A DNA stretch of 43,157 bases, taken from assembly GCA_964448065.1 (NCBI GenBank), contig CAYUUU010000001.1, positions 1 through 43,157 on the forward strand, written 5' to 3'. The stretch is from an uncultured Gammaproteobacteria bacterium. Its GTDB lineage: Bacteria > Patescibacteriota > Microgenomatia > UBA12405. The translations under genes and the position numbers were made by a program. Under the pieces are notes generated by a model. The model did no database searches and was not told the origin of the DNA. It saw nothing but the letters and a program-made list of their open reading frames with translations. This document shows positions 1 to 43,157 of this stretch, one piece after another; position 1 is the first letter of the stretch, and each line of letters opens with the position of its first letter.

Positions 1-2090
1 GTAATTTCACTAGAAAGAATTCCAAAAGGTAATTTTAATTTACTAAAATCGCGTTGTTTTTCCCATGAATCTTCCAGAAGTCGATAAATGAAAACATGAT
101 TAAATTCCAAACCTTTGGAACCGTGAACAGTTAATATTTTGATAGAATCGGAAGAATCGTAAGAAATTGATGGAGAAGAAATGGAAAGATTATTCTCATT
201 GTATAAATGAATTCGGTCAATAAATTCTTTTAAAGTTAAATCTTTTTTAACAACGGTATCTTTGAGAAGTTTATAAAAAGTGTGAACTTGATTAAGAGTT
301 TCAATATCGTTTTTAGATAATAAATATTTTAAAATTCTAAATCTTTTTAAGATTTTATTTAAAACTTTTTCTAAAGGATAATTTTCTAAATCGACTCTGG
401 TTTTGGCAATTCGTTTACCAAATTTAGCAAGAATATGTTTGGTTTTATCAGAGACTTCAAGACTGTCAATTTTTTCTTGATTGAAAATTAAATCGGCTAA
501 AACACATCTTGATTTAACTACTTTAACTAAATCGAGAGAGTTTAATTTAACAAAAGGAGCGGCCAAAATGTGGTAAACAGATTCATTGAGGTTAGGATTA
601 TCAACGAATTCGAGCAGTTTAATTAATTGAATAATAAGGGGATTTTTAAGAATATTAGAATCGGAAGGTAAGAAAAATTTAACATTAAAAGCCGATAACA
701 TTTTGGTTAATTCTTCAGCATCACGATTTTTACGAATTAAAATAGCAATTTCATTAGGACTTTCACCGGCTTTAATTAAGTCGGCAACTTTTTGAGCCAC
801 ATAAAAATCTTCTTCAATATTGGAATTAAGAATGGTTAGATTAATTGGATTAGGATCATAATCTTTGGTGGCAATTAAACTTTTATCAATGTCGGTAATT
901 AAGTTGGCAATGCGATTTTTGTTGTGACCAATAACACTACTGGAAGAATCTAGGATAAGTTTATGGCTGCGATAATTATTTTTTAAAACAATTTTTTGAG
1001 GGTTATATTTTTGATAAAAATTGTAGATGTTTTCAATTGAGGCGCCTTGAAATCTAAAAATAGATTGATCATCATCACCGACAACAAAAATATTGGGGGT
1101 GTCATAATAACTGCCAAGCATGTCAACAATTTTGCTTTGACTGGAGTTGGTGTCTTGATATTCATCGACGAGAATATATTGGTACTTTTCCTGAAAATTT
1201 AACAATAAATTGGGGTTTTGATTAAAGACATTAATGACAAAAAGAATCATATCTTCATAATCATAAAGAGATCTTTTTTGAAGTTCTTGCTGATATAAAT
1301 CAAAAATTTTGACAAATTCTTTTTGTTTGGGAATATCTTTTTCAAAGTCTTGGTAAAATTTGCGAATTTCATTTTTAACTTGACTAAGATTTTCATTACC
1401 ACTTCGAATTACTTGAAGATAACTTTTAATATTAATTGAAAGAAATTCGGAACTTAGTAAATTATCTAAAATTTGGTTAATTTGAGAATAATTGTTTTTG
1501 GTAGCTCGGATATTGGTTAATTGAGTAATAAAATCACCACAATTTTTAAAAAATATTTCTTCATCTTTAATTAAATTTAAAAGAGTTTTTTGGCTAATGT
1601 TTTCTCGTTTAGCTAAATGAAGATTATCAAGAATACTTTTTTGATAACAATATCTGTCTCCCCAACTGATTAAGGGTGAAGCATTATCTAAATTATCGAT
1701 AATGTCTTTAATAATTTCGATGGTTTCTAGGTCGTCAATGGCTTTTAAACTAGAGGAAGAAAAAGGAAAGTATTGAGGATTAGAAGAAATAATATCGTTA
1801 CAAAAACTATGAAAAGTACAGATTTTTATTTTGTAAGCATCGGGGCCAATCATGGTTAATAAACGATTTCTCATATTGTTGGCAGCAACATCAGTGTAAG
1901 TTAAACATAAAATGGAACTAGGCTTAGTATCGGTCTTGTCTAAAATATTGGCAATTCGAAGAGCAATAGTTTGGGTTTTACCAGTGCCAGCACCGGCAAT
2001 AACCATAACTGGACCTTCAATAGTATCAACAGCTAGCTTTTGTTCAGGGTTTAATTTTTGATATTCTGATAAAAAAATTTGATTGCTCAC
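1..2090 (-). CDS. UvrD/PcrA-family superfamily-1 DNA helicase, partial (C-terminus runs off the left edge)
   Basis: Absent from the ORF track because it is open at the window edge. My reverse-strand translation from GTG at 2090 gives VSNQIFLSEYQKLNPEQKLAVDTIEGPVMVIAGAGTGKTQT (Walker A), then ILVDEYQDTNS (motif II) and LTVHGSKGLEF. An in-frame stop lies 3 codons upstream of the GTG. Confidence 0.8.
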   Translation of the reverse strand, partial: MSNQIFLSEYQKLNPEQKLAVDTIEGPVMVIAGAGTGKTQTIALRIANILDKTDTKPSSILCLTYTDVAANNMRNRLLTMIGPDAYKIKICTFHSFCNDIISSNPQYFPFSSSSLKAIDDLETIEIIKDIIDNLDNASPLISWGDRYCYQKSILDNLHLAKRENISQKTLLNLIKDEEIFFKNCGDFITQLTNIRATKNNYSQINQILDNLLSSEFLSINIKSYLQVIRSGNENLSQVKNEIRKFYQDFEKDIPKQKEFVKIFDLYQQELQKRSLYDYEDMILFVINVFNQNPNLLLNFQEKYQYILVDEYQDTNSSQSKIVDMLGSYYDTPNIFVVGDDDQSIFRFQGASIENIYNFYQKYNPQKIVLKNNYRSHKLILDSSSSVIGHNKNRIANLITDIDKSLIATKDYDPNPINLTILNSNIEEDFYVAQKVADLIKAGESPNEIAILIRKNRDAEELTKMLSAFNVKFFLPSDSNILKNPLIIQLIKLLEFVDNPNLNESVYHILAAPFVKLNSLDLVKVVKSRCVLADLIFNQEKIDSLEVSDKTKHILAKFGKRIAKTRVDLENYPLEKVLNKILKRFRILKYLLSKNDIETLNQVHTFYKLLKDTVVKKDLTLKEFIDRIHLYNENNLSISSPSISYDSSDSIKILTVHGSKGLEFNHVFIYRLLEDSWEKQRDFSKLKLPFGILSSEI

Positions 2091-2141
2091 TTCCCTATTT
2101 TAACTTAAAAATTAAGATAAAAATGCTGTAGAATTGGGTTA

Positions 2142-2792
2142 ATGAAAGAGAATAGTGATTATTCATTTGGAGGAGAAAAAGAAATGGAAAAGAAAGAAAT
2201 AATTTTGTTTGATATTGATAACACTTTAATCGATACTAAAAAATTATCGAATTTGGCATATACAGATATTGCCCAACAAACAGGAAAAACATTAGAAGAA
2301 ATATCTGGACTTAAAGATGAATATAAAACAGGTTTAGAAACTAATACTGATTTTTATCCAGATAATTTAATTCATTTTTTAGAAGAAAAAACTGGTCAAA
2401 AAATTGATAATCCTTTTGATAATAAAGAAATTTATAAACAGTCGCTTTTTGGAGAAACAGTGGAAATATTGACCAAATTGAAAAAAACTAAAAAAATTGG
2501 AATTTTTTCGGAAGGTTTTGTTGATTACCAAACAAAAAAACTGGAATTTTCTGGAATAATTGATTTTTTTGATAAAGATTTAATTTTTATTAAGAGAAGA
2601 AAATTAGATGATGGTTGTTTAAATAATGAAATCCCAAAAGGAGCAACTATTGTTGATGATAGCCCAAAAGTAGTGGAAAAATTAGGACAAATAGAAAGAT
2701 TTAAAACTGTCTGGTTAAATTTAAATATGTTTAACACTAGTATGACCAACAGTATAATAATTGGATCTTTGAGTGAATTAGCTGTTCAATAA
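2142..2792 (+). CDS. HAD-superfamily hydrolase
   Basis: DxDxT motif in ILFDIDNTLID near the N-terminus and a late acidic motif (IVDDSPK). The true start may be the ATG at 2184 (MEKKEIILFDID). Confidence 0.6.
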   Translation: MKENSDYSFGGEKEMEKKEIILFDIDNTLIDTKKLSNLAYTDIAQQTGKTLEEISGLKDEYKTGLETNTDFYPDNLIHFLEEKTGQKIDNPFDNKEIYKQSLFGETVEILTKLKKTKKIGIFSEGFVDYQTKKLEFSGIIDFFDKDLIFIKRRKLDDGCLNNEIPKGATIVDDSPKVVEKLGQIERFKTVWLNLNMFNTSMTNSIIIGSLSELAVQ

Positions 2793-2822
2793 TTTTTCTA
2801 AAATTTCTTTAGCCAGTTTTGG

Positions 2823-2844
2823 ACCTGCCTGCCGGCAGGCAGGT
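2823..2844. repeat. 22-nt perfect palindrome ACCTGCCTGCCGGCAGGCAGGT, intergenic copy
   Basis: Read directly. GC-rich island between the convergent HAD and gatB stops. Identical to the copy at 3772-3793. Confidence 0.9.
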
Positions 2845-2858
2845 TGGCAGAAAAGAAA

Positions 2859-4403
2859 CTATTTTAAAAGTTTTTCTAATATATTTTTAGCAATTACTGG
2901 ATTTGCCGATCCTTTTGAAGCTTTCATTAATTGACCAATAAGAAATCCAATAGACATCGGATTTTTAAGATAGTCTGAAACTGCTTTTGGATTAGCCTCA
3001 ATTACCTCTTTAGCGATTTTTTCAATTTCACCAGAATCAGAAACTTGAATTAAACCCTTAGACTTGGCAATTTCAACAGGATTAACACCAGTTTGATAAC
3101 TTTCGACAATTACCTGTTTAGCAACGGTGGCAGAAATTTCTGAATTGGAAACGGCCCTAAACAAATCAAAGAAAAATTGAGAATTAATTTTTGATTGATC
3201 TAAGTCTTGACCACTTTCATTAAGATAAGTTTTAATGGCCCCTAAGAAAAGATTGGCTGTAAATTTGGCAAAATCTTTAGTTTTAGCCGAATCAGTAAAT
3301 CCAACTAAATCTTTTAAAGATTTACCGACAATTTTAGTCAAATCATTAGTTTTATTTTTATAAATATAATCAACAATAATAGATTCATAAATATTGGCAA
3401 AAGCAAAATCAGCAGTAATGGTTTGAGCATCATAATCACTTAAACCATAAACTGTTTTATATTTTTCTATTTTTTGATCTGGAAGTTCAGGAACTGAGGC
3501 TTTAATGGCATCAATTTCGGCTTGAGTAAAATTGACATAAGGGATATCTGGTTCTGGAAAATAACGATAATCAGAAGAACCTTCTTTTTCCCGTTGCAAA
3601 AAGGTATGATTTTTATTGGCATCCCAACCACGAGTAGTTTTGTTAGTTTTAGATTTGGTTTCACCGGTTTGTTTAAATTCTTCAAGTTGACGATTGATCT
3701 CAAAATCTATTGCCATTTGAACTCCAGTTAAAGAAGCAACGTTTTTAATTTCGGCGAGAGGAGTATAAACCACCTGCCTGCCGGCAGGCAGGTCATCGGT
3801 TTCGATTTTTAAATTGACAGTTGGTTCACAACGCATACTACCCTTTTCAATATCTGCATCGGAAATACCTAAATATCGGATAATTTGTTGCATTTTAAGA
3901 AGATAATTTTTGGCCATTTGAGCAGAAGTTATGTCTGGTTCGGAAACTATTTCCACAAGCGGAACACCAGAGCGGTTGTAATCGATTAGGGTTAAATCTT
4001 GACCATTATTGGTTAAATGAACAGATTTGCCAGTGTCTTCTTCCATGTGGGCTCGATTAATTCTAATTTCTTGACCATCAACAACTAATTTACCGTTGAT
4101 AACAAAAGGTTTTTCAAATTGAGTTAATTGATAGCCTTTAGCTAAATCTGGATAAAAATAATTTTTTCGCTCAAAAAATGAAGTTAAATTTGGAGTACAA
4201 CCTAGAGCTAAACCCAATTTGATGCACCATTCACAGGCAGTGCGATTGGGAATTGGAAGAGCACCTGGAAGACCTAGACATACAGGACAGGTGTGAGTGT
4301 TAGCTTCAACATGAAAATGAGTTGCCGAACAACTACAAAACATTTTTGATTGAGTGCGAAGCTCGACATGAACTTCAAGACCGATTATTGGTGTGACTTT
4401 CAT
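2859..4403 (-). CDS. gatB: Asp-tRNA(Asn)/Glu-tRNA(Gln) amidotransferase subunit B
   Basis: N-terminus IIGLEVHVEL..SKMFCSC, central EIKN motif, C-terminal YqeY-like tail. Downstream of gatC-gatA on the same strand. Confidence 0.9.
   Translation of the reverse strand: MKVTPIIGLEVHVELRTQSKMFCSCSATHFHVEANTHTCPVCLGLPGALPIPNRTACEWCIKLGLALGCTPNLTSFFERKNYFYPDLAKGYQLTQFEKPFVINGKLVVDGQEIRINRAHMEEDTGKSVHLTNNGQDLTLIDYNRSGVPLVEIVSEPDITSAQMAKNYLLKMQQIIRYLGISDADIEKGSMRCEPTVNLKIETDDLPAGRQVVYTPLAEIKNVASLTGVQMAIDFEINRQLEEFKQTGETKSKTNKTTRGWDANKNHTFLQREKEGSSDYRYFPEPDIPYVNFTQAEIDAIKASVPELPDQKIEKYKTVYGLSDYDAQTITADFAFANIYESIIVDYIYKNKTNDLTKIVGKSLKDLVGFTDSAKTKDFAKFTANLFLGAIKTYLNESGQDLDQSKINSQFFFDLFRAVSNSEISATVAKQVIVESYQTGVNPVEIAKSKGLIQVSDSGEIEKIAKEVIEANPKAVSDYLKNPMSIGFLIGQLMKASKGSANPVIAKNILEKLLK
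3772..3793. repeat. 22-nt perfect palindrome ACCTGCCTGCCGGCAGGCAGGT, copy inside gatB
   Basis: Read directly. Translated in frame as LPAGRQV in ...IETDDLPAGRQVVYTPLAEIKN... Confidence 0.9.
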
Positions 4404-4405
4404 TT

Positions 4406-4446
4406 AAACCCCTCCGCCCTGCGGGCACCTCCCTTTGACAGGGGAG
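4406..4446. repeat. GC-rich two-hairpin element (AAACCC head, GCCC-tgc-GGGC, CTCCC-tttgaca-GGGGAG)
   Basis: Read directly in the gatA-gatB spacer. Same architecture as 4487-4534 and 24859-24915. Confidence 0.75.
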
Positions 4447-4486
4447 CTTTTTTATTTTGTTTTTGATTAATTTTCATTTTTATATT

Positions 4487-4534
4487 AAACCCTCTCCCGA
4501 CGTTCGTCGGGGTCTCCCTTAAAGAAGGGCGATT
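4487..4534. repeat. GC-rich two-hairpin element (AAACCC head, CCCGACG-ttc-GTCGGGG, CTCCC-ttaaagaa-GGGCG)
   Basis: Read directly in the gatA-gatB spacer. Confidence 0.75.
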
Positions 4535-4549
4535 AAAATAATTTTTATT

Positions 4550-6013
4550 TTAGATTTTTGGTTTTTGTAAATGATAATCAGTAATTTGTTGATATTGATG
4601 ACCAATTGACATAATTTTTGATTCTTCAAAGAAATTACCAATCAGTTGGAAACCAATAGGAAGATTGTTATTATTAAAACCACAAGGTAGTGCGAGTGAA
4701 GGAACACCAGCAACATTAATACAAACAGTGTAAGCATCGGCTAAATACATTTCTAGAGGATTGCTACATTTTTCACCAATTTTCCAAGCAGGTGTAGGAG
4801 AAACTGGAGCCAAAATAACATCAACATCGGCTAAAACAGATTCAAATTCTTGTTTAATTAAAGTTCTGACTTTGGCAGCTTTGGTGTAATAAGCATCGTA
4901 GTAACCAGAAGACAGAGCATAAGTACCAATAATAATACGTCGTTTAACTTCTGGCTCCATAAATTGACCTCGAACATTCATATAATAAGAAACTATATTT
5001 GAACCATCTGGACTAGTTTGACCAAAACGAATTCCCTCGTAACGAGACATGTTGGCAGAAATTTCGGAAGGAACCAAAATATAATAAACAGCCAAGCCAA
5101 GATTAGTACTAGGAAGAGAAACTTCTTTTAAAATAGCACCTTGGTTTTCTAAAACCTTGGCAGCTTCTAAAACTTTAGATTTAACTTCAGGATTAATAGC
5201 CTGGGTAAAATATTCTTTTGGTAAACCAATTTTTAAACCTTTCAAATTAACACTGTCTAAAAGTGAAAAATAATCGGGAATAGTTTGATGGGTGGAAGTG
5301 GCATCGTTTTGATCGTGACCGGCAGTGAATTGAGTAACAGTGGCAATATCATCGACAGATCGAGCAAAAACACCAGGACAATCGAAAGAAGAAGCCATAG
5401 CAGTAATTCCAAAACGAGAATTTAAACCATAGGTAGGTTTTAGACCAGAAACACCACATAAAGAAGCTGGTTGACGAATGGAACCACCAGTATCAGTACC
5501 AAGGGCAAAATGACAAAGATTGGCGGCGGTGGCAGCAGCCGAGCCACCAGAAGAACCACCAGGAATCATATCTAAATTCCAAGGATTTTTAGTGGTAAAG
5601 AAACCAGAATTTTCGGTTGAACCACCAAAAGCAAAAGGATCAGTATTGGTTTTGCCAATAATAATGGCATCTTGGTCTAATAATTTTTGATAAACAGTGG
5701 AAGAATATTGAGGAATATAACCTTTTAAAACTTGGGAGCTAGCAGTGGTTTCAATGTCTTTGGTTAAAAAGATGTCTTTGACGGCCATAATTGAACCAGC
5801 TAATTTACCAATGGTTTCATTATTAGCAATTTTTTTATCAATTTCGGTGGCTTTTTTTAAGGCTTCTGTTTCGGTAATAGTAATAAAAGCTTTAATTTTG
5901 GGATCAATTAATTTAATTTTGTCTAAGAAAAACTGAGTAATTTCAGTGGCAGTGGCCTTTTTGTCTAAAAGTAATTGGCGGATTTGAGAAATTGAAAGAG
6001 TTGAATAGTCCAT
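4550..6013 (-). CDS. gatA: Asp-tRNA(Asn)/Glu-tRNA(Gln) amidotransferase subunit A
   Basis: Amidase signature GGSSGGSAAA and GTDTGGSIRQPA. I prefer the start at MDYSTLSI (6013), which abuts the gatC stop at 6015, over the longer track ORF. Confidence 0.9.
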   Translation of the reverse strand: MDYSTLSISQIRQLLLDKKATATEITQFFLDKIKLIDPKIKAFITITETEALKKATEIDKKIANNETIGKLAGSIMAVKDIFLTKDIETTASSQVLKGYIPQYSSTVYQKLLDQDAIIIGKTNTDPFAFGGSTENSGFFTTKNPWNLDMIPGGSSGGSAAATAANLCHFALGTDTGGSIRQPASLCGVSGLKPTYGLNSRFGITAMASSFDCPGVFARSVDDIATVTQFTAGHDQNDATSTHQTIPDYFSLLDSVNLKGLKIGLPKEYFTQAINPEVKSKVLEAAKVLENQGAILKEVSLPSTNLGLAVYYILVPSEISANMSRYEGIRFGQTSPDGSNIVSYYMNVRGQFMEPEVKRRIIIGTYALSSGYYDAYYTKAAKVRTLIKQEFESVLADVDVILAPVSPTPAWKIGEKCSNPLEMYLADAYTVCINVAGVPSLALPCGFNNNNLPIGFQLIGNFFEESKIMSIGHQYQQITDYHLQKPKI

Positions 6014-6014
6014 A

Positions 6015-6317
6015 TTATTTTTTATCGATAGTTCTAGTAACAACAAAATAACCATCTTGGATATTTTTAGTGGAAGATAAAGCTAATTTTTGAGAAAAAG
6101 ATTCACCAATTATATCTTCTCGCAAAGGATTTGATTCTTCGATAACTCTAAAGGTAGGTAAAACATGGTCAGTATTAACACTGTTTAGAACATCAAAATA
6201 TTCAATAACTGATTCTAATTGAGGCAAAAAAACTTCCTTTTCGTGGTCAGACAATTTTATTCTGGCCAATTTGGCGATATGGTCTAAAGTTTCTAAAGTG
6301 ATTTTGGTCGAGGACAT
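6015..6317 (-). CDS. gatC: Asp-tRNA(Asn)/Glu-tRNA(Gln) amidotransferase subunit C
   Basis: 100 aa with typical motifs (HIAKLARIKLSDHEKE ... LREDI). Immediately upstream of gatA. Confidence 0.85.
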   Translation of the reverse strand: MSSTKITLETLDHIAKLARIKLSDHEKEVFLPQLESVIEYFDVLNSVNTDHVLPTFRVIEESNPLREDIIGESFSQKLALSSTKNIQDGYFVVTRTIDKK

Positions 6318-6404
6318 AGTGTATTTTACCCCATTTTCTTATTTTTTTGGCTATATATCATGATATACTTCCAGCTACAAAAAGTTCTTTGAAAAATAAA
6401 AAAG

Positions 6405-6410
6405 AAGGAG
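6405..6410 (+). promoter_or_regulatory. Shine-Dalgarno AAGGAG, 8 nt before the ATG at 6419
   Basis: Read directly: aaagAAGGAGattaaaaaATG. Confidence 0.5.
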
Positions 6411-6418
6411 ATTAAAAA

Positions 6419-6736
6419 ATGGAGACTAGAAAAATTAGAGTTTCCAGTATACCTAAAGGCCTAATAGCAGTGCCTTTTTGGGTTTATATCCGAATAATCG
6501 GAATAGAGTTGAATGCTGTTGAAACGTCTAAACCGTGGAATTTAGTTATGGGAAAAGGGACTGCAACACATTATATTGATTGTTGGGAAATAGAAAAAGA
6601 AGAATTATTAAGAAGAATGGAGGAGAAAAAATTCCATAAAGAAGCAGAATGGTTAAGAGAACATTCAATCTATAAGTCAAAAGAATCATTATTATTCAAT
6701 ATTGGTTCTTGCGACCTAATTCGTCAAACAATTTAA
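6419..6736 (+). CDS. hypothetical protein (105 aa)
   Basis: ORF with a strong SD. I recognise no family. Confidence 0.5.
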   Translation: METRKIRVSSIPKGLIAVPFWVYIRIIGIELNAVETSKPWNLVMGKGTATHYIDCWEIEKEELLRRMEEKKFHKEAEWLREHSIYKSKESLLFNIGSCDLIRQTI

Positions 6737-6856
6737 TTATTTTTTATAAATATCTGGGTTTTCGAACTTTTTGTACAGATATTTATCTAGGACGGCTAGG
6801 GCTGAAACAAAGTGTGCTCTTAATTGAGTATATTTGTTTTAGTTTCTGGCCGTTTT

Positions 6857-7909
6857 TTATTTTCTGAAATTTTTTAGAATATTGGCTTTGAGACGAAGAA
6901 GTTTCCAACGAGCCTTATCGGTGTAATTATAAAGTTTGTATAAATTTTGATTAATGACTAGATCGTAAGTGCCAACATATTCAATTAATTGACCGCCATA
7001 ACCTTGTTTAAAACGATGAAAACCAAAACCGTTTTCAGTTTCTTTGGCATTTGGACCAAGACAACCCCACATATCAAAAGTTTTACATTTTAATTCCTTA
7101 CCAAGTTTAATTACTTCCCACATTAAAAGAGTTGGAGCCATAACTTGACGATTAACATCTAAGGACGAACCATAAGGATAAAACAATCTATCCCCTAATT
7201 TAAAAATCATAAAAGCAGACAAAACTTGATTTTTATAAGAAGCCAACATGATGTGAACCATACCAGTATCTTTTAATTTTTTCCAAAGATCACGATTGTA
7301 TTTTTCAGAATGAAGATAAAAACCTTGACGTTTGGTGGTATCGAAAAGTAGTTTTAAATAAATTTCAAAACCTTTATCGTCGGTTTGTTCTCTGATTTCA
7401 ACTCCATAACGATTGGCAACTCGAATATTGTAACGAGTTTTAGAATGCATGGATTCTAAAAGTTGAGTTTCACTCTTGGTTAAATCAACCAAATAAGTGT
7501 GAGGATAAAAGGCAACTTTAGGTGATTCTTTAAGATTTTCAAATTGAGGTTTTAATGAAATAACAGTTTCATTATTTAAACTATCGAAAGTTTTATAGGC
7601 AACATTTGGTTCAAATTTAACAAAAATAGCATTTTCCTTTTGAGCAATTTTAGTAACTTGTTCAATCATTTGATCATCGATCTCAGGACCTCGAAGAATG
7701 GTTCCAATAGAAAATTTTAATTTGGGAATTTTATGAAAACTAACAGAATAGGCCAAAATCATTTTATCTTTATCATCAAAAACTCCAAGACGATAAACTG
7801 TGTGGCCTTGAGAAATTTGAAAATCACCCCAATCCCAAGTTTGAACTGGATGAATAATTAACGAATCATATTCCTCTTTGTTTTTTGAAGTAAGAACTTT
7901 AGTGATCAT
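6857..7909 (-). CDS. FemAB-family peptidoglycan interpeptide-bridge aminoacyltransferase
   Basis: 350 aa. Typical FemX-like stretches: HPVQTWDWGDF, LRGP, SKTRYNIRVANRYGVEI, YPYGSS..., HRFKQGYGG. Confidence 0.75.
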   Translation of the reverse strand: MITKVLTSKNKEEYDSLIIHPVQTWDWGDFQISQGHTVYRLGVFDDKDKMILAYSVSFHKIPKLKFSIGTILRGPEIDDQMIEQVTKIAQKENAIFVKFEPNVAYKTFDSLNNETVISLKPQFENLKESPKVAFYPHTYLVDLTKSETQLLESMHSKTRYNIRVANRYGVEIREQTDDKGFEIYLKLLFDTTKRQGFYLHSEKYNRDLWKKLKDTGMVHIMLASYKNQVLSAFMIFKLGDRLFYPYGSSLDVNRQVMAPTLLMWEVIKLGKELKCKTFDMWGCLGPNAKETENGFGFHRFKQGYGGQLIEYVGTYDLVINQNLYKLYNYTDKARWKLLRLKANILKNFRK

Positions 7910-7944
7910 ATATTAGTTTATCAAGTTAAAAGTTTGTAAAGTTA

Positions 7945-9849
7945 TTAATAAATATCAGGATCGTAAATAATGTCATCATCATTGGAAGATTTTGGTTTAT
8001 GACGATAATCTCTGACATCACTTTCTTCAAATTCAAGTAAATCTTTGGGGATATCGATTAAAAAGCGACTTGGTTCATTTAAGCTACTTTTGCCAAAAAA
8101 TAAACGACGGCTGGCATAAGAAATGTATAAAAACTCTTTGGCTCGAGTAATACCAACATAACAAAGACGGCGCTCTTCTTCAATTTCAGTTTCATCGATT
8201 AAACAACGAGAGTGAGGCAAAATTCCCTCTTCAAAACCAGCTAAAAAAACAACTTCAAATTCCAAACCTTTGGCTCCGTGAAGAGTCATTAGTCTGACAC
8301 CATCATGATTTTCTTTTTTCTTATTTTTTTCCTGTAGGGAATATTCTTGTTGAACTAAAGTAATATTTTCTAAAAATCCATTTAGACTTGGATAAGAAGC
8401 GGCAACAGATTTTAATTCCTTGATATTCTCAATTCGTTTTTGATCTTCCTCGTCTTTTGGATCGAATTTGTCTAAATAACCAGAGTTAATAGTTAATGAT
8501 TCTAATAGTTCTAAGGAAGTTATGGAATCTAAATTTAAACCATCTAGATAGAATAAAAAACTAGTTTTTTTTCTTTTCCCTATAATTTTATCGACTCGGT
8601 CTTCAGAAATTCGATCGGAACGATCGTGAGCAAATCGGAACAAAGACAAAAGGTCTTTGATTTCGGCACGTTCGTAAAAACGAATACCACCAAGTAAAAC
8701 ATAAGGAATACTAAGACGTAAAAGAGCTTCTTCAAGAGCACGAGATTGAGCATTCATACGATATAAAACAGCCATATCTCTTAATTCTATATGATAGTTT
8801 TCGTTTAAAAATTTGATTTTTTGAGCAATAAAATCTGACTCGGAAACTTCATTTTCGGCTTCAAAAACTTTTATTTTTTGAGTAGAAATTTTTTTGGTAA
8901 AAAGTTTTAAAACTGGATGAGAATTATTTTTGGAAATAACTGAATTAGCCGCTTCCAAAATTATCTGGGTGGAACGATAATTTTCTTCAAGATTTATAAC
9001 CTTGGCATCTTTAAAATCAGTAGTGAAATTAACCAAATTATGATAATCGGCTCCACGCCAACCATAAATAGCCTGGGAAGCGTCGCCGACAACAGTAATT
9101 TGTTTATATTTTTCGGCTAGTAATTTGGTCATAAGGTATTGAATCTGATTGGTATCTTGATATTCATCGACCATAATTACTTTATAAATATTTTGATATT
9201 TTTCTAAGACTTGGGGAAATTGATAAAACAATTCAACTGTCTTGAATAATAAATCATTAAAATCTAGGGCTTGAAAATCACCTAATTTTTCTTGATATTT
9301 TTCGTAAACTTTAGCCGCATATTCCTGCCAAAAACCATGACTTTGAGCAATCATTTCTTTTGGAGTTTGATAAGAATTTTTGGCACTTTCAATAAAATAT
9401 AAAAGACTGCTTGGTTTAAATTCTTTGGGAGTTAGACCTAAATCGTGAAGAATAAGTTTTATTAGATTTTCCTGATCGCCAGAGTCATAAATAACAAAAT
9501 TTTTAGAAACACCAATATGGTGGCCATCGGCTCGCAAAACTTTACAACAAAATGAATGAAAAGTCCCCGCCGTCAGCTGTGCAGACTTGGCGGGCAGGCC
9601 TGATTTTACCTTATATCCAGATAAAAGTTTGGCCATACGATTTTTCATTTCGTCGGCAGCTTTGTTAGTGAAAGTTAAAAGAAGAATTTCACTAGGTTTG
9701 GCAATTTTTTTATTAATAAAATAGGCGGCACGATGGGTTAAAACTCGAGTTTTACCAGATCCGGCTCCAGCTAAAAGTAAAAGTGGACTACCCAAATGAG
9801 TAACCGCTTCTTTTTGTTGAGGATTTAGTGATTTTAAAATATCGTCCAT
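7945..9849 (-). CDS. uvrD: ATP-dependent DNA helicase, UvrD/PcrA family
   Basis: LNPQQKEAV, AGAGSGKTRVLTHR, TFTNKAA, VDEYQDTN, YRS, LMTLHGAKGLEF, YVGITRAK. Confidence 0.9.
   Translation of the reverse strand: MDDILKSLNPQQKEAVTHLGSPLLLLAGAGSGKTRVLTHRAAYFINKKIAKPSEILLLTFTNKAADEMKNRMAKLLSGYKVKSGLPAKSAQLTAGTFHSFCCKVLRADGHHIGVSKNFVIYDSGDQENLIKLILHDLGLTPKEFKPSSLLYFIESAKNSYQTPKEMIAQSHGFWQEYAAKVYEKYQEKLGDFQALDFNDLLFKTVELFYQFPQVLEKYQNIYKVIMVDEYQDTNQIQYLMTKLLAEKYKQITVVGDASQAIYGWRGADYHNLVNFTTDFKDAKVINLEENYRSTQIILEAANSVISKNNSHPVLKLFTKKISTQKIKVFEAENEVSESDFIAQKIKFLNENYHIELRDMAVLYRMNAQSRALEEALLRLSIPYVLLGGIRFYERAEIKDLLSLFRFAHDRSDRISEDRVDKIIGKRKKTSFLFYLDGLNLDSITSLELLESLTINSGYLDKFDPKDEEDQKRIENIKELKSVAASYPSLNGFLENITLVQQEYSLQEKNKKKENHDGVRLMTLHGAKGLEFEVVFLAGFEEGILPHSRCLIDETEIEEERRLCYVGITRAKEFLYISYASRRLFFGKSSLNEPSRFLIDIPKDLLEFEESDVRDYRHKPKSSNDDDIIYDPDIY
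9565..9602. repeat. GC-rich hairpin element inside uvrD (CCGCC...GGCGG plus GCAGGCC)
   Basis: GC island in an AT-rich gene. Translated in frame as SGLPAKSAQLTAG, between helicase motif Ia (TFTNKAADEM) and GTFHSF. Confidence 0.7.
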
Positions 9850-9858
9850 CGGATTTAA

Positions 9859-11979
9859 CTATAGTTGGTAAATCTTGGTTTTACCAGACTGAAATACAAC
9901 TTGCCCACCAATCTTTATAAAAATGTCTTCGTTGAGATTTGGATATTTTTCGCGTTCTTTATTGCCAACAAAAATATATTTAACATTATATTTTTGTAAC
10001 AAAGTTTTAGTTTCATTAGTATCTTGGGACTCATAAATTTTTTGAACATCATCTTGACGTTCTTTTGGTTTATCATAACCACCACGCCAAAGCCATTCAT
10101 GAACAATCCACCCCTGGACAGTAGGTAAACCAGTAGATACAGAAACTTGACCAAAAGTGGTGTAGCTGTCCCCAACTGCTTCTAAAATTACTGGCTGACC
10201 AGAAACATTTTTGTTTAACCAGTTGATGGCAATAAAATTATCTGGATATAAATCTTTTAAATAATTTAAACCATATAAACCTTGATAATTTTCAATTCCA
10301 TAAAATGATTTAATGGCAAAATAAGGATACGACAGATGAATAATAAAAATTATAACAGCTAATAGATAGTAAAAAATACGAATAATTTTTTGAGAAATTA
10401 AGGTTTTGGCCCGAAAAATAAAATATCCAGAGGAAAGAGAATACAAAATGAAGGCTTGGTAAACTAATTTGAACATCGTATTGGCTCGACGATGTTCGTA
10501 AATATAAATGTCTTTGATATAAACAAACTCAGGAATAATAATTAAAATGGTAGCGGTAACAAAAAGTGAAAAAGCAAAAATATCGGATTTGGTTAATTTT
10601 AAATAGCGACGGAAAAATCTATAAATTAAAACTAAAATAATTGGAATATTGATTAACCAAAAACCACCATACAAAATAAATAATTGATAAAAAGGAGTAT
10701 GAGAATCGGCTAGTTTTATACCTTGAGTCATTGGACTAAAATTTAGGGAGAAAGGCAGAGAAAATAAATACCAAAAAACAATCGTTAAAAAACCATTTGA
10801 TAAAGTTTTGTTAAAAGAGATTAATAATTTATTTGATTTAAGATTATTTAAAAAAGTAAAAATAGCAAAGAAAATTCCATAAATAGCAAAATCCCAAGCG
10901 TTGGTCATATAGGCAATAGCTAAAATTAAGGCCGAAGGAATAATAAGTTTAAAATTTAAAATTTTTTCTGATGATTTGATTAAAGAAATTGATAATAAAA
11001 AAGCCAAGAAAAAAATAACAATTGGCAAATCATTTAGATGACCATGAAGATCGGAAACAACAAAACTGTAAATTGGAAATTCATGAATGGTTTTATCGCT
11101 AGTAACTGGATCGTAACCAATAAAACGAGTAGCATCTGGATACCAATATTTTGAAGCAGATTTAATAAAAGCATCTTTGGTTAAAACTAATTTATTGTTA
11201 TCAGTAATATTGATTTTAATAATTTTATATAAAGGATGAAGGTTGCCGCCGAAAGTTAATAAAAAAGCCGAGATTAAACCAAAAAAAACAACTTGATAAC
11301 TAAACCCTTCCCTAACCCTTCCCTTGACAGGGCAGGATAAGAAAAGATAAACCAAATTGGAGACCAAAGAAAAAGAAAAAGTAAAAGCCATGGCACAAAT
11401 AGTTGCTATTGATAAGTTATAAGTAATGGTTGAACTAATGGTGCTAAATTTGGTTAAAAAAGCAAAAATGTAATGACCAAAATAATAATAATTAATGGGG
11501 CTACCAGCAAACCACATATCTTGAGGAGGGGAAAAACGGCTACGTAGGATAGTGTTTATAAATCCCCAATCCATATATTTCTCTAGACCTTCAAGATCTG
11601 GAGCAAAACCACGAACAAAAGACCAGCTGATTAAAATTATTAAAAATAGAATTTCTTCAAAAACAAAAAACTTATATTTTTCTTTTAAAACTTGAATAAA
11701 TTTTTTAAAACAATTTTTGTTAAAAAAGAAAAAAATAAAATTAGTAAGAATAATTAGGCTAAAAATAATTAAGAAAGAGGTATTAGTAAAAGGTAAAATT
11801 TTTAAAACTCCTAGAGTAAAAGTAAGATAAGAAAATATTAAAACACCAATTATTTTGGAAAAAATATAACCTTTATCCCAAAATTTTTTGAATAAAGAAA
11901 AAGTTAAAGGCAAAAAAATAAGAGCAATAGAATTTATGGAAAGGTACCAAAAAATGATGAAATTAAGATCGGACAACAT
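9859..11979 (-). CDS. DUF2298 (YYY-motif) polytopic membrane protein
   Basis: 706 aa, many TM segments, signature SPINYYYFGHY, C-terminal soluble domain. Confidence 0.7.
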   Translation of the reverse strand: MLSDLNFIIFWYLSINSIALIFLPLTFSLFKKFWDKGYIFSKIIGVLIFSYLTFTLGVLKILPFTNTSFLIIFSLIILTNFIFFFFNKNCFKKFIQVLKEKYKFFVFEEILFLIILISWSFVRGFAPDLEGLEKYMDWGFINTILRSRFSPPQDMWFAGSPINYYYFGHYIFAFLTKFSTISSTITYNLSIATICAMAFTFSFSLVSNLVYLFLSCPVKGRVREGFSYQVVFFGLISAFLLTFGGNLHPLYKIIKINITDNNKLVLTKDAFIKSASKYWYPDATRFIGYDPVTSDKTIHEFPIYSFVVSDLHGHLNDLPIVIFFLAFLLSISLIKSSEKILNFKLIIPSALILAIAYMTNAWDFAIYGIFFAIFTFLNNLKSNKLLISFNKTLSNGFLTIVFWYLFSLPFSLNFSPMTQGIKLADSHTPFYQLFILYGGFWLINIPIILVLIYRFFRRYLKLTKSDIFAFSLFVTATILIIIPEFVYIKDIYIYEHRRANTMFKLVYQAFILYSLSSGYFIFRAKTLISQKIIRIFYYLLAVIIFIIHLSYPYFAIKSFYGIENYQGLYGLNYLKDLYPDNFIAINWLNKNVSGQPVILEAVGDSYTTFGQVSVSTGLPTVQGWIVHEWLWRGGYDKPKERQDDVQKIYESQDTNETKTLLQKYNVKYIFVGNKEREKYPNLNEDIFIKIGGQVVFQSGKTKIYQL
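11302..11335. repeat. GC-rich element (AAACCCTTCCCTAACCCTTCCCTTGACAGGGCAGG) inside the DUF2298 gene
   Basis: Read directly. Translated in frame as CPVKGRVREGF. Related to the CCCCTC-TTTGACAA-GAGGGG family. Confidence 0.7.
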
Positions 11980-11986
11980 GGCTAGT

Positions 11987-12562
11987 TTATAAAGTAAAAA
12001 ATACTAGATTAAATATAGTCTGAATAAAATTATTAAAAATAATTGGAAAAGTTAGATCTTTGGTTAAAAACCAAAGTAAAATTCCAATAATTATTCCCCC
12101 AATAATATCGATTGGATAATGAAAACCTGATAGAACTCGAAAAGTTAATAAAGGAATAACTACCATTAAAAAAACCGGTATTGATAAAACTTGAGTAGAA
12201 ATTACAAAAAGAAAAAAGACAGTAGTTTTCATGGTGTGGCCGGAAGGAAAAGAACCACTGTAATACCAATTATTTACTAAACCTTTTGGAGCTTTTTGAC
12301 GACGATGAAACATTGGTCTAATCCAAAAACATTTTTTTTTAAGAATTCTCTCAATGATTTCAGCAATGAGAGTGGTGGTAAAAAGACGACCAAAAAAATT
12401 AATATCAAAACAAATTAATTTAAAGGAAACAAAAAAGAAAAATACCCAAATTGAATAATTTAAAAAAATTAGGGAAATTTCTCCCCAAAAATCATGATCA
12501 AATACAATTAGAAAATCTTTTTTTGGTTGCCAAAATAGAATTTTTTTAAGGGTTGAAAGCAC
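11987..12562 (-). CDS. PAP2-family (type 2 phosphatidic acid / polyprenyl-phosphate) phosphatase
   Basis: The three PAP2 motifs: KKKCFWIRP, SFPSGHT, SGFHYPIDIIGG. Membrane protein. Confidence 0.75.
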   Translation of the reverse strand: MLSTLKKILFWQPKKDFLIVFDHDFWGEISLIFLNYSIWVFFFFVSFKLICFDINFFGRLFTTTLIAEIIERILKKKCFWIRPMFHRRQKAPKGLVNNWYYSGSFPSGHTMKTTVFFLFVISTQVLSIPVFLMVVIPLLTFRVLSGFHYPIDIIGGIIIGILLWFLTKDLTFPIIFNNFIQTIFNLVFFTL

Positions 12563-12573
12563 TTCTTAGTTTA

Positions 12574-14331
12574 TCATTTTTTAAATATAATAACTTTTGG
12601 ATGATCATAGACAGAAAAGGCTTCTTCGGCAGTATCATCTCGAAAATAAATCCCTGGATAAGAACACTCGTCTATTTCTAGCCATTTGTTTTTGGTAGTT
12701 AAATAAGGATAGTTGGTTGGTCCAAAATAAATACATTTTTTAATGAAAGGTAGGAAAAATCCAGGATAAGAATTAAATTCGATTATTTTTTTAAATTGAG
12801 AATTACCTTGAAATAAATCTTGATAATATTTGGTGGTAACAGGATAACGAGTGGAAACAGTTGGAATCGAAGACCAGAGTCGATTTGAAGTAAGAAAAAT
12901 ATAATCAGTGTTATTTAAAATTGAATTAATTTGTTGCCATTTAGTGTCGGTATCTGGATCGTAAAGATGAAGATTTTGGTTTAGATAAAGATTTGAAGAT
13001 GAATAATCTATCGATAGTGGTAAGGCGTCGTCCCAATATTCGTTGGCAACATTGCTACCATAAGCAATATTTTGATAAATCCATTGTGAAGCTTGAACCC
13101 GAGTATGAGGTCTGGCATAAATTGAAAGAAAAGAAAGACAATAAATGGAATTAAAAACAAAAGCTAAAAGAAAAAAATTTTTATATTTTTTTAAAGATAA
13201 ATTTAAAAAAACAATTAAAAAACAGATAAATGGATAAATTGGAAGAAAATAACGCATAGTAGCTGTGAAACTGAGACCTTGTTGAATAATTAAAAAAACA
13301 ATCCAAAAAACGGAAAGAAAAATAATATAATTGTTGAAGTTAGAAAAAATTGATTTAAATTTAATTTTTAAAATATTTTTAATTGGAATTAAAAATAAAA
13401 TTGAAAAAGGAATTCCTAATCCCCACAAAATAATATTTTTAAGAGGAAACAAAATCGGAGTTTTGCTAAGCCACTGAATTTCTGGCGGATAAAAGACATT
13501 ACGATTTAATAAAATTGATTTTAAATAAATTAAACTGTTTAGAAAATCTGGATTGATTTTTAAAAAACCAACAAAACTATATGGTTGAAAAATTCTAAAA
13601 ATAATAAAAGAAAAAATAATATAAAAAATACCTTTAAAAAAAGTTTTAACTTTTTCTTGACGAAGATGATAAATAAAAATTAATAAAATTATGGGTGAAA
13701 AAAGAGCGGTAGAAATTTTACAACTCATAGACAATCCAAAACTAATTGAAGCCAAAAACAAAAACCAATTTTTGTTGGTTTTTAACCAAAAAACTAATAA
13801 AACAAAAGTTAACAAAATAAAAAAAGTTAAAAAAGTGTCTACCGCAAAAAAATGAGATAGTTGAAGTGGAAGAACAGTAAAACAATAAAAAAGACTGGGT
13901 AAAAATAATAAATTCTGTTTATTTTTAGGAAAAAGTAATTTGGCTAAAAAATAAAGACTAAAAACATTTAAAGAATCAGAAATAGCAGATAGAATACGAC
14001 CAACAAAATGAATATTTGAATAGTCATTAATATTAAAAATATGACCAATAATTTTAATTAATAAAATAGGAAAATTACCATAAACAAAAAAATTAAATTG
14101 TTGATAATTAAAAGGATTTAGAGGTGAATTTTGAGTATCAAAATATTGACTTAAATTTGAAGGAAAATTGATAGTAGAAACCAACATAGTCAAGAATCTT
14201 TCGTCTGGTTGAAGATGTTGATTTTGATCCCAATTTAATCCAAAAAGACGCAGGCCTAGACTTAGAAAAAAAATTGAAAAAACTATAACTAGTTGATGTT
14301 TAAGATTTTTTTTGACAAACATAATAAACAT
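12574..14331 (-). CDS. GT-C fold (GT39/ArnT/PMT-like) polyprenyl-phosphate-sugar-dependent glycosyltransferase
   Basis: 585 aa, polytopic. Acidic first-loop motif (HLQPDERF). C-terminal soluble domain ending AEEAFSVYDHPKVIIFKK. Paralog of 14910-16484. Confidence 0.6.
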   Translation of the reverse strand: MFIMFVKKNLKHQLVIVFSIFFLSLGLRLFGLNWDQNQHLQPDERFLTMLVSTINFPSNLSQYFDTQNSPLNPFNYQQFNFFVYGNFPILLIKIIGHIFNINDYSNIHFVGRILSAISDSLNVFSLYFLAKLLFPKNKQNLLFLPSLFYCFTVLPLQLSHFFAVDTFLTFFILLTFVLLVFWLKTNKNWFLFLASISFGLSMSCKISTALFSPIILLIFIYHLRQEKVKTFFKGIFYIIFSFIIFRIFQPYSFVGFLKINPDFLNSLIYLKSILLNRNVFYPPEIQWLSKTPILFPLKNIILWGLGIPFSILFLIPIKNILKIKFKSIFSNFNNYIIFLSVFWIVFLIIQQGLSFTATMRYFLPIYPFICFLIVFLNLSLKKYKNFFLLAFVFNSIYCLSFLSIYARPHTRVQASQWIYQNIAYGSNVANEYWDDALPLSIDYSSSNLYLNQNLHLYDPDTDTKWQQINSILNNTDYIFLTSNRLWSSIPTVSTRYPVTTKYYQDLFQGNSQFKKIIEFNSYPGFFLPFIKKCIYFGPTNYPYLTTKNKWLEIDECSYPGIYFRDDTAEEAFSVYDHPKVIIFKK

Positions 14332-14917
14332 GAGGATAGAAAAAATTAAAAAACTTTCCTTGTTTAATAATTTTAAAATTATTTTTAATTAATAGATTTT
14401 TCATATCTAATGACGATAAAAAATAAAGTTTGGAAAATTTGGTCATAACCAAATCATGAAAATAATTCCAATAAAATTTAGCAATAGGCTTAGTATCGAT
14501 ATCTTTAATTATTAAAAAACCATTTGGTTTTAATTTTAAAAAAGCATCTTGTAAAAAGATATTTTTTTGTTGAGAATTAATATGATGGAGAAGATCAATA
14601 GCCAGAATAGCATTAAAAACCATTTTGTCTTGATTGATTAAATTAGAAGTTTTAAAAGAAACATTGGAAATATTGGTGGAAACTTTTTGAGCAATTAATA
14701 CCCTTTTGGAATTAATTTCAGAACCAATAATTTTTCGATTTTTATTTTTTAAAGCAAAGAAAATCGAAGTGAAACCATAACCACAACCAACATCTAGAAC
14801 AATACCTTTGTTGGGTAAAAGAGATTCTATTTTAGCAACTGGCAAAATTATCGATCTAAAAATTGAATAAATTTTGGGAAAAAAATAAGGATAAAGACTA
14901 ATGGTTTTTTTAATCAT
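14300..14917 (-). CDS. class I SAM-dependent methyltransferase
   Basis: Motif I VLDVGCGYG. I prefer the start at MIKKTISL (14917), which gives an ATGATTAA overlap with the upstream stop. Confidence 0.7.
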   Translation of the reverse strand: MIKKTISLYPYFFPKIYSIFRSIILPVAKIESLLPNKGIVLDVGCGYGFTSIFFALKNKNRKIIGSEINSKRVLIAQKVSTNISNVSFKTSNLINQDKMVFNAILAIDLLHHINSQQKNIFLQDAFLKLKPNGFLIIKDIDTKPIAKFYWNYFHDLVMTKFSKLYFLSSLDMKNLLIKNNFKIIKQGKFFNFFYPHVYYVCQKKS

Positions 14918-16484
14918 TTTTTTTATAAATTCTAATGGTTGGATTATCAAAAACACTCCAGGTTTCCTCAGCATTTTCATCATTTAAAAACAAAGATAAA
15001 TTATAATTAAATTGTTTAATTTGATTAAAACCAAGCTGACCAGAAAAAAGAGATTGATAATATTTTTGACTGACAGGAAAATTGGAATTATTTTGATTTT
15101 TAAAGACTCGACGAGAAGGTAGGATAATATATTCCGATTTTGATAGTTGAGTAGTTAATTGTGAGTCTAGATTAGAATCAAAATCTAAATTATAAAAATC
15201 AAAATTATTTACTTGAAGATTAGAATTGTAGACTGGTAAATTAACAACATTACCAGATTCGGATAAAATTAAAGAGGTTGAAGGAATTTGATTAATTAAC
15301 CAAATAGAAGCAATGGATCGATTATCGACCAAAAAATAACGACGACAAAAATAAATTCCTGGAAGGATGCTTAATAAGCATAAAATTAAATAAATTATTT
15401 TTGATTTAATTTTTGATAAAAAGAAAACTGTAAACAAAGGACCAATAAAAAATATTGGTGACATAAATCGAGTCCATTTTGTAAAAAGTTGTCCATTGTA
15501 TAAAAAATAAATTAGACAAGGGAAAAGAATTATTAATAATTTTTTTTTAGTAGTTAACGATATTTTTTTGAAATTGAATATAAAAAAAATAAAACCAATA
15601 ATTGAAAAAATGAAGATAAAAATACCAGAAGTATAAGGAAAAATATGAGTAAATTGAAAAATATAAGGAATAGTATTTATAAATTGACGAGTATAAAAAA
15701 CAAGAATATTACCGGTAGCAACTCCGGTTTCGTAAATCATTGAACTTTTAAAATCAGAAATTTTTAGAAAAGAAAAAGGAGTAAAAATAAAAGTAAAAAC
15801 TAAAGTTAAAAGAGATAAGGATAAAATTGAAAATAAAAATTTTTTAAACCTATGTAGAGACGCATCATGATGCGTCTCTACTAATAATGAAAAAATAAGA
15901 GAAAATAAAATTGGCAAAACAAAAAAGATGCCAGTAATTTTAGAAGCAATAGCAATGGCACTGACAAGTGCTGTTAGAAATAAATATTTTGTTTTTTGAT
16001 GATTAAAATAATTTAAGGCTAGTAAAATATTGGCTGAAAAAGCAAAAAATAAAATTGATTCGGTGGTGCCAAAATGAGCTAACTGTATTAGACCTGGAGT
16101 AAAAATTAATAAAAAAACAAAAGCTAAAAGTTCTCTCTTTTGGGGAAAAATTTTTTTAGCAATTAAATAAAAAAATAAAATTGAAAAGGAAGAAAAAATA
16201 GCTGACCAAAAACGAAGAGTTAGAGTAACATGATAAAAATCATGTTTTGGGGTAGTAAAAAAAGTTAAAAATAAAGGAAATTGATTGTAAGCAAAAAAAT
16301 TAGGATTAAGATTTTTAAAAGACATTGACAAAACAGAATTAACCATATTGTTTTCATCTGGATGGAAGAAAAAAGAATTACCCCAATTTAAACCACAAAA
16401 ACGAGTTAACAAAATACAGATTAAAACTATGTTAAAAATTAGAAAAGATTTATTTTTTTCAAAAAAATTTTTTTTAGAGGACAT
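14910..16484 (-). CDS. GT-C fold (GT39/ArnT/PMT-like) glycosyltransferase, second paralog
   Basis: Polytopic. First-loop FFHPDENNM. C-terminal AEETWSVFDNPTIRIYKK matches the paralog. The ATG at 16484 overlaps the UbiA stop. Confidence 0.6.
   Translation of the reverse strand: MSSKKNFFEKNKSFLIFNIVLICILLTRFCGLNWGNSFFFHPDENNMVNSVLSMSFKNLNPNFFAYNQFPLFLTFFTTPKHDFYHVTLTLRFWSAIFSSFSILFFYLIAKKIFPQKRELLAFVFLLIFTPGLIQLAHFGTTESILFFAFSANILLALNYFNHQKTKYLFLTALVSAIAIASKITGIFFVLPILFSLIFSLLVETHHDASLHRFKKFLFSILSLSLLTLVFTFIFTPFSFLKISDFKSSMIYETGVATGNILVFYTRQFINTIPYIFQFTHIFPYTSGIFIFIFSIIGFIFFIFNFKKISLTTKKKLLIILFPCLIYFLYNGQLFTKWTRFMSPIFFIGPLFTVFFLSKIKSKIIYLILCLLSILPGIYFCRRYFLVDNRSIASIWLINQIPSTSLILSESGNVVNLPVYNSNLQVNNFDFYNLDFDSNLDSQLTTQLSKSEYIILPSRRVFKNQNNSNFPVSQKYYQSLFSGQLGFNQIKQFNYNLSLFLNDENAEETWSVFDNPTIRIYKKND
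15854..15881. repeat. 28-nt perfect palindrome GTAGAGACGCATCATGATGCGTCTCTAC (REP-like, GTAG-headed) inside the GT-C gene
   Basis: Read directly. Translated in frame as VETHHDASL. The arms are identical to the copies at 41382 and 41926. Confidence 0.85.
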
Positions 16485-17403
16485 AGACAATGCCAATAAT
16501 TAGCAAGCCCCAAAGTAGAATAGAAAATAAAATTGGAATATCGGTGGCAGCAATCCTCTCTGGACGTTCACCTTCTTGCATTTCAAATATTATTTGGCCA
16601 TAGCGCATAATGCCAAAAATTACTGGAATTAAAGTGATCATATACCATTTACGATCAATAACATTGGGAAAATTAGTTAATAAAAAATTATGAATTTTAC
16701 CAGAACCATTAAAAGTAATAGTTTCTTCGAAAAAAGTAAACATGGCATAACAAATTAAAGTACAGACACCAAACATAGTGGTATAAAAATTAAGTAATGT
16801 TTTGCCATAACCGGATAAAGACGATCTGGTTTTGACCCCAGTATTGGCTAATTCGGTTCTTCTTTTACCACTGGCCAAAAATAGAGACAGAAAAATAACA
16901 GTTAGCATAATCCAAATTGGAAGATGATAACCGGTGGCTAATTCACCAGCAAAAGTTCTAATTATAAAGAAAAAGGCAATTCCAATAATATCAATAACCG
17001 CTTTCTTTTTAAGGAAAAATGAATAAGAAAATTGTAAAAGAATAAAAAATAAAGAAATAATAAAAAATGGAAAACTAACAAGAGAAGCAATAAATAAACC
17101 GCTTAGAAATAAACAACAAGAAACAAATATGGCTAATGGTTTGGAAATATCACCTCGAGCAATTGGCCTATTTTTTTTGAAAGGATGAAGTTTATCTTTA
17201 TTAACATCGATGACATCATTAATTAAATAAGAACATGATGATAATAAACAAAAAACAATAAAGGCAAAAATATTTTTATTTAAAATAGATAGATTAAAAA
17301 GTTGACCATTAAGAATAATTGCCGAAAAAACAGCCAAATTTTTTATCCACTGCATTGGTCGAAGAGCTTCAATTAGAGAAATTAATTTAAATTTATGATT
17401 CAT
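16474..17403 (-). CDS. UbiA-family prenyltransferase, decaprenyl-phosphate phosphoribosyltransferase-like
   Basis: N-terminal RPMQWIKNLAVF, Asp-rich NDVIDVNKD, about 8-9 TM segments. Resembles the Rv3806c-type subfamily, from memory of that family. Confidence 0.7.
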   Translation of the reverse strand: MNHKFKLISLIEALRPMQWIKNLAVFSAIILNGQLFNLSILNKNIFAFIVFCLLSSCSYLINDVIDVNKDKLHPFKKNRPIARGDISKPLAIFVSCCLFLSGLFIASLVSFPFFIISLFFILLQFSYSFFLKKKAVIDIIGIAFFFIIRTFAGELATGYHLPIWIMLTVIFLSLFLASGKRRTELANTGVKTRSSLSGYGKTLLNFYTTMFGVCTLICYAMFTFFEETITFNGSGKIHNFLLTNFPNVIDRKWYMITLIPVIFGIMRYGQIIFEMQEGERPERIAATDIPILFSILLWGLLIIGIVYVL

Positions 17404-17408
17404 ATATT

Positions 17409-18734
17409 TTATTTTTTAAAAAATAAAATCGAAGAGAAAAATAAAACAGTTGAAATAATTATTAAGAGTAGAGTTGGAATAAAATTTCCAGTTACAGGAA
17501 CGCCTGAACTGGTGCTAGGACGAGTTGTTCTGGAACTGGTGGCAGTAGGATTAAGAGTAATGACTGGAATTTTGGTTGGAACTAAAGTTGGAGATAAAGT
17601 AGGTGTTGTAGTAGGTAAAGATGTTGGGGTAGGGGTGACTTTAGTAGCTGATGATGAGGCCGAAAAAGCAGTGTTATTATCAGCAGCTAGAACTACAAAT
17701 TTTTTAGAAATAGTTTTTAAAACTCCGTTTTCGGTAGTAGTAACAGTAATAGTGTGTTCTCCCGGAGTTAAATCTGATGAAGGTGACCAGTTCCATGAAC
17801 CATCACTATTGGCAGTAACTTCACCGTTGTAAACAGTGTCTGAATGAATTTCAATTTTAATTTTTGAATTTGATGGAGCTGTACCAAAAAAATCTGGTTT
17901 TTGAGTTGATAAATTTTCATTATCTTTTGGATTTAAAATGTCTAAACTTTTAGACGAAGCTACTGGAGTAACTGAATTTAATGATCCAGTATCTGGAAGT
18001 TTGGAAGTGTCAACAGTAATCGAAGAAAAATTATTTTGACCCAGAATAATATCAGGAACAGAATTGTTGCGACTAGTATTACCAGTAATTTGAGTTGATG
18101 GTTGGTCTTGAGCAATAACAATTATTTCTTCATCAATATTTAAAGGAGCAGTAAACCAACTAGTTTTAGCTTGGTTTAGACTATTGGCTAAGGAGATATC
18201 CCAATTACCAGATGATGTAACTAGAGCTGATAATGGATAAGCACCAGGGATGTTTAAATAAACAATAGCCTCGGAAGCTGGTTTTAAATCGGGAGTAAAA
18301 ACTCGACCCCAAGCTAAACGAGAAGATTGAACCGATTCGTTAATTTTATTGGCAGTTTTAATTGTGTAATTATTATTTTCATAACGTTTTCCGTCGCTAA
18401 TAATTGCATAAGGCAAATCTGAACTTTCTTTTAAATTTTCTAATTCAAAATAATGAACTTTACTTTTTATTTCTTGAGACGAAGTAGCTCTTTTATCTTG
18501 ATAAATTTGGTTATTAACTGAAACAGTTGAAGAACAAACAGATGTGGTTGTAAAAGAAATTACAGCTGATTTATCGGTAATATTGGTTATTTGAGGATTG
18601 ATTGGCTGACAATCCCCACTGGCTTTGGTAAGAGTATTGGCTCCCTGGCGATTAGTTAAAATAAAACCACCAACAATTCCCCCAAAAAGTAAAACTAAAC
18701 CTAAAATTGAAGGAATTTTAAATTCTTTAATCAT
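17409..18734 (-). CDS. surface protein with N-terminal TM/signal anchor, Ig/Fn3-like domains, Thr/Pro-rich stalk and an LPXTG-like C-terminal sorting signal
   Basis: C-terminus VPVTGN, then about 23 hydrophobic residues, then KK. Stalk TPTPTSLPTTTPTLSPTLVPT. Ig-like GEVTANSDGSWNWSPSSDLTPGEHTITV. Confidence 0.55.
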   Translation of the reverse strand: MIKEFKIPSILGLVLLFGGIVGGFILTNRQGANTLTKASGDCQPINPQITNITDKSAVISFTTTSVCSSTVSVNNQIYQDKRATSSQEIKSKVHYFELENLKESSDLPYAIISDGKRYENNNYTIKTANKINESVQSSRLAWGRVFTPDLKPASEAIVYLNIPGAYPLSALVTSSGNWDISLANSLNQAKTSWFTAPLNIDEEIIVIAQDQPSTQITGNTSRNNSVPDIILGQNNFSSITVDTSKLPDTGSLNSVTPVASSKSLDILNPKDNENLSTQKPDFFGTAPSNSKIKIEIHSDTVYNGEVTANSDGSWNWSPSSDLTPGEHTITVTTTENGVLKTISKKFVVLAADNNTAFSASSSATKVTPTPTSLPTTTPTLSPTLVPTKIPVITLNPTATSSRTTRPSTSSGVPVTGNFIPTLLLIIISTVLFFSSILFFKK

Positions 18735-18735
18735 A

Positions 18736-19035
18736 TTAATTTGGAATAGGAGTAACGATTAGGGCAGAATTGGTAGAAACTGGCGTTGGAGTGATAGGAT
18801 TTTCTGGTTCAACAATTAACCCACCAGTTGAACTTTCAGGACGATTTTCAATTTCGGTTAAAACATCCAAATCTAAAGTTGGATTAATAGGAGAGAGTAA
18901 AGTATTTGATTGAATATTTGATTGAGGAACAGACACTAGATTAGTATAACTTTTTTGAACCAAAACAACCAAGACGGTTATTAAAGTTAAAATCGAAATA
19001 AAAATGAAATAAAAAGAAAATTTTATTTTATTCAT
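18736..19035 (-). CDS. small single-pass membrane protein (99 aa)
   Basis: One N-terminal TM and a Pro-rich tail. Start and stop are coupled to neighbours. Confidence 0.5.
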   Translation of the reverse strand: MNKIKFSFYFIFISILTLITVLVVLVQKSYTNLVSVPQSNIQSNTLLSPINPTLDLDVLTEIENRPESSTGGLIVEPENPITPTPVSTNSALIVTPIPN

Positions 19036-19645
19036 TTTCTATTGGTAAATAATGTAAATCACTAATAAGACTAACACTTAAACCCGCATTATTGGAATTA
19101 TTTGATTTACTAATTTGAATTTTATTTAAATCAACTAGTCGACGATTATTTAAAAATTGTTTGACCATTTTTAGAATATCTGAATATTGACCAACACCAT
19201 TAATATCAACAATATAAGTTTTGTCTTTATTGTCTTGATTGGAATTATCGTTATTTTCAATATCAAAAGATAAATTAGTAAGTTTAATTGAATTATTGGC
19301 AAAAGAAGAAGCAAGGGAACTGGCACCTTTGTAATAATTTGGATTTGAAGGAAAACTGGATTCTATTAAATCGTATTTTTCTTGAACGTTAGCGTAAACC
19401 TCTTGGGCTTTAAGAATATTACTAATTTTAGTATCCATCTGAGCAACAGTTGCTTGTTTAGTTTTAATATCACCCAATAATTTGGAAATTGTAGTAATGG
19501 TTGGAAAAACAGCAAAAATAAGAAAAACAATAATTAAAGTAAAAGTTGCAGAAATTTCTAAATAGTTGAGAAATTTTTTATTTTCCGCCTGATCTCGAAG
19601 ATATTTATAGAGAGAATGAAGTTGAAGCCAAGATTTATTTTCCAT
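19028..19645 (-). CDS. PilO-like bitopic membrane protein
   Basis: Topology only: short cytoplasmic N-terminus, one TM (FTLIIVFLIFAVFPTITTI), a coiled coil, then an alpha/beta domain. Overlaps the PilN-like gene. Confidence 0.4.
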   Translation of the reverse strand: MENKSWLQLHSLYKYLRDQAENKKFLNYLEISATFTLIIVFLIFAVFPTITTISKLLGDIKTKQATVAQMDTKISNILKAQEVYANVQEKYDLIESSFPSNPNYYKGASSLASSFANNSIKLTNLSFDIENNDNSNQDNKDKTYIVDINGVGQYSDILKMVKQFLNNRRLVDLNKIQISKSNNSNNAGLSVSLISDLHYLPIENE

Positions 19646-20210
19646 TAGTTTTTGTTGGATTAAAAATTAAGCTAACAAGAACATCATATTGATTTTCTTT
19701 TGGTTTTTTTTCTATGCGTTTGATGTCAACTTGTTGAATGTCTGGATTGACCATTAGATTGGTAATAAAGTTGACGATAATATCTTCACGATAGGAGACA
19801 AGATTAGAATTAACAATTGTTTGGAGGGTTTTTTCGTCTTGAGTTAAGGTTATATCTTTGTAATAAATTTCTTCGGGAGTGCTTTTAATAAGGGAGGTTA
19901 ATTGTTGATCGTACTTTGGTTGATTACTATAAAAAAGTTTAATCGATGATAATTTTTGCTGAAGTTGTTTGAATTGAGATTCAAAATCCTGAGTACTTTG
20001 AAGAATAGCTGTTTTTTGTCTTAGGGTTTCAGAAAGGTCAGAATTTTTTCGATCTAACCAAAAACGAGAAATAAAAGCACACACCACTATTAGTTCTGTA
20101 AATATAATTATGACTCTACCACTGGTGGTTGACCATTTAATAATACGTGAACTGAGTGAATTAGGATTTTCGGAATTTGGTAACAAAGAAACTTCCTTTT
20201 TGACAGCCAT
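19635..20210 (-). CDS. PilN-like bitopic membrane protein
   Basis: N-terminal EVSLLPN resembles the conserved PilN INLLP motif. This is followed by one TM, a coiled coil and an alpha/beta domain. Confidence 0.45.
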   Translation of the reverse strand: MAVKKEVSLLPNSENPNSLSSRIIKWSTTSGRVIIIFTELIVVCAFISRFWLDRKNSDLSETLRQKTAILQSTQDFESQFKQLQQKLSSIKLFYSNQPKYDQQLTSLIKSTPEEIYYKDITLTQDEKTLQTIVNSNLVSYREDIIVNFITNLMVNPDIQQVDIKRIEKKPKENQYDVLVSLIFNPTKTNGK

Positions 20211-20227
20211 ATATTAAGTATATACGA

Positions 20228-21841
20228 CTATCTTTTAAAAATAAAACTTCTTATTTTTAAAAGATGTTTTTGGTATTCAAACAATTCTTCGATTTTAAGA
20301 AAATAGGAACAAAAAATAAAAGTTATTAATCCAACTAAAGAAGAAATTATCATTAAAATTAAAACCGGTAGAGTACGAGAGGTGTTTAGAACAAAAATAT
20401 CTAAAAACTTAATTGATAGCCAGGAACTTATACCCATAAAGATAGTAGATAAAACAATTTTATAAAATTTAATTAGATTACTTTTCCAATCGATACCATC
20501 TACTGTTTTAACAAAAATAAACAATAAACCAAATAATTGAACTAAATTACCAACGGAAGAGCTAACAGCTAATCCAATAACTCCAAAATTAGTGTAATTA
20601 ACAAAGTAAAAACTACTAACAATATTAGTAAAAAGAGAAATTAAGGAAATAAAAAATGGAACTTTAGTATTGTGAAGAGCATAGAAAGCTCGAATTAAAA
20701 TTTGAATTAATGCCTGACAAATTATGCCTGGAATTAAAAAGGCCAAAATCCTGGCGGTTAAAACTGTAGCTGACCAAGGAAATTCTCTTGATCCATACAA
20801 AATACGAATAATGGAGAGCCTTTCGGTAAGAATTAAAGCTGAAATTGGAAGAGCAATAAATAAACTTTGAAGAATAATTTTATTAACTGTATCTCTGAAT
20901 TTATGTAATTCATTTTCGGCCACATTTTTAGAAAGAAGTGGAAGAGAGGCTTGACCAATAGTAGTACCAAAAATACGACTAGGTAAATACATAAATTGCA
21001 AAGCTAAATTGAGAAGAGAAATAGAACCAGCAGCTAAGGAAGAGGCAAAAAATAAAGTAATAGTGCTTTCGATCTCTCCTAAACCCAAAGAGAGAACTCG
21101 AGGAACCATAAGAACAAAAACTTCTTTAACCCCTTTTATTTTGAAATTAATTTTTTGGGAATAAACAAAACCCAATCGTTTTAAAACTGGAATTTGAATA
21201 GCAAAATGAAAAAAAGCACCAACAATAGCACCATAAACAACTCCATAGATTCCAAATAAAGGAGAGAGAGTAATAATGCCAATAATTATAAAAAAGTTAT
21301 AAACGATAGGGGAAAGAGCTGGAACTATAAATATTTGATTAACTTGCAAAATAGCAGTAATAAAATTACTTAAAAGAAAGAATATTTGAGCAATTAAAAG
21401 AATACGGCTAAGGTTAGCCATAAGAATTAATTGATCTGGAGTAAAACCAGCAGCAATTAATTTGGTGATTGGAGTAATAAAGATAAAAGTAACAACAGAA
21501 ATAATAGTAAAAGCAATTAGAAGAATATTGATAACTGTAGAAGCAAGTTCGTCGGCAACTTTTTTATTTTTGTGAAGATAACTGGAAAAGACTGGAATAA
21601 AAGAAGAAGATAAAACACCAGTAACTAATAATTTAAAAATTAAATCAGGAATTCTAAAAGCAGCATTGTAAACATCGAGTTGAGCCATGCAACAGGAATA
21701 AAAACGAGCATAGAGAAAACGATTTCTAAGTAAACCAAGGATAGAGGAAATACCGAAAGTAATAGCTAAAACCAAAGAGGCCGACAAAATAGTACTTTGT
21801 TTTTTTTGACTAATTAATTGGATTCTCTCTTTGAAGGTCAT
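20228..21841 (-). CDS. murJ: lipid II flippase MurJ/MviN
   Basis: Typical N-terminus (SSILGLLRNRFLYARF...DVYNAAFRIPDLIFKLL...SSSFIPVF), 14-TM-type protein. I prefer the start at MTFKERIQ (21841) over the TTG at 21895. Confidence 0.85.
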   Translation of the reverse strand: MTFKERIQLISQKKQSTILSASLVLAITFGISSILGLLRNRFLYARFYSCCMAQLDVYNAAFRIPDLIFKLLVTGVLSSSFIPVFSSYLHKNKKVADELASTVINILLIAFTIISVVTFIFITPITKLIAAGFTPDQLILMANLSRILLIAQIFFLLSNFITAILQVNQIFIVPALSPIVYNFFIIIGIITLSPLFGIYGVVYGAIVGAFFHFAIQIPVLKRLGFVYSQKINFKIKGVKEVFVLMVPRVLSLGLGEIESTITLFFASSLAAGSISLLNLALQFMYLPSRIFGTTIGQASLPLLSKNVAENELHKFRDTVNKIILQSLFIALPISALILTERLSIIRILYGSREFPWSATVLTARILAFLIPGIICQALIQILIRAFYALHNTKVPFFISLISLFTNIVSSFYFVNYTNFGVIGLAVSSSVGNLVQLFGLLFIFVKTVDGIDWKSNLIKFYKIVLSTIFMGISSWLSIKFLDIFVLNTSRTLPVLILMIISSLVGLITFIFCSYFLKIEELFEYQKHLLKIRSFIFKR

Positions 21842-21950
21842 GAATTGAATTATAACTTGATTATCAACTAAATTGAAACATTTTTTAAGGGGCAAATAAA
21901 AAGATAATTAATAGTTGCAGAAAATAAACAGATAAGATAGAATATTGCTC

Positions 21951-22271
21951 ATGCCAATCAGTTTATCTGCAAAAAAATCATTAAGAAAATCAGTAAAGAA
22001 TCATAAAGACAATGTTTCTTTCAAAAACACGTTAAAAACTACTGTTAAAAAGTTTTTAGCTAAGCCAACTGCTGAATCTTTAAAAGAAGTCTATTCTTTT
22101 TTAGATAAAGCTGTTAAAAGAAATTTGTTTCATAAAAATAAAGCTGATCGTTTAAAATCTAACTATTCTAAAAAAGTTGGAGGAGAAGCGGTTAAGGCTG
22201 TGGTTAAGAAAAAACCTACCAATAAAAAAGTAGTTAAAAAAGTAACCAAAAAAACTAGTAAAAAAATGTAA
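21951..22271 (+). CDS. rpsT: 30S ribosomal protein S20 with a Lys-rich C-terminal extension
   Basis: MPISLSAKKSLRKSVKNHKDNVSFKNTLKTTVKKF is canonical S20. The tail is KKKPTNKKVVKKVTKKTSKKM. Confidence 0.85.
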   Translation: MPISLSAKKSLRKSVKNHKDNVSFKNTLKTTVKKFLAKPTAESLKEVYSFLDKAVKRNLFHKNKADRLKSNYSKKVGGEAVKAVVKKKPTNKKVVKKVTKKTSKKM

Positions 22272-22313
22272 TAGCCACAGAAGTTTGGATTTATCCAAAT
22301 AATGTGGCAAAAT

Positions 22314-22349
22314 AAGGGTATCTTTAAAAAGATACCCTTTTTGTTTTTT
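22314..22349 (+). terminator. rho-independent terminator after rpsT
   Basis: Stem AAGGGTATCTT / AAGATACCCTT followed by TTTTTGTTTTTT. It lies inside the 5' extension of the track metG ORF, which supports the metG start at 22374. Confidence 0.7.
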
Positions 22350-22373
22350 AATATTAATTTAGAATCTAAATTT

Positions 22374-23792
22374 ATGAAAAAATTTTTTATTACTACCCCA
22401 ATTTATTACATTAACGATATTCCTCATATTGGACATACCTGTACAACTGTGGCCGCTGATGTAATTGCCAGATTACATAGACTTAAACAAGAAGAAGTTT
22501 TCTTTTTAACAGGAACTGATGAACATGGCCAAAAAGTAGCTGAAACTGCTGAAAAAGAAGGCTTGGATGTAAAAGAATATTGTGACAAAATATCTCCAAG
22601 ATTTCAGGAAGCTTGGAAAGCTTTAAATATTAGTTTTGATTTTTTTATTAGGACTACTGATCCAAGACACGAAAAAATAGTTAGTGATATTTTACAAAAG
22701 ATTTATGATAACGGAGATGTTTATAAAGCTAAATATGAAGGTTTATATTGTATTGGTTGCGAAAAATTTTTGACCGAAACAGATTTGGTTGATGGTCACT
22801 GTGGACTTCATCCACCAGAAAAAACAGTTCAAAAAAGTGAAGATAATTGGTTTTTTAGATTGAGTAAATATGTACCCCAAATTATTGAATTAATTGAGAA
22901 TGAAAAAACTAATTATATTTTTCCAGAAGGTAAACGCTCGGAAATATTGGCAAAACTAAAAGCTGGAATAAGAGATGTGTCTATTTCTAGGGAAAATGTG
23001 GCCTGGGGAATTCCGACTCCTTGGGATAAAAAACAAACTGTCTATGTGTGGTTTGATGCTTTGATAAATTATTACAGCGCCACTCAATTCTTGGAAGGCA
23101 AAAAAGATTTTTGGCCAGCTAATTTGCATTTGTTGGGAAAAGAAATTTTATGGTTTCACACTGTAATTTGGCAAGCAATGTTACTATCAGCAAAGATTGA
23201 ACTTCCTATAAAAACTTATACTCATAGTTTTTATATGATTGATGGCCAAAAAATGTCTAAATCTTTGGGAAATGTAATTTCACCACAACAATTAAGAGAA
23301 AATTTTGGAATTGATGGAGCCAGATATTTGATTGCAACTTCTTTTCCAACTGAAAATGATAGTGATGTGGGAATTGAAAGATTTAAGGAAAAATATAATG
23401 CTGATTTGGCCAATAATTTGGGAAATTTAGTTTCAAGAGTGTCGAAGTTGGCTGAAGGCCAATCTTCCCCCAACCCCTTCTTTGACAAGACGGGGAGTCT
23501 TGATATTGAGTTTGAAAAGTTGATTGATGAAGTTAAATTTGATCAAGCTATCCAATTTGTTTTTGATAAATGGATTAACAGTTCTAATTTAAAATTAAAT
23601 CAGGAAACTCCATGGAAATTAGATAAAGAAGATTCTAAAAGAAAAGCGGTTTTGAATGAATGTATTAACAATATCAAACTAGCGGCTTTCCATTTGCAAA
23701 TTGTGATGCCAGAAACTGCCGAAAATATTTTAAATTGTTTTGAAAATACAGTTAAACCACTAGAAACAGGATTATTCCCAAGAATAAAATAA
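22374..23792 (+). CDS. metG: methionyl-tRNA synthetase (short form, no C-terminal tRNA-binding domain)
   Basis: HIGH motif (PHIGHT), KMSKS motif (KMSKSLGN), connective-peptide Cys knuckle CIGCEKF...HC. Confidence 0.9.
   Translation: MKKFFITTPIYYINDIPHIGHTCTTVAADVIARLHRLKQEEVFFLTGTDEHGQKVAETAEKEGLDVKEYCDKISPRFQEAWKALNISFDFFIRTTDPRHEKIVSDILQKIYDNGDVYKAKYEGLYCIGCEKFLTETDLVDGHCGLHPPEKTVQKSEDNWFFRLSKYVPQIIELIENEKTNYIFPEGKRSEILAKLKAGIRDVSISRENVAWGIPTPWDKKQTVYVWFDALINYYSATQFLEGKKDFWPANLHLLGKEILWFHTVIWQAMLLSAKIELPIKTYTHSFYMIDGQKMSKSLGNVISPQQLRENFGIDGARYLIATSFPTENDSDVGIERFKEKYNADLANNLGNLVSRVSKLAEGQSSPNPFFDKTGSLDIEFEKLIDEVKFDQAIQFVFDKWINSSNLKLNQETPWKLDKEDSKRKAVLNECINNIKLAAFHLQIVMPETAENILNCFENTVKPLETGLFPRIK
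23460..23495. repeat. GC-rich element CAATCTTCCCCCAACCCCTTCTTTGACAAGACGGGG inside metG
   Basis: Read directly. Translated in frame as QSSPNPFFDKTG. Same family as 36978-37011 and 42923-42957. Confidence 0.85.
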
Positions 23793-23800
23793 TTTTAAAG

Positions 23801-24109
23801 TTATTTTTCTCGGTGAATCCATTTTTTATCAATAGCTTCTTCTAAATTAATGCCTAAAAGATGGGCATTAACTATGGCCATTCCAATAACATCGGCTAAT
23901 TCTTTACCTAATTCTTGTTTGGATATTTCTTCAATTACGTATTTACTTTCTCGACACTTTTTCTGATGGATTAGAAGAGCTTGAGCAAATTCACCTACTT
24001 CTTCAAAAAGCTTAATTGCGGCAAAATCCTGAGTAAATTCAATTTGATGCCTTTTGCCATAATCAAAAGCATTTTTAACTATTTTTTGTTCTAGTATTTT
24101 GAAATTCAT
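23801..24109 (-). CDS. MazG-like nucleotide pyrophosphohydrolase domain protein
   Basis: 102 aa with EEVGEFAQA ... ELADVIGMAI helix-pair motifs. Confidence 0.5.
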   Translation of the reverse strand: MNFKILEQKIVKNAFDYGKRHQIEFTQDFAAIKLFEEVGEFAQALLIHQKKCRESKYVIEEISKQELGKELADVIGMAIVNAHLLGINLEEAIDKKWIHREK

Positions 24110-24136
24110 ATAAATTAAGTTAATATACCACTAATT

Positions 24137-24856
24137 ATGATAGATACACACGCTCACTTAGACCAGATATTGTGCGACGTTGATAGGGGAATAAATAAAA
24201 TAATTTTAGCAGCATCTAATTTGGAAAATTCTAAAAATAACCTATTGTTAGCCAAAAAACATCCATATATTTTATTGCCTGCAGTTGGAATACACCCTCA
24301 AGAAATTGAGTCGTCCCCTGCCGAACTTAAAAAAATAGTGGAAGAAAAATATAAAGATATAGTAGCAATTGGAGAATGTGGACTAGATTTTTCAAGCGAT
24401 TATGATGAAAAATATCAATTGAAAATTTTTAAAATGCAAATAGAATTGGCTGAAAAATATGAAAAACCACTAATAATCCATGCTAGAAAAGCAGTTGATA
24501 AAACAATAGAAATTTTAAAAAATTATAAAAACCTATCAGGGGTGTTTCATTGCTATGCTGGAGGAAATAAAAGAATTAAAAAATTAATTGATTTGGGACC
24601 AGGTTGGTTTTTTGGAATTGATGGAAACTTAACTTATGAAATTGGACTGGCCGAAGTAGTAAAAAATATCCCAATGGATAGATTATTGATTGAAACTGAT
24701 TCTCCTTACCTAACCCCAGTTCCATTTAAAGGTGAAACAAATAGTCCTAAAAATGTGCTTTATATTTATAAAAAAGTGGCCGAAATTTGGGATAAAAGCT
24801 TTGAAGAAACAGAAAAAATAATTGATGGGAATGCAAAGAAACTATTTGGATTTTAA
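24137..24856 (+). CDS. tatD: TatD-family metal-dependent hydrolase/DNase
   Basis: MIDTHAHLD, GECGLD, IIHAR, ETDSPYL. Confidence 0.85.
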   Translation: MIDTHAHLDQILCDVDRGINKIILAASNLENSKNNLLLAKKHPYILLPAVGIHPQEIESSPAELKKIVEEKYKDIVAIGECGLDFSSDYDEKYQLKIFKMQIELAEKYEKPLIIHARKAVDKTIEILKNYKNLSGVFHCYAGGNKRIKKLIDLGPGWFFGIDGNLTYEIGLAEVVKNIPMDRLLIETDSPYLTPVPFKGETNSPKNVLYIYKKVAEIWDKSFEETEKIIDGNAKKLFGF

Positions 24857-24858
24857 TT

Positions 24859-24915
24859 AAAACCCACCCACCCCGCAATGGCGGGGCACCCTCCCTTAAG
24901 TAATGGAGGGCGATT
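24859..24915. repeat. GC-rich two-hairpin element (AAAACCC head, CCCCGC-aatg-GCGGGG, CCCTCC-cttaagtaat-GGAGGG)
   Basis: Read directly. Starts 2 nt after the tatD stop. Confidence 0.8.
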
Positions 24916-24923
24916 TTTATATT

Positions 24924-24994
24924 AAAACCACTCAGTCCCGATAAATCGGGACACTTGCCTGACGGCAGGCAGGTCTCCCCTTGATGAAAGGGAG
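24924..24994. repeat. GC-rich three-hairpin element (GTCCCG-ataaa-TCGGGAC, CTTGCCTG-acgg-CAGGCAGG, CTCCCC-ttgatgaaa-GGGAG)
   Basis: Read directly. The middle hairpin (24954-24974) is a degenerate copy of the 22-nt palindrome at 2823 and 3772. Confidence 0.8.
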
Positions 24995-24999
24995 CAGTA

Positions 25000-25239
25000 T
25001 TATAAGTATTCGGAAATAAGCGATTCCAAATCTTTGAGTGAGGGAAATTTATCGACAAGAGCAATTTCATTATCGATTAAAAGCACGGTAGAGCCCTGGA
25101 TGCCCATATTAATTACTTTGGTCATATCTTTGACATACTCAGGATCATAATCAATTTGAAGCCTTTTACAAAGAGTTTCAATATTGGCAAATAATTCTTT
25201 ACCTTTTGGGGTTCCTCGATCAAAAAGTTGGATTTTCAT
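25000..25239 (-). CDS. Thioredoxin_3-like small protein lacking the CxxC redox motif
   Basis: 79 aa. The layout matches small redox-active disulfide protein 2 (MKI..GxGCxxC..), but the motif position reads DRGTPKGKEL. Confidence 0.5.
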   Translation of the reverse strand: MKIQLFDRGTPKGKELFANIETLCKRLQIDYDPEYVKDMTKVINMGIQGSTVLLIDNEIALVDKFPSLKDLESLISEYL

Positions 25240-25343
25240 ATGTTTATTATAAACCCTCTACTTTAATTGTTTTTATATTACCTGATTTTAAATTAGGTAA
25301 TAGAATTCGTTTTAGAAATTACTAAAATAGTTTATAATTCGAT

Positions 25344-27362
25344 ATGGCAGAAAAAATATCAAACACAAAAAAAATTGATATAACTTATAAAGAATTTGAT
25401 TTAAATACATTTGATAAAGATGGTTATAATAAAAATGGATTTGATAAAGATGGTTATAATAAAAATGGATTTAATAAATTTGGTTTTAATAAAGAAACCC
25501 ATACATATTTTGATAAAAATGATTTTGATATGGGTGGAACAAACAGAAATACTAATACAAAATTTGGCTTAAATGGTTATGATATAGATGGTTATGATAT
25601 AGATGGTTATGATAGATACGGTTATAATAAATATGGATTCGATAGAAAAGGTTTTGATAAATTGGGGTTTAATAAAAATAGTATTAATAGGGATACTGGT
25701 AAAGAATTTGATTCAAAAGGATTTAATAAAGATGGTTATAATAAAAATGGTTACAATGTATATGGATTCGATAGATACGGTTACAATGCATATGGATTCG
25801 ACAGACATGGTTACAATAAGTATGGCATTAATAGAAAAGGTTTCGACAGGAATGGTATTAATAAAAATACTAATACGAAATTTAATTTAAATGGTTTTGA
25901 TAAAAATGGGTATGATAAGGATGGTTATAATAGAAATGGATTTGATAAAGATGGTTATGATAGAAATGGTTATAGTAGAAATGGTTATAATAAGGATGGT
26001 TATAATAAACATGGCATTAATAGAAAAGGTTTCGACAGGAATGGTATTAATAGAGATACTAATACGAAATTTAATTTAAATGGTTTTGATAAAGATGGGT
26101 ATGATAAAGATGGTTATGATAAAGATGGTTATGATAGAAATAGATTCGATAAAGATGGTTTTCATAGAGATGGATTTAATAAGGAGGATTTTAATAAATA
26201 TGGCATTAACAGAAAAGGTTTCGATAAAAATGGATTTGATATATTTGGCCGCAACCGAGAGACATTAACAAAATTTGATTTAAATGGTTTTGATCAAAAA
26301 GGTTTTGATAAAAATGGTGTTAATAGAGATACTAGTACGAAATTTAATTTAAATGGTTTTGATAAAGATGGGTATGATAAGGATGGTTATAATAAACATG
26401 GCATTAATAGAAAAGGTTTCGACAGGAATGGTATTAATAGAGATACTAATACGAAATTTAATTTAAATGGTTTTGATAAAGATGGGTATGATGAAGATGG
26501 GTATGATAAAGATGGTTATGATAAAGAAGGATATAATCACAATGATTTCAATAGAGACAATATTCATCGATTAACCAAAACTGAATATGATATAAAAGGT
26601 TTTAATCTTTATGGAATAGATAAAGATGGGTTTAACAGAGATACTGGTGAGATAGATGAAAATATAATATTAGTTAGACAATATTTAGAATCAAAAAATA
26701 GTAAAATTAAATTTGCCAAACAGAATAATATTAATATTGATGATTTAAATAAAATTTTAAAAATTGCTATTAAAATTTATCCTGTAATTAAAAGTCAGTT
26801 GGATGAAAAATCAAAGAAAACTGGAGAAATATTTTTAAATACTAGAAGAGAAATAGTTAAGGAACTGATTAGTGGCCAAAAAAATGTAGATGATTATTTG
26901 GAAAACGGAGCAATTGTTAAATGGGATGAATTGATGAAAATTGATTCATTTGATGATAAAAAACAATTAGTTAATATTTTTACTAAATGGTGTTCAAATA
27001 ATCAACATATAGATATAAAAAAATATTTTAAAATATTTTTACCAAATGATGCTAGTTATAATATAAATGAGGTTATTCTACAATTTGTAGATATGATGAC
27101 AAGAGCTAAACATGATAATAGTCTAACTTCATTAATAAAAAATCTTTATACTCAAAAAAGAGAATTGGAAACTTACAAAAAAACCTTTGAAAGAAAAGAA
27201 TTTTTAGGTATGAGTCTAAATATAAATGGTAAAAGTATAATTATTAATGACGAAATAATTAATCAAGCTTTTGAAAAAGTTAAAAAACAAGATAATTATA
27301 TTTGTTTTAAAACAGTAAGTGAAAAAATAATGGAGATTGTAAAAGAAAATAAAAATGATTAG
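25344..27362 (+). CDS. repeat protein: about 435 aa of 5-residue G-[FY]-[DN]-[KR]-x repeats plus a roughly 235-aa non-repetitive C-terminal domain
   Basis: Read from the translation (NGFDKDGYDKDGYNRNGFDKDGYDRNGY...). No signal peptide or TM segment. I recognise no family. Confidence 0.7.
   Translation: MAEKISNTKKIDITYKEFDLNTFDKDGYNKNGFDKDGYNKNGFNKFGFNKETHTYFDKNDFDMGGTNRNTNTKFGLNGYDIDGYDIDGYDRYGYNKYGFDRKGFDKLGFNKNSINRDTGKEFDSKGFNKDGYNKNGYNVYGFDRYGYNAYGFDRHGYNKYGINRKGFDRNGINKNTNTKFNLNGFDKNGYDKDGYNRNGFDKDGYDRNGYSRNGYNKDGYNKHGINRKGFDRNGINRDTNTKFNLNGFDKDGYDKDGYDKDGYDRNRFDKDGFHRDGFNKEDFNKYGINRKGFDKNGFDIFGRNRETLTKFDLNGFDQKGFDKNGVNRDTSTKFNLNGFDKDGYDKDGYNKHGINRKGFDRNGINRDTNTKFNLNGFDKDGYDEDGYDKDGYDKEGYNHNDFNRDNIHRLTKTEYDIKGFNLYGIDKDGFNRDTGEIDENIILVRQYLESKNSKIKFAKQNNINIDDLNKILKIAIKIYPVIKSQLDEKSKKTGEIFLNTRREIVKELISGQKNVDDYLENGAIVKWDELMKIDSFDDKKQLVNIFTKWCSNNQHIDIKKYFKIFLPNDASYNINEVILQFVDMMTRAKHDNSLTSLIKNLYTQKRELETYKKTFERKEFLGMSLNINGKSIIINDEIINQAFEKVKKQDNYICFKTVSEKIMEIVKENKND
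25822..26520 (+). repeat. higher-order tandem DNA repeat (period 189-198 nt) inside the repeat-protein gene
   Basis: ATGGCATTAA[T/C]AGAAAAGGTTTCGA recurs at 25822, 26011, 26200 and 26398. The copies at 26011 and 26398 look identical for roughly 110 nt by eye. Confidence 0.85.
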
Positions 27363-28195
27363 ATTTCTGACTTGGCGATGTGAACAGTGTTGTAGAGAAG
27401 TGAGGTAATGGTCATAGGACCGACGCCACCGGGAACTGGAGTAATGAAACTGGAAATCGGAGCAACTTGGTCAAAATCAAAATCGCCAGAAACTTTATTA
27501 TTGGAATCAGTAGCAAAACCAACATCAATAATGATGGCATCTTTTTTAATATATTCACTGGTAAAAAATCTTGGTTTACCAATTGAAGAAACTAAAATAT
27601 CAGCTTGTTGGCAAATTTCTTTTAGATTTTTAGTGAAAGAATGACAAATAGTAGTAGTAGCATTTTTGGATAAAAATAAGGCTGATAAAGGAATGGCCAC
27701 TTCAGAACTACGACCAATAATTACCGCATTTTTGCCGCTTAAATCAAGCTTATATTCTTCTAATAATTTTAAAATTCCAAGAGCAGTAGCCGAAACAATT
27801 GGCTGAGATTTTTTTTGAAATAAAAGACCTAGGTTTAAAGGATTTAGACCATCAGCATCTTTTTGAGGATTGATAAGGGACAATACTTTTGGAGTATCAA
27901 TTTGAGAAGGAAGTGGAAGTTGAACCATTAAAGCAGTGACATTTTTATCTTTATTTAAACGATCGATTAAATTTAAAACATCATCAGTAGTGCTGTTTTG
28001 ATCCAAGTGATGAACTGTACCACCAATACCAATTAAAGAAGCTTGATTTTGCTTCATGGAAACATATTTTAAACTGGCAGGATCGTTACCAACAATAATA
28101 ATATCCAAAATTGGATGTAAATCTAATTTTTTTATTTCTTCTTTTAAGAAATTAGTTGTTTTTTGAGATAGAGTTTTGCCGTCTAAAATTATCAT
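27359..28195 (-). CDS. folD: bifunctional methylenetetrahydrofolate dehydrogenase/methenyl-THF cyclohydrolase
   Basis: IILDGK..., ASLKYVSMKQ, VQLPLP, GRSSEVAIPL, TPVPGGVGPMT. Confidence 0.9.
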   Translation of the reverse strand: MIILDGKTLSQKTTNFLKEEIKKLDLHPILDIIIVGNDPASLKYVSMKQNQASLIGIGGTVHHLDQNSTTDDVLNLIDRLNKDKNVTALMVQLPLPSQIDTPKVLSLINPQKDADGLNPLNLGLLFQKKSQPIVSATALGILKLLEEYKLDLSGKNAVIIGRSSEVAIPLSALFLSKNATTTICHSFTKNLKEICQQADILVSSIGKPRFFTSEYIKKDAIIIDVGFATDSNNKVSGDFDFDQVAPISSFITPVPGGVGPMTITSLLYNTVHIAKSEI

Positions 28196-28950
28196 GGTGT
28201 AGTTAAAATTTCGTAACCATTATTAGTAATTAAAATGGTGTGTTCGAATTGAGCTGAAAGAGAACCATCGACAGTGCGAACAGTCCAATTATCTTTTTGA
28301 TCAATAAAAACTTGAGGGTTTGAGGAAGAATTAATCATTGGTTCGATAGTAAAAATCATACCAGCTTTTAAAATAACTTTGTCTCTTTTGGTGTCAAAAT
28401 GAAAAACAAAAGGATCTTCATGAAATTTAAGACCAACTCCATGACCACCTAGTTCACGAACAACACTGTAACCTTTTGATTCAGCGTAAGGTTGAATTAT
28501 TTTACCAACACAATTGTTTAAAGATTTGCCTGGCTTTAAAGAATGAATAGATAAATCGAGAGCGGTTTTGGTAGTTTTAATTAAATCTTGAGCTAAAGGA
28601 CTAATTTTTCCGATTGGATAAGTGGCGGAAGTGTCACCATAATAACCATTTAAGATAGTAGTGATATCGAGATTAATAATATCCCCTTCTTTTAAAATTT
28701 CGGTTGGTGAAGGAATGCCGTGACAAACAACATTATTAATTGAAGTACAGATACTTTTGGGAAAACCACCATAATTAAGTGGAGCTGGAATAGCTTTGTG
28801 TTCAATAATATATTTATGGGCAATAGTATTTAAATCTTGGGTGGAAATTCCTGGTTTTAAAAACTTGGATAAATAGACCAAAGTAGCAGCGGCCAATTTT
28901 GACGATTTACGAATACCTTCGATTTGTTTGGCATTTTTTATAATAATCAC
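28192..28950 (-). CDS. map: type I methionine aminopeptidase
   Basis: VCHGIP, DITTILNGYYGD, GHGVG, FTIEP, QFEHTILIT. ATGA overlap with folD. Confidence 0.9.
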   Translation of the reverse strand: MIIIKNAKQIEGIRKSSKLAAATLVYLSKFLKPGISTQDLNTIAHKYIIEHKAIPAPLNYGGFPKSICTSINNVVCHGIPSPTEILKEGDIINLDITTILNGYYGDTSATYPIGKISPLAQDLIKTTKTALDLSIHSLKPGKSLNNCVGKIIQPYAESKGYSVVRELGGHGVGLKFHEDPFVFHFDTKRDKVILKAGMIFTIEPMINSSSNPQVFIDQKDNWTVRTVDGSLSAQFEHTILITNNGYEILTTP

Positions 28951-28994
28951 TCGTTAATTATACCCCAAGCTACAGAAAATGTTAAAATCTAGCC

Positions 28995-29738
28995 ATGGAA
29001 AACAGTTCTTGGCAAAAAGTAAGCAAATGGTACAACCAATCGGTTGGAGATGAAGGTCATTATTATCATCAACACGTGATAATGCCAAACTTGAAAAGAA
29101 TTTTAAATCTGAAAGATAATGAATCACTTTTAGATTTGGCCTGTGGTCAGGGTGTTTTGGAAAGAAATTTAAATAAAAATATTGAATATATAGGGGTTGA
29201 TTTGGCAAGTAATTTAATTAGACAAGCAATTGATAGAAAAAACAATCCAAAACATAAATTTTTATTGGCCGATGTAAGTAAAGATTTGCCAGTTACTAAA
29301 ACAAATTTTGATGCTGGAGCGATTGTGTTGGCATTACAAAATATCAAAAAACCATTTGGAGTAATTAAAAATTTTGCCAAACATTTAAAAAATGACGGTA
29401 AATTGGTTATAGTTTTGAACCATCCAATTTTTAGAATTCCTAAACATAGTAGTTGGGGTGAAAATGAAGGAAGACAATATCGTCGAATTGATGACTATAT
29501 GACTCCTCTAGAAATTCCAATTTTGGCTCATCCTGGGAAAAAAGAATCCGAAAATACCTGGTCATTTCATTATCCCCTGTCAGCTTATACCGAAATGTTG
29601 TTTAATAATGGATTTGTAATTGAAAAAATTGAAGAATGGATATCTGATAAAAAAAGTACTGGACCTAAGGCTAGAATTGAAGATAAGGCCAGAAAAGAAA
29701 TCCCTTTGTTTATGACGATTATTGCTAAAAAAAATTAG
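28995..29738 (+). CDS. class I SAM-dependent methyltransferase
   Basis: Motif I LLDLACGQGVL and post-I VDLA. Confidence 0.7.
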   Translation: MENSSWQKVSKWYNQSVGDEGHYYHQHVIMPNLKRILNLKDNESLLDLACGQGVLERNLNKNIEYIGVDLASNLIRQAIDRKNNPKHKFLLADVSKDLPVTKTNFDAGAIVLALQNIKKPFGVIKNFAKHLKNDGKLVIVLNHPIFRIPKHSSWGENEGRQYRRIDDYMTPLEIPILAHPGKKESENTWSFHYPLSAYTEMLFNNGFVIEKIEEWISDKKSTGPKARIEDKARKEIPLFMTIIAKKN

Positions 29739-30061
29739 TATTTTAACATCCAGCTATTGATGGCTTTTTCAGGGTCAACTTTTACAACTTCCATAAAAAA
29801 TTTACTCCAATCTGGATCTTTGTAATCATTTTGGATAAGCAATTCTCTTTTTCTCTCAAAAAAACGATGATTACCATCATCGATATAAATTATGTCTTTT
29901 TTGGCAAAAACTTGAATAGGACCTTCCGTTTCTGAACTTTTAAAATCATCAATAATTATTGGAGAAAGCATAGACATAGGTAATTGCATATGACCATTGA
30001 AAGGTAATTTATTAAATAATTCTTTATAATCTGGAATTGGTTGATGCTCTTTGTTTTCCAT
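29735..30061 (-). CDS. small protein with a possible ParB/Srx-like fold
   Basis: PIQVFAKKDIIYIDDGNHRFFE resembles the ParB N-terminal DGhHR motif. I prefer the start at MENKEHQ (30061), directly after the upstream stop. Confidence 0.35.
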   Translation of the reverse strand: MENKEHQPIPDYKELFNKLPFNGHMQLPMSMLSPIIIDDFKSSETEGPIQVFAKKDIIYIDDGNHRFFERKRELLIQNDYKDPDWSKFFMEVVKVDPEKAINSWMLKY

Positions 30062-30062
30062 A

Positions 30063-30488
30063 TTAGTTTTCATTAACAAAAATTTGACAATGCCAGATTT
30101 CAGGAATTGATTTAGTTTGAGGAGAATTTTCAAACCAAAAATAAGGTTTATTTTTAAATTTATTTTTAATTAAAGATTCAATTTCGGTTTCCGAAAGCTT
30201 ACCTTTTTTACTCCAAAGACAATAATGGCCAATATTACCGAGATTTTTGGTTAGATGGTTATAGGGAAAAGCATTTCTGATTATTTTGACGTCATTTTTA
30301 CCAATAGTTTTAAAAATTATTTTATGACGAATTTCTTTGGGAAATAATTTTTGATAGTTTAAATAAAAAATTTGATCATCATGAAATCGAAGATTATCAC
30401 AACCACAAGTACCCAAATAGTTTTTGAGAGAAACAAGTTCTTGCCAATTTTTAGGGATTTTCGATTGGGGAATTTTGGGATTTTTCAT
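30063..30488 (-). CDS. hypothetical protein, possibly DUF3605/HIT-like
   Basis: NAFPYN...GHYCLWS...WFENSPQTKSIPEIWHCQIF resembles my memory of DUF3605. The start at MKNPKIP (30488) abuts the korB-like stop. Confidence 0.35.
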   Translation of the reverse strand: MKNPKIPQSKIPKNWQELVSLKNYLGTCGCDNLRFHDDQIFYLNYQKLFPKEIRHKIIFKTIGKNDVKIIRNAFPYNHLTKNLGNIGHYCLWSKKGKLSETEIESLIKNKFKNKPYFWFENSPQTKSIPEIWHCQIFVNEN

Positions 30489-30489
30489 A

Positions 30490-31113
30490 TTAACCGACAA
30501 CTAATTGTTTGCCAAAAGCAACACAAGTTTGAGTGGTTTCAACCAAAGAAAAACCTTCAAATTCAATTGCTTCTTTGGCAATTTTATTTAAAGAAACAAT
30601 ATCTTTGGCATCAACCGATTTGGCATAAACATTAGGGTTGATACTTTTAATTAATTCAATAGCATTAATGGCTTCGTTGTTGTTGCCTAAGGGAGTTGAT
30701 TTAGTATGAGAACCCTTGGGAGTGGTAGGACTGGTTTGACCGGTGGTTAAACTGTAAAGAAAATTATTGGAAACAAAAACCGTAATATTGATATTAGCTC
30801 TGACGGCAGCAATAAGATGATTTAACCCTTCACCATAAGTACCACCGTCACCACCAACAACAATGACATTTAATTTAGGATTAACCATTTTAATTCCCAT
30901 GGCAGTAGCTATAGCTCGACCATGAAGACCATGAATGGCATAAGTTTTTAAAAAGTCAGCCATATTGCCAGCACAACCAATATCATAACTAACAACTAGA
31001 TTTGAAGGTGAGATTTTAAGAGCGTTAAAAGCAGTTTGAAGGGCACTAAAAACTAAAAAATTATGACATCCAGGACACCAGGTTGGAGCAATTGTGGAAC
31101 GGTAATTAATCAT
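30490..31113 (-). CDS. 2-oxoacid:ferredoxin oxidoreductase beta (TPP-binding) subunit
   Basis: WCPGCHNF and the TPP motif VVGGDGGTYGEGLNHL. Substrate (pyruvate or 2-oxoglutarate) not determinable. Confidence 0.85.
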   Translation of the reverse strand: MINYRSTIAPTWCPGCHNFLVFSALQTAFNALKISPSNLVVSYDIGCAGNMADFLKTYAIHGLHGRAIATAMGIKMVNPKLNVIVVGGDGGTYGEGLNHLIAAVRANINITVFVSNNFLYSLTTGQTSPTTPKGSHTKSTPLGNNNEAINAIELIKSINPNVYAKSVDAKDIVSLNKIAKEAIEFEGFSLVETTQTCVAFGKQLVVG

Positions 31114-31134
31114 ATAATTTTTAATTCAAAATTT

Positions 31135-32820
31135 TTAATTTTTAATGTCTAAAATTTTAACAATTTCTTCAGTAAAGAAAGGACGACCATCATTTTTATT
31201 AATAATTTGAGTTGGATTGAAATCAAATTGAGATTTTAATAAGGTAACTAATTGGTTGGTTCCATTATTTTCAATAACAATAATTTCTTTAAAATTATTA
31301 ATTAATTTTTGTAAATCTGGATTGATTGGCCAAAGAGTTTTTAATTGCAAAAAAGCATAATCCTCTTTGTTTTTAATCATAGAAAGAGCTTGTAAAATTG
31401 CTCCTTTGGGAGAACCCCAACTAACAATAAGTTTTTTGGCTTTTTCGGTGGCAAAGAAATTGGCTTTTGGAGCTAATTTAATGGCTAATTTGGTTTTAGC
31501 CATTCTTTTTTCAAACATTTTTTTAGAAACTATTTCATCTTCGGTAGCAAAACCAAATTCGTCATGTTCATAACTGTTGGCTAAAAATTCACCGTTTGGA
31601 GTACCAGGAATAGTTAGAGGAGAAATGCCATTTTTAGTAAATTCATAACGTTTAAAATCTGAGGTAGGGTTAGCTTCAATATTGCCTTTTTCTATTTTTA
31701 CCTTTGAATCTGGTAAATAAGTAGTGCTAGCTCCAGATTCACCAATCATTTTATCGCTGACGACAATAATTGGAGTTTGAAGTTGAGCGGCTAGGTTAAG
31801 AGAAGAAACACCCATTTCAAAAGATTCTTGAGCATCGCCTGGAGCTAAGACAACTTTAGGAAATTCACCATGACCAGAATAAATAGCATGCATTAAATCG
31901 CCTTGAGATGTCCAAGTTGGTAAACCAGTAGCAGGACCAGGTCGAGAAACTAAATAATAAACCATTCCAATTTCGGCAACACCACAAAAACTAACAGCTT
32001 CGTTCATTAGGGCAAAACCACCACCAGAAGTGCCAGTAGCAGCTCGAGCCCCAGCAAAGGCAGCTCCGGCAGCCATGTTAGCAGCCGCAATTTCATCTTC
32101 TGGATGAACTACGGTTAAATTATATTCGGCTTGTTTGGCAGCTAAAAAATGAAGAGTGCCAGTAGCTGGAGTCATAGGATAAGCAGCATAAAAATTACCA
32201 CCACCTTTGATAAATCCCCAACCAAAAGCTTCATTACCATCATAAAAACCTAGTTTAGTTTTCTTTTTAGGAAAATTTATTTTTAATTTTAAATTAGAAA
32301 AATTTTGAGAGGCGTACTGATAGGCTAAATCAAAGGCGGTAGTATTTAAATCACCGTATTTTCCATAAACTTGGCAAATTAATTTTTTGGCTAAATTTAT
32401 ATCAAGATTATAAATATAAACGGCCACACCAAGACAAAAAGTATTAATAACTAAACGACTGCCAGCTTGAGTGGCAAGATCGGTTAGAGGAAGTTTAATA
32501 AATTTAAAATTAACATTTTTTGGATCTTCTTCGTCGGAAAAAACTAAAGTGTTTTTAGTAAATTCTTTGACATGTTGTTGCCAATGACCAGGATAGACTG
32601 AAAAAAATAAATCTACTTTGGAAAAAATAAAATAAATAGGGTCGGAAGAAAATGAAATTTGATAAGTGTTGTGTCCCCCTCTGACTAAGGAGGGATATTC
32701 GCTGTAATCTAATAAATTAAAAGATGAATTAATTAAAAGTTTGGAAAAAATTTGTCCACTAGATTTAATTCCAGAACCGGCTGGGCCAGCAATTTTAATA
32801 GTAGAAAAATTGGAATTCAT
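31135..32820 (-). CDS. 2-oxoacid:ferredoxin oxidoreductase alpha subunit with fused N-terminal gamma domain
   Basis: N-terminal IKIAGPAGSGIKSSGQ (gamma-type domain), then GNEAFGWG..., YPMTPAT, ...GGGFALM. Confidence 0.85.
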   Translation of the reverse strand: MNSNFSTIKIAGPAGSGIKSSGQIFSKLLINSSFNLLDYSEYPSLVRGGHNTYQISFSSDPIYFIFSKVDLFFSVYPGHWQQHVKEFTKNTLVFSDEEDPKNVNFKFIKLPLTDLATQAGSRLVINTFCLGVAVYIYNLDINLAKKLICQVYGKYGDLNTTAFDLAYQYASQNFSNLKLKINFPKKKTKLGFYDGNEAFGWGFIKGGGNFYAAYPMTPATGTLHFLAAKQAEYNLTVVHPEDEIAAANMAAGAAFAGARAATGTSGGGFALMNEAVSFCGVAEIGMVYYLVSRPGPATGLPTWTSQGDLMHAIYSGHGEFPKVVLAPGDAQESFEMGVSSLNLAAQLQTPIIVVSDKMIGESGASTTYLPDSKVKIEKGNIEANPTSDFKRYEFTKNGISPLTIPGTPNGEFLANSYEHDEFGFATEDEIVSKKMFEKRMAKTKLAIKLAPKANFFATEKAKKLIVSWGSPKGAILQALSMIKNKEDYAFLQLKTLWPINPDLQKLINNFKEIIVIENNGTNQLVTLLKSQFDFNPTQIINKNDGRPFFTEEIVKILDIKN

Positions 32821-32880
32821 CTTTATATTTTACTACAGAATAAACAACTTAATTAATAATTAATAATAAAAAACTAATTT

Positions 32881-34194
32881 TTGTGTAGACAAAGGCGAAA
32901 AAAACAGATATCTTTAATTGTGGTATTTAAAAAAATCAAAGGTTTTTTAAAAAAAATGGGACCAGGTTTTATTACTGGAGCAGCCGATGATGATCCATCT
33001 GGAATAGCGACATATTCTATTTCTGGAGCCAAATATGGCTATAAATTGAATTGGGTGATGTTGTTTTTATGGCCAGCCATGGTGTCGATACAGGAAATGT
33101 GTGGACGGGTAGGAATGATTAGTGGAAAAGGATTGGCAACTATTATTAAAAAATATTATTCCAAAAGATTATTAGTATTGGCAACTTCTTTGTTGGCAAT
33201 TGCCAACATTATTAACATTGGAGCTGATTTGGGAATAATGGCCGCTTCGATGCAAATGTTGTTTAATTTTAATTATTTTTATTGGTTGGCAATAATGGCT
33301 ATTTTTATAGTTTGGATGCAAATTGCTATTCCTTATAATAAATATATTAAATATCTGCAATGGTTGAGCTTAACCTTGGTAGTTTATTTAGTTACGGCTT
33401 TTTTGGTTAAACATGATTGGGCTACTTTGGCTTGGGACACTTTTATTCCTCAGATTGAGCTAAATTTAGATTTTTTAATGATAATTATTGGTTTGGCAGG
33501 AACAACTATTTCGCCTTATTTATTTTTTTGGCAAAGTGCTCAGGAAGTTGAGGAACAAATTGCCACTGGAGAAATTAAAGATTTTAATTGCCATCCAATA
33601 ACTACCAGAGGAGAAGTTAAAAGAATGCAATTTGATACTAAAGCGGGAATGTTTTTTTCCAATATTATCGCTTTGGCAATCATGTTAACAACCGCCGCAA
33701 CATTGAATAAAAATGGAATTTTATCAATAGAAACACCAATTCAGGCAGCTCAAGCCTTAAGACCCTTGGCGGGAAACTTGGCTTATATATTGTTTGCTGT
33801 GGGAATAATTGGAATTGGATGGCAATCAATTCCAGTTTTAGCTGGATCTTTGGCTTATGCTTTATCAGAATCTTTTGGTTTTAAAGAAGGATTGTCAAAA
33901 AAATTTAGCCAAGCCAAGTTTTTTTATATAATTATTGCAATAGCTACTGGAATTGGATTTTTAATAAATTTGTTGGGAATTAATGTGATGGAAGCTTTGT
34001 ATTATTCGGCGATAATAAATGGAATTGCATCGGTGCCATTGATTGCTATTATTATTAAGATTGCTGATAATGAAAAAATAGTTGGAAAATACAAAACTAA
34101 AAAAAGAAGTAGAAATATAACTTTAATAACTTTTCTGTTTATGACTATGGCAGTGTTGGTGTTGTTATGGCAAGTGTTGGTTAAATTATTTTAA
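32881..34194 (+). CDS. NRAMP/SLC11-related transporter with non-canonical metal-site residues
   Basis: GPGFITGAADDDPSGIATYS (TM1) and GLAGTTISPYLFFWQS (TM6 position). Start uncertain: TTG 32881, GTG 32920 or ATG 32956. Confidence 0.75.
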   Translation: MCRQRRKKQISLIVVFKKIKGFLKKMGPGFITGAADDDPSGIATYSISGAKYGYKLNWVMLFLWPAMVSIQEMCGRVGMISGKGLATIIKKYYSKRLLVLATSLLAIANIINIGADLGIMAASMQMLFNFNYFYWLAIMAIFIVWMQIAIPYNKYIKYLQWLSLTLVVYLVTAFLVKHDWATLAWDTFIPQIELNLDFLMIIIGLAGTTISPYLFFWQSAQEVEEQIATGEIKDFNCHPITTRGEVKRMQFDTKAGMFFSNIIALAIMLTTAATLNKNGILSIETPIQAAQALRPLAGNLAYILFAVGIIGIGWQSIPVLAGSLAYALSESFGFKEGLSKKFSQAKFFYIIIAIATGIGFLINLLGINVMEALYYSAIINGIASVPLIAIIIKIADNEKIVGKYKTKKRSRNITLITFLFMTMAVLVLLWQVLVKLF

Positions 34195-34271
34195 TTTACA
34201 AAAAAAAAGACCGTAGAATTTATAGACACATTACTGTGAATAAAAACTACGATCAGTTTTATCTGAAAATC

Positions 34272-34856
34272 TTATTTGAGTTGTTGGAACATGGCGGATA
34301 TTTTTTCCATCTTGTCAATGATTATGTATAAATGAAAATGTTCTGGGGTTGAATAATAGTAATTCCTTTTGTTATATCTCCTAACTGAATAAAGATTGTA
34401 TGGTTTAATCTTGACTAAAAACCTATTTAGAGTTGATTCGGAAATTTTAAGATGCTGACATAGGTTGATTTTGGTAACCACAGGGTTTTCGTTTAAAAAA
34501 TAGATGAATTCTTTAGTGTATTTGTTGTTTAACAATTCAAGATTTTTTTCCTTAAAATCAATTTCTGCTTTCACAGAGTAATAAAAGAATAATAAGACAT
34601 TTAAAGTGGCAAGAGAATATATTTTTCTTTTTTCCAAATCTTGAAAAATGTTTTTCGACGATAATCTACGAAGATAACTACGAGATTTTGACAACTCATT
34701 TAAAATTGGTGGGTCCACAACATAATTGTCTAGATTTGGAATGTCTTTGTTGATTATATAACCCCTTGTCATTGATACAATCATATCTAAAATTTCAATA
34801 TACTTATCTTCACTAATGTTGTCTTTAAACAAGTCAAAGATAGAATAATTTTCCAT
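34272..34856 (-). CDS. hypothetical protein with a C-terminal helix-turn-helix-like segment
   Basis: KINLCQHLKISESTLNRFLVK looks like an HTH. The gene is isolated between AT-rich spacers. Confidence 0.45.
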   Translation of the reverse strand: MENYSIFDLFKDNISEDKYIEILDMIVSMTRGYIINKDIPNLDNYVVDPPILNELSKSRSYLRRLSSKNIFQDLEKRKIYSLATLNVLLFFYYSVKAEIDFKEKNLELLNNKYTKEFIYFLNENPVVTKINLCQHLKISESTLNRFLVKIKPYNLYSVRRYNKRNYYYSTPEHFHLYIIIDKMEKISAMFQQLK

Positions 34857-35155
34857 TTTTTTACCTACTTTCTTTTTTTATAAAAAAATTTTTATATTTA
34901 AAGAGCCACCTCTTATTTTTTTAAAATTTTCATATTATTAAGGAACTAAAAATTTAAATTCAGTGCAAAAACTGATTAAATTATTATTTTGAATGGATTT
35001 TAGGGTTTTTTACAAAAAGTCAAATCTTTAATTTGCAATTGGGAGTGGGTATGGTAGACTACAGACTGATTTAAGCAAATTGGTGCATTTATATTTTGTG
35101 GGCACCGCAAGTTCCTAGGTTACGGCCGAAGAATAGTGTTTGGGTCAACAAAATT

Positions 35156-36463
35156 ATGTATCAAAACAAATTCACTAATAATAGTGGTGCCAGTCGTCGT
35201 CGATTTGGTACTCAAAATAGACCTGTTTTTGGAAGTCAACCACGATCAAGTTCTAATAATCATAATAATTTCAATAAAAACAGACCATCTTTTGGTGGTC
35301 AACAAAGATCCCATTTTGGTGGTGGTCGAAGTAGAAGTAAAAAAAGTTTTGCTAGCCAAATTGACCCAAGCATGTTTATTAGAAAAGCATGTCCAATTGT
35401 AAAAATTGAAGATGCTCCAGTAACTAATAATTTTACTGATTTTAATTTTAATGAAATTTTAACTAGAAATATTATTAGTAAGGGTTATATTAAACCAACT
35501 CCAATCCAAGACCAAATTATTCCCCATATTTTAAACAATCAAGATGTTTTGGGAATTGCTAATACTGGAACCGGAAAAACAGCTGCTTTTGCTTTGCCTT
35601 TGATTCATCAACTTTTAACTGATTCTAATAAAAGAGTTTTAATTTTGGCCCCAACTAGAGAGTTGGCTCAACAAATTAAACAAGAAATTAGATCATTTAC
35701 TTTTGATTTAAGAATTTATGTAGCTTTGGCGATTGGTGGTGCTTATATTAGAGAACAAATTTTAGATATTAAACGTGATCCACATATTATTGTTGGAACT
35801 CCTGGTAGAGTTAAAGATTTAGCTAAAAGAAGAGTTTTAAATTTTTCTAAATTTAATACTATAGTTTTGGATGAAGTTGACCGAATGTTAGATATGGGTT
35901 TTGTGAGTGATATTAAAGAAATTATTGAGCAATTACCTAAGCCTCATCAAACTTTATTTTTCTCGGCTACAACTAATAAAAAAATTGATATTTTGATTAA
36001 TTCATTTTTAAATAATCCAGCTAAAATTTCAGTAAGAACACAGGAAAGTTCTAAAAATGTGGAACAAGATGTAATTAGAGTTAGACGTGAAGATAAAGAA
36101 AAAACTTTAATTAATTTACTTAAACAAGATGGTTTTAATAAAGTTTTAATTTTTGGAGCTACAAAAGTTATGGTAGAAAAAATTTCCACTACTTTAAAAG
36201 CTGAAGGATTCAAATGTGGATCACTTCATGGAAATAAAGCTCAATATCAGAGACAAACTACATTAAAAGCTTTTAAAGAAAATATAATTAATGTTTTAGT
36301 CGCTACTGATGTGGCAGCTAGAGGTTTGGATGTGGCGGATATTACCCATGTAATTAACTATGATATTCCAAATAATTACGAAGATTATGTTCATAGAATC
36401 GGCAGAACCGGTCGTGGAGATGCTGCTGGTGTAGCTTTGACTTTCATTGAAGACAGATACTAA
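35156..36463 (+). CDS. DEAD-box ATP-dependent RNA helicase with an Arg/Gly/Ser-rich N-terminal extension
   Basis: Q motif (F..F.....GY.KPTPIQ), AxTGTGKT, DEVD, SAT, HRIGRTGR. I prefer the start at MYQNKF (35156) over the TTG at 35096. Confidence 0.9.
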   Translation: MYQNKFTNNSGASRRRFGTQNRPVFGSQPRSSSNNHNNFNKNRPSFGGQQRSHFGGGRSRSKKSFASQIDPSMFIRKACPIVKIEDAPVTNNFTDFNFNEILTRNIISKGYIKPTPIQDQIIPHILNNQDVLGIANTGTGKTAAFALPLIHQLLTDSNKRVLILAPTRELAQQIKQEIRSFTFDLRIYVALAIGGAYIREQILDIKRDPHIIVGTPGRVKDLAKRRVLNFSKFNTIVLDEVDRMLDMGFVSDIKEIIEQLPKPHQTLFFSATTNKKIDILINSFLNNPAKISVRTQESSKNVEQDVIRVRREDKEKTLINLLKQDGFNKVLIFGATKVMVEKISTTLKAEGFKCGSLHGNKAQYQRQTTLKAFKENIINVLVATDVAARGLDVADITHVINYDIPNNYEDYVHRIGRTGRGDAAGVALTFIEDRY

Positions 36464-36464
36464 A

Positions 36465-36500
36465 GTAGACGATAGATCGTCGATCTTAGATCGTAGATAA
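36465..36500. repeat. GATC/CGAT-rich element GTAGACGATAGATCGTCGATCTTAGATCGTAGATAA
   Basis: Read directly. Lies between the convergent DEAD-box and deaminase genes and supplies the last codons (STI) and the stop of the deaminase. Confidence 0.7.
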
Positions 36501-36953
36501 AATCCAACCTTTGACATCTTTCATTAATTCAGTACATTCGGTTTGAAGAATGCCCCCAATTACTTCCATTTTTTTACCATTAGTAGGAATTAATTTTTGA
36601 GCATGATTGACGGCGTGATAATCAGAAATTTCATATTTATTTTGAGAGACATCTTCTTGAAAAGCCCCAAAAACAACTCTGTTTAAGCCCGCCCAAGAAG
36701 CGGCAGCCAAACACATGGAACAGGGTTCGATTGTAGTATAAAGAGTGCAATCTGAGAGGTCAAAAGTATTAAGTTTTTTGGCGGCATTATTAATACAATT
36801 AAGATCATTATGACCCGCAGGCTCTGGAGTTCCATGACCTTCGGCAATAATTAAATTATCTTTTACCATTAGAGAAATTAAGGGTAACTCTTTGGCAACT
36901 AATCGTTGTTTACCTTTAGTAACAACTATTTTCATAAAATCTTGATCGGTCAT
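36486..36953 (-). CDS. CMP/dCMP (TadA/guanine deaminase-like) zinc deaminase with an atypical HND motif
   Basis: PCSMC zinc motif and family-like context (TLYTTIEPCSMCLAAASWAGLNRVVFGA). The H-A-E position reads GHNDLNCI. Confidence 0.65.
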   Translation of the reverse strand: MTDQDFMKIVVTKGKQRLVAKELPLISLMVKDNLIIAEGHGTPEPAGHNDLNCINNAAKKLNTFDLSDCTLYTTIEPCSMCLAAASWAGLNRVVFGAFQEDVSQNKYEISDYHAVNHAQKLIPTNGKKMEVIGGILQTECTELMKDVKGWILSTI

Positions 36954-36977
36954 AGTCTCATTCTACCATTTTAATTT

Positions 36978-37011
36978 CAATCTTCCCCTGCCCCCTCTTT
37001 GACAAGAGGGG
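36978..37011. repeat. GC-rich element CAATCTTCCCCTGCCCCCTCTTTGACAAGAGGGG, intergenic copy
   Basis: Read directly, between the AlkD-like stop and the deaminase start. Confidence 0.85.
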
Positions 37012-37015
37012 TTAA

Positions 37016-37780
37016 TTATTTTTTCTTGTTGTATTTGCGGCCAGTGAGGGCTTTGGATAAAGCTTCACGATAAGCAATTTTAGGTAATTTGTCTTGATTA
37101 GTCTGAAGATAAATTAAAACTTCATCTTTATGAAATTTAACTAGACTTCTGAGTATCCAAGAAACAGCTTTAGTAATTAAAATTTCTTTTTCTGATTTTA
37201 AATTTTCAATATTTTCAAAAGCTAATTTTGACAATCTTTGGTCGTCAGATTGACTTAAAGATTTAGTTAATAAAACTAGACTAGCTCGACGTTTATTAAT
37301 ATTAGAATTTTGATTAAATTGTTTTAAAATTTTTTCCCAAGCTGGCCAATTAGAAAGTAAAATTTCACTAGTAAAATTTGACTGACACAAAACATCATTT
37401 TCAGCCCAACCACAGGTATAATTTAACCATAAATCTAGATGTTTAGGATCGAAATTTTGAAGGACATTTTTTGATAATCCTAAAATTACAGCAGCAACAG
37501 CAATCTCAGTATAAGTGGTGCCATGTTGATAAAGAGAATCTAACAAATCAATAGTTTTAATTTCATCTAGATTGTTTTCTTTAATAATTTTTTTGGCAAG
37601 ATTTGTTATTTGGGCACTGGTAAAACCATGATAGATTTTGTCAGTACCAAGATAATTTTTAGGCCATTGATAGTCAGATTTGGAGTCTGGTTTTAATTGA
37701 TTAATATCTTTTAAAAGTTGGAGATGAAAAGAATTTTTTATTTTATTGTTTCTTTTTAGAGAGTTTTTTACCGATAACAT
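37016..37780 (-). CDS. AlkD-like DNA alkylation repair (HEAT-repeat glycosylase) family protein
   Basis: Matches my memory of B. cereus AlkD: GWAENDVLC (vs WWDSVDSI), NKRRASLVLL (vs WLQRAAIL), ITKAVSWILRSL (vs IQKAIGWVLREY), KIAYREALSK. Confidence 0.7.
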   Translation of the reverse strand: MLSVKNSLKRNNKIKNSFHLQLLKDINQLKPDSKSDYQWPKNYLGTDKIYHGFTSAQITNLAKKIIKENNLDEIKTIDLLDSLYQHGTTYTEIAVAAVILGLSKNVLQNFDPKHLDLWLNYTCGWAENDVLCQSNFTSEILLSNWPAWEKILKQFNQNSNINKRRASLVLLTKSLSQSDDQRLSKLAFENIENLKSEKEILITKAVSWILRSLVKFHKDEVLIYLQTNQDKLPKIAYREALSKALTGRKYNKKK

Positions 37781-40700
37781 ATATAGGAATAAGAAGAAGT
37801 AGTAACCACCACCAATTAATTAATTTTTCAGCAGTAGAAGAACCTAAAACATCACCAAGTTCTACTTCTGGAGTTGTAGTTGGATTAATTTCTTCTTCTA
37901 TATTAGCACCTAAAACTTCTGTAGAAAAACCTTCAGCTGGTTGATTAGGAGTAGTACCGGCAGCTCCAATAATAGTGCCAGTATTTACTTCATTACTGTC
38001 GCTACTTTGATTTTGAGCACCATCAACAGCTTTAACAATGAAATAATAGTTACCGATACCAAGACCTTTAACTGTGTAAGAAGTTATATTACCAACTCTA
38101 GCTCCATAAGGATGAATTCCTTGAACTGAACCATACCAAATAATGTAATCTTTAGCATCATCTATGGCATTCCAAGAAAGAGTGGCTGTACCACTGCCAA
38201 TATTATCCAAAATGAGAGTTGGAGAGATTGGAGAAGTACGATCGACATTTAAATCAATAGAAGCATCTTTAGCTCGACCACTTTGATCAAAAGCAACAAC
38301 TTTAACTGTCCAGCGACCTTCAATTAATTGATCAATTTCAACTTCAGTTGTTCCAGCACCGACAGTTTTGGAATAAGAATGTGAATTATCTAATTTCCAT
38401 TGAATTTCATATTTATCGATACCAGTATTATCTTTAGCAAATTCCCATTTAATTTTGGAAGTACTACCACTGGTTGGATTTGGATTAGCAGAAAGATTTT
38501 GTGGACTATATTCTAAATCTGTTTTATCCCATCTAATATTTCTAAAATCAATTACAGAATAATTACCGGCTTTATCGATAGCTCGATAATATAAATCATG
38601 ATTTCCTTCAGTTAAGGGTTTAATGGCAACTGAATAAGTTGTCCAAGAACCTTCAATTTGAGAATCCCATTGATATTCAATTTTATCTAAATTAGCATCA
38701 GTACTGGTCAAAGTTATTTCTGGTTGAGTCCAATACCAACCATTTTGACCATCTGGAGAGACTGGATTAACTGAAGATGAAATTGTTGGAACAGTATTAT
38801 CAATATTTAATTTTTTTAATTCACTCCAACCACTTTCATTACCAAATGAATCAACTGCTTTGACTCGCCAATAAAAACTAATAGTTTGGTTGCCACCAAC
38901 AGTTCTATAATTATTTTTTCCGGTATTTTCAGTATGAATTTTATTTTTAGCTTCACTATCTCTATAACTTTCATAAATGTAATGATCTACACCATTAACC
39001 TCAGTCCATGACTGTTTTGGATTTCCATTAACCAAGGCATCATTAAGTGGAAAAACAAGAGTTGGAGTGTTTAAACAAGAACTTGGAGTTCCAAAACATT
39101 GCCAATTATTTTCAACAGTACAAGAGCTAGAACAACCATCTCCATTTATAATATTCCCATCATCACATGTTTCATTTGAATCAAAAATACTATTTCCACA
39201 AATTGGAACATAACAAGCAGCAGTAGCATCACAGATTTTGTAACCACCAAAACCATTAGGAATAGAATTATTACTACCAAGATATCCACAAGTTGTTGGA
39301 CAAGTACCGGCTGGGGTATAAGTACAAACAGAATTATCTATAACTTCAGTATTAGTGTTAAAACTAGAATCATAATTTAAGGCTTTGGAATCAGTACAAA
39401 TTTTAGCTTTTTGGTGACAAGTATTATTTTCTAAATAAAATCCATCGGCAGCAGTTATTACATAATCTTCAGTCTGAGGTAATTTTAAAAAATTATCTAT
39501 TGCCCACCAAGGAATCTCTGAACTTATGCTTGGACGAACACAATTGTTTGAAGTTGTTGATTTTTCGTAAGCAATGGTTTTATTAAAATTTTCAGTTATA
39601 TATGTGGCAGGAATATAGGTTCTATTAATAATAGAAGTAGAAATTTTTTGTATAATTCTTGAACAAGGTTTAGTATTTTTGTCACTATAATAGTATATGT
39701 CTAGTGATGGACATTTACCAAATATGTTTTTATCTGCATATTTTGTTTCATAAACAGTAGAAATCACAGTACATGTTTTACCATCAATATTTGGAATACC
39801 ATTAGTACAATCAGCATAATGTTCTGGAACATCTATTATTATTCTGGTTGCGGTGAAATTTTTGGTTGGACAAGAATAATTACAATTTTGACTAAGAACT
39901 TCAAAATTTATGGAATCAATTTTTGAATAACTTCCAAATATTTCTTTTTCAAAAATAGCACTCCAAGTTCCAATAGTATCGTTATTTGATAATGTATAAG
40001 AACAAGAAACAAAATGACCATTAACAACAGGACAAGTTTTAATGGTATTACCATTGTTATCTTGAAAAACAATCCTTGACGAATAATAAACAGGATTTAA
40101 TATTTCCGCATAAACTGTTTCACCTTGGATATAAGAATATTTTTTAACTGTTAACGAAGGATCAGAATAAGTAACAATAAATAAAGTGAAATGGTTGAGA
40201 TTACTAGTGGTAGCAGTTAAATTATTTTCAGTGGTATTATCGGCAGTTTGAGCTGAATTAATTTGAGAAATTTCTTCGGCAAATTTAATGTCTATATCCT
40301 TTCCTTTTGAAGATTCTGGAATTGGAAGAGAAAGATTATAAGCAAAAGTACCATCGGTCATATCGGAAGTAATATCATAAGCTTTATCTGATAATGAACC
40401 AGTTTGTTGTACTTGTTCGGCGGTTAAATTAATTTCTTGAATTTTTATATTACCTGATTTTTCTGGTAATTTGGTAAAAACTATCTTTACTCCACTGTTT
40501 TGCGGAGCAACATATTCTTTATTTAATTGAACATTTTCAAAAGTCCAATTATTAGTAGTTTGCTCGACTAAAACAGGAATTTCAGTTGGAGTAAATGAGA
40601 TCGTAGGTGATAGATCGTCGATCGTAGATGGAATTGGGGTTGATGTTGGAGTTATTATTTGTTGTGGTTCTGGAGTTAGTTCTGGTGTTGGAGTAATTGT

Positions 40701-40952
40701 AGATTCTATGGTTGGTGTAATTGTTTCTGTTGGTGTAGTTTCTGGAGTAATAGTTGGTTCTATAGTTGGTTGTATGGTTGGTTCTGGAGTTATAGTTGGA
40801 GTAATTATTTCAGTTGGAGTGGCTTCTTCGGCATAAACTGGTTGAGTAGCTAATAAAAATGGAACAAAAGAATTTAATAATAAAGATAAATTTGCAACTA
40901 TAGCTATAGCTTTTTTAATAACTTTTATTCTTAACATAAAATTACAAAACAT
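37743..40952 (-). CDS. giant surface protein: signal peptide, Thr/Pro-rich repeats, Cys-rich (DUF4215/Myxococcus-type) repeat, Fn3/Ig-like domains, C-terminal TM anchor
   Basis: Signal peptide ending VYAEE. ITPTITPEPTIQPTIEPTITPETTP. CGNSIFDSNETCDDGNIINGDGCSSSC. YRAIDKAGN-type Ig domains. C-terminal WWWLLLLLIPIYVIGKKLSKKKQ. Confidence 0.65.
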   Translation of the reverse strand: MFCNFMLRIKVIKKAIAIVANLSLLLNSFVPFLLATQPVYAEEATPTEIITPTITPEPTIQPTIEPTITPETTPTETITPTIESTITPTPELTPEPQQIITPTSTPIPSTIDDLSPTISFTPTEIPVLVEQTTNNWTFENVQLNKEYVAPQNSGVKIVFTKLPEKSGNIKIQEINLTAEQVQQTGSLSDKAYDITSDMTDGTFAYNLSLPIPESSKGKDIDIKFAEEISQINSAQTADNTTENNLTATTSNLNHFTLFIVTYSDPSLTVKKYSYIQGETVYAEILNPVYYSSRIVFQDNNGNTIKTCPVVNGHFVSCSYTLSNNDTIGTWSAIFEKEIFGSYSKIDSINFEVLSQNCNYSCPTKNFTATRIIIDVPEHYADCTNGIPNIDGKTCTVISTVYETKYADKNIFGKCPSLDIYYYSDKNTKPCSRIIQKISTSIINRTYIPATYITENFNKTIAYEKSTTSNNCVRPSISSEIPWWAIDNFLKLPQTEDYVITAADGFYLENNTCHQKAKICTDSKALNYDSSFNTNTEVIDNSVCTYTPAGTCPTTCGYLGSNNSIPNGFGGYKICDATAACYVPICGNSIFDSNETCDDGNIINGDGCSSSCTVENNWQCFGTPSSCLNTPTLVFPLNDALVNGNPKQSWTEVNGVDHYIYESYRDSEAKNKIHTENTGKNNYRTVGGNQTISFYWRVKAVDSFGNESGWSELKKLNIDNTVPTISSSVNPVSPDGQNGWYWTQPEITLTSTDANLDKIEYQWDSQIEGSWTTYSVAIKPLTEGNHDLYYRAIDKAGNYSVIDFRNIRWDKTDLEYSPQNLSANPNPTSGSTSKIKWEFAKDNTGIDKYEIQWKLDNSHSYSKTVGAGTTEVEIDQLIEGRWTVKVVAFDQSGRAKDASIDLNVDRTSPISPTLILDNIGSGTATLSWNAIDDAKDYIIWYGSVQGIHPYGARVGNITSYTVKGLGIGNYYFIVKAVDGAQNQSSDSNEVNTGTIIGAAGTTPNQPAEGFSTEVLGANIEEEINPTTTPEVELGDVLGSSTAEKLINWWWLLLLLIPIYVIGKKLSKKKQ
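40598..40633. repeat. GATC/CGAT-rich element GAGATCGTAGGTGATAGATCGTCGATCGTAGATGG inside the giant surface-protein gene
   Basis: Shares GATAGATCGTCGATC and GATCGTAGAT with 36465-36500. Translated in frame as PSTIDDLSPTIS. Confidence 0.7.
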
Positions 40953-41029
40953 CAGTAATAATTAAATCAATTTAAAGTATATTGATTTTTAAAAAAATTA
41001 CAATTAATTGAAAATTTACTTAAAAATAT

Positions 41030-41350
41030 CTAAAAAGAATAAACTATTTTTTCAAAATTAATAATTTTATTATTTTTATCGACTTTAATTCCCTCTTGTT
41101 TATAAAGTTGATCTCGCCATTTATTATGTTCTGGATCAAACCAAATTTTGCCACTGGAATAAACAATCCGATGAAAAGGAATTTTATCGACCTGGTCTGA
41201 TTTACCTAAAATATTAGTAATCATCCGAGATAACATAGGATGACCACCAGCAGCGGCACAAAGTAAACCATAGGTGGTAACTCGACCTGCTGGAATACTT
41301 AGGGCTAACTGAACAACTTTTTTAGAAAATTCACCTGGTTTTTGGTTCAT
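41030..41350 (-). CDS. alkyltransferase-like (ATL) protein: MGMT DNA-binding domain without the acceptor cysteine
   Basis: IPAGRVTTYG...IPFHRIV, where MGMT has PCHRV and known ATLs have PWHRV. 106 aa. Confidence 0.6.
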   Translation of the reverse strand: MNQKPGEFSKKVVQLALSIPAGRVTTYGLLCAAAGGHPMLSRMITNILGKSDQVDKIPFHRIVYSSGKIWFDPEHNKWRDQLYKQEGIKVDKNNKIINFEKIVYSF

Positions 41351-41374
41351 AGATTATTTTAATATATAGATTAT

Positions 41375-41647
41375 TTAAGATTGTAGAGACGCCCCGCGGG
41401 GCGTCTCTACAGAAGTTAACTTTATTTTTTCAGTTCTAGATAATTTTTTAATTCTAGATTCTTCTTTGGAAGCAAGTGATCTGTTTTCAAATTCTTTGGA
41501 ATAAACTAATTTTACGGGACGACGAACTTTGGTGTATTTGGCACCTAATTTAGAGCTGTTATGTTCTTTGATTCTTCTTTCTAAATCGGTGGTAATTCCA
41601 GTGTAAAGAGTTTGATCATTACACTGAATAATATAAAGAAAATACAT
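41375..41647 (-). CDS. GIY-YIG nuclease family protein (UPF0213-like)
   Basis: YFLYIIQC.DQTLYTGITTDLERRIKEHN, plus the R, E and N core. The C-terminal 12 aa (SVETPRGASLQS) are encoded by the palindrome. Confidence 0.8.
   Translation of the reverse strand: MYFLYIIQCNDQTLYTGITTDLERRIKEHNSSKLGAKYTKVRRPVKLVYSKEFENRSLASKEESRIKKLSRTEKIKLTSVETPRGASLQS
41382..41411. repeat. 30-nt perfect palindrome TGTAGAGACGCCCCGCGGGGCGTCTCTACA (REP-like, GTAG-headed)
   Basis: Read directly. Identical to 41926-41955. Confidence 0.9.
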
Positions 41648-41648
41648 T

Positions 41649-42241
41649 TTATTTTTTATAAAATTTATCTTTTTGCCAATTAATAGGGTTATTTATTATA
41701 TAGTTTTTAACTATTGATAGTTCTTTTTTGTTTTGAATAATATGATCGTAAAATCTTGATTGCCAAGAAAAAAATAAATGTTGTTGATCACAAATTCGTT
41801 TGACTGATGATTTAAATTGATTAATGACTTTAGGAATTTCTTGATTTGATTTTACATTTAATCTTTTAAAAAACTCTGGATGGTTTTGATGTGATGGAAT
41901 AATAATTGGTGATATTTGATCTTTATGTAGAGACGCCCCGCGGGGCGTCTCTACAAGAATTTCCCGTATAGTAATCAATAAATGAAGATGGTTGGGGGCA
42001 TTACCACCCAAGGGTTTATGATTAAATTATTTCGAAGGGAAATTGTTTTTAATAATTCATTTTTGGTTATTTTTCCAATTTCTGATAATTCCATTTTATT
42101 ATCAATAATTTTTCCAAAGAAATTGTTTTTATTGTAAGTACAAATAGTGATGAAATAATAGCCAGGGTTTGAATAATCCCAGTTATTTAAACGAGAAGAA
42201 TTAATTTTGTATCGATCATCAAATCGATTTTCCATTTTCAT
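41649..42241 (-). pseudogene. REP-associated tyrosine transposase (RAYT; IS200/IS605-type Y1 HUH enzyme) split by a frameshift
   Basis: Track ORFs 41975-42241 and 41649-42011 join into one protein if one C is removed from the C5 run (G5 on the + strand, 41987-41991): ...NPWVVMPNHLHLLI (HUH motif) ... WQSRFYDHIIQN (catalytic Tyr) ...NNPINW. Its ATG overlaps the rarA TGA (ATGA). Confidence 0.7.
41926..41955. repeat. 30-nt perfect palindrome TGTAGAGACGCCCCGCGGGGCGTCTCTACA inside the RAYT gene
   Basis: Read directly. Translated in frame as VETPRGASL, just after the HUH motif. Confidence 0.9.
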
Positions 42242-43157
42242 TTATTTTTTGGTTTAAAATATTTTTTACCTTTTAATTTTTCAGGTAATAAATCCTCTTT
42301 TGAATACATTTGGTAACCCTGACCATAGCCAATCTCTTTCATTAGTTTAGTTTCGGCATTGCGGAGATTAAGCGGTATTGGAAGATTACCATATTGTTGA
42401 ACATCGGCCAGAGCGGATAAATAACCCTCGTAAGCAGAACGGTCTTTGGGACTCTTGGCTAAATAAACAACTCCATGGGCTAGATTTTCCCGACACTCTG
42501 GATAACCAATGGTTTCACAGGTTCTAAAGACCTCATTGGCTAACATAAGAGCTGAGGAGTTAGCAATTCCAATATCTTCACTAGCAAAGACAACCATTCG
42601 TCTGGCAATAAACTTTGGATCTTCTCCGGCTTCGATTAGACGAGCTAGATAATAAAGAGAGGCGTCGACATTTGATGCTCTCATACTCTTAATTAATGAG
42701 CTGATAGTATTGTAATGTTCCTCCCCTTTTTTATCGAAGCGAAGAAAAGTGTTTTGAAGAGCCTGTTTAAGACTTTCGAGTTTTAAATTGCCGTATAAAG
42801 TATAGGCATTATCAAGCATAGTAATGCATTGACGAGCATCACCGTTGGCCATTTGAATAAGCCATTCCTTGGCATCTTTTTTAATTAAAACCCCTTTTTT
42901 ATCTAAACCCTTCTTTGATTTCACAATCTCCCCTAACCCCTCTTTGACAAGAGGGGGACTTAAAACAGAAACAGCCCTGTCTATTATTTGACCTATTTCT
43001 TCATCAGATAATTCTTTTAAAACAAAAACTCGGCAACGAGAAAGAAGTGGAGAGATAACTTCAAAAGAAGGGTTTTCGGTGGTGGCCCCAATTAAAATTA
43101 AAGCTCCTGATTCAACTGAAGGAAGTAAAAAATCTTGTTGAGCTTTGTTGAAACGGT
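42238..43157 (-). CDS. rarA: replication-associated recombination protein A (AAA+ ATPase), partial (N-terminus off the right edge)
   Basis: My translation upstream of the track ORF stays open: RFNKAQQDFLLPSVESGALILIGATTENPSFEVISPLLSRCRVFVLKEL... then ANGDARQ and the MgsA C-terminal domain. Confidence 0.85.
   Translation of the reverse strand, partial: RFNKAQQDFLLPSVESGALILIGATTENPSFEVISPLLSRCRVFVLKELSDEEIGQIIDRAVSVLSPPLVKEGLGEIVKSKKGLDKKGVLIKKDAKEWLIQMANGDARQCITMLDNAYTLYGNLKLESLKQALQNTFLRFDKKGEEHYNTISSLIKSMRASNVDASLYYLARLIEAGEDPKFIARRMVVFASEDIGIANSSALMLANEVFRTCETIGYPECRENLAHGVVYLAKSPKDRSAYEGYLSALADVQQYGNLPIPLNLRNAETKLMKEIGYGQGYQMYSKEDLLPEKLKGKKYFKPKNK
42923..42957. repeat. GC-rich element CAATCTCCCCTAACCCCTCTTTGACAAGAGGGGG inside rarA
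   Basis: Read directly. Translated in frame, in the opposite orientation to the metG copy, as SPPLVKEGLGEI. Confidence 0.85.

What the first reader, a model, noticed from the sequence alone, without database searches (positions are those of the whole stretch)
2823..42957. GC-rich palindromic elements are translated in frame inside essential and conserved genes (an RPE-like phenomenon)
Sixteen short GC-rich islands (22-70 nt) stand out against the AT-rich background.

Eight lie inside genes whose homologs are well conserved:
- gatB 3772
- uvrD 9565
- DUF2298 11302
- GT-C 15854
- metG 23460
- GIY-YIG 41382
- RAYT 41926
- rarA 42923

A ninth lies inside the giant surface protein at 40598.

In every case the host reading frame continues through the element without a stop or shift. 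The element adds a 7-13 aa peptide (LPAGRQV, SGLPAKSAQLTAG, CPVKGRVREGF, VETHHDASL, SSPNPFFDKTG, VETPRGASL, SPPLVKEGLGE). In gatB, uvrD, metG and rarA the peptide appears to fall in regions that vary between homologs.

The same families also occur intergenically (2823, 4406, 4487, 24859, 24924, 36978). Both orientations are tolerated inside genes (metG versus rarA).

The only well-known precedent I know is the Rickettsia palindromic element (RPE). I am not aware of a description for this type of genome.
Basis: partly seen in the sequence, partly recalled or inferred. Interest (0 to 1): 0.85.

Follow-up and report, generated by a model that had tools for sequence, protein, structure and literature searches.

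The report
Tiny palindromic repeats inside essential genes
Short GC-rich hairpin repeats (REP-type miniature mobile DNA) have recently landed, in frame, inside housekeeping genes of an uncultivated Shapirobacteria (CPR) bacterium; this is real, but the same behaviour is already described for REP elements in other bacteria.

Summary
The observation largely holds. The 30% GC window, from Candidatus Shapirobacteria, carries several families of 20-36 nt GC-rich palindromes. Syntenic DNA from relatives (75-99% identical) lacks the copies in gatB, uvrD, DUF2298, GT-C, rarA and the GIY-YIG gene end. These are therefore recent, lineage-specific gains. Every net gain inside a gene is a multiple of 3 and falls in a variable loop.

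Two calls fail. Site 40598 is not an element. The GIY-YIG copy is only a C-terminal extension.

Family F2 (GTAGAGACG-N10-CGTCTCTAC) is a "double-foot" GTAG REP. The window encodes its RAYT/TnpA-REP transposase, which carries a copy in frame just after the HUH motif. Quentin et al. 2018 described exactly this for subclass 2.4. Di Nocera et al. 2013 already catalogued intragenic REPs, including in UvrD and tRNA synthetases, so RPE is not the only precedent.

What is new:
- The host is a CPR lineage.
- There are two untagged families, F1 and F3, with no identified enzyme.
- The F1 20-mer also sits in frame in PheS, PurH, LigA, SecA, UvrC and other genes, and in tRNA D-loops, across many metagenome contigs.

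Verdict: a new member of a known kind, of moderate interest.

The parts
2823..2844 (.). F1 copy, a perfect 22-nt palindrome, intergenic. It lies between the live gatB stop and a remnant of an older gatB 3' end (about 2768-2812, minus strand).
   Evidence: Sequence. It is absent from the relative L001. The live last 42 nt of gatB are identical to the L250 allele, while the old end is retained downstream of F1.
3772..3793 (-). F1 copy in frame inside gatB (ORF 2859-4403, minus strand), encoding D-LPAGRQV.
   Evidence: The frame is open. All 18 orthologues lack it. The net gain is +12 nt against L001. It sits at a beta-hairpin tip in the model, with a pLDDT dip.
4403..4447 (.). Composite intergenic hairpins directly upstream of the gatB start. 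The segment includes the GGAGG ribosome-binding site and an F3-like CTCCC...GGGAG hairpin.
   Evidence: Sequence. The core is conserved in L001.
4488..4530 (.). Intergenic hairpin unit (CCCGACGTTCGTCGGG plus a CTCCC-type hairpin).
   Evidence: Sequence. It is absent from L001.
9565..9602 (-). Singleton GC-rich imperfect palindrome in frame in uvrD (ORF 7945-9849, minus strand), encoding GLPAKSAQLTAG.
   Evidence: The frame is open. The gain is +24 nt against L001. It adds about 9 aa relative to PcrA, between motifs Ia and Ib.
11303..11338 (-). F3-related element in frame in the DUF2298 gene (9859-11979, minus strand), encoding CPVKGRVREGF.
   Evidence: The frame is open. The gain is +24 nt against L001.
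15853..15882 (-). F2 variant (GTAGAGACG CATCATGATG CGTCTCTAC) in frame in the GT-C/PMT_2 glycosyltransferase gene (14910-16496, minus strand), encoding VETHHDASL.
   Evidence: Sequence and frame. The gain is +7 aa against L002, L003 and L006.
23463..23498 (+). F3 variant in frame in metG (true start near 22374; ends 23792, plus strand), encoding SSPNPFFDKTGS. It replaces an 8-aa stretch, for a net gain of +12 nt.
   Evidence: Window, L003-5 and L006 share near-identical DNA with the same stem mismatch. The closest relatives L002 and P0122 lack it.
24860..24995 (.). Cluster of about five GC hairpins in two units, including a degenerate F1 (24954-24973) and F3-like hairpins. It occupies the place of a conserved 65-70 aa membrane-protein gene present in relatives.
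   Evidence: The gene is present in L002, L003 and L006 but missing here.
36978..37011 (.). F3 copy, intergenic.
41382..41411 (-). F2 copy (a double-foot GTAG...CTAC REP) forming the last ~10 codons of the GIY-YIG gene (41375-41647, minus strand), encoding SVETPRGASLQS*.
   Evidence: This 58-nt block is absent from L008 (80-aa protein) and present in L009.
41926..41955 (-). F2 copy in frame inside the RAYT gene, directly after the HUH motif, encoding VETPRGASL.
   Evidence: The same feature appears in RAYT homologues. The 28 nt are identical in RAYT genes that are otherwise only 67-72% identical. It falls in the unstructured loop at residues 90-120 of the model.
41649..42240 (-). RAYT / TnpA-REP (HUH-Y1 transposase) gene, broken by two extra C at 41994-41998.
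   Evidence: Pfam Y1_Tnp. NCBIfam REP_Tyr_transpos scores below its cut-off. PDB 4ER8 TnpA-REP is the best hit. Intact identical protein P0241 is encoded on L009.
42904..42969 (-). 66-nt block in rarA containing F3 (core 42929-42956), in frame, encoding SVLSPPLVKEGLGEIVKSKKGL. Its orientation relative to the host gene is opposite to the metG copy.
   Evidence: The frame is open. The block is absent from L008 and present in L009. It is a 15-aa insertion relative to E. coli RarA 3PVS.
40598..40630 (-). Not an element. This is ordinary AT-rich linker sequence of the surface protein (PSTIDDLSPTIS).
   Evidence: The L008 orthologue has three copies of the motif, each with a GC insert (QTAGGSD) that the window lacks.

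Best explanation
The GC islands are copies of several families of miniature stem-loop repeats of the REP type, and they were added recently to this Shapirobacteria genome.

F2 (GTAG-AGACG-N10-CGTCT-CTAC) is a "double-foot" GTAG REP. It is the cognate hairpin of the RAYT/TnpA-REP encoded in the window. RAYT is an HUH-tyrosine enzyme that binds the folded hairpin on single-stranded DNA and cuts and rejoins next to the GTAG foot. In this way copies are seeded at new sites (inferred from the E. coli enzyme, not shown here). The RAYT gene itself carries one copy in frame in a disordered loop after the HUH motif.

F1, F3 and the uvrD singleton are untagged hairpins with no identified enzyme. They may move by a similar single-strand route or by short-patch recombination between strains (inferred).

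Insertions land anywhere, but about 95% of this genome is coding. Genic insertions therefore survive only under three conditions: the net length change is a multiple of three, the frame used has no stop, and the site is a tolerant surface loop or a gene end. That filter explains why every genic copy seen is in frame and encodes a short Pro/Ala/Gly/Arg-rich peptide.

The inserts are most likely translated as short loop decorations with no function for the host protein.
For: SHOWN
- Presence/absence against close relatives:
  - gatB +12 nt, uvrD +24, DUF2298 +24.
  - GT-C +21.
  - rarA +66 and GIY-YIG end +58.
  - metG: 12 aa replace 8.
- Hairpins are enriched 8 against 0.2 expected.
- Loop positions.
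- Density: 6 element loci lie in about 2.2 kb of non-coding DNA, against 8 in about 41 kb of coding DNA.
- F2 has a GTAG head and a CTAC tail.
- The window encodes a RAYT with HUH and Tyr motifs.
- Most of the RAYT homologues displayed carry VETxxxASL, or in another frame CRDVxxxVST, after the HUH motif.
- The 28-nt REP is 28/28 identical in RAYT genes that are otherwise 67-72% identical.
- In public genomes, 88 of 128 GTAGAGACG-N10-CGTCTCTAC sites have a perfectly palindromic centre, with 35 different palindromic centres. This is covariation.
- F1 recurs in frame in PheS, PurH, LigA, SecA, UvrC, DinB and other genes on other contigs.

LITERATURE
- Intragenic REPs: PMC3733652.
Against: - No cleavage or mobility by this RAYT was tested.
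- The window's RAYT is frameshifted, and the L008 copy also appears to have a 1-nt deletion.
- F2 is sparse. Only the RAYT-internal copy occurs in 20 kb around two other Shapirobacteria RAYTs.
- F1 and F3 lack the GTAG foot, and no enzyme is linked to them.
- The gains are not clean. Target bases were lost or replaced and there is no target-site duplication. That does not match simple IS200-type insertion.
- The metG copy is shared by divergent lineages but absent from the closest one. This needs recombination or precise loss.
- Translation of the inserts is inferred only.
Confidence: 0.8

Rival explanations
1. The repeats spread mainly by uptake and recombination rather than by transposition. 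On this view the palindromes behave like DNA-uptake or recombination-favoured signals. They move between strains as very short conversion patches, or are captured as small DNA pieces during break repair.
For: - The metG copy has the same two derived changes in the window, L003-5 and L006. Yet the window's flanks match L002, which lacks the element, right up to its edges.
- F1 at 2823 sits exactly at a junction. There a 42-nt gatB end identical to another allele (L250) has been placed in front of the old gatB end.
- The exact F1 20-mer occurs in many unrelated contigs and in IMG/VR contigs.
- Insertions come with loss of a few target bases and no duplication.
Against: - No uptake specificity is known or tested for these bacteria.
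- Whole 20-36 nt blocks appear de novo at sites that all other orthologues lack.
- In tRNA-like sequences exactly the 20-nt core is inserted, which looks like an insertion event.
- Some hits in high-GC contigs may be chance.
Confidence: 0.12
2. The hairpins are removed or bypassed and never translated. They would be intron-like or translational-bypass elements, as in some yeast mitochondrial genes, so the host proteins would be unchanged.
For: - The elements form very stable hairpins, for example -26 kcal/mol for F2.
- Translational bypass of GC-rich inserts is known in a yeast mitochondrion (own knowledge, not tested here).
Against: - Every internal genic copy has a net length that is a multiple of 3 and uses a stop-free frame. 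That would be unnecessary if the insert were removed.
- The F2 frame containing TAG is never used in RAYT homologues.
- F1 frame use is biased to LPAGRQ.
- No Rfam family matches.
Confidence: 0.03
3. The sequences are ancestral or locally evolved loop sequence, not insertions. The GC-rich stretches would be old parts of the proteins that relatives have lost.
For: - metG shows no net length gain relative to distant PDB homologues.
- Some divergent orthologues share the metG peptide.
Against: - The same nucleotide sequences recur in unrelated genes and in intergenic DNA.
- All 18 GatB orthologues lack the insert.
- Relatives with 85-90% identical DNA lack six of the copies.
Confidence: 0.02
4. 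The hairpins are selected regulatory structures (terminators, mRNA stabilisers, ribosome-binding-site occluders), and the genic copies are by-products.
For: - Some intergenic units end in a T-run after a hairpin, for example after tatD at 24888-24915.
- One unit overlaps the gatB Shine-Dalgarno sequence and is conserved in L001.
- REPs are reported to act on mRNA in other bacteria (PMC3733652).
Against: - This does not explain the identical copies inside coding loops.
- It does not explain presence/absence between close relatives.
- The orientation of several intergenic copies does not fit termination of the neighbouring genes.
Confidence: 0.03

Closest known systems
GTAG-tagged REPs and their intragenic copies (Di Nocera, De Gregorio, Rocco 2013, BMC Genomics 14:522, PMC3733652)
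   Same: - F2 is a 28-30 nt GC-rich palindrome with a GTAG foot, and it is associated with a RAYT.
- Copies lie mostly between genes, but some lie wholly inside ORFs of known proteins and encode short peptides.
- The hosts reported there include UvrD-type helicases and tRNA synthetases, as here.
   Different: - The host is a CPR bacterium. This is not reported there, and no paper linking RAYT or REP with CPR was found.
- Copy number appears low.
- F1 and F3 lack the GTAG or CGTC tag.
TnpA-REP (RAYT) subclass 2.4 with REPs inserted in frame inside the transposase gene (Quentin, Siguier, Chandler, Fichant 2018, BMC Genomics 19:475, PMC6006769)
   Same: [quoted passage not shown]
- It is a "double-foot" REP (5' GTAG ... 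CTAC 3').
- The insertion region is variable and peripheral.
- The same REP stem is abundant in Cyanobacteria and Bacteroidota.
   Different: - Assignment of this protein to subclass 2.4 was not tested against their profiles.
- Here the internal REP is identical across RAYT genes that are 67-72% identical. I did not see that point in the passages I read.
Rickettsia palindromic elements (RPE)
   Same: Palindromic repeats inserted in frame into genes for functional proteins of a small AT-rich genome (as summarised in PMC3733652).
   Different: - RPE-1 elements are about 100-150 bp and encode 30-50 aa (own knowledge), whereas these are 20-36 nt.
- No dedicated transposase is known for RPE, whereas F2 has a RAYT.
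- Sequence similarity to RPE was not tested.
Small dispersed repeats (SDR) of Nostoc and relatives
   Same: These are 21-27 nt hairpin-forming dispersed repeats that nest inside other repeats, and no enzyme is known (own knowledge). F1 likewise nests inside other repeats and hairpins (L189 and L228).
   Different: - The sequences and hosts are different.
- In-frame occupation of essential genes is not, to my knowledge, a feature reported for SDRs.
Mobile GC clusters and palindromic elements of AT-rich fungal and algal mitochondrial genomes
   Same: GC-rich hairpins stand out in an AT-rich genome, and some sit in frame in protein genes (own knowledge, not tested).
   Different: - These are organelle genomes, unrelated to the bacterial case.
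- The sequences are different.
- No HUH enzyme is involved.

Membership tests
REP (GTAG-tagged, double-foot type) | Short (20-40 nt) GC-rich imperfect or perfect palindrome able to form a stem-loop | tested here: met
   F2 is a 30-nt perfect palindrome with a folding energy of -26 kcal/mol.
REP (GTAG-tagged, double-foot type) | Conserved GT[AG]G at the 5' foot, and its complement C[TC]AC at the 3' end for the double-foot type | tested here: met
   F2 reads GTAG AGACG...CGTCT CTAC at 41383-41410, 41927-41954 and 15854-15881. This feature is not met by F1, F3 or the uvrD singleton.
REP (GTAG-tagged, double-foot type) | Many dispersed copies in the genome | tested here: inconclusive
   There are 3 copies in 43 kb. 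Only the RAYT-internal copy occurs within 20 kb in L252 and L253. No complete genome was available.
REP (GTAG-tagged, double-foot type) | Association with a RAYT gene (flanking or overlapping it) | tested here: met
   One copy lies inside the RAYT ORF and another lies 238 nt downstream of its stop, at the end of the next gene.
REP (GTAG-tagged, double-foot type) | Stem maintained by compensatory change across copies | tested here: met
   Of 128 public sites, 88 have a perfectly palindromic centre, and there are 35 distinct palindromic centres. Chance is about 0.1% per site.
REP (GTAG-tagged, double-foot type) | Cleavage and joining by the cognate RAYT on single-stranded DNA | not testable with these tools
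   This needs biochemistry.
RAYT / TnpA-REP (subclass 2.4-like) | HUH motif and catalytic Tyr in a Y1 transposase fold | tested here: met
   The motifs MPNHLHLL and ...KNYIINNP are present. H82 and Y178 are invariant and H84 is nearly invariant in 74 homologues. Pfam Y1_Tnp scores 31.1 bits against a cut-off of 23. The best PDB hit is 4ER8, TnpA-REP.
RAYT / TnpA-REP (subclass 2.4-like) | Score above the curated cut-off of NCBIfam NF047646 REP_Tyr_transpos | tested here: not met
   The score is 57 bits against a cut-off of 80, split into two stretches by the insertion region. This is a divergent member.
RAYT / TnpA-REP (subclass 2.4-like) | Variable insertion between the HuH strand and helix alpha-C that contains in-frame REPs | tested here: met
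   The model shows residues 90-120 unstructured, with pLDDT 50-62. The description is in PMC6006769.
RAYT / TnpA-REP (subclass 2.4-like) | Single-copy, vertically inherited (domesticated) gene | tested here: inconclusive
   The rarA-RAYT-GIY-YIG-Ogt synteny is the same in the window, L007, L008 and L009. More distant genomes have different contexts. Genome-wide copy number is unknown.
Rickettsia palindromic elements (RPE) | Element length of about 100-150 bp encoding tens of residues (RPE-1) | tested here: not met
   The elements here are 20-36 nt and encode 7-13 aa.
Rickettsia palindromic elements (RPE) | In-frame insertion in ORFs that stay intact | tested here: met
Rickettsia palindromic elements (RPE) | Sequence relationship to RPE consensus sequences | not tested
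   No RPE sequences were compared.
MITE | Terminal inverted repeats with a target-site duplication; size 70-300 bp | tested here: not met
   No duplication was found at filled versus empty sites or at 125 F1 sites. The elements are too short.

The most novel reading that the evidence does not exclude
F1 (CCTGCCTGCCGGCAGGCAGG), and perhaps F3, may be an ultra-small mobile DNA of only 20 nt. It has no GTAG foot and no dedicated enzyme nearby.

On this reading it moves within and between lineages, including phage-like contigs. It inserts its exact core into tRNA D-loops and, with a compensating small deletion, in frame into essential genes such as GatB, PheS, PurH, LigA, SecA and UvrC. The mechanism would be something not yet described, for example capture of an excised hairpin oligonucleotide at a break, or uptake-biased conversion.

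That would make it among the smallest horizontally spreading genetic elements known.
Probability: 0.15. Interest if true: 0.75.

Novelty: new member of a known kind. Interest (0 to 1): 0.42.

Why it matters
The finding shows that REP-type hairpin repeats and a RAYT are active, or were recently active, in a CPR bacterium with a small and about 95% coding genome. In such a genome nearly every insertion must hit a gene. This gives a natural experiment on which protein loops tolerate 4-22 extra residues.

It also explains a class of odd GC-rich peptides that clutter CPR protein predictions and alignments (LPAGRQ, VETxxxASL, PPLVKEGLGE). Gene callers and phylogenomic pipelines could mask them.

The practical lead is F1. 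The exact 20-mer recurs in frame in many essential genes across metagenomes, has no known enzyme, and is cheap to follow up computationally.

Tried and rejected
1. Source contig: the window's GatB is not on record. I worked from relatives instead.
2. F1 inserting at the apex of existing hairpins: several examples suggested this. Over 125 sites, however, flank complementarity equals the shuffled control (1.63 against 1.59). No target duplication or flank consensus was found either. Rejected as a general rule.
3. GIY-YIG nuclease as a conserved partner of the RAYT: the two are adjacent in the window, L007, L008 and L009. They are not adjacent in two more distant Shapirobacteria. Not supported.
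4. Site 40598 as an element: rejected.
5. Known RNA families or tRNAs in the window: none found.
6. Literature searches by element sequence (GTAGAGACG, the F1 core, LPAGRQ): nothing relevant was returned.
7. Assembly artefact: rejected, because the same copies occur in independent assemblies (L009; L003, L004 and L005).
8. One Pfam call failed on a bad coordinate. The remaining ORFs were annotated by synteny instead.

Full report
WHAT THE WINDOW IS

The window is 43,157 nt and 30.0% GC. GatB, MetRS and RAYT homologues place it in Candidatus Shapirobacteria, a CPR/Patescibacteria lineage.

Neighbouring genes are ordinary housekeeping genes (and synteny). About 95% of the window is coding.

CHECKING THE OBSERVATION

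Perfect GC-rich hairpins (stem >=7 bp) number 8, against a mean of 0.2 in block shuffles. Repeat finding and direct reading define the following families:
- F1, ACCTGCCTGCCGGCAGGCAGGT: 2823-2844, 3772-3793, and a degenerate copy at 24954-24973.
- F2, TGTAGAGACGCCCCGCGGGGCGTCTCTACA: 41382-41411 and 41926-41955, with a centre variant at 15853-15882.
- F3, (CAATC)TCCCCTAACCCCTCTTTGACAAGAGGGG: 36984-37011 and 42929-42956, a variant at 23467-23494, and a relative at 11303-11338.
- A singleton in uvrD at 9565-9602.

The host frame is open through the element in gatB, uvrD, DUF2298, GT-C, metG, rarA and the RAYT segment, and the quoted peptides are right.

Three corrections are needed:
- Site 40598 is not GC-rich, not palindromic, and not a family member.
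- The GIY-YIG copy forms only the last ~10 codons, just before a new stop.
- The RAYT ORF is interrupted about 40 nt upstream of its element by two extra C in a C-run. An almost identical public contig (L009) has the gene intact.

Other GC islands, in gatA and POR, are conserved native coding sequence.

ARE THEY INSERTIONS?

Syntenic DNA from relatives was obtained through exact-protein look-ups:

| Locus | DNA identity to window | Window region covered |
|---|---|---|
| L001 | ~90% | 1-14.4 kb |
| L002 | ~85% | 12.4-25.2 kb |
| L003-L006 | 75-80% | 12.4-25.2 kb and beyond |
| L007, L008 | not measured | 30-43 kb |
| L009 | near-identical | 41.3-43.1 kb |

Results by gene:
- gatB: all 18 aligned orthologues read DD-GQT-VY where the window reads DD-LPAGRQV-VY. 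Against L001 the net gain is +12 nt.
- uvrD: +24 nt against L001.
- DUF2298: +24 nt against L001.
- GT-C: +7 aa against L002, L003 and L006.
- rarA: +66 nt against L008; L009 shares the block.
- GIY-YIG 3' end: +58 nt against L008; L009 shares the block.
- Intergenic copies at 2823 and 4488-4530 are also absent from L001.

Every gain inside a gene is a multiple of three. None is a clean indel. A few ancestral bases are replaced in each case and there is no target duplication.

metG is different. A 36-nt element replaces 24 nt. The same copy, with the same two derived stem changes, is present in the window, L003-5, L006 and P0126. It is absent from the two closest orthologues, and the window's flanks match those element-free relatives right up to the element. 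That copy is older, and its distribution needs short-patch recombination or precise loss.

WHERE IN THE PROTEINS?

| Protein | Position of the insert |
|---|---|
| GatB | length-variable turn; beta-hairpin tip between strands 190-202 and 210-213, with a confidence dip |
| UvrD | about 9 aa added relative to PcrA, between motifs Ia and Ib |
| MetRS | in a region where homologues have gaps |
| RarA | 15 aa added relative to E. coli RarA |

WHAT F2 IS

F2 starts with GTAG and ends with CTAC. The gene at 41649-42240 is a RAYT/TnpA-REP:
- It has the HUH motif MPNHLHLL and a conserved Tyr.
- Pfam Y1_Tnp scores above its cut-off.
- NCBIfam REP_Tyr_transpos scores 57 bits, below the 80-bit cut-off.
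- The best PDB match is E. coli TnpA-REP, 4ER8.

Among 120 homologues, most of those displayed carry VETxxxASL right after the HUH motif. Others carry CRDVxxxVST, the second open frame of the same palindrome, and some carry two copies. The third frame, which contains TAG, is not used.

In two Shapirobacteria RAYT genes that are otherwise only 67% and 72% identical in DNA, the 28-nt REP is 28/28 identical. The structure model places it in an unstructured loop, residues 90-120.

The hosts were Bacteroidota, Cyanobacteria, Chloroflexota, Acidobacteriota and others. Of 128 sites, 88 have a perfectly palindromic centre, with 35 different palindromic centres. This is clear covariation for a hairpin.

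All of this matches published descriptions. Quentin et al. [quoted passage not shown] Di Nocera et al. 2013 catalogue GTAG and CGTC REPs lying entirely inside ORFs of known proteins in many species. They note DNA-repair genes, UvrD/Rep helicases and tRNA synthetases among the hosts, and they treat the short Rickettsia RPEs as members of the same world (PMC3733652).

No paper linking RAYT or REP with CPR bacteria was found.

F1 AND F3

These families have no GTAG foot and no linked enzyme.

F3 also occurs in relatives at other places:
- L006, intergenic.
- L001, where two inverted copies flank a DUF559 endonuclease gene. The last 7 codons and the stop of that gene come from the element.

Hits in high-GC contigs may partly be chance. 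Hits in AT-rich contigs are not.

Ten long F1-containing ORFs were tested, and all were conserved proteins: GH115, PurH, LigA, SecA, a P-type ATPase, a class II tRNA synthetase, UvrC, PheS, DinB and ATP synthase. PDB alignments show F1 is an insertion in PheS (+6 aa) and PurH (about +4 aa).

Frame use is biased to LPAGRQ.

In several tRNA-like sequences exactly the 20-nt core sits between the D-loop and the 3' D-stem. F1 also occurs in 35 IMG/VR stretches, mostly in high-GC contigs.

No flank consensus, hairpin-apex preference or target duplication was found.

MECHANISM

The best-supported account is that these are REP-type miniature repeats.

For F2, the resident RAYT is the likely agent. Its action would be hairpin recognition and cleavage or joining at the GTAG foot on single-stranded DNA. 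This is inferred from the E. coli enzyme and was not tested here.

For F1 and F3 the agent is unknown.

The in-frame, stop-free, loop-located pattern is what selection leaves behind in a genome that is about 95% coding. Element loci are roughly 14 times denser per kb in non-coding DNA.

Some features hint that recombination between strains also spreads or removes copies:
- target bases are replaced at the insertion sites;
- the metG copy has a patchy distribution;
- F1 at 2823 sits at a mosaic junction, where a foreign gatB 3' end identical to the L250 allele lies in front of the retained old end.

Removal of the inserts from the mRNA is unlikely, given the strict multiple-of-three rule and the avoidance of the stop-containing frame.

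VERDICT

It is not a new kind of phenomenon. It is a new lineage (CPR) for intragenic REPs and for a RAYT with an internal REP, plus two orphan palindrome families.

The F1 family is the part most worth following up, because of its breadth, its exact conservation, its preference for essential genes and tRNA D-loops, and the absence of any known enzyme.

Noticed in passing
window 2768-2900 (minus strand): The gatB 3' end is duplicated and mosaic. The live last 42 nt (PVIAKNILEKLLK*) are 100% identical to the allele on L250. They are followed by a 14-nt spacer, then F1, then the remnant of an older gatB end (PKLAKEILEKLLNS*) that resembles P0002 and L001.
   Followed up: partly
window 24848-25006: A conserved 65-70 aa membrane-protein gene (weak PF15993 hit) lies between tatD and a thioredoxin-like gene in L002, L003 and L006. 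It is missing here, and a cluster of GC hairpins occupies its place.
   Followed up: partly
window 25344-27362 (+): A 672-aa ORF is built almost entirely of 15-nt (5-aa) periodic repeats of the G-[YF]-[DN]-K-[DN] type, with strong GC skew. It has no Pfam hit, and the whole gene is absent from the syntenic position in L003 and L006.
   Followed up: no
window 41994-41998; L008 about 5800-5860: The RAYT is frameshifted in the window (CCCCC where L009 has CCC). In L008 it appears to carry a 1-nt deletion near the N-terminus, and the called gene starts late (181 aa). Either the transposase is decaying in these lineages or these are homopolymer assembly errors.
   Followed up: partly
L008 5999-6128 (same in L007): The RAYT gene of the ~90%-identical relative carries two F2 copies separated by about 75 nt of AT-rich DNA, all in frame. 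The first has the GTAG foot only and the second has the CTAC foot only, as if a spacer had been inserted into, or a doublet formed from, the single copy.
   Followed up: no
L001 15779-16236: Two F3 cores in inverted orientation flank a 135-aa DUF559 (Vsr-like endonuclease) gene. Its last 7 codons and TAG stop come from the element. This endonuclease is a possible partner for F3.
   Followed up: no
L202 664 and 839; L208 23; L285 515; L179 4708; L228 572: The exact F1 20-mer is inserted between the D-loop and the 3' D-stem of tRNA-like sequences. These are often truncated copies lying next to an intact tRNA gene of the same kind. L228 has two copies in one D-loop region, and L285 is an IMG/VR contig.
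   Followed up: partly
L008 7221-7513 versus window 40590-40630: The relative's surface protein has three copies of the motif PTPTEIQDLTPTQTAGGSDIS. Each contains a GC-rich 21-nt core (CAGACGGCAGGCGGGTCTGAC) that resembles half of F1. The window has one copy of the motif without that core.
   Followed up: partly
window 3290-3360 (gatB residues about 349-371): gatB also carries an AT-rich insertion of about 23 aa (IYKNKTNDLTKIVGKSLKDLVGF), shared only with P0001 and P0004 among 18 orthologues. It is unrelated to the GC elements, and the model is low-confidence there.
   Followed up: no
F1 and F2 sequences: Both palindromes consist of two inverted Type IIS restriction sites: ACCTGC/GCAGGT (BspMI type) in F1 and GAGACG/CGTCTC (BsmBI type) in F2. 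This rests on my own knowledge of the recognition sites and may be coincidence.
   Followed up: no
L189 1140-1260: F1 is nested inside another widespread palindromic repeat (…CTCTGCGGAG[F1]CTCGCAGAGACG…) on an AT-rich contig. The contig also carries repeat-derived ORFs of the 'LDCHALRSSQRR' type.
   Followed up: no

Follow-up and report, generated by a model that had tools for sequence, protein, structure and literature searches.

A 20-nt perfect palindrome shared by many bacterial phyla, probably a tiny insertion-type repeat, in a Shapirobacteria-like genome

The stretch of 43,157 nucleotides analyzed here (hereafter, the window) contains two identical copies of the 22-nt palindrome ACCTGCCTGCCGGCAGGCAGGT, one in the spacer of two convergent genes and one inside gatB, as well as a third copy with two mismatches, ACtTGCCTGaCGGCAGGCAGGT (Table 1). 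The 22-mer is a local form (A + core + T) of a conserved unit, the inner 20-nt perfect palindrome CCTGCCTGCCGGCAGGCAGG, the outer A..T pair differing among genomes. We propose, with a probability of about 0.7, that this 20-mer is a tiny non-coding insertion-type repeat, REP-like in its behaviour and unchanged in many bacterial phyla. Since the G+C content of the window is 30%, the palindrome is a strong G+C outlier, and zero matches to the 22-mer were found in 100 dinucleotide-preserving shuffles. A previous sequence-only reading of the window had noticed the two identical 22-mers and the degenerate third copy, all of which our searches recovered, and had argued that such identity was not due to chance. 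This holds: 596 Gb would be expected to contain ~0.03 matches, whereas at least 119 loci were recovered, and the 22-mer is far from being unique to its two sites in the window.

Table 1. Positions of the palindrome copies and associated features in the window
Feature	Positions	Strand	Remarks
HAD-family hydrolase gene	2142..2792	+	Convergent with gatB; Pfam Hydrolase + HAD_2
Relic gatB 3' end	2778..2822	-	Reads PKLAKEILEKLLNS*; directly adjacent to the palindrome, overlapping the HAD stop codon
Intergenic copy	2823..2844 (20-nt core 2824-2843)	.	Exact match; spacer of convergent HAD/gatB
14-nt linker TGGCAGAAAAGAAA	2845..2858	.	From palindrome to gatB stop; based on sequence, L050/L109 flanks, and fold
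gatB	2859..4403	-	Host of the coding copy; Pfam GatB_N + GatB_Yqey
Coding copy in gatB	3772..3793 (core 3773-3792)	.	Minus-strand reading D-LPAGRQ-V; net +12 nt
Degenerate third copy, TGACGGCA variant	24953..24974	.	Two mismatches; within five-hairpin mosaic
Small GIY-YIG nuclease gene	41375..41647	-	Candidate trans-acting factor; Pfam PF01541, 3.3e-18
TnpA_REP/RAYT gene, subclass 2.4	41649..42241	-	Candidate trans-acting factor; frameshifted in a C-run; classed per PMC6006769

Unaltered copies of the 20-mer are present in no fewer than 119 loci of reference genomes representing about nine phyla, including Patescibacteria, Bacteroidota, Planctomycetota, and Pseudomonadota, and in at least 120 metagenomic loci with G+C contents ranging from 29 to 71%. 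Carriers among cultured bacteria include Maribacter, Winogradskyella, Flagellimonas, and Aquiflexum, and the 22-mer is found in complete isolate genomes. Complete genomes with the element include those of Maribacter sp. R86514 (NZ_CP138999.1), M. halichondriae (NZ_CP107030.1), and a member of the Chitinophagaceae (OY970066.1). By contrast, two control palindromes of the same composition gave 0 matches. The loop is CCGG in 42 of the 57 copies having these stems. A phage origin was rejected given that viral contigs rarely carry the element (the 22-mer was found at 7 viral loci, and the same stems with any loop at 47). Most classifiable copies (58 of 81, ~72%) are intergenic, although intergenic DNA makes up 14% of the sequence, and their neighbouring genes are arranged in tandem (41), divergently (9), or convergently (8), much as the respective amounts of spacer DNA would give, such that no preference for convergent or 3'-end positions was found across genomes. 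Another 23-30 copies lie inside open reading frames, 17 of 30 in the LPAGRQ frame; those in protein loops mostly read xLPAGRQV, and in-frame copies outside the window were found in RluA-like, TrpRS-like, and RmlD-like genes (the last two tentatively named from flanking peptides). The 20-mer accounts for short LPAGRQ, PACRQAG, and TCLPAGR peptides in predicted proteins. Other G+C-rich hairpins are ~4-fold enriched within 300 nt of the 20-mer and, in the window, the third copy belongs to a mosaic of five such hairpins at 24862-24995, 3' of tatD.

The coding copy reads ..ETDDLPAGRQVVYTP.. and maintains the reading frame of gatB, an essential gene. It represents 22 nt in place of 10 nt and, in protein alignments, the window has DDLPAGRQVV where more than 20 GatB orthologues have DDGQ(T/V)V; more generally, orthologues read DDGQ(T/V)(V/I) at this loop, with P0246 as the exception. 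The corresponding DNA is CGGTCAAAC in the closest relatives (L137, L120, and L136) and GGGCAGGT in L121. The recent copying suggested by the sequence-only reading agrees with the syntenic sites of close relatives, which are devoid of both copies. The same reading had contemplated that orthologues might encode LPAGRQV by other codons, but none do: the sole relative with LPDGRQA (P0246/L135) encodes it by a variant of the same hairpin. On these sequence comparisons, both exact copies of the window are derived states in this Shapirobacteria-like genome. The hairpin variant in the same gatB loop of L135, a 93%-identical relative, is the TGACGGCA variant also found in the third copy of the window, whereas L136, the 98%-identical sister of L135, has an empty site. 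Comparison of L135 (GGT-T-CAAA[20-mer]CCGTC) with L136 (GGTCAAACCGTC) reveals an exact 20-nt insertion, both sequences being short metagenome contigs that could be strain chimeras. A clean empty/filled junction is seen at neither of the window copies.

How the coding copy reached its present state may be explained by recombination. Informative-site analysis indicates that gatB is a mosaic in which gene nucleotides 501-985 (window 3419-3903) and 1501-1545 (window 2859-2903) are of L135/L136 type and the remainder of L137/L120 type (Fisher p = 5e-7, with boundaries picked post hoc). The copy would descend from the insertion seen in L135 (20 nt plus a compensating T), later shortened by a 9-nt in-frame deletion. 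It may have been brought into the window lineage on a recombination tract, and recent copying or gene conversion would have made it identical to the neighbouring copy. In two alignments, the GatB insert falls where the Thermotoga and Aquifex chains need gaps. The copy makes a variable cradle-domain loop four residues longer, and the LPAG insert is most likely a tolerated passenger, not an adaptation.

These data also bear on two explanations that dispense with a mobile repeat. One is a local origin of the palindrome, through either template-switch (quasipalindrome) mutation or (CCTG)n slippage, without copying from elsewhere. The L121 site resembles the right arm, and the window copy differs from that of L135 by two changes that both perfect the palindrome, as this scenario would have it, but the 20-mer is present in hundreds of unrelated genomes where palindromes of the same composition are absent, and the site in L137, L120, and L136 contains no half-palindrome. 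We consider a local origin very improbable, the cross-phylum identity having effectively refuted it. The other explanation is that the copies are assembly or sequencing artefacts. Palindromes can yield chimeric reads and contig joins, and the window and several of its relatives are metagenome assemblies; nevertheless, the gatB copy is in frame, an independent JGI assembly has a variant at this very loop, and, as mentioned, cultured isolates carry the 22-mer in complete genomes, so that we give practically no credence to this possibility.

The intergenic copy resides in a 66-nt spacer between the HAD and gatB stops, within a 78-nt window-specific insertion relative to L120; in L120, L121, L125, L127, L136, and L137 the HAD and gatB genes overlap or are 1 nt apart. 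On one side it abuts a relic gatB 3' end that matches the gatB 3' end of L137 at 40 of 43 positions, while the functional gatB 3' end (2859-2906) matches L135/L136 at 47 of 48. According to these alignments, the copy is placed where an L136-type gatB 3' end joins the resident relic 3' end, and it is accompanied by a diverged 45-nt duplication. On the other side, the junction of the core with TTGGCAGA is the same as in tRNA-Leu D-arm insertions elsewhere (L050 and L109 flanks), and, in inverted orientation, the linker nearly repeats bases of the relic, both of these being weak, post hoc resemblances.

The hairpin might also be a functional RNA or DNA element under selection (for example, a bidirectional 3'-end stabiliser, a terminator, or a protein-binding site), the gatB copy being fortuitous or regulatory. 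The 83-nt intergenic region folds stably (-25 to -28 kcal/mol, z = -2.5 to -4.3), the sequence is invariant across phyla, and the genes on either side of the copy converge, a setting in which REPs frequently exert effects on RNA (PMC3733652). As in intrinsic (Rho-independent) terminators, a stable G+C-rich stem-loop stands between convergent genes. In contrast with them, the intergenic copy has no U-tract, and other copies are located in genes, upstream of genes, and in pseudo-tRNAs. A terminator scan of both strands did not call the intergenic copy and detected a weak T-run at the coding copy only, in line with the previous opinion that the hairpin is not a canonical terminator. The Rfam scan of the window at gathering thresholds matched no known RNA family. 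A selected role is opposed by the gene orientations reported above, the variable presence of the element among close relatives, and the occurrence of copies in pseudo-tRNA fragments, tandem arrays, and protein loops. Variants of the 20-mer break pairs with little compensation, which alone is neutral on a structural role. Altogether, we judge it quite improbable that the hairpin is primarily a functional element.

Insertion of the 20-mer can be traced at the 22 copies, out of 319, that have an exact uninterrupted empty paralogue of their flanks (9+9 nt). The insert is always exactly 20 nt long in these 22 empty/filled pairs and, both in them and in L135/L136, there is no target-site duplication and no target bases are lost. 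The target-site duplications or preferred insertion motif that the sequence-only reading had envisaged were not confirmed; 270 flanks showed no conserved sequence (at most 0.12 bit per position). Direct repeats of 7-9 nt do abut the core in 20 of 175 and 6 of 126 copies, but we rejected them as target-site duplications because the same arrays occur elsewhere without the core: insertion into a tandem array of period p results in flanking repeats of p nt. The apparent T...A bias of these repeats was likewise dismissed, as it stemmed from our choice of the A..T 22-mer. A search of 1.4 Mb of loci for a parent IS, with a half-site on each side of a transposase, detected none, and no transposase family was enriched near the 20-mer. 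If the 20-mer is an insertion-type repeat, the most likely mechanism is that a nuclease acting in trans inserts its self-complementary sequence, in hairpin or single-stranded form, at intermediates of replication or repair. The window offers two candidates for this enzyme, an HUH-type TnpA_REP and a small GIY-YIG enzyme, and selection would then leave copies only where the DNA is dispensable or the protein loop permissive.

In several respects, the 20-mer resembles REP/REPIN-RAYT systems (Nunvar 2010; Bertels & Rainey 2011; Di Nocera 2013, PMC3733652; Quentin 2018, PMC6006769). They also consist of short G+C-rich palindromes (20-40 nt) that form stem-loops, as the 20-22 nt perfect palindrome does when folded, lie for the most part outside genes, grouped in mosaics, may be present in one genome and absent from a close relative, and occasionally insert in frame in genes, including repair genes, without target duplication; both REPs and RPEs are known in frame within genes (PMC3733652; PMC6006769). 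A possible extension of this likeness is that the 20-mer is a bona fide REP mobilised in trans by a TnpA_REP/RAYT such as the subclass 2.4 one encoded in the window. HUH Y1 enzymes mobilise DNA hairpins and leave no target duplication, as established for IS200/IS605 (PMC6006769), which agrees with the exact insertion of the 20-mer, subclass 2.4 REPs insert in frame in genes (PMC6006769), and GTAG-tagged REPs adjoin the 20-mer in L029 and L080. Yet the GT[AG]G or CGTC foot is absent from the 20-mer and its flanks, none of the 119 genome loci has a RAYT within 8 kb (no REPtron), and the 20-mer does not figure in the REP supplements of PMC6006769 and PMC3733652. Moreover, the REP embedded with the RAYT of the window, GTAGAGACG..CGTCTCTAC, present in all 120 homologues (120/120), is a different palindrome; this second palindrome (41382-41411 and 41926-41955) fits a subclass 2.4 'double-foot' REP with 5' GTAG. 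Mobilisation by RAYT thus seems unlikely. The 20-mer also departs from REPs in being a perfect palindrome, whereas they are imperfect, and apparently in its copy number, 1-3 per locus among the matches listed, which looks low compared with classical REP families (in the 43 kb of the window there are 2+1 copies). Species specificity and a tie to RAYTs are the rule for short palindromic repeats, but this one is identical over many phyla.

The second candidate enzyme is linked to a different genomic context. The 20-mer is strongly over-represented in locally duplicated, redundant DNA, most of all in 5' pieces of tRNA genes that neighbour small GIY-YIG genes. GIY-YIG is the sole enriched gene family in the neighbourhood of the element, near 14-16 of 286 loci (~5%), no other family exceeding 5. 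The hairpin lies within a 5' tRNA fragment 47-106 nt upstream of the GIY-YIG ORF in 9 loci, and in 6 an intact copy of the same tRNA follows 50-183 nt after it. In-silico excision followed by ARAGORN placed 2 of 320 copies in otherwise complete tRNAs, most tRNA contexts being fragments. The 20-mer might therefore be tied to this nuclease, as part of a tRNA-targeting cassette or as a filler or scar at breaks, with solo copies as by-products, and a gene of the same family in the window and the TTGGCAGA right junction of the intergenic copy would fit this idea. On the other hand, ~95% of loci have no GIY-YIG gene within reach; in the window, that gene is 38 kb away from the copies and the tRNA gene search gave none; the tRNA fragments may be mere neutral landing sites; and the literature searched (GIY-YIG/YhbQ and tRNA links) yielded nothing relevant and no biochemistry for the subfamily. 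Such a tie we also hold to be unlikely. A broader version, doubtful but worth stating, is that the 20-mer is an ultra-small, previously unrecognised insertion element found across bacteria, or a filler in break repair, and that it has a RAYT-independent mechanism of its own, linked to GIY-YIG. CCTGCCTGCC could conceivably be added symmetrically to both 3' ends of a break before ligation or, alternatively, a self-annealed oligonucleotide could be ligated, with redundant local duplicates, such as tRNA-gene fragments by GIY-YIG genes, as the preferred landing places. If this broader version were true, events of this sort would for the first time be connected with an enzyme, the small GIY-YIG family.

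Returning to the 20-mer as an insertion-type repeat, several other known systems offer partial parallels. Rickettsia palindromic elements (RPEs), which Ogata et al. reportedly described in 2000, are said to be selfish palindromic DNA lying in frame in essential genes. As in the present case, in-frame insertions in essential protein-coding genes of a small A+T-rich genome are tolerated in surface loops. RPEs differ in measuring 100-150 bp, belonging to one lineage, and adding 30-50 residues, whereas the 20-mer measures 20 nt and adds 4-7, and it had no match to Rfam or another family. In yeast mitochondria, GC clusters form G+C-rich self-complementary islands in an A+T-rich genome. Repetitive hairpin-forming elements have also been reported from sponge mitochondria (PMC2800124). 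Like the 20-mer, such G+C-rich self-complementary islands appear to invade spacers and sometimes genes; they are organellar, lineage-specific families, and no shared sequence or mechanism is evident. MITEs are similarly non-autonomous with two inverted arms, but the 20-mer lacks a target-site duplication and a parent IS and is ~5 times shorter than typical MITEs. Literature searched by sequence returned no paper with the 20-mer, its 16-nt inner segment, or the 22-nt segment of the second palindrome, and the 20-mer, although it belongs to a familiar class of small repeats, seems to be a variant not described so far. Should it have its own mobilising activity, it would be the smallest known bacterial insertion unit and, if small GIY-YIG nucleases provide that activity, these proteins would gain a testable function. 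In practical terms, the 20-mer is a likely cause of assembly breaks and, in CPR genomes, flags indels of recent origin as well as recombination joints. Along the 14.4 kb common to the window and L120, five of the six window-specific indels of at least 12 nt are made of G+C-rich hairpin sequence.

The 22-mer ACCTGCCTGCCGGCAGGCAGGT, a perfectly palindromic 20-nt core bordered by an A and a T, has two exact matches in the window and a third, degenerate copy with two mismatches. The sites form G+C islands in a window of only 30% G+C. Shuffled windows contained no match (0 of 100), and a species-representative genome set yielded the exact 22-mer at 119 or more loci against a chance expectation of ~0.03, so that the identity of the copies is not fortuitous; both the observation of the sequence-only reading and its interpretation are supported. 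Among the matches listed, the hosts are Bacteroidota (including cultured Maribacter, Winogradskyella, Flagellimonas, Aquiflexum, and Aestuariivivens), Ignavibacteria, Planctomycetota, Gammaproteobacteria, Bdellovibrionales, Thermodesulfovibrio, Desulfobacteraceae, Dehalococcoidia, and many Patescibacteria. The core also matches metagenome loci (at least 120) whose G+C content ranges from 29 to 71%, and the 22-mer is present at 7 loci in viral contigs, in which two control palindromes of the same composition had no match. When the 8-bp stems were required and any loop was allowed, CCGG was retained in 42 of 57 copies. The bases outside the core vary, no conserved flank was detected around it (≤0.12 bit), and near-variants mostly have broken rather than compensated pairs. 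The retained CCGG loop, free outer bases and flanks, and uncompensated pairs indicate that the constraint acts on a single 20-nt unit as a sequence, independently of host base composition, and one identical 20-mer spans phyla.

Among the classifiable copies in loci of up to 50% G+C, 58 of 81 are intergenic according to crude ORF-based gene calls, versus 14% intergenic DNA, with no preference for tandem, divergent, or convergent spacers. Between 23 and 30 copies lie within long open frames, with the frame LPAGRQ in 17 of 30. Rickettsia RPEs are likewise found as in-frame insertions in genes. An RluA-like pseudouridine synthase gene of Staskawiczbacteria (locus L065, 3282-3971) contains two in-frame 22-mers 459 nt apart, reading ..QGDLPAGRQVKQ.. 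and ..VKYLPAGRQVAH.., a close parallel to the paired window copies. For 22 of 319 copies, the joined 9+9-nt flanks have an exact uninterrupted paralogue, usually 30-400 nt away, and in these cases the insert always measures exactly 20 nt, without duplication or loss. The empty paralogues show insertion of an exact 20-nt unit without target duplication; neither the target-site duplication nor the preferred insertion motif envisaged in the sequence-only reading was recovered. Direct repeats of 7-9 nt adjoin some copies; insertion into tandem arrays with this period accounts for them. Many copies lie within tandem arrays of 7-9-nt units (for example TCAACAAA, TTGCGGA, TTCGTCA, TGAGAGG) in intergenic DNA of Bacteroidota and Planctomycetota (L042, L084, L061, L022, L115, L083, L057, L139, and others). 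Where an empty paralogue exists, the 20-mer tends to occupy one member of a local duplication, be it tRNA fragments, 117-135-nt tandem repeats, or a duplicated gene 5' end. Across copies, the surrounding 300 nt show a roughly four-fold enrichment of other G+C-rich hairpins, including GTAG-tagged REP arrays.

GatB homologues group the host organism with Candidatus Shapirobacteria (Patescibacteria/CPR). We compared the window GatB with 18 close orthologues and the members of its own 90% cluster. It reads DDLPAGRQVV, whereas every aligned orthologue has DDGQ(T/V)(V/I) with the sole exception of P0246 (93% identical, encoded on contig L135), which reads DDGSNLPDGRQAV; the window loop is therefore derived. 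At the DNA level, the closest relatives (contigs L137, L120, and L136) have GATGA-CGGTCAAAC-(C/T)GTC. L135 has GATGATGGT-T-CAAA[CCTGCCTGACGGCAGGCAGG]CCGTC where its 98%-identical sister L136 has GATGACGGTCAAACCGTC, which identifies an exact 20-nt insertion in L135 together with an extra T 5 bases upstream that restores the frame (net +21). The window, with GATGA[CCTGCCTGCCGGCAGGCAGG]TGGTT, differs from the L135 state by the loss of nine bases (residues GSN), an A-to-C change making the palindrome centre perfect, and the creation of the outer A-T pair. The window and L135 copies probably share a common origin, with later trimming and homogenisation in the window, although they may instead represent independent events in one permissive loop. 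The homogenisation most likely took place between the two window copies. The insert coincides with a gapped stretch of differing length in the alignments of two solved bacterial GatB structures, from Thermotoga (3AL0) and Aquifex (3H0L), consistent with a tolerated loop extension, and the coding copy is probably a neutral in-frame passenger. The contigs of the relatives are short metagenome assemblies. Divergence between the gatB genes of L135 and L136 is concentrated upstream of the hairpin site (29 differences in 611 nt, against 1 in ~900 nt downstream), which reflects recombination with a breakpoint at the hairpin or else assembly of a strain chimera.

The gatB and HAD genes overlap or lie 1 nt apart in six relatives, and the window has a 78-nt insertion at this junction. 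The present 3' end of gatB matches the L135/L136 type (47/48 identity), and a relic gatB 3' end (reading PKLAKEILEKLLNS*) directly adjoins the palindrome on its other side; the relic is 40/43 identical to L137 and overlaps the HAD stop as gatB does in relatives, recalling the occupation of one member of a local duplication seen elsewhere. The intergenic copy lies where two convergent genes meet, at a joint made by recombination or duplication. Two segments of gatB, nt 501-985 with the coding copy and nt 1501-1545 next to the intergenic one, are of L135/L136 type, and the remainder is of L137/L120 type (18 of 20 versus 22 of 79 informative sites; Fisher p = 5e-7 for boundaries set post hoc). 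This places both copies in or beside imported recombination tracts. Compared with the relatives, both copies are derived, and recombination probably imported them. At its right border (core|TTGGCAGA), the intergenic copy has exactly the junction seen for tRNA-Leu D-arm insertions in Bacteroidota, a post hoc likeness that hints weakly at an origin in a context of this type.

Main features of the window discussed in the text
Feature	Position	Strand	Remarks
HAD-family gene	2142-2792	+	
Palindrome, intergenic copy	2823-2844		In the 66-nt spacer separating HAD-family and gatB stop codons
gatB	2859-4403	-	
Palindrome, coding copy	3772-3793		In gatB, translated ..ETDDLPAGRQVVYTP..
In-frame G+C-rich hairpin replacement relative to L120	9562-9603		In UvrD-like gene (7945-9849), reads ..SGLPAKSAQLTAG..
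In-frame G+C-rich hairpin replacement relative to L120	11317-11340		In DUF2298 gene (9859-11979), reads ..LSCPVKGRVREGF..
Palindrome, third copy	24953-24974		Decayed, within a hairpin mosaic
GIY-YIG-family gene	41375-41647	-	
TnpA_REP/RAYT gene	41649-42241	-	+2 frameshift in a C-run

The 20-mer behaves like REP-type insertion elements, including its in-frame gene copies, for which REPs provide a precedent (PMC3733652). In contrast with them, it has neither a GT[AG]G or CGTC foot nor a REPtron (a REP-associated tyrosine transposase, RAYT, flanked by its repeat), and no RAYT was found near it in the genome loci examined. The palindrome is absent from the REP tables of both surveys (PMC6006769, PMC3733652) and from the open-access papers searched. 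These comparisons support a REP-like, insertion-type 20-nt palindrome that fails the defining tests of the REP family. The window does encode a RAYT, of which an intact homologue more than 99% identical (P0121) comes from another sample; its motifs NHLH, WQ, and YIINNP are those characterising subclass 2.4 (PMC6006769). A second pair of identical perfect palindromes, TGTAGAGACGCCCCGCGGGGCGTCTCTACA, provides the last codons of the GIY-YIG gene (41382-41411; ..VETPRGASLQS*) and lies in frame just past the HuH motif of the RAYT gene (41926-41955). This matches the described 'double-foot REP inside tnpA_REP' (PMC6006769) and, since GTAGAGACG..CGTCTCTAC is present in 120 of 120 RAYT homologues in two frames (VETPxxASL or CRDVxxxVST), the pair is of a known kind.

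When every ORF lying up to 2.5 kb from a copy was clustered at 286 loci, one recurrent neighbour family emerged, a small GIY-YIG nuclease of ~90 residues (14-16 loci; any other family, at most 5). At nine loci the hairpin lies 47-106 nt upstream of the GIY-YIG ORF in a 5' tRNA-gene fragment, inserted cleanly in or adjoining the D-arm and sometimes in two copies, and at six the same tRNA recurs intact 50-183 nt beyond the ORF. The joined flanks of 19 copies match tRNAs across the junction, and only two copies lie in otherwise complete tRNAs, one of them the phage tRNA-Met described below. Overall, copies favour spacers between genes, fragments of tRNA genes, and the vicinity of GIY-YIG genes. 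The window encodes a member of this GIY-YIG family (41375-41647) but has no tRNA gene. A recurrent cassette, composed of a 5' tRNA part with one or two 20-mers, a small GIY-YIG ORF, and the same tRNA intact (L106, L035, L171, L222, L228, L251, L272, L277, L067, L038), often has an upstream tRNA copy stopping just past the anticodon loop. The cassette appears to be a tRNA-associated GIY-YIG element that is as yet undescribed, and we found no account of it in open-access text. In a phage tRNA-Met (L141 and L163, viral contigs) the 20-mer sits exactly at the variable-loop position. The gene is still recognised by ARAGORN, and the insert would imitate the long extra arm of class II tRNAs.

Hairpin turnover is also evident in the lineage as a whole. 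Along 14.4 kb common to the window and L120 (~88% identity), six indels of at least 12 nt are specific to the window, five of which are G+C-rich hairpin sequence, and the sole long L120-specific insertion (63 nt) likewise consists of two hairpins. The window-specific in-frame replacements in the UvrD-like and DUF2298 genes belong to these five and consist of hairpin sequences other than the 20-mer. Spacers of this lineage enlarge through accreted G+C-rich hairpins, even within the gatCAB operon, where gatA and gatB are separated by 0 nt (L121), 81 nt (L120), or 146 nt (window). Composite two-hairpin modules starting with TTAAA(A)CC (window 4404-4549 and 24857-24995; L120 2490-2552) occupy the gatA-gatB spacer and the spacer downstream of tatD. 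A third repeat pair (36978-37015 and 42925-42962; CAATCT(T)CCCCT..CCCCTCTTTGACAAGAGGGG) folds into a hairpin whose loop is TTGACAA; each member lies immediately upstream of a minus-strand gene start, and related CTCCC-TTGAxxA-GGGAG hairpins occur at 4429-4446 and 24975-24994 and in L120.

What the first reader, a model, noticed from the sequence alone, without database searches (positions are those of the whole stretch)
23460..23495. The CAATCTYCCCC...CCCCTCTTTGACAAGAGGGG family: three close copies (metG, rarA, intergenic) plus diverged relatives
Three copies share a roughly 35-nt consensus, made of a CAATCT(T)CCCC head and a CCCCTC-TTTGACAA-GAGGGG hairpin:
- 23460-23495, in metG, a + strand gene
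- 36978-37011, intergenic
- 42923-42957, in rarA, a - strand gene

Relatives with the same TTGACA-loop hairpin occur at 11302-11335 (in the DUF2298 gene) and 4406-4446.

All copies have the same orientation on the + strand. The metG and rarA copies are therefore read in opposite senses, as SSPNPFFDKTG and SPPLVKEGLGE. The loop contains TTGACA, the sigma-70 -35 consensus. This may be coincidental, but it could create internal or antisense promoters.
Basis: seen in the sequence. Interest (0 to 1): 0.7.

Follow-up and report, generated by a model that had tools for sequence, protein, structure and literature searches.

The report
Hairpin repeats tied to DUF559 nuclease
A 40-base C-rich hairpin repeat, found inside the metG and rarA genes and between genes of a small Shapirobacteria genome, belongs to a large strand-polarised repeat family that also forms the inverted ends of small DUF559 nuclease genes, which suggests a REP-like selfish-DNA system run by an unexpected enzyme.

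Summary
Three near-identical 38-40 nt copies lie on the + strand, in metG, upstream of a tadA-like gene, and in rarA. The core has 0 matches expected by chance.

- **Spread:** the exact core occurs in more than 110 places in other Shapirobacteria-like genomes. It nearly always carries the AATCT(T)CCCC head, which was not part of the search pattern.
- **Context:** about a third of copies sit in-frame in housekeeping genes, in either sense. Orientation ignores transcription but follows local GC skew (96 vs 21). All 8 elements of this class in the window are on the + strand.
- **RarA and MetRS:** RarA orthologs without the element are 22 aa shorter. In MetRS the element replaces 8 aa with 12, and carriers are scattered across the tree.
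- **DUF559 link:** searching from the protein side, 54 of 73 small DUF559 (Vsr/EDxHD-like) nuclease genes are flanked by inverted copies of this element or a sister family. Each paralog has its own family. The window's relatives at 4406 and 11302 belong to such sister families.
- **Structure:** the head mirrors the hairpin's 5' arm.
- **Promoter idea:** not supported.

Best reading: non-autonomous REP/REPIN-like copies tied to a DUF559 nuclease. Mobilisation by that nuclease is inferred, not shown.

The parts
23458..23497 (+). Element copy, subtype B (head CAATCTTCCCCC, hairpin CCCCTTCTT-TGAC-AAGACGGGG with a T.C mismatch). It lies in-frame and in sense inside metG (ORF 22302-23792) and encodes QSSPNPFFDKTG.
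   Evidence: (E 1e-20). MetRS alignment. DNA comparison with the closest ortholog lacking the element.
36976..37014 (+). Intergenic element copy, between the stop of an AlkD-like DNA_alkylation gene (37016-37780, -) and the start of a tadA-like deaminase gene (36486-36953, -). It is antisense to both. It is the only copy seen that combines a B-type head (CTT) with an A-type hairpin.
   Evidence: (E 8e-19). The orthologous copy in the syntenic relative L194 has a small hairpin nested in its loop.
42922..42959 (+). Element copy, subtype A (head CAATCTCCCC, hairpin CCCCTCTT-TGAC-AAGAGGGG). It lies in-frame and antisense inside rarA (- strand, running off the window end) and encodes SPPLVKEGLGEIV.
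   Evidence: (E 8e-19). RarA ortholog alignment. DNA alignment.
42886..42923 (+). Possible decayed second element (TAAAACCCC...TAAACCCTTCTTTGAT) directly upstream of the rarA copy. Together the two account for the 66-nt (22-aa) insertion relative to RarA orthologs.
   Evidence: This assignment rests on sequence resemblance only.
11302..11336 (+). Sister-family element (head AAACCCTTCCC, hairpin CCTTCCC-TTGACA-GGGCAGG) inside the DUF2298 gene (9859-11979, -), antisense and in-frame. It resembles the inverted ends of the DUF559 gene in L139.
   Evidence: (E 1.7e-4).
4406..4446 (+). Sister-family element with two hairpins (head AAACCCCTCC, hairpin 1 GCCC-TGC-GGGC, hairpin 2 CTCCC-TTTGACA-GGGAG) in the gatA/gatB intergenic region. 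It is nearly identical to the inverted ends of DUF559 genes in L172, L178, L180 and L188. On the - strand its G-rich complement lies just before the gatB ATG (4403).
   Evidence: Not significant with model R1.
4487..4532 (+). A further sister-family element (head AAACCCTCTC, hairpin 1 CCGAC-GTTC-GTCGG, hairpin 2 with a TTAAAGAA loop), in tandem with the element at 4406-4446.
   Evidence: It resembles the L144-L154 type of DUF559 ends.
24859..24910 (+). Sister-family element (head AAAACCCACC, hairpin 1 CCCCGC-AATG-GCGGGG, hairpin 2 CCCTCC...GGAGGG) just after the TatD stop codon (24856).
   Evidence: A similar element lies next to the orthologous tadA promoter in L194.
24924..24994 (+). Sister-family element with an extra nested palindrome (CTTGCCTGACGGCAGGCAGG), in tandem with the element at 24859-24910.

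Best explanation
**What it is.** The copies are non-autonomous, mostly solo members of a REP/REPIN-like family of short structured repeats in Shapirobacteria-like (CPR) genomes.

**Anatomy.** Each unit has three parts:
- a pyrimidine head, (T)TCAATCT(T)CCCC;
- a short variable linker, which in some copies is a sequence-variable small hairpin;
- a conserved 8-9 bp hairpin with a TGAC loop.

The head is the mirror image of the hairpin's 5' arm.

**Link to DUF559.** The same units, in inverted orientation with heads outward, bracket small (about 125 aa) DUF559 genes. DUF559 is a Vsr/EDxHD-like nuclease of the PD-(D/E)XK fold. Each DUF559 paralog has its own repeat family.

**Inferred mechanism.** The DUF559 nuclease recognises the folded or three-segment unit of its own family. 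It nicks or processes it so that copies are made or kept. This is tied to replication, because copies lie almost only with the pyrimidine strand on the G-rich strand, which is taken to be the leading strand and so has the sequence of the lagging-strand template. Copies persist in intergenic DNA and, in-frame, in tolerant loops of essential proteins such as MetRS and RarA. Five of the six reading frames are open.

**Shown:** family membership, anatomy, strand polarity, in-frame gene insertions, and the physical and evolutionary association with DUF559.

**Inferred:** that DUF559 is the mobilising enzyme, that a single-stranded or triplex-like form is the substrate, and that the polarity arises at insertion rather than through later selection.
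For: **Family**
- 109 of 120 copies also carry the AATCT head 8-33 nt upstream, although the head was not in the search pattern.

**No transcriptional logic**
- 44 of 127 copies lie in ORFs, 23 sense and 21 antisense. Intergenic copies are co-oriented with both neighbours in 22 cases and opposed to both in 21.
- In-frame peptides occur in TsaD, a RadA-like protein, LeuRS, PheRS-beta, an acyl-CoA synthetase and a ClpB-like protein.
- About 40 of 120 RarA orthologs carry some GC-repeat insert at the same spot (my count from the alignment).

**Polarity**
- The top strand lies on the locally G-rich strand in 96 of 117 copies (p = 1e-12), and in 76 of 82 where |skew| exceeds 0.1.
- 23 of 23 extra solo hits, not selected by the pattern, share the orientation of the seed copy in their locus. 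Opposite copies occur only in doublets or as DUF559 flanks (my tally).
- 8 of 8 elements in the window are on the + strand.

**DUF559**
- Genes flanked by inverted copies were first seen in L109, L052, L013, L015, L009 and L027. The protein matches PF04480 (E 6e-28) and PDB 3HRL.
- Starting from the protein, 54 of 73 metagenome loci have flanking inverted repeats scoring 30 or more, against 0 of 73 shuffled controls.
- Most strong R1 hits in those loci (212 kb searched) abut the gene ends, on the + strand upstream and the - strand downstream.
- The repeat family changes with the DUF559 lineage. Within one genome (JBAZTV01), three paralogs each have a different family.

**Structure**
- Linker hairpins vary in sequence but keep their pairing.
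- Subtype B differs from A by one extra position in the head, the 5' arm and the 3' arm together. Head type and hairpin type are linked 73/41 with one exception.
Against: - No DUF559 gene lies in this 43-kb contig (tblastn), so the link for this genome rests on relatives.
- Vsr-like nucleases hydrolyse DNA. To my knowledge none is known to transfer strands, so a copying step needs host functions that are not identified.
- No target-site duplication or clean empty site was found. In metG the element replaces 24 nt, and the orthologous intergenic site in L194 is also filled.
- DUF559 cassettes sit at conserved sites, for example between a dUTPase-like gene and an RmuC-like gene (named from sequence motifs only). 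They differ mainly by inversion, so the cassette itself looks resident rather than hopping.
- 19 of 73 DUF559 loci lack clear inverted repeats.
- Copies were collected by exact match to the core, which biases the sample towards well-kept copies.
- GC skew stands in for replication direction. No origin or terminus was mapped.
- Polarity could come from selection against pyrimidine/purine mirror repeats in one orientation rather than from the insertion mechanism.
Confidence: 0.55

Rival explanations
1. The DUF559 association is passive. The repeats spread by another route, such as a Y1 (RAYT/IS200-like) transposase, gene conversion, or uptake and recombination between relatives. DUF559 cassettes then merely collect them, or use a pair of them as an inversion switch.
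For: - The window has a RAYT-like ORF (41649-42241, Y1_Tnp E 2e-4). Its orthologs in L194 and L195 show faint Y1_Tnp hits.
- The strand polarity is of the kind I recall being reported for IS200/IS605 single-strand transposition (my own knowledge).
- DUF559 cassettes are syntenic and inverted between genomes. DUF559 is enriched among predicted programmed-inversion targets (PMC9881135).
- The metG copy is patchy on the MetRS tree with identical boundaries, which fits allele transfer by recombination.
Against: - The RAYT-like ORF is associated with a different palindrome family that carries the GTAG...CTAC tag (41382, 41926). The element studied here has no GTAG or CGTC tag.
- Passive accumulation does not explain why each DUF559 paralog in one genome has its own family at both ends, in the same head-outward geometry, with the downstream copy overlapping the stop codon.
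Confidence: 0.2
2. The element is a host chromosome-polarity or maintenance signal, comparable to KOPS, Chi or a DNA-uptake sequence. It would be kept by selection because of its replication-linked orientation, not because it is selfish.
For: - Strong co-orientation with GC skew.
- Near-invariant sequence across genomes whose proteins differ by 20-30%.
- G-rich motifs on the complementary strand.
Against: - The unit is 38-70 nt and structured, whereas those polar motifs are short words (my own knowledge).
- Density is low. The main family has 3 copies in 43 kb.
- Several unrelated-sequence families of the same architecture coexist in one contig.
- The units form the inverted ends of a nuclease gene, where one copy necessarily has the 'wrong' orientation.
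- They disrupt essential genes in-frame.
Confidence: 0.1
3. The element is a cis-regulatory signal: an internal or antisense sigma-70 promoter using the TTGACA, an intrinsic terminator, or a structured RNA motif.
For: - TTGACA matches the -35 consensus.
- The intergenic copy scores as terminator-like on the + strand.
- In DUF559 cassettes a TATAAT box follows the upstream copy.
Against: - No -10 partner lies at 16-18 nt for any of the three window copies (sequence). None is among the listed sites.
- In the cassettes the spacing from TTGACA to TATAAT is 9-22 nt.
- There is no orientation preference relative to genes.
- There is no + strand gene upstream of the terminator-like copy.
- There is no Rfam match.
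- Sister families have other loops.
Confidence: 0.05
4. The resemblance is chance, or the gene-internal copies are ordinary conserved coding sequence of MetRS and RarA.
For: I recall that RarA proteins in general have a variable, glycine-rich segment near this position (my own knowledge).
Against: - 0 matches are expected by chance, and model E-values are near 1e-19.
- Most orthologs lack the segment.
- The same DNA occurs intergenically and in unrelated genes in both senses.
Confidence: 0.01

Closest known systems
REP / REPIN elements with their RAYT (REP-associated tyrosine transposase) genes
   Same: - Short GC-rich imperfect palindromes present as singles and as inverted doublets.
- A small resident gene flanked by inverted copies of its own repeat family.
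- Several gene-and-family pairs in one genome.
- Mostly extragenic, but some copies inside replication and repair genes (PMC3733652).
   Different: - The flanked gene is a DUF559 Vsr/EDxHD-like hydrolytic nuclease, not an HUH Y1 transposase.
- There is no GTAG or CGTC tag.
- The unit has an extra pyrimidine head that mirrors the hairpin arm, and an optional second hairpin.
- About a third of copies lie in ORFs.
Rickettsia palindromic elements (RPE)
   Same: Selfish palindromic repeats inserted in-frame into essential protein-coding genes. They add short peptides at tolerated positions, and orthologs differ in presence or absence (my own knowledge of Ogata et al. 2000).
   Different: - As I recall, RPEs are about 100-150 bp, confined to Rickettsia and without an associated enzyme.
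- The present units are 38-70 nt, occur in CPR bacteria, are strongly strand-polarised and are tied to a nuclease gene.
IS200/IS605 family and its miniature derivatives (PATEs)
   Same: Hairpins with conserved mismatches as recognition elements. Orientation bias linked to replication direction, which I recall as single-strand insertion into the lagging-strand template (my own knowledge of Ton-Hoang et al. 2010).
   Different: - IS200/IS605 ends are not inverted repeats, and the enzyme is a Y1 HUH transposase.
- No cleavage tetranucleotide could be defined here, and the associated protein has a different fold.
EDxHD / Vsr-like homing endonucleases (I-Bth0305I) and Vsr
   Same: - DUF559 is classified with Vsr and I-Bth0305I (PMC3424549).
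- Conserved E, D, H and D positions are invariant in the cassette proteins.
- The EDxHD relatives are known selfish-gene nucleases (PMC3384342).
   Different: - The cassette genes are free-standing, not in introns or inteins.
- They are bracketed by complete inverted repeats rather than interrupting a target site.
- Sequence searches reach only 3HRL, not Vsr or I-Bth0305I.
MITEs / insertion sequences with terminal inverted repeats
   Same: The composite form (inverted repeat, one ORF, inverted repeat) looks like a minimal insertion sequence. The gene-less inverted doublets look like MITEs.
   Different: - No DDE or other known transposase is present.
- No target-site duplication was seen.
- The commonest form is a single end, not a pair.
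- The composite sits at syntenic sites.

Membership tests
REP/REPIN-RAYT system | Short (20-40 nt) imperfect palindrome in many dispersed copies | tested here: met
   38-40 nt units with an 8-9 bp hairpin. More than 110 stretches in other genomes.
REP/REPIN-RAYT system | Conserved GTAG (or CGTC) tetranucleotide at one end of the palindrome | tested here: not met
   The consensus TnCAATCTCCCCC..CCCCTCTTTGACAAGAGGGGGAA has no such tag. A different palindrome in the window (41382, 41926) does have GTAG...CTAC.
REP/REPIN-RAYT system | Cognate Y1 (RAYT) transposase gene flanked by the repeats | tested here: not met
   The flanked gene is DUF559 (PF04480). The RAYT-like ORF at 41649-42241 is not flanked by this element.
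REP/REPIN-RAYT system | Inverted doublets (REPINs) besides singles | tested here: met
   Tail-to-tail doublets with spacers of about 20 nt at L006 5090-5200 and L073 6840-6950.
Rickettsia palindromic elements | In-frame insertion in protein-coding genes, with orthologs that lack it | tested here: met
   RarA gains 22 aa. MetRS has a 12-for-8 aa replacement. 50 in-ORF copies were found elsewhere.
Rickettsia palindromic elements | About 100-150 bp element of the RPE sequence families, in Rickettsia | tested here: not met
   Units are 38-70 nt and the organism is Shapirobacteria-like.
IS200/IS605-type single-strand transposition | Orientation bias relative to replication direction | tested here: met
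   96 of 117 copies follow local GC skew. Skew is a proxy; no origin or terminus was mapped.
IS200/IS605-type single-strand transposition | Y1 HUH transposase; insertion 3' of a specific tetranucleotide without duplication | tested here: inconclusive
   No Y1 gene is linked to the element. Flanks show only weak preferences (T, T/C, C before the head; G, A after the hairpin). No clean empty site was obtained.
Sigma-70 promoter | -35 hexamer followed at 16-18 nt by a -10 hexamer | tested here: not met
   A perfect TTGACA is present, but no -10-like hexamer follows at 16-18 nt for any of the three copies (sequence; absent from the sites listed).
Intrinsic terminator | GC hairpin followed by a T run, downstream of a co-oriented gene | tested here: not met
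   Only the intergenic copy has a T-rich tail, on the + strand, and both of its neighbours are on the - strand. Family-wide, the 3' flank is A-rich.
MITE / TIR insertion sequence | Terminal inverted repeats with target-site duplication and a transposase in the autonomous form | tested here: inconclusive
   Inverted ends around one ORF are met. No duplication was seen at L052 or L013. The ORF is a nuclease with no known transposase activity.
DUF559 / Vsr / EDxHD nuclease (for the associated protein) | Match to PF04480 and to the solved DUF559 structure; conserved acidic and histidine catalytic positions | tested here: met
   PF04480 E 6e-28. 3HRL E 7e-21 with the profile. E78, D80, H84, D91 and D95 are invariant in 7 sequences. 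Nuclease activity itself is not testable here.
Known RNA families (Rfam) | Match above the gathering score | tested here: not met
   0 matches in the whole window.

The most novel reading that the evidence does not exclude
DUF559 proteins are a very widespread orphan family of Vsr/EDxHD-like nucleases. On this reading they are the dedicated enzymes of a previously unrecognised class of prokaryotic selfish DNA. That DNA consists of short pyrimidine-mirror-plus-hairpin units that fold into a three-segment, triplex-like form. The units are copied strand-specifically at the replication fork without an HUH, DDE or serine/tyrosine recombinase, and they colonise even essential genes in-frame in minimal CPR genomes.
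Probability: 0.3. Interest if true: 0.9.

Novelty: new variant of a known kind. Interest (0 to 1): 0.78.

Why it matters
- **A role for DUF559.** If the link holds, it gives a concrete role and a testable substrate to a large orphan nuclease family. E. coli has a member, which I recall as YcjD; the closest NCBIfam model was PRK09767.
- **Junk peptides explained.** It explains the recurrent low-complexity peptides such as SPLVKEGLGE and SSPNPFFDKTG that interrupt housekeeping proteins of CPR bacteria and confuse annotation and alignments.
- **A second REP-like system.** It adds a mechanistically different example beside REP/RAYT of a resident nuclease gene paired with its own dispersed repeat family.
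- **Practical uses.** The strict strand polarity could serve as a marker of replication direction in fragmentary metagenome assemblies. The three-way co-variation of head and hairpin offers a natural test case for triplex or H-DNA-like recognition.

Tried and rejected
- **Known RNAs.** Rfam and tRNA/tmRNA scans found nothing.
- **Promoter and terminator readings.** Rejected on spacing, on orientation statistics and on gene context.
- **A wrong lead of mine.** I first thought the window's intergenic copy lay at the same chromosomal site as the DUF559 cassettes of L052, L109 and L013, because the downstream -10-like boxes look alike. tblastn with the window's tadA-like and AlkD-like proteins found no such neighbours. 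The cassette flanks look like a dUTPase and an RmuC-type protein from their sequence motifs, and they have no counterpart in the window. I dropped that idea.
- **Insertion boundaries.**
  - The closest MetRS ortholog (L192, 87% nt identity) shows a 24-to-36 nt replacement, not a clean insertion.
  - The RarA insert is composite.
  - The syntenic relative L194 has the intergenic site filled too, with a nested hairpin and an extra element.
  - No target-site duplication or exact target could therefore be defined.
- **DUF559 gene strand versus GC skew.** No bias, 32 vs 21, as expected for a symmetric cassette.
- **Reach of sequence searches.** PDB searches did not reach Vsr or I-Bth0305I. That relationship rests on the literature.
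- **Taxonomic range.** Apparent hits in 'Gammaproteobacteria' MAGs are best explained by wrong labels. Those contigs have 30-37% GC, and two have the same lengths as contigs encoding RarA and AlkD proteins 70-77% identical to the window's (134,031 and 43,249 nt). I make no cross-phylum claim.
- **Literature.** Searches for DUF559, EDxHD, Vsr-like plus repeats, and CPR plus palindromic elements found no description of this association.
Full report
**1. The observation**

The window is a whole 43,157-nt contig. Its AlkD-like protein is on record with that contig length. The genome is Shapirobacteria-like (Candidate Phyla Radiation) with about 30% G+C.

- The 20-nt core has three matches on the + strand and none in 100 shuffles.
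- A covariance model (R1) built only from copies in other genomes finds them with E-values near 1e-19 to 1e-20.
- Each folds as an 8-9 bp hairpin with a TGAC loop.
- The host genes are confirmed as MetRS and RarA/MgsA. The intergenic copy lies between an AlkD-like gene and a tadA-like deaminase gene, both on the - strand.

**2. A large family with fixed anatomy**

Most are from Shapirobacteria, Peribacteria and other Patescibacteria MAGs.

Several MAGs labelled Gammaproteobacteria have 30-37% G+C. Two of their contigs match, by length, contigs that encode RarA and AlkD proteins 70-77% identical to the window's. I treat those labels as wrong and make no cross-phylum claim.

- Only the hairpin was searched, yet 109 of 120 copies carry AATCT 8-33 nt upstream.
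- The consensus is TnCAATCTCCCCC-(3-6 nt)-CCCCTCTT TGAC AAGAGGGG-GAA.
- There are two subtypes:
  - A: head CAATCTCCCC, perfect stem.
  - B: head CAATCTTCCCC, stem CCCCTTCTT/AAGACGGGG with a fixed T.C mismatch.
- Head type and stem type are linked 73/41. The one exception is the window's intergenic copy.
- In some copies the linker is a small hairpin whose sequence differs from copy to copy while the pairing is kept.

**3. Context**

- Of 127 copies, 44 lie inside ORFs of 80 aa or more, 23 in sense and 21 antisense.
- Intergenic copies are as often co-oriented with both neighbours (22) as opposed to both (21).
- Five of the six frames are open, and all five are used.
- Hosts elsewhere include TsaD, a RadA-like protein, LeuRS, PheRS-beta, an acyl-CoA synthetase and a ClpB-like protein.

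This pattern argues against an RNA-level or transcriptional role. It fits DNA-level selfish spread, filtered by what proteins tolerate.

**4. The two gene copies**

*RarA.* Most orthologs read ...KKL-ETK-ISKDAK.... The window and its closest relative (P0121, 88% identical) carry 25 aa instead of those 3, which is 66 extra nt. That is the element plus what looks like a decayed second unit at 42886-42923. About 40 of 120 orthologs have other GC-repeat-derived inserts at the same spot (my count), so it is a hotspot.

*MetRS.* The element-bearing alleles are the window, P0003, P0005, P0006 and P0029.
- They have 12 aa (SSPxPFFDKTGS) where the others have 8 mutually similar residues.
- At DNA level, 36 nt replace 24 nt.
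- Carriers are scattered over a neighbour-joining tree, each next to non-carriers.
- This means repeated gain at one site, or transfer of the allele by recombination. I cannot tell which.
- Within the metG copies only the linker codon varies (AAC, AGC, GGC, GAC), while flanking codons show synonymous change.

**5. Strand polarity**

- The pyrimidine (top) strand lies on the locally G-rich strand in 96 of 117 copies. Where |skew| exceeds 0.1 it does so in 76 of 82.
- Hits that were not selected by the search pattern share the orientation of the seed copy in their locus in 23 of 23 cases. Opposite copies occur only as close doublets or as the two ends of a DUF559 gene (my tally).
- In the window the skew is positive almost throughout. 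All eight elements of this architecture are head-first on the + strand, although most genes are on the - strand.
- Taking the G-rich strand as the leading strand, which is established for most bacteria but inferred here, the top strand has the sequence of the lagging-strand template.

**6. The DUF559 link**

- In six loci from the genome scan, a small ORF is bracketed by inverted copies, heads outward. The upstream copy is followed by a TATAAT box and the ATG. The downstream copy overlaps the stop codon, giving ...IPLLSKRG*.
- The ORF is DUF559 (PF04480, E 6e-28). It matches the solved 'endonuclease-like protein' 3HRL.
- DUF559 is classified with Vsr and the EDxHD homing endonuclease I-Bth0305I (PMC3424549; PMC3384342).

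To avoid circularity I searched metagenomes from the protein side.
- Of 73 loci with enough flank, 54 have flanking inverted repeats scoring 30 or more, against 0 of 73 shuffled controls.
- Most strong R1 hits abut the gene ends in the expected orientations.
- The repeats all share the architecture of head, optional hairpin 1, then a C-rich hairpin 2 with a TTGACA, TTAACA, TTAAAAA or TTGATAA loop.
- Their sequence changes with the DUF559 lineage.
- In one genome, three DUF559 paralogs each have their own family.

The window's two 'relatives' are members of such sister families: 4406-4446 matches the L172/L178/L180/L188 type, and 11302-11336 the L139 type. The window itself has no DUF559 gene.

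The cassettes sit at conserved positions in related genomes but in either orientation. That agrees with a published enrichment of DUF559 among predicted inversion targets (PMC9881135). Gene-less inverted doublets also exist.

**7. A structural clue**

- The head is the same-strand mirror image of the hairpin's 5' arm: TCTCCCC against CCCCTCT in subtype A, and TCTTCCCC against CCCCTTCT in subtype B.
- Subtype B differs from A by one extra position at the equivalent place in the head, the 5' arm and the 3' arm.
- Across 121 ends of many families, the head matches the mirrored arm better than the direct arm in 61 cases and worse in 17. These ends are related to one another, so the p-value overstates the evidence.
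- Pyrimidine mirror repeats are the classic requirement for H-DNA or parallel triplexes (my own knowledge). The head could lie parallel to the purine 3' arm. This is an inference. It could equally reflect a protein that measures three segments.

**8. Mechanism and rivals**

*Preferred reading.* This is a REP/REPIN-like system in which the resident DUF559 nuclease acts on the folded unit of its own family. Copies arise or persist in a replication-coupled, strand-specific way.

*What is shown:* family membership, anatomy, strand polarity, in-frame gene insertions and the association with DUF559.

*What is not shown:* catalysis, the copying step and the origin of the polarity.

*Rivals:*
- Passive association, with another mobiliser or with recombination.
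- A host polarity signal.
- A regulatory element.
- Selection against one orientation of a triplex-prone repeat could explain the polarity without any insertion bias.

The window does contain a classical candidate: a RAYT-like ORF next to GTAG-tagged palindromes. That is a different repeat family.

**9. Novelty**

Full-text searches for DUF559, EDxHD, Vsr-like plus repeats, and CPR plus palindromic elements found no description of this association. [quoted passage not shown]

I rate it a new variant of a known kind: REP-like repeats with a resident gene. There is a real chance that the enzymology is new.

Noticed in passing
window 41375-42241; palindromes at 41382-41410, 41926-41954 and 15853-15881: A classical REP-like family, TGTAGAGACGC-N8-GCGTCTCTAC with GTAG...CTAC ends, lies next to a RAYT-like ORF that is split in two (41649-42011 and 41975-42241; Y1_Tnp E 2e-4) and a small GIY-YIG gene (41375-41647). 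One palindrome lies inside the split ORF. Syntenic relatives L194 and L195 have an intact 181-228 aa ORF with a faint Y1_Tnp hit at that position.
   Followed up: partly
window 2824-2843, 3773-3792 (inside gatB) and 24960-24979: A 20-nt perfect palindrome, CCTGCCTGCCGGCAGGCAGG, occurs twice, once inside the gatB ORF. A variant is nested inside another element. The same palindrome forms the linker hairpin of an element copy in L010, so these mini-palindromes may be mobile in their own right.
   Followed up: partly
L194 10778-10950, orthologous to window 36954-37015: In a syntenic relative the orthologous element copy has a small hairpin (GTCCCGATTTATCGGGAT) inserted in its loop. A second, sister-family element sits between it and the tadA -10 box. 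This shows nested insertions and turnover at one intergenic site.
   Followed up: partly
RarA orthologs P0121-P0240, at the position of window 42886-42959: About 40 of 120 RarA orthologs carry different short GC-repeat-derived peptides (SPLSKGDLEGLK, SPLHQGEIPRRGRG, SPLVKGGIKGG and others) at the same junction. It is an insertion hotspot shared by several repeat families.
   Followed up: partly
window 25344-27362 (+): A 672-aa ORF is built largely of a 15-nt (5-aa) periodic repeat, such as GYDKDGYNKNGFDKD, with dozens of units.
   Followed up: no
L005, L013, L016, L029, L046, L076 and other loci: MAGs titled 'uncultured Gammaproteobacteria' have 30-37% G+C. They encode MetRS, RarA and AlkD proteins close to those of Shapirobacteria, so their taxonomic labels look wrong.
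   Followed up: partly
L112-L117, L123, L052, L013/L116; and L122, L127, L128, L131, L132: DUF559 cassettes occupy the same chromosomal site in related genomes, for example between a dUTPase-like and an RmuC-like gene (named from motifs only). They point in opposite directions in different genomes, as expected from inversion between the flanking inverted repeats.
   Followed up: partly
window 4399-4415, - strand: The G-rich complement of the 4406-4446 element supplies GGAGGGG about 7 nt upstream of the gatB ATG (4403). An inserted element may have been co-opted as the ribosome-binding site.
   Followed up: no

Follow-up and report, generated by a model that had tools for sequence, protein, structure and literature searches.

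A widespread bacterial five-residue repeat with a predicted unfamiliar fold, joined to a previously undescribed C-terminal domain

Here we describe a 672-amino-acid (aa) protein, encoded in a stretch of DNA of 43,157 nucleotides (nt) (hereafter, the window), that joins two modules. Its N-terminal module is a tandem array of five-residue units (pentads). Repeats of this class are widespread in bacteria but unstudied, and the array is predicted with confidence to take a fold unlike that of any solved structure. The C-terminal module, judged by its sequence, is a rare and previously undescribed conserved domain family. The reading that we favour, and to which we give slightly less than an even chance, is that of a two-module protein in which a pentad ribbon acts as a length-adjustable spacer or scaffold carrying a C-terminal DNA-binding head.

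The complete coding sequence spans 25344..27362 on the forward strand (+) and encodes a real protein. It begins with ATG, is present in the list of open reading frames (ORFs), in agreement with the initial annotation, and has homologues with the same two modules. Directly upstream of the ATG, a consensus scan places promoter-like hexamers (TTTAGA-16-TATAAT; 25311..25338, +); this is weak evidence, as shuffled sequence would be expected to contain at least as many such sites as this region does. The Kyte–Doolittle mean over 19 residues peaks at 0.72 across the 672 aa, which include no hydrophobic segment. The protein therefore lacks a transmembrane (TM) helix or classical signal peptide, as had been claimed, and is probably cytoplasmic. 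In an exact-protein look-up, the 672-aa repeat protein was absent from the record. Searches of Pfam, NCBIfam, PADLOC and PHROGs with the whole protein or the C-terminal domain returned nothing significant, and PDB sequence searches, with either the single protein or a profile of the C-terminal-domain alignment (A1) as the query, returned only matches with E > 0.1. Direct Pfam, NCBIfam and PDB sequence searches thus place the repeats in no described family.

The repeat array (aa 20–435; 25401..26648, +), as delimited by segmentation and autocorrelation, consists of pentads in runs of 2–10 together with around ten 13-residue units. Its five-residue periodicity is strong: within aa 20–436, identity at a lag of 5 is 0.36, compared with 0.11 ± 0.015 in shuffled sequences. 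Segmentation of aa ~20–435 yields 49 exact G-to-G pentads, 39 of which are strict G[FY][DN][KR]x, and about 5 degenerate pentads beyond these. The initial estimate of 70–80 units was too high, and the run that had been called almost uninterrupted is broken about 10 times by the 13-residue unit. Across the 49 exact pentads, Gly holds position 1 without exception (49/49), position 2 is Y, F or I (23, 21 and 5, respectively), position 3 is D or N (29 and 18) and position 4 is K or R (26 and 15), followed by D, N, Y or K at position 5. Asn (16%), Asp (16%), Gly (15%), Lys (12%) and aromatic residues (18%) dominate the composition. With 77 Lys and Arg against 72 Asp and Glu residues, the array has a net charge of +5 and is not acidic.

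Ten punctuation units of 13 residues (39 nt each; 25482..26666, +) emerge from the segmentation, with the consensus G-[IV]-N-[RK]-x-T-x-T-K-[FY]-[ND]-x-x; the family consensus of this unit is GIHxxTGTxYDxxG. The units start at aa 47, 65, 113, 171, 234, 302, 325, 363, 406 and 429 (nt 25482, 25536, 25680, 25854, 26043, 26247, 26316, 26430, 26559 and 26628), and the last runs straight into the C-terminal domain. They recur at intervals of 18–68 aa, and the spacing of 63–66 aa reported earlier describes the four central copies but fails elsewhere. In this central part, TRF detects a 189-nt (63-aa) super-repeat of 3.9 copies with 74% matches (25807..26557, +), each unit of which comprises one 13-residue unit and ten pentads. 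Copies of the block HGINRKGFDRNGINRDTNTKFNLNGFDKDGY begin at nt 25821/25822, 26010/26011, 26199/26200 and 26397/26398, within 1 nt of the positions first given for it (25822, 26011, 26200 and 26398). Copy 3 (nt 26199) shares 57–59% DNA identity with the other three copies, which are 78–86% identical to one another.

Two copies had been noted as identical over about 110 nt, and a maximal exact repeat search found an exact duplication of 116 nt, with a first copy at 25990..26105 (+) and a second, 387 nt downstream of it, at 26377..26492 (+). A duplication of this length and spacing could confuse short-read assemblers, and the source is probably a metagenome-assembled genome; the array or its copy number might thus be an assembly artefact, produced by a collapsed or chimeric repeat. 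However, no stop codon interrupts the frame over 2 kb, most copies have diverged to 57–86% DNA identity and are therefore uniquely placeable, and the architecture and similar array lengths recur in dozens of homologues that were assembled independently, all of which makes an artefact highly improbable. Array length is itself evolutionarily labile, in line with the length variability suspected at the outset: in homologues with 99% and 96% identity in the C-terminal domain, the arrays differ in length by 48 and 11 aa, respectively.

With its 49 exact pentads, the array falls in a class that we define in this analysis as G-[YF]-[DN]-[KR]-x. At least 1084 database proteins match the array at E ≤ 1e-3 (phmmer), with E-values for the array of 1e-111 to 1e-49 that are inflated by repetitiveness. 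The best 120 of the 1084 matches contain 5614 pentads, in which Gly is followed by Y (52%) or F (32%), D (59%) or N (32%), R (36%) or K (29%) and then D, E or N; the class consensus is G-[YF]-[DN]-[RK]-[DEN]. Homologue arrays comprise 15–81 pentads (median of 46). Of the best 120 matches, 91 have the array at the N terminus and lack a TM segment, and in 27 the array follows a TM segment, for example in the order TM–array–TrbI. The domains behind an N-terminal array include UvrD (GajB-like), DEDDh exonuclease, HNH, DarT, sigma-r4, AraC, helix–turn–helix (HTH) and the present C-terminal domain. In VirB10-like proteins the array links the membrane anchor to the TrbI domain (relative P0057), and it also occurs in OmpA–VWA, PEGA and HECT-domain lipoprotein contexts in the periplasm or envelope; most family members are cytoplasmic. 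Literature searches on the pentad motif, PF25296, GYD repeats and VirB10/DotG repeats returned no description of this repeat.

PF25296 (‘Decapeptide repeat region’) is the sole curated model that matches this repeat class. On relative P0086 it scores 46.1 bits against a cut-off of 45, over GFNxxGFNxx arrays, which makes the window protein at best an undetected cousin of the PF25296 family. The GYD/GFD arrays in P0048, P0029 and P0004 scored below threshold (24–32 bits), and 80 aa of the P0086 array taken alone scored 28 bits; at E ≤ 10, the model matched neither the whole repeat protein, nor aa 184–266, nor an idealized GYDKD/GFNRD array. PF25296 appears to describe an Ala/Gln-rich GFN subtype, not the charged G-[YF]-[DN]-[KR]-x type, and a literature search for it returned no function, structure or paper. 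An identity of PF25296 with the RRBP1/p180 decapeptide was considered and rejected: an RRBP1-like decapeptide array misses the model and a GFNAQ array matches it. The repeat that was initially annotated as novel is therefore unstudied, but not new in its occurrence, given at least 1084 proteins with the pentad class and a PF25296 score that reaches threshold on P0086.

The prediction of an unfamiliar fold comes from AlphaFold2 and Foldseek. In the full-length AlphaFold2 model (mean pLDDT of 83.1), most of the array lies at 85–95 (aa 20–260 and 340–435), and pLDDT falls to 47–75 near aa 260–340. Modelled alone from a shallow alignment of 20 sequences, aa 126–265 reached a pLDDT of 95.5 and a pTM of 0.66, with all five models at 94–95.5. 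The modelled array has no helices and almost no regular secondary structure; its beta-bridges are exclusively i/i+5–6 and join, by DSSP, pentad position 2 with position 3 of the next pentad. The repeat-only prediction found 0 PDB matches in Foldseek at E ≤ 10, and the full model found nothing in the PDB or BFVD at E ≤ 1e-3.

On this bridge pattern, each pentad would consist of a strand of two residues, [YF]-[DN], and a turn of three, [KR]-[DN]-G, and successive pentads would pair to build a long and narrow antiparallel ribbon one layer thick, with a rise of roughly 4.8 Å per pentad. On both faces, aromatic side chains would alternate with those of Asp/Asn, Lys/Arg and acidic residues would line the edges, and the 13-residue units would punctuate the ribbon as slightly longer hairpins; this geometry draws on DSSP strings and textbook hairpin-loop preferences. 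That the 13-residue unit is a short hairpin is suggested by the DSSP bridges T66–N67/T72–K73 of the model. Across the family we found no general two-pentad alternation, as identity at a lag of one pentad is about that at two, and a decapeptide structural period therefore has no independent mark in the sequence.

AlphaFold2 can be over-confident for perfect short repeats. The array could accordingly be a disordered sticker-and-spacer region that serves as a flexible tether or in condensation, with the model’s confidence an artefact of repetitiveness. Such a region would fit the near-neutral polyampholyte composition with its 18% aromatics, the scarcity of regular secondary structure in the model, the lack of anything comparable in the PDB by Foldseek and the dip in pLDDT around aa 260–340. 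We nevertheless consider disorder unlikely, because pLDDT stayed at 94–95.5 in all five models despite the shallow alignment, because Gly and the aromatic/Asx residues keep an exact five-residue register across distant phyla, beyond compositional conservation, and because [YF]-[DN]-x-x-G is well known as a motif of tight turns.

This motif, as [YF]-D-x-x-G, is carried by YD/Rhs, choline-binding and glucan-binding YG repeats, and the 13-residue unit resembles, by its consensus, a miniature YD hairpin. YD/Rhs and YG repeats, however, are about 20 residues long and have true strands between turns, whereas here a turn comes every 5 residues with no intervening strand. Neither RHS_repeat (PF05593) nor CW_binding_1 was matched in Pfam at E ≤ 10. 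With the YD/Rhs repeat GxxxRYxYDxxGR[LI], the present units, of 5 or 13 residues, have just the YDxxG core in common. Sheets or spirals made of tight turns and lacking the usual hydrophobic core are also known from the central single-layer sheet of Borrelia OspA and from the pentapeptide beta-turn spirals of elastin (VPGVG) and flagelliform silk (GPGGX). These are conceptual analogues of the proposed ribbon as a rod or spring, with no sequence relationship to it; Foldseek returned no PDB structure, OspA included, and elastin and silk are extracellular eukaryotic proteins without the aromatic–Asx–basic pattern.

A five-residue period and long arrays are shared with the pentapeptide-repeat proteins (PF00805 clan; Qnr and MfpA), and a pentapeptide beta-helix acting as a DNA mimic had been raised in the initial annotation as a speculation. 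Beyond the period, the hints for a Qnr/MfpA-type right-handed quadrilateral beta-helix that mimics DNA are of the weakest kind: a PDB phmmer match to the designed pentapeptide-repeat protein 4yfo at E = 1 and an NCBIfam match to DotG/IcmE at E = 0.004, with 15 bits against a cut-off of 750. The pentapeptide-repeat consensus is A-[DN]-L-x-x, as opposed to G-[YF]-[DN]-[KR]-x here; the aromatic residue follows Gly, whereas in those proteins the central hydrophobic residue sits two positions past the small residue, and [ACSTV][DN][LFM]xx has 0 matches in aa 20–435. None of the pentapeptide HMMs (PF00805, PF13599, PF13576 and PF01469) was listed even at E ≤ 10, and NCBIfam penta_MxKDx gave 13 bits against a cut-off of 41. 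Structure prediction, which had been proposed as a check for a solenoid and its surface charge, did yield a model, but not a beta-helix: the predicted hydrogen-bond register differs, with bridges at i/i+5–6 and not i/i+20, Foldseek found 0 PDB matches although the PDB holds many Rfr-fold structures, and the array, at +5, is not acidic. We regard the Qnr/MfpA reading as effectively refuted.

[quoted passage not shown] As relatives, the Legionella DotG repeats were rejected; they are classical pentapeptide-repeat beta-helices and hence analogues by position only. A Photobacterium plasmid protein of the DotG/IcmE/VirB10 family was set aside as well, because its Cys-containing repeats of about 47 aa, with scattered G-[FL]-N pentads, form a different array.

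A second speculation in the initial annotation concerned calcium loops of the DxDxDG type. An array that binds calcium or another cation and folds only with metal, as do RTX beta-rolls or DxDxDG loops, could account for the 35 [DN]-x-[DN]-G and 16 D-x-D-G strings in the protein and for D or N at pentad position 3 in 47/49. But both canonical motifs, DxDxDG and GGxGxD, occur 0 times, Lys or Arg is present in every pentad with the net charge at +5, and Pfam gave no EF-hand, RTX/HemolysinCabind or TSP3 match. The predominance of cytoplasmic family members also weighs against it, as free Ca2+ is low in the cytoplasm. We judge such a cation-binding array very unlikely.

The conserved C-terminal domain (aa 436–672; 26649..27359, +) is supported by alignment A1, a profile search and the AlphaFold2 model, in which it is all-helical with one beta-hairpin (aa 624–633). 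Its roughly 235 aa are non-repetitive, as first described, but no longer ‘unrecognisable’: BLASTP aligns more than 20 proteins over domain aa 1–235 (E of 9e-25 to 1e-7), conservation extends across about 235 aa at 17–28% identity, and the profile search returned 214 representative clusters at E ≤ 1e-3 among 1.84 billion representatives. Gly 435, Ala 642 and Cys 654 (G3, A210 and C222 in domain numbering) are invariant in A1, and the entry motif of the domain, T-G-E-x-D, is conserved. Neither Pfam nor PHROG contains a family for it, and species-representative genomes searched with the domain held no relative. As had been suggested for checking, the domain occurs with and without the array: its 150 best relatives comprise 52 with pentad arrays, 56 with other N termini, such as DUF4116 repeats, and 42 short proteins.

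The domain probably opens with a transposase-type HTH and binds DNA. Three helices at aa 439–478 (26658..26777, +) constitute the probable HTH, on the basis of hhalign and weak DeoR-type matches. Compared with the HTH_28/HTH_23 region of P0217, alignment A1 gave an E of 8.7e-5 with a probability of only 60%, a weak match, and the weak PDB matches of the domain are to 7bhy, a DeoR DNA-binding domain that came up in the sequence-profile search and in Foldseek alike, and also to KorA/FocB; Pfam HTH families had no direct match to the repeat protein. The likeness is to the IS3 OrfA-type HTH (HTH_Tnp_1/HTH_28/HTH_23), with the first ~40 residues of the domain (ILVRQYLESKNSKIKFAKQNNINIDDLNKILKIA) aligning with the HTH_28 region of P0217. 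P0217 is a GIY-YIG protein with three HTH_Tnp_1 repeats. Transposases differ in having no counterpart to the remaining ~190 residues of the domain, and no DDE or other catalytic domain is present here.

The gene occupies a slot (25240..27358, no strand assigned) that is missing from related Shapirobacteria loci, as shown by synteny across L001–L040, and that is flanked by a thioredoxin-fold gene (25000–25239, −) and folD (27359–28195, −). Searching with the repeat protein (tblastn) gave no match in any of 80 related loci. The GC content is 26.1% in the array and 20.7% in the C-terminal domain, compared with 30% in the window, and Arg is encoded by AGA, AGG, CGA or CGC in the array, by AGA only in the C-terminal domain, and never by CGT. 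Because a variable-slot insertion coincides with deviant composition, the gene is probably accessory and horizontally acquired, in a variable chromosomal slot of Candidatus Shapirobacteria (Patescibacteria/CPR). Homologue neighbourhoods have no conserved operon partners and indicate no pathway. An ORF of about 145 aa follows the homologues in L081 and L082 (30% mutual identity) and is absent from the window, L084 and L086; a 662-aa ORF upstream in L082, considered as a relative of the C-terminal domain, proved unrelated.

This genomic setting, together with the domains found behind other arrays, would also suit a different role, in which the array is a binding or sensor surface with multivalent contacts to a periodic ligand (single-stranded nucleic acid, polysaccharide or a foreign protein), whose recognition would activate or recruit the attached domain, in the manner of the repeat sensors of anti-phage systems. 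The array precedes UvrD helicases that score as GajB, a DEDDh exonuclease, an HNH/type II restriction endonuclease-like domain and DarT (P0120, E of 7e-38), its aromatic, Asx and basic positions are strictly kept across phyla, and the slot that houses the gene is variable and accessory. However, the periplasmic or envelope arrays (VirB10/TrbI, OmpA–VWA, PEGA and HECT lipoprotein) occur in settings that make sensing of DNA there unlikely, PADLOC has no match for the repeat protein, and no defence genes adjoin it, its neighbours being MetRS, TatD, FolD and MetAP. No relatives turned up when phage records were searched by tblastn with the C-terminal domain, nor when viral contigs were searched with the whole protein. 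On balance, we think a sensor rather improbable.

In the spacer or scaffold reading that we favour, a stiff array would change length through recombination between repeats, and would present, space or multimerise the C-terminal DNA-binding head. A spacer or scaffold is also the default reading for promiscuous repeats, and it leaves the strict retention of the aromatic, Asx and basic residues unexplained. More tentatively, and with chances that we put well below even, the array may be a new fold in its own right: a single-layer ribbon used across phyla as a plug-in, length-tunable rod or sensor before helicase, nuclease, DarT-toxin, HTH and T4SS VirB10 modules, for which the window protein, with its hitherto undescribed C-terminal domain headed by an HTH, would be a founding example.

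The value of these findings lies mainly in structure and annotation. The new C-terminal domain, which is probably DNA-binding, occurs together with repeat arrays of two distinct kinds. If the structural prediction holds, a repeat of just five residues specifies a regular fold that has no PDB counterpart and is present in more than 1000 bacterial proteins. Annotation pipelines now ignore this recurrent ‘low-complexity’ region, which a structure would explain; a structure of the array would also offer protein design a novel type of repeat architecture.

The ORF listing bears out a gene at 25344..27362 (+) that encodes 672 amino acids. Residues ~20–435 are periodic, with an autocorrelation identity at lag 5 of 0.36 (0.11 ± 0.015 in shuffled sequence) and further peaks at lags 10, 38, 63 and 129. 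Cutting this array at every glycine yielded 49 exact five-residue units (pentads) with the profile G (49/49), Y/F/I (23/21/5), D/N (29/18), K/R (26/15) and then D/N/Y/K; 39 match the strict form G[FY][DN][KR]x. The 70–80 units estimated in the initial annotation were thus too many. Nor is the array almost uninterrupted, as had been claimed, because about ten 13-residue units (consensus G-[IV]-N-[RK]-x-T-x-T-K-[FY]-[ND]-x-x), which start at residues 47, 65, 113, 171, 234, 302, 325, 363, 406 and 429 of this forward-strand gene in our segmentation, break it into runs of 2–10 pentads. One 13-mer and ten pentads make up the 63-residue super-repeat, and TRF reports a 189-nt period at 25807–26557 (+). 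Inside the array, a second frame contains three ORFs of 62–95 amino acids (25603–25890, 25891–26079 and 26080–26268 (+); translations of the kind MVLIKMGMI...), which arise from the repeat and are not genes.

The four recurring DNA blocks (at about 25822, 26011, 26200 and 26398) had been placed correctly; copies 1, 2 and 4 are 78–86% identical, and copy 3 is just 57–59% identical to the others. The reported identity of about 110 nt proved to be a single exact 116-nt duplication within the array (25990–26105 = 26377–26492). The suspected variability in length was borne out among related proteins: the C-terminal domains of P0060 and P0017 are 99% identical and their arrays differ by 48 residues; those of P0003 and P0001 are 96% identical, with arrays 11 residues apart. 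As the repeat periods are all given as multiples of 15 nt, recombination would alter the length and keep the frame. That an array with such a duplication is an assembly artefact is very improbable; arrays of the same kind recur in many other proteins.

Among 8,000 candidates scored in a search of 5.8 billion proteins, 1,084 matched the array at E ≤ 1e-3; repetitiveness inflates the E-values, but the pattern itself cannot be mistaken. Of these matches, the best 120 contain 5,614 exact pentads (median, 46 per protein), with the consensus G, Y (52%) or F (32%), D (59%) or N (32%), R (36%) or K (29%), and D/E/N. Source names include TM7, Chloroflexia, Riflebacteria, Bacteroidota, Elusimicrobiota, Butyrivibrio and Enorma.

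By direct search, the repeat lies outside described families. The repeat protein has no match in Pfam below E = 0.5 and none of meaning in NCBIfam (DotG/IcmE, 15 bits, cut-off 750; penta_MxKDx, 13 bits, cut-off 41), and a designed pentapeptide-repeat protein (E = 1) heads its matches among PDB sequences. By motif scan, A[DN]Lxx-type units, D.D.DG and GG.G.D are all absent from the array, and its net charge is +5 (K+R 77, D+E 72). The suggested kinship with the DNA mimics Qnr and MfpA fails on the missing units, the lack of a Pfam match and the charge; the protein is outside the pentapeptide-repeat family, and a classical member of it, despite the shared five-residue period, is the least probable reading that we considered. 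Calcium-binding DxDxDG loops, also proposed initially, fail on the absence of both calcium-type motifs, and a metal-binding array, to which the many Asp and Asn residues might lend themselves, is improbable. The sole curated model that reacts to the pentad class is PF25296 (‘Decapeptide repeat region’): the lipoprotein P0086, whose C terminus is HECT-like, reaches 46.1 bits against its cut-off of 45, and three other relatives reach 24–32 bits. The model recognizes GFNAQ-type control arrays, and neither an idealized GYDKD/GFNRD array nor the window’s own array segment. Equating PF25296 with the RRBP1 decapeptide was ruled out by the control array, the RRBP1-like query being approximate. We found no description of the pentad motif in the literature. 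The repeat belongs to a large, unstudied class, of which PF25296 is merely a nominal cousin.

The array has a confident predicted fold that is unmatched in the PDB. The full-length AlphaFold2 model (alignment of 35 full-length homologues) has a mean pLDDT of 83.1, mostly 85–95 in the array and weaker around residues 260–340; residues 126–265 modelled alone reach 95.5 (pTM 0.66), with all five models at 94–95.5. In the array, DSSP assigns neither helices nor any strand as long as three residues, only isolated bridges that pair position 2 of one pentad with position 3 of the next (Y157/N163, I162/D168, F167/N173, Y205/S211, Y220/N226 and F230/N236). Three-residue hairpin loops (type I turn + G1 bulge) favour glycine at the last loop position. 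From the bridge pattern and this preference we infer that two-residue [YF]-[DN] strands and three-residue [KR]-[DN]-G turns would form a continuous antiparallel ladder, a narrow single-layer ribbon rising by about one strand spacing per pentad. The modelled bridges T66-N67 / T72-K73 point to a hairpin of slightly greater length in the first 13-mer. A two-pentad alternation in sequence was sought across the family and not found. Foldseek returned no matches to the full model in PDB or BFVD (E ≤ 1e-3), nor to the repeat-only model among 350,542 PDB chains (E ≤ 10); either no structure of this predicted fold has been solved or AlphaFold places too much confidence in the repeat. A disordered sticker–spacer region, which the scarcity of regular secondary structure might recall and which the high pLDDT speaks against, is unlikely.

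The C-terminal domain (residues 436–672) is new. It aligns over its full length, at 17–28% identity, with the C termini of about 30 of the 120 best array matches, and a 17-sequence profile found 214 representative clusters at E ≤ 1e-3 (60 at E ≤ 1e-30) among 1.84 billion, which marks the family as genuine but rare. The initial annotation had called this region unrecognizable; that holds in so far as Pfam and PHROG contain no matching family, but not against this conserved family. The check proposed initially, a search for the domain with or without the array, found both forms: among the 150 best representatives, 52 carry at least 5 pentads, 56 (at least 400 amino acids long) have a different N-terminal region and the other 42 are short, being either fragments or proteins that stand alone. 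A Pfam scan of five of the 56 placed DUF4116 repeats before the domain above the cut-off in P0145, P0151 and P0161, and weakly, below threshold, in P0134 and P0170. DUF4116 thus replaces the array in at least three proteins, and the domain can follow either of two unrelated, interchangeable repeat types. At its C-terminal end, the array closes with a 13-mer (GFNRDTGEIDENI) that abuts the domain’s conserved T-G-E-x-D entry motif. The AlphaFold2 model of the domain is helical with one hairpin, and its first ~40 residues (ILVRQYLESKNSKIKFAKQNNINIDDLNKILKIA) form three helices. P0217, a GIY-YIG protein, carries three HTH_Tnp_1 repeats, and hhalign matches these ~40 residues to its HTH_28/HTH_23 segment (E 8.7e-5, probability 60%). 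Sequence profile and Foldseek each give, in addition, a weak match to 7bhy, the DNA-binding domain of DeoR. The C-terminal domain probably begins with a transposase-type helix–turn–helix.

The gene occupies a variable slot (25240–27358) among housekeeping genes (GatA/B, FemAB, UvrD, MurJ, MetRS, TatD, FolD, MetAP and POR). The MetRS is up to 80% identical to those of Candidatus Shapirobacteria metagenome-assembled genomes (Patescibacteria/CPR), and the order MurJ–MetRS–TatD–trx-like–FolD–MetAP–methyltransferase is kept in related loci. By tblastn, the repeat protein is absent from all 80 related loci; between the trx-like gene and folD lie just 20–60 nt in L001, L008 and L009, and 0.3–3.2 kb of unrelated cargo elsewhere among loci L001–L040. 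By eye, this cargo includes HD-domain-like (L002), alpha/beta-hydrolase-like (L003), GNAT-like acetyltransferase (L006 and L034), inositol-monophosphatase-like (L025 and L033, with others) and signal-peptidase-like and secreted proteins (L031). GC content is 26.1% in the array and 20.7% in the C-terminal domain, against 30% in the window and 30–32% in TatD and FolD. CGT, 38% of arginine codons in neighbouring genes, is never used: the array has 74% AGA (the rest AGG/CGA/CGC) and the domain 6/6 AGA. Together with a closest database relative at 37% identity (among the matches listed), this deviant composition supports horizontal acquisition.

Neighbourhoods of homologues again hold housekeeping genes, and a conserved operon was not found. 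An ORF of ~141–147 amino acids adjoins two homologues (L081, 9856–10281; L082, 3547–3990 and 7591–8028); the downstream ORFs of the two loci are 30% identical (E 5e-12) and the L082 paralogues 49%. Neither the window nor L084 or L086 contains this ORF, which makes it a possible partner specific to one subfamily.

Other window genes were also inspected. The 79-residue trx-like protein at 25000–25239 (−) resembles a small thioredoxin fold, but has DRGTPKGK where its L038 homologue has GSGCSTCK and so lacks CxxC; the Cys-less form is kept in related Shapirobacteria loci (58–78% identity). A 102-residue ORF between MetRS and TatD (23801–24109 (−)), with a MazG-like EEVGEF...ELADVIG pattern by eye, occurs in just L006, L033 and L037 of 40 tabulated loci and is thus another accessory insertion. 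Neither matched Pfam at 1e-5. The large protein at 37743–40952 (−), 1,069 residues long and with fn3, DUF4215 and DUF4998-like matches, is probably exposed on the surface of this CPR bacterium. A 107-residue ORF of odd composition (24747–25070 (−)), overlapping the tatD 3′ end and the trx-like gene in the opposite strand or frame, is probably spurious.

The repeat protein itself is real and moderately interesting, and the array is a promiscuous module. As the initial annotation had stated, the window protein has no transmembrane segment (maximum 19-residue Kyte–Doolittle mean, 0.72; no hydrophobic segment). Such segments are also absent from 91 of the 120 best matches, in which the array usually begins within the first 10–45 residues and another domain follows: UvrD-type helicases (GajB in PADLOC), DEDDh exonuclease, HNH/REase-like, DarT (E 7e-38), sigma-70 region 4, AraC HTH, DUF6273, kinase, subtilisin or the window protein’s C-terminal domain. 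Arrays are N-terminal to DarT in P0120, HNH/type II REase-like in P0050, DEDDh exonuclease in P0048 and GajB-like UvrD in P0018, a layout reminiscent, by analogy, of sensor–effector defence proteins. That the array is a binding or sensor surface that recruits an effector is unlikely. In 27 of the 120, a transmembrane segment precedes the array, as in VirB10-like proteins (TM–array–TrbI) and in zinc-ribbon plus polytopic membrane proteins. The array of the VirB10-like relatives sits where Legionella DotG has a proposed pentapeptide-repeat beta-helix (bioRxiv 10.1101/312009). A Photobacterium damselae plasmid protein annotated ‘DotG/IcmE/VirB10 family protein’ (L087; NZ_CP090497.1, 21757–26643) contains a Cys-bearing unit of ~47 residues (…GADGFNSEHCNRQGLNEDGELCKTPKIG…) in more than 10 near-identical copies, with scattered G-[FL]-N-x-x pentads inside, then a short GYD-like stretch and a TrbI-like C terminus.

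Our tentative preference, held at a little under even confidence, is for a two-module accessory protein in which a stiff, length-adjustable pentad ribbon or rod would present or space a putative C-terminal DNA-binding head. Such a role would mirror the array’s linkage to other effector domains and its place in VirB10-like proteins.

Follow-up and report, generated by a model that had tools for sequence, protein, structure and literature searches.

Described REP Systems

The closest described counterparts of the locus analysed here are the TnpA_REP proteins of subclass 2.4 (Quentin, Siguier, Chandler, and Fichant, 2018, BMC Genomics 19:475, PMC6006769), which correspond to the Group 4 RAYTs of Bertels et al. 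(2017; PMC5581495). The hallmark of this subclass is the presence of in-frame REPs between the HuH and the Y motif of tnpA_REP. Its members have a median length of 194 amino acids, the motifs NH[IFV]H, WQ, and YIxNNP, a variable insertion between β3 and αC, and no C-terminal extension; their REPs carry a 5′ GTAG and a 3′ CTAC, and further REPs are found within 1 kb (Quentin et al., 2018). REPs of the type GTAGAGAC... occur 25 times in the supplementary table of the same study. Biochemical activity is shown for no subclass 2.4 member in Quentin et al. (2018), Bertels et al. (2017), or Di Nocera et al. (2013; PMC3733652).

TnpA_REP from E. coli (subclass 2.2; Nunvar, 2010; Ton-Hoang, 2012; Messing, 2012; PDB 4ER8) has the HUH/Y1 fold, a GTAG-footed hairpin, the sequence WQxRF, and a single resident gene in common with the protein described below, the identity between the two being only 19%. 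It differs by the motifs DHLH and YIHYNP, by a Ser-rich C-terminal tail, and by the lack of an in-gene REP, and its REPs (REP-BIME) are imperfect, bulged, extragenic, and present in hundreds of copies. More distant are the TnpA proteins of IS200/IS605 elements such as IS608 and ISDra2 (subclass 1.1), whose motifs are DH[VI]H and Y[IV]ENQ (PMC6006769). They belong to the same HUH/Y1 superfamily and likewise cleave single-stranded DNA guided by hairpins but, unlike the gene in question, are dimeric, mobile, and multi-copy, with subterminal hairpins.

Palindromes within genes are also known from other systems. Intragenic GTAG/CGTC REPs and Rickettsia palindromic elements are in-frame gene insertions that add about 10 amino acids (Di Nocera et al., 2013). 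Those elements and the REPs considered here are alike in that short palindromes are tolerated in loops or at termini, as in the glycosyltransferase and GIY-YIG genes discussed below; they differ in that each of the present REPs consists of one perfect palindrome of 28 nt, and the genome that contains them is reduced and AT-rich. Rickettsia palindromic elements are longer, about 100–150 bp, and no transposase is known for them.

The RAYT Gene and Its Protein

The window, i.e., the whole stretch of 43,157 nucleotides that was analysed, belongs to Candidatus Shapirobacteria of the Candidate Phyla Radiation (CPR), a group unmentioned by Quentin et al. (2018). Its features are listed in Table 1. 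The initial annotation regarded two ORFs as halves of one HUH/Y1 protein and proposed an HMM search to check this. The joined protein indeed passed the Pfam model Y1_Tnp (PF01797) with 25.3 bits at a cut-off of 23. In all, 674 RAYT homologues were found. A sister contig (L001) carries an intact orthologue (P0001) of 194 amino acids, which terminates 11 residues past the YIINNP motif and 16 past the tyrosine of this motif, without a C-terminal extension.

Table 1. Features of the RAYT locus and of the REP copies in the window (P, H, and H of the HUH motif refer to the alignments A1 and A2).
Feature	Position	Strand	Remarks
GIY-YIG nuclease gene	41375..41647	-	Pfam 3.3e-18; 3′ end holds a REP
Downstream REP	41382..41411	-	identical to the in-gene REP; last codons (VETPRGASL-QS) and stop region of the GIY-YIG gene
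RAYT/TnpA_REP gene (subclass 2.4)	41649..42241	-	two ORFs (41975-42241 and 41649-42011) split by a +2 bp frameshift
Y motif YIINNP	41685..41702	-	aligns with D-Y115-IYINP of 4ER8; matches the published subclass 2.4 motif YIxNNP
W motif WQSRFYD	41745..41765	-	aligns with WQPRFWE of 4ER8
In-gene double-foot REP	41926..41955	-	30-nt perfect palindrome, read as VETPRGASL
HUH motif codons N-H-L-H	41982..41993	-	P, H, and H invariant in A1 and A2
C5 homopolymer with frameshift	41994..41998	-	G5 on the + strand; L001 has CCC there (MPNH)
Third REP	15853..15882	-	GTAGAGACGC arms, different palindromic centre, read as VETHHDASL in a GT39/PMT gene

When the family profile was compared by sequence with the PDB, 4ER8 was the sole match. 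The structure of E. coli TnpA_REP bound to REP (4ER8) was also the best fold match of the AF2 model of the protein (pLDDT 83.9), with E 2.2e-6 and TM 0.51/0.59; the TnpA structures of IS608 and ISDra2 were likewise among the fold matches. The catalytic tyrosine had been sought in WQSRFYD. This heptapeptide is, however, the W motif, which in E. coli TnpA_REP is the region recognizing GTAG (Quentin et al., 2018, citing Messing, 2012). From the alignment with 4ER8 and the published Y motif, the predicted catalytic residue is the tyrosine of YIINNP (codon 41700–41702), which is aligned to Y115 and is invariant in both alignments. Histidines H82 and H84 and tyrosine Y178 are invariant in alignment A2.

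Membership in subclass 2.4 rests on motifs, architecture, and REP type. The Y1_Tnp core contains HuH and Y; WQ and YIINNP correspond exactly to the published motifs, and NHLH deviates from NH[IFV]H by a conservative Leu, close homologues having NHVH or NHIH. Also shared with the published members are the length of 194 amino acids (P0001), the absence of a C-terminal domain, the in-frame REP in the β3-αC insertion, the GT[AG]G foot combined with 3′ C[TC]AC as a double foot, and a second REP within ±1000 nt, here on the downstream side. Apart from the host and the NHLH sequence, the differences are that the present copy is frameshifted and that the neighbouring REP is not intergenic but located in the 3′ end of another gene. 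In NCBIfam there was a single relevant match, to the equivalog REP_Tyr_transpos (NF047646). It scored 50.1 bits, which is under the cut-off of 80 bits, and was therefore not used for membership; it is the model of the E. coli type that the window protein does not pass. With 4ER8 as best fold match, subclass 2.4 motifs, and a GTAG-footed REP both inside and beside the gene, the original reading as a RAYT/REP module held.

REP Copies in the Window

The exact 30-mer TGTAGAGACGCCCCGCGGGGCGTCTCTACA occurs twice in the 43-kb window, spaced 544 nt from start to start as first described, and in 100 dinucleotide-preserving shuffles there was not a single match. The variant with the same arms, assigned before to position 15854, does exist and spans 15853–15882; its sequence is GTAGAGACGCATCATGATGCGTCTCTAC, the centre being different but also palindromic. 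Three copies in 43 kb compare with 0 expected. No other perfect palindrome in the window, which has 30% G+C, is rich in G+C. Folded as single-stranded DNA, each yields −13 to −15 kcal/mol with z near −7, and the hairpin of the in-gene REP yields −15.1 kcal/mol (z −7.4). The palindrome begins with GTAG, as had been noticed. The cognate REP is GTAGAGACGCCCCGCGGGGCGTCTCTAC, with 5′ GTAG and 3′ CTAC arms; it is a 28-nt "double-foot" palindrome consisting of GTAGAGAC, six variable base pairs, and the mirror image. A scan of the whole window with Rfam at gathering thresholds gave no match, and the hairpin is thus no curated RNA family. A full-text literature search for the arm sequence GTAGAGACG or CGTCTCTAC returned primer noise only.

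The claim that the gene is flanked by palindromes is correct for the downstream side, where the second copy follows 238 nt past the RAYT stop codon. On the upstream side there is no copy beside the gene, the stop codon of RarA overlapping the start of RAYT. The third REP lies about 26 kb from the RAYT locus in the gene for a GT39/PMT membrane glycosyltransferase (14910–16496). The window protein shares the respective insert with no more than its two closest relatives (86 and 82% identical); the other 117 homologues lack it. In the GIY-YIG protein the Pfam domain ends at residue 75 of 90, and the REP supplies the last codons of the tail; 102 of 120 homologues end without such a tail at about 80 amino acids, and 18 have it. 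The restricted distribution of the insert and of the tail is evidence of REP mobility. All three REPs of the window sit inside ORFs and all in the VET...ASL frame. This was dropped as an argument, about 88% of the genome being coding and two of three frames being open.

In RAYT systems in general, the cognate REP or REPIN is over-represented throughout the genome (Nunvar, 2010; Bertels et al., 2017). With only three REPs in the 43 kb of the window and only six exact copies in a related contig of 949 kb, the abundance of the element is far under that of classical REP systems; the DNA covered was the 43-kb contig and loci of ±10 kb. In one metagenome scan the exact 28-mer was found at 32 places, some of them on high-G+C contigs of other organisms.

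Neighbouring Genes

The gene order RarA-RAYT-GIY-YIG-MGMT-like is kept in two other loci (L115 and L116) and partly in a third (L117), with RAYTs that are 45–76% identical. The RAYT gene is thus a resident, vertically inherited gene at a conserved locus, as is general for RAYTs, which are single- or low-copy genes (Nunvar, 2010; Bertels et al., 2017). There are exceptions to the conserved single locus: the 949-kb relative has two RAYT copies (L104 and L111), and in L002 and L114 the gene occurs in other contexts without GIY-YIG adjacency. A functional coupling of RAYT and GIY-YIG was considered given the REP tail in 18 of 120 GIY-YIG homologues; it was rejected, the adjacency being synteny within Shapirobacteria and missing in L002 and L114.

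These data bear on the question of whether the locus is simply a mobile insertion sequence of the IS200/IS605 type (subclass 1.1), with the palindromes as subterminal hairpins of its left and right ends. The Pfam family is the same, TnpA structures of IS608 and ISDra2 are among the fold matches, and both systems use hairpins for recognition. But the motifs are NHxH and YIxNNP rather than DH[VI]H and Y[IV]ENQ, one hairpin is within the ORF and the other at the far end of a separate gene, tnpB is missing, 4ER8 ranks first in the comparisons of sequence as well as of fold, and the chromosomal position is kept across diverged genomes. That the gene is such an insertion sequence is therefore highly improbable.

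The Frameshift

The reading frame is broken in a C5 run, which was placed earlier at 41987–41991. These positions are within the NHLH codons; the run is found immediately beside them (Table 1). Alignment with L001 leaves a gap of two bases exactly at this run. The lesion is thus +2 bp, since CCC is found in the sister contig, where the gene is intact (194 aa); the initial description, out of frame by one base, is equivalent with respect to the frame but not to the actual lesion. All listed RAYT homologues have M-P-N-H in a single frame.

Another conceivable reading is a programmed frameshift, in which slippage at the C-run, either ribosomal or transcriptional, controls the dosage of RAYT. Its position within a homopolymer and an overlap of 37 nt between the two ORFs would fit this. 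The shift is, however, absent from the 98%-identical sister contig, which has CCC and one intact ORF, a shift at MPNH is needed in none of the 120 listed homologues and in none of 75 loci from other genomes, an in-frame heptamer of the type X XXY YYZ is lacking, and the difference amounts to +2 nt. There is hardly any probability left for programmed frameshifting. In the window contig the two extra C next to the HUH codons would rather inactivate the RAYT, or they reflect a mis-assembly. Judged from the frameshifted gene, RAYT activity in the window strain is doubtful.

Between the window and L001 the RAYT gene has zero substitutions, the overall divergence being about 2.4%. This is not interpreted because divergence over 2 kb is patchy and there are other blocks free of mismatches.

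The In-Gene REP Across the Family

The in-gene REP is located in the interval from HUH to Tyr, where it encodes residues 94–102 of the model in the β3-αC loop, directly preceded by the HUH strand (82–89) and followed by a helix (121–129). The confidence of the model is low in this loop, with pLDDT 52–62 over residues 90–130 and below 50 at residues 97–101. The initial annotation mentioned peptides of the VET....ASL and RDAINRVS type that are encoded by palindromes at the same place in COG1943 proteins of other phyla, and it proposed a comparison of homologues at the DNA level. The statement on these peptides proved correct. Of the 120 closest homologues, 109 have a GTAGAGAC...GTCTCTAC palindrome or a remnant of it between HUH and Tyr. 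Hairpins were also searched for, without bias, in 75 loci that represent CPR, Bacteroidota, Cyanobacteria, Chloroflexota, Gammaproteobacteria, and further groups; 52 of these (~69%) have an in-gene palindrome or remnant, of which 38 are exact, 7 variant, and 7 decayed. All 94 full in-gene copies are 28 or 29 nt long, and 70 are perfect palindromes. The inner six pairs of the stem covary, and in most lineages the palindromy includes the central positions, for which pairing within a hairpin is impossible. Flanking copies in the manner of a REPtron are found at L060, L062, L063, L021, L116, and L117. The view that the in-gene hairpin had not been described before has to be given up, since it is a hallmark of subclass 2.4 (Quentin et al., 2018).

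One could imagine that the peptides of the VETPRGASL type serve a function as a protein motif, with palindromy as a by-product. VET/SL is indeed the commonest reading, with 71 of the 109 homologues. The others, however, read the same DNA as RD/VST (26), RD/SL (6), VET/VST (5), or VET/LY (1), the same 28-mer occurs also in unrelated genes as well as in contexts that are short or non-coding, and the peptide segment is predicted to be disordered. A peptide motif is thus extremely unlikely.

More serious is the proposal that the in-gene REP is a selected cis-element, either a heritable master copy linking REP and enzyme or a site of autoregulation to which the enzyme binds, be it in the RAYT mRNA or in lagging-strand DNA. 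Its frequency among close homologues (109 of 120) and among distant ones (about 69%) speaks for this, as do the fixed length of 28–29 nt, the covariation of the inner stem, and the 8-nt foot GTAGAGAC, which is kept across phyla in five frame combinations, so that conservation is on the nucleic acid rather than on the peptide. In addition, the syntenic orthologues (45–76% protein identity) all have the REP, as an intact palindrome in L116 and L117 and as a split copy in L115, and of the 18 loci with both in-gene and neighbouring copies, about 11 have copies that are identical or almost so. Against it are the lack of the REP in 23 of the 75 distant loci, the presence of flanking arrays without an in-gene copy in L021, a distance from HUH that ranges from 15 to 171 nt, the many partial duplications and split copies, which are expected from sloppy insertion or slippage, and the differences between in-gene and flanking copies in L116, L117, L003, and L016. 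A selected cis-element is thus conceivable but rather unlikely.

Discussion

The locus is very probably a REPtron of TnpA_REP/RAYT subclass 2.4 (Group 4) from Candidatus Shapirobacteria (CPR), with the in-gene REP as a tolerated passenger; this is one joint reading. Speaking against it are the REP_Tyr_transpos score under the cut-off, NHLH in place of NH[IFV]H, the low number of REPs, the missing upstream REP, and the frameshift. In this REPtron the RAYT would be a single-strand DNA endonuclease of the HUH/Y1 type with about 194 amino acids. By homology to E. coli TnpA_REP, it is predicted to bind the REP hairpin via the GTAG foot and to cut and rejoin single-stranded DNA, and in this way it may spread and maintain the REPs. 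One REP lies in frame in the β3-αC loop of RAYT itself, which is predicted to be disordered. An identical copy ends the gene that follows, and a variant has been inserted into a loop of the membrane glycosyltransferase gene 26 kb away. With a genome that is about 88% coding and a RAYT operon without intergenic space, REPs would survive only where two of three frames read through harmlessly. The in-gene REP is most simply regarded as a tolerated passenger in a permissive loop, and its palindromy would be upheld by the processes that homogenise other REPs.

It should be noted, however, that the passenger part of this reading may be incomplete: a neutral passenger should decay, yet the palindrome is perfect in most lineages. 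The properties of the in-gene REP go beyond what a hairpin needs, namely a foot of 8 bp (GTAGAGAC) that is invariant across phyla, a fixed length of 28–29 bp, an inner stem of 6 bp that covaries freely, and central palindromy. There is some possibility, if a limited one, that the REP within subclass 2.4 RAYT genes is a maintained putative cis-element, serving in autoregulation or as a master or template copy, and not a random tolerated insertion. If so, the central palindromy would imply either that a symmetric dimer recognizes the DNA as a duplex or that there is continuous homogenisation from arm to arm via template switching.

The in-gene REP layout as such is already known from Quentin et al. 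(2018). What is new is that subclass 2.4 is represented in Candidatus Shapirobacteria, with a syntenic RarA-RAYT-GIY-YIG locus, and that REPs are found in frame within neighbouring genes; a search of the available literature retrieved no papers tying REP or RAYT to CPR or Patescibacteria. In the main, the finding corroborates an oddity already in the literature, namely that a gene derived from a transposase contains the hairpin substrate of its own product in frame. It adds the Candidate Phyla Radiation, in which REPs are forced into coding sequence by the extreme density of genes. For annotation it means that VETxxxASL, RDxxxxVST, and xxxRLY peptides in metagenomic proteins are REP read-through rather than protein motifs. 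With an enzyme of about 194 amino acids, a perfect palindrome of 28 nt, and syntenic loci in many genomes, the module offers a compact natural system for the question of why subclass 2.4 RAYTs keep an internal REP.

The RAYT Protein and Its Frameshift

The two ORFs that the initial annotation took for halves of one Y1 protein do belong together: the joined protein passes Pfam Y1_Tnp (25.3 bits; cut-off 23) and has 674 homologues. In L001, a contig from a different sample with 98% identity over 2 kb, the gene is intact (P0001, 194 aa) and both REPs are present. Within the gene the two contigs differ only just 5' of the NHLH codons, where the window has CCCCC and L001 has CCC; the lesion is therefore +2 bp. 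Thus the halves are indeed out of frame at a C5 run, through 2 extra bp (in frame terms equal to the one base annotated), but the run lies at 41994-41998, not at 41987-41991. In the alignments of homologues and loci no RAYT homologue needs a frameshift. Programmed slippage at the C-run is rejected, since the L001 copy is intact and no homologue needs the shift; judging from these alignments, the frameshift marks either a pseudogene confined to this strain or an error of assembly. The RAYT genes of the window and L001 show zero substitutions, the 2-bp indel being their one difference. Over window positions 41000-43157 divergence from L001 is patchy, clustered in parts of the RarA, GIY-YIG, and MGMT-like genes, and may represent recombination tracts.

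The AlphaFold2 model of P0001 (mean pLDDT 83.9) has a confident HUH/Y1 core; by fold and motifs, the RAYT protein as modelled is an HUH/Y1 endonuclease. The closest solved structure is 4ER8 (E. coli TnpA_REP with REP hairpin), followed by ISDra2 and IS608 TnpA, and in a sequence-profile search of the PDB 4ER8 was the only match. Alignment to 4ER8 puts the catalytic Tyr in NYIINNP and not, as previously assigned, in WQSRFYD; the latter is the W motif, which contacts the GTAG foot in E. coli TnpA_REP (Messing 2012, as given in PMC6006769).

Subclass 2.4 of TnpA_REP, defined by Quentin, Siguier, Chandler, and Fichant (BMC Genomics 2018, PMC6006769) and equal to Group 4 of Bertels 2017, has a median length of 194 aa, no C-terminal extension, the motifs NH[IFV]H / WQ / YIxNNP, a highly variable insertion between beta3 and alphaC, and "long" and "double foot" REPs (5' GT[AG]G and 3' C[TC]AC). 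Each feature tested is found in the window protein except for a conservative Leu in NHLH; with NCBIfam REP_Tyr_transpos it stays below the cut-off (50 versus 80 bits). The assignment as a RAYT with cognate GTAG REPs is supported by the 4ER8 match and by the subclass 2.4 features.

REPs in the Window

The window, a complete public contig of 43157 bp to which the 100% identical proteins P0121 and P0241 are assigned, has 30% G+C and is about 88% coding; its nearest relatives are Candidatus Shapirobacteria (CPR). The 30-nt perfect palindrome TGTAGAGACGCCCCGCGGGGCGTCTCTACA is present in exactly two copies and was matched in none of 100 dinucleotide-preserving shuffles; a third REP shares the arms (GTAGAGACGC) but has another centre (CATCATGATG), which is palindromic as well. 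The two copies and the same-arm variant were annotated from the outset. Beyond these three the window contains no G+C-rich perfect palindromes. As single-stranded DNA they fold with -13 to -15 kcal/mol (z about -7).

Features of the RAYT/REP locus and of other palindrome-bearing genes in the window
Feature	Position	Strand	Remarks
RAYT ORFs, joined	41975-42241 + 41649-42011		frameshifted
Catalytic Tyr codon	41700-41702		in NYIINNP
REP in Y1 (RAYT) gene	41926-41955	-	frame VET...ASL, read as ILVETPRGASLHK
GIY-YIG gene	41375-41647	-	follows RAYT
REP in GIY-YIG gene	41382-41411	-	last codons; frame VET...ASL, read as TSVETPRGASLQS-stop
GT39/PMT membrane glycosyltransferase gene	14910-16496		
REP in GT39/PMT gene	15853-15882	-	frame VET...ASL, read as LLVETHHDASLHRF
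RarA/MgsA insertion	42925-42995	-	22 aa, in frame, SPPLVKEGLGEIVKSKKGLDKKGV
Palindrome in RarA/MgsA insertion	42938-42957		CCCCTCTT-TGAC-AAGAGGGG

Of the palindrome's three frames one begins with TAG, so that two are open; given a coding density of 88%, the intragenic, in-frame placement of the three REPs is by itself statistically not surprising. The stop codon of RarA and the start codon of RAYT overlap in ATGA. Because there is thus no RarA-RAYT spacer, the RAYT gene, annotated as flanked by REPs, is so flanked on one side only. In the syntenic relatives L116 and L117 an upstream REP fills the spacer.

The insertion in the RarA/MgsA gene just upstream of RAYT is missing from the syntenic orthologues in L115 and L116. 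Its palindrome, G+C-rich and unrelated to the REP, has no GTAG foot; this AT-rich genome may hold a further family of palindromes inserted in frame.

The In-Gene Hairpin Across the Family

Close homologues have VETxxxASL at a single alignment column, eight residues past HUH, and 109 of the best 120 of the 674 homologues contain a REP-encoded peptide between HUH and WQ. The REP is read in five frame combinations (VET/SL 71, RD/VST 26, RD/SL 6, VET/VST 5, VET/LY 1); it is therefore the DNA and not the peptide that is conserved. A cross-phylum survey covered 80 loci from GTDB species representatives, 75 of them usable (CPR, Bacteroidota, Cyanobacteria, Chloroflexota, Gammaproteobacteria, Cloacimonadota, WOR-3, Ignavibacteriales, and others). 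A generic hairpin search of the HUH-WQ segment, with no sequence presumed, revealed the exact GTAGAGAC...GTCTCTAC palindrome in 38 of the 75 loci, a double-foot variant in 7, a decayed core in 7, and no hairpin in 23. Both data sets bear out the initial statement that COG1943 proteins of other phyla carry palindrome-encoded peptides at this position. That the hairpin was an undescribed feature did not hold, for it was published in 2018 (PMC6006769); the supplementary REP table of that paper contains GTAGAGAC 25 times (e.g., GTAGAGACAGGGCATTGCCCTGTCTCTAC).

The 94 full REP copies in the surveyed loci all measure 28 or 29 nt. Seventy of them are perfectly palindromic, and pairs 9-14 vary freely with complementarity kept (e.g., CGCAATGCATTGCG, CGTTGCATGCAACG, CAAGGCATGCCTTG, CGCCCCGCGGGGCG). 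Many loci show the classical REPtron layout with REPs on both sides of the gene (L060, L062, L063, L067, L116, L117). Of the 18 loci with both in-gene and neighbouring REPs, about 11 have identical or nearly identical copies; in the rest the copies clearly differ.

In some RAYT genes the REP is split or duplicated around a 60-120-nt spacer (L115 4139-4268, in P0016; also P0008, P0020, P0053, and P0101), with GTAG/CTAC feet only at the outer ends (VETPRGASLIK...NETPRGASLH); these are REPIN-like and in frame. Next to RAYT genes of a Bacteroidales genome (L020 12112-13017) and of a Chitinophagales genome (L021 9500-10900) there are arrays in which six identical double-foot REPs recur evenly, about every 160-180 nt; the RAYT gene of L021 itself lacks an in-gene REP.

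Mechanism and Persistence

The REPs have hairpin potential, DNA-level conservation and covariation, and insertion polymorphism. By analogy to E. coli TnpA_REP (Ton-Hoang 2012; Messing 2012, as cited elsewhere), the RAYT would bind the REP as single-stranded DNA, read the GTAG foot through its WQxRF region, and cut and rejoin DNA nearby, spreading REPs.

In the structural model the in-gene REP amounts to 9-10 residues in a disordered loop and therefore need not harm the enzyme; the published view is that of a neutral insertion in a permissive loop. That it is instead a maintained cis-element appears rather doubtful. Its near-universality in close relatives, a foot intact in five frames, and palindromy that is perfect even at central, unpairable positions speak for active maintenance, be it by selection or by continuous homogenisation/re-insertion, but an offset from HUH of 15 to 171 nt across loci, frequent partial duplicates, and absence from 23 of the 75 loci speak against an indispensable role.

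REPs in Other Genes and Organisms

Intragenic GTAG REPs in other genes were catalogued by Di Nocera et al. 2013 (PMC3733652), who argue that they occupy tolerant loops or termini. To judge from homologous sequences, REP mobility into coding DNA is visible in the PMT and GIY-YIG genes. Only the window protein and the two relatives nearest to it (86% and 82% identity) have the PMT insert, and in one of these relatives the inner stem differs at the same site (RHG versus HHD in the window); relatives at ≤80% identity are without it. The PMT orthologues P0136 and P0149 (Shapirobacteria/Woesebacteria) carry another short insertion, PVKGGVRRTEGF, within a few residues of the window's REP site, and small inserts appear to land repeatedly in this inter-helix loop. 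A REP-encoded C-terminal tail is found at one position (...NLI-VET...ASL...) in 18 of 120 GIY-YIG homologues (P0243-P0353; the window gene) with at least 8 different inner stems, the other 102 ending about ten residues sooner, which suggests repeated REP acquisition or turnover, or a target preference, at this 3' end.

The exact 28-mer occurs at 32 places in the metagenome collection, six of them in one 949-kb Shapirobacteria contig; others include contigs of 55-73% G+C and therefore other organisms. REPs are usually stated to be species-specific. Contrary to this, one REP sequence is, by these matches, present in phylogenetically remote organisms. Contigs with the identical 28-mer, GTAGAGACGCCCCGCGGGGCGTCTCTAC, include L082, L087, L097, L098, L102, and L103, of 58-73% G+C.

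A Subclass 2.4 RAYT in the CPR

The gene order RarA - RAYT - GIY-YIG - MGMT-like - large fn3 protein is kept in several Shapirobacteria, the RAYTs of which are only 45-76% identical; this agrees better with a RAYT that is resident in the genome and passed on vertically than with a hopping IS. In L002 and L114 the RAYT is found in other gene contexts, and one 949-kb relative has two copies. A link of REP or RAYT with CPR was found neither in PMC6006769 nor among the papers of the library searched. The window locus is a frameshifted CPR RAYT newly added to the known subclass 2.4 type, and what it adds to the published picture is a subclass 2.4 RAYT in a CPR host.
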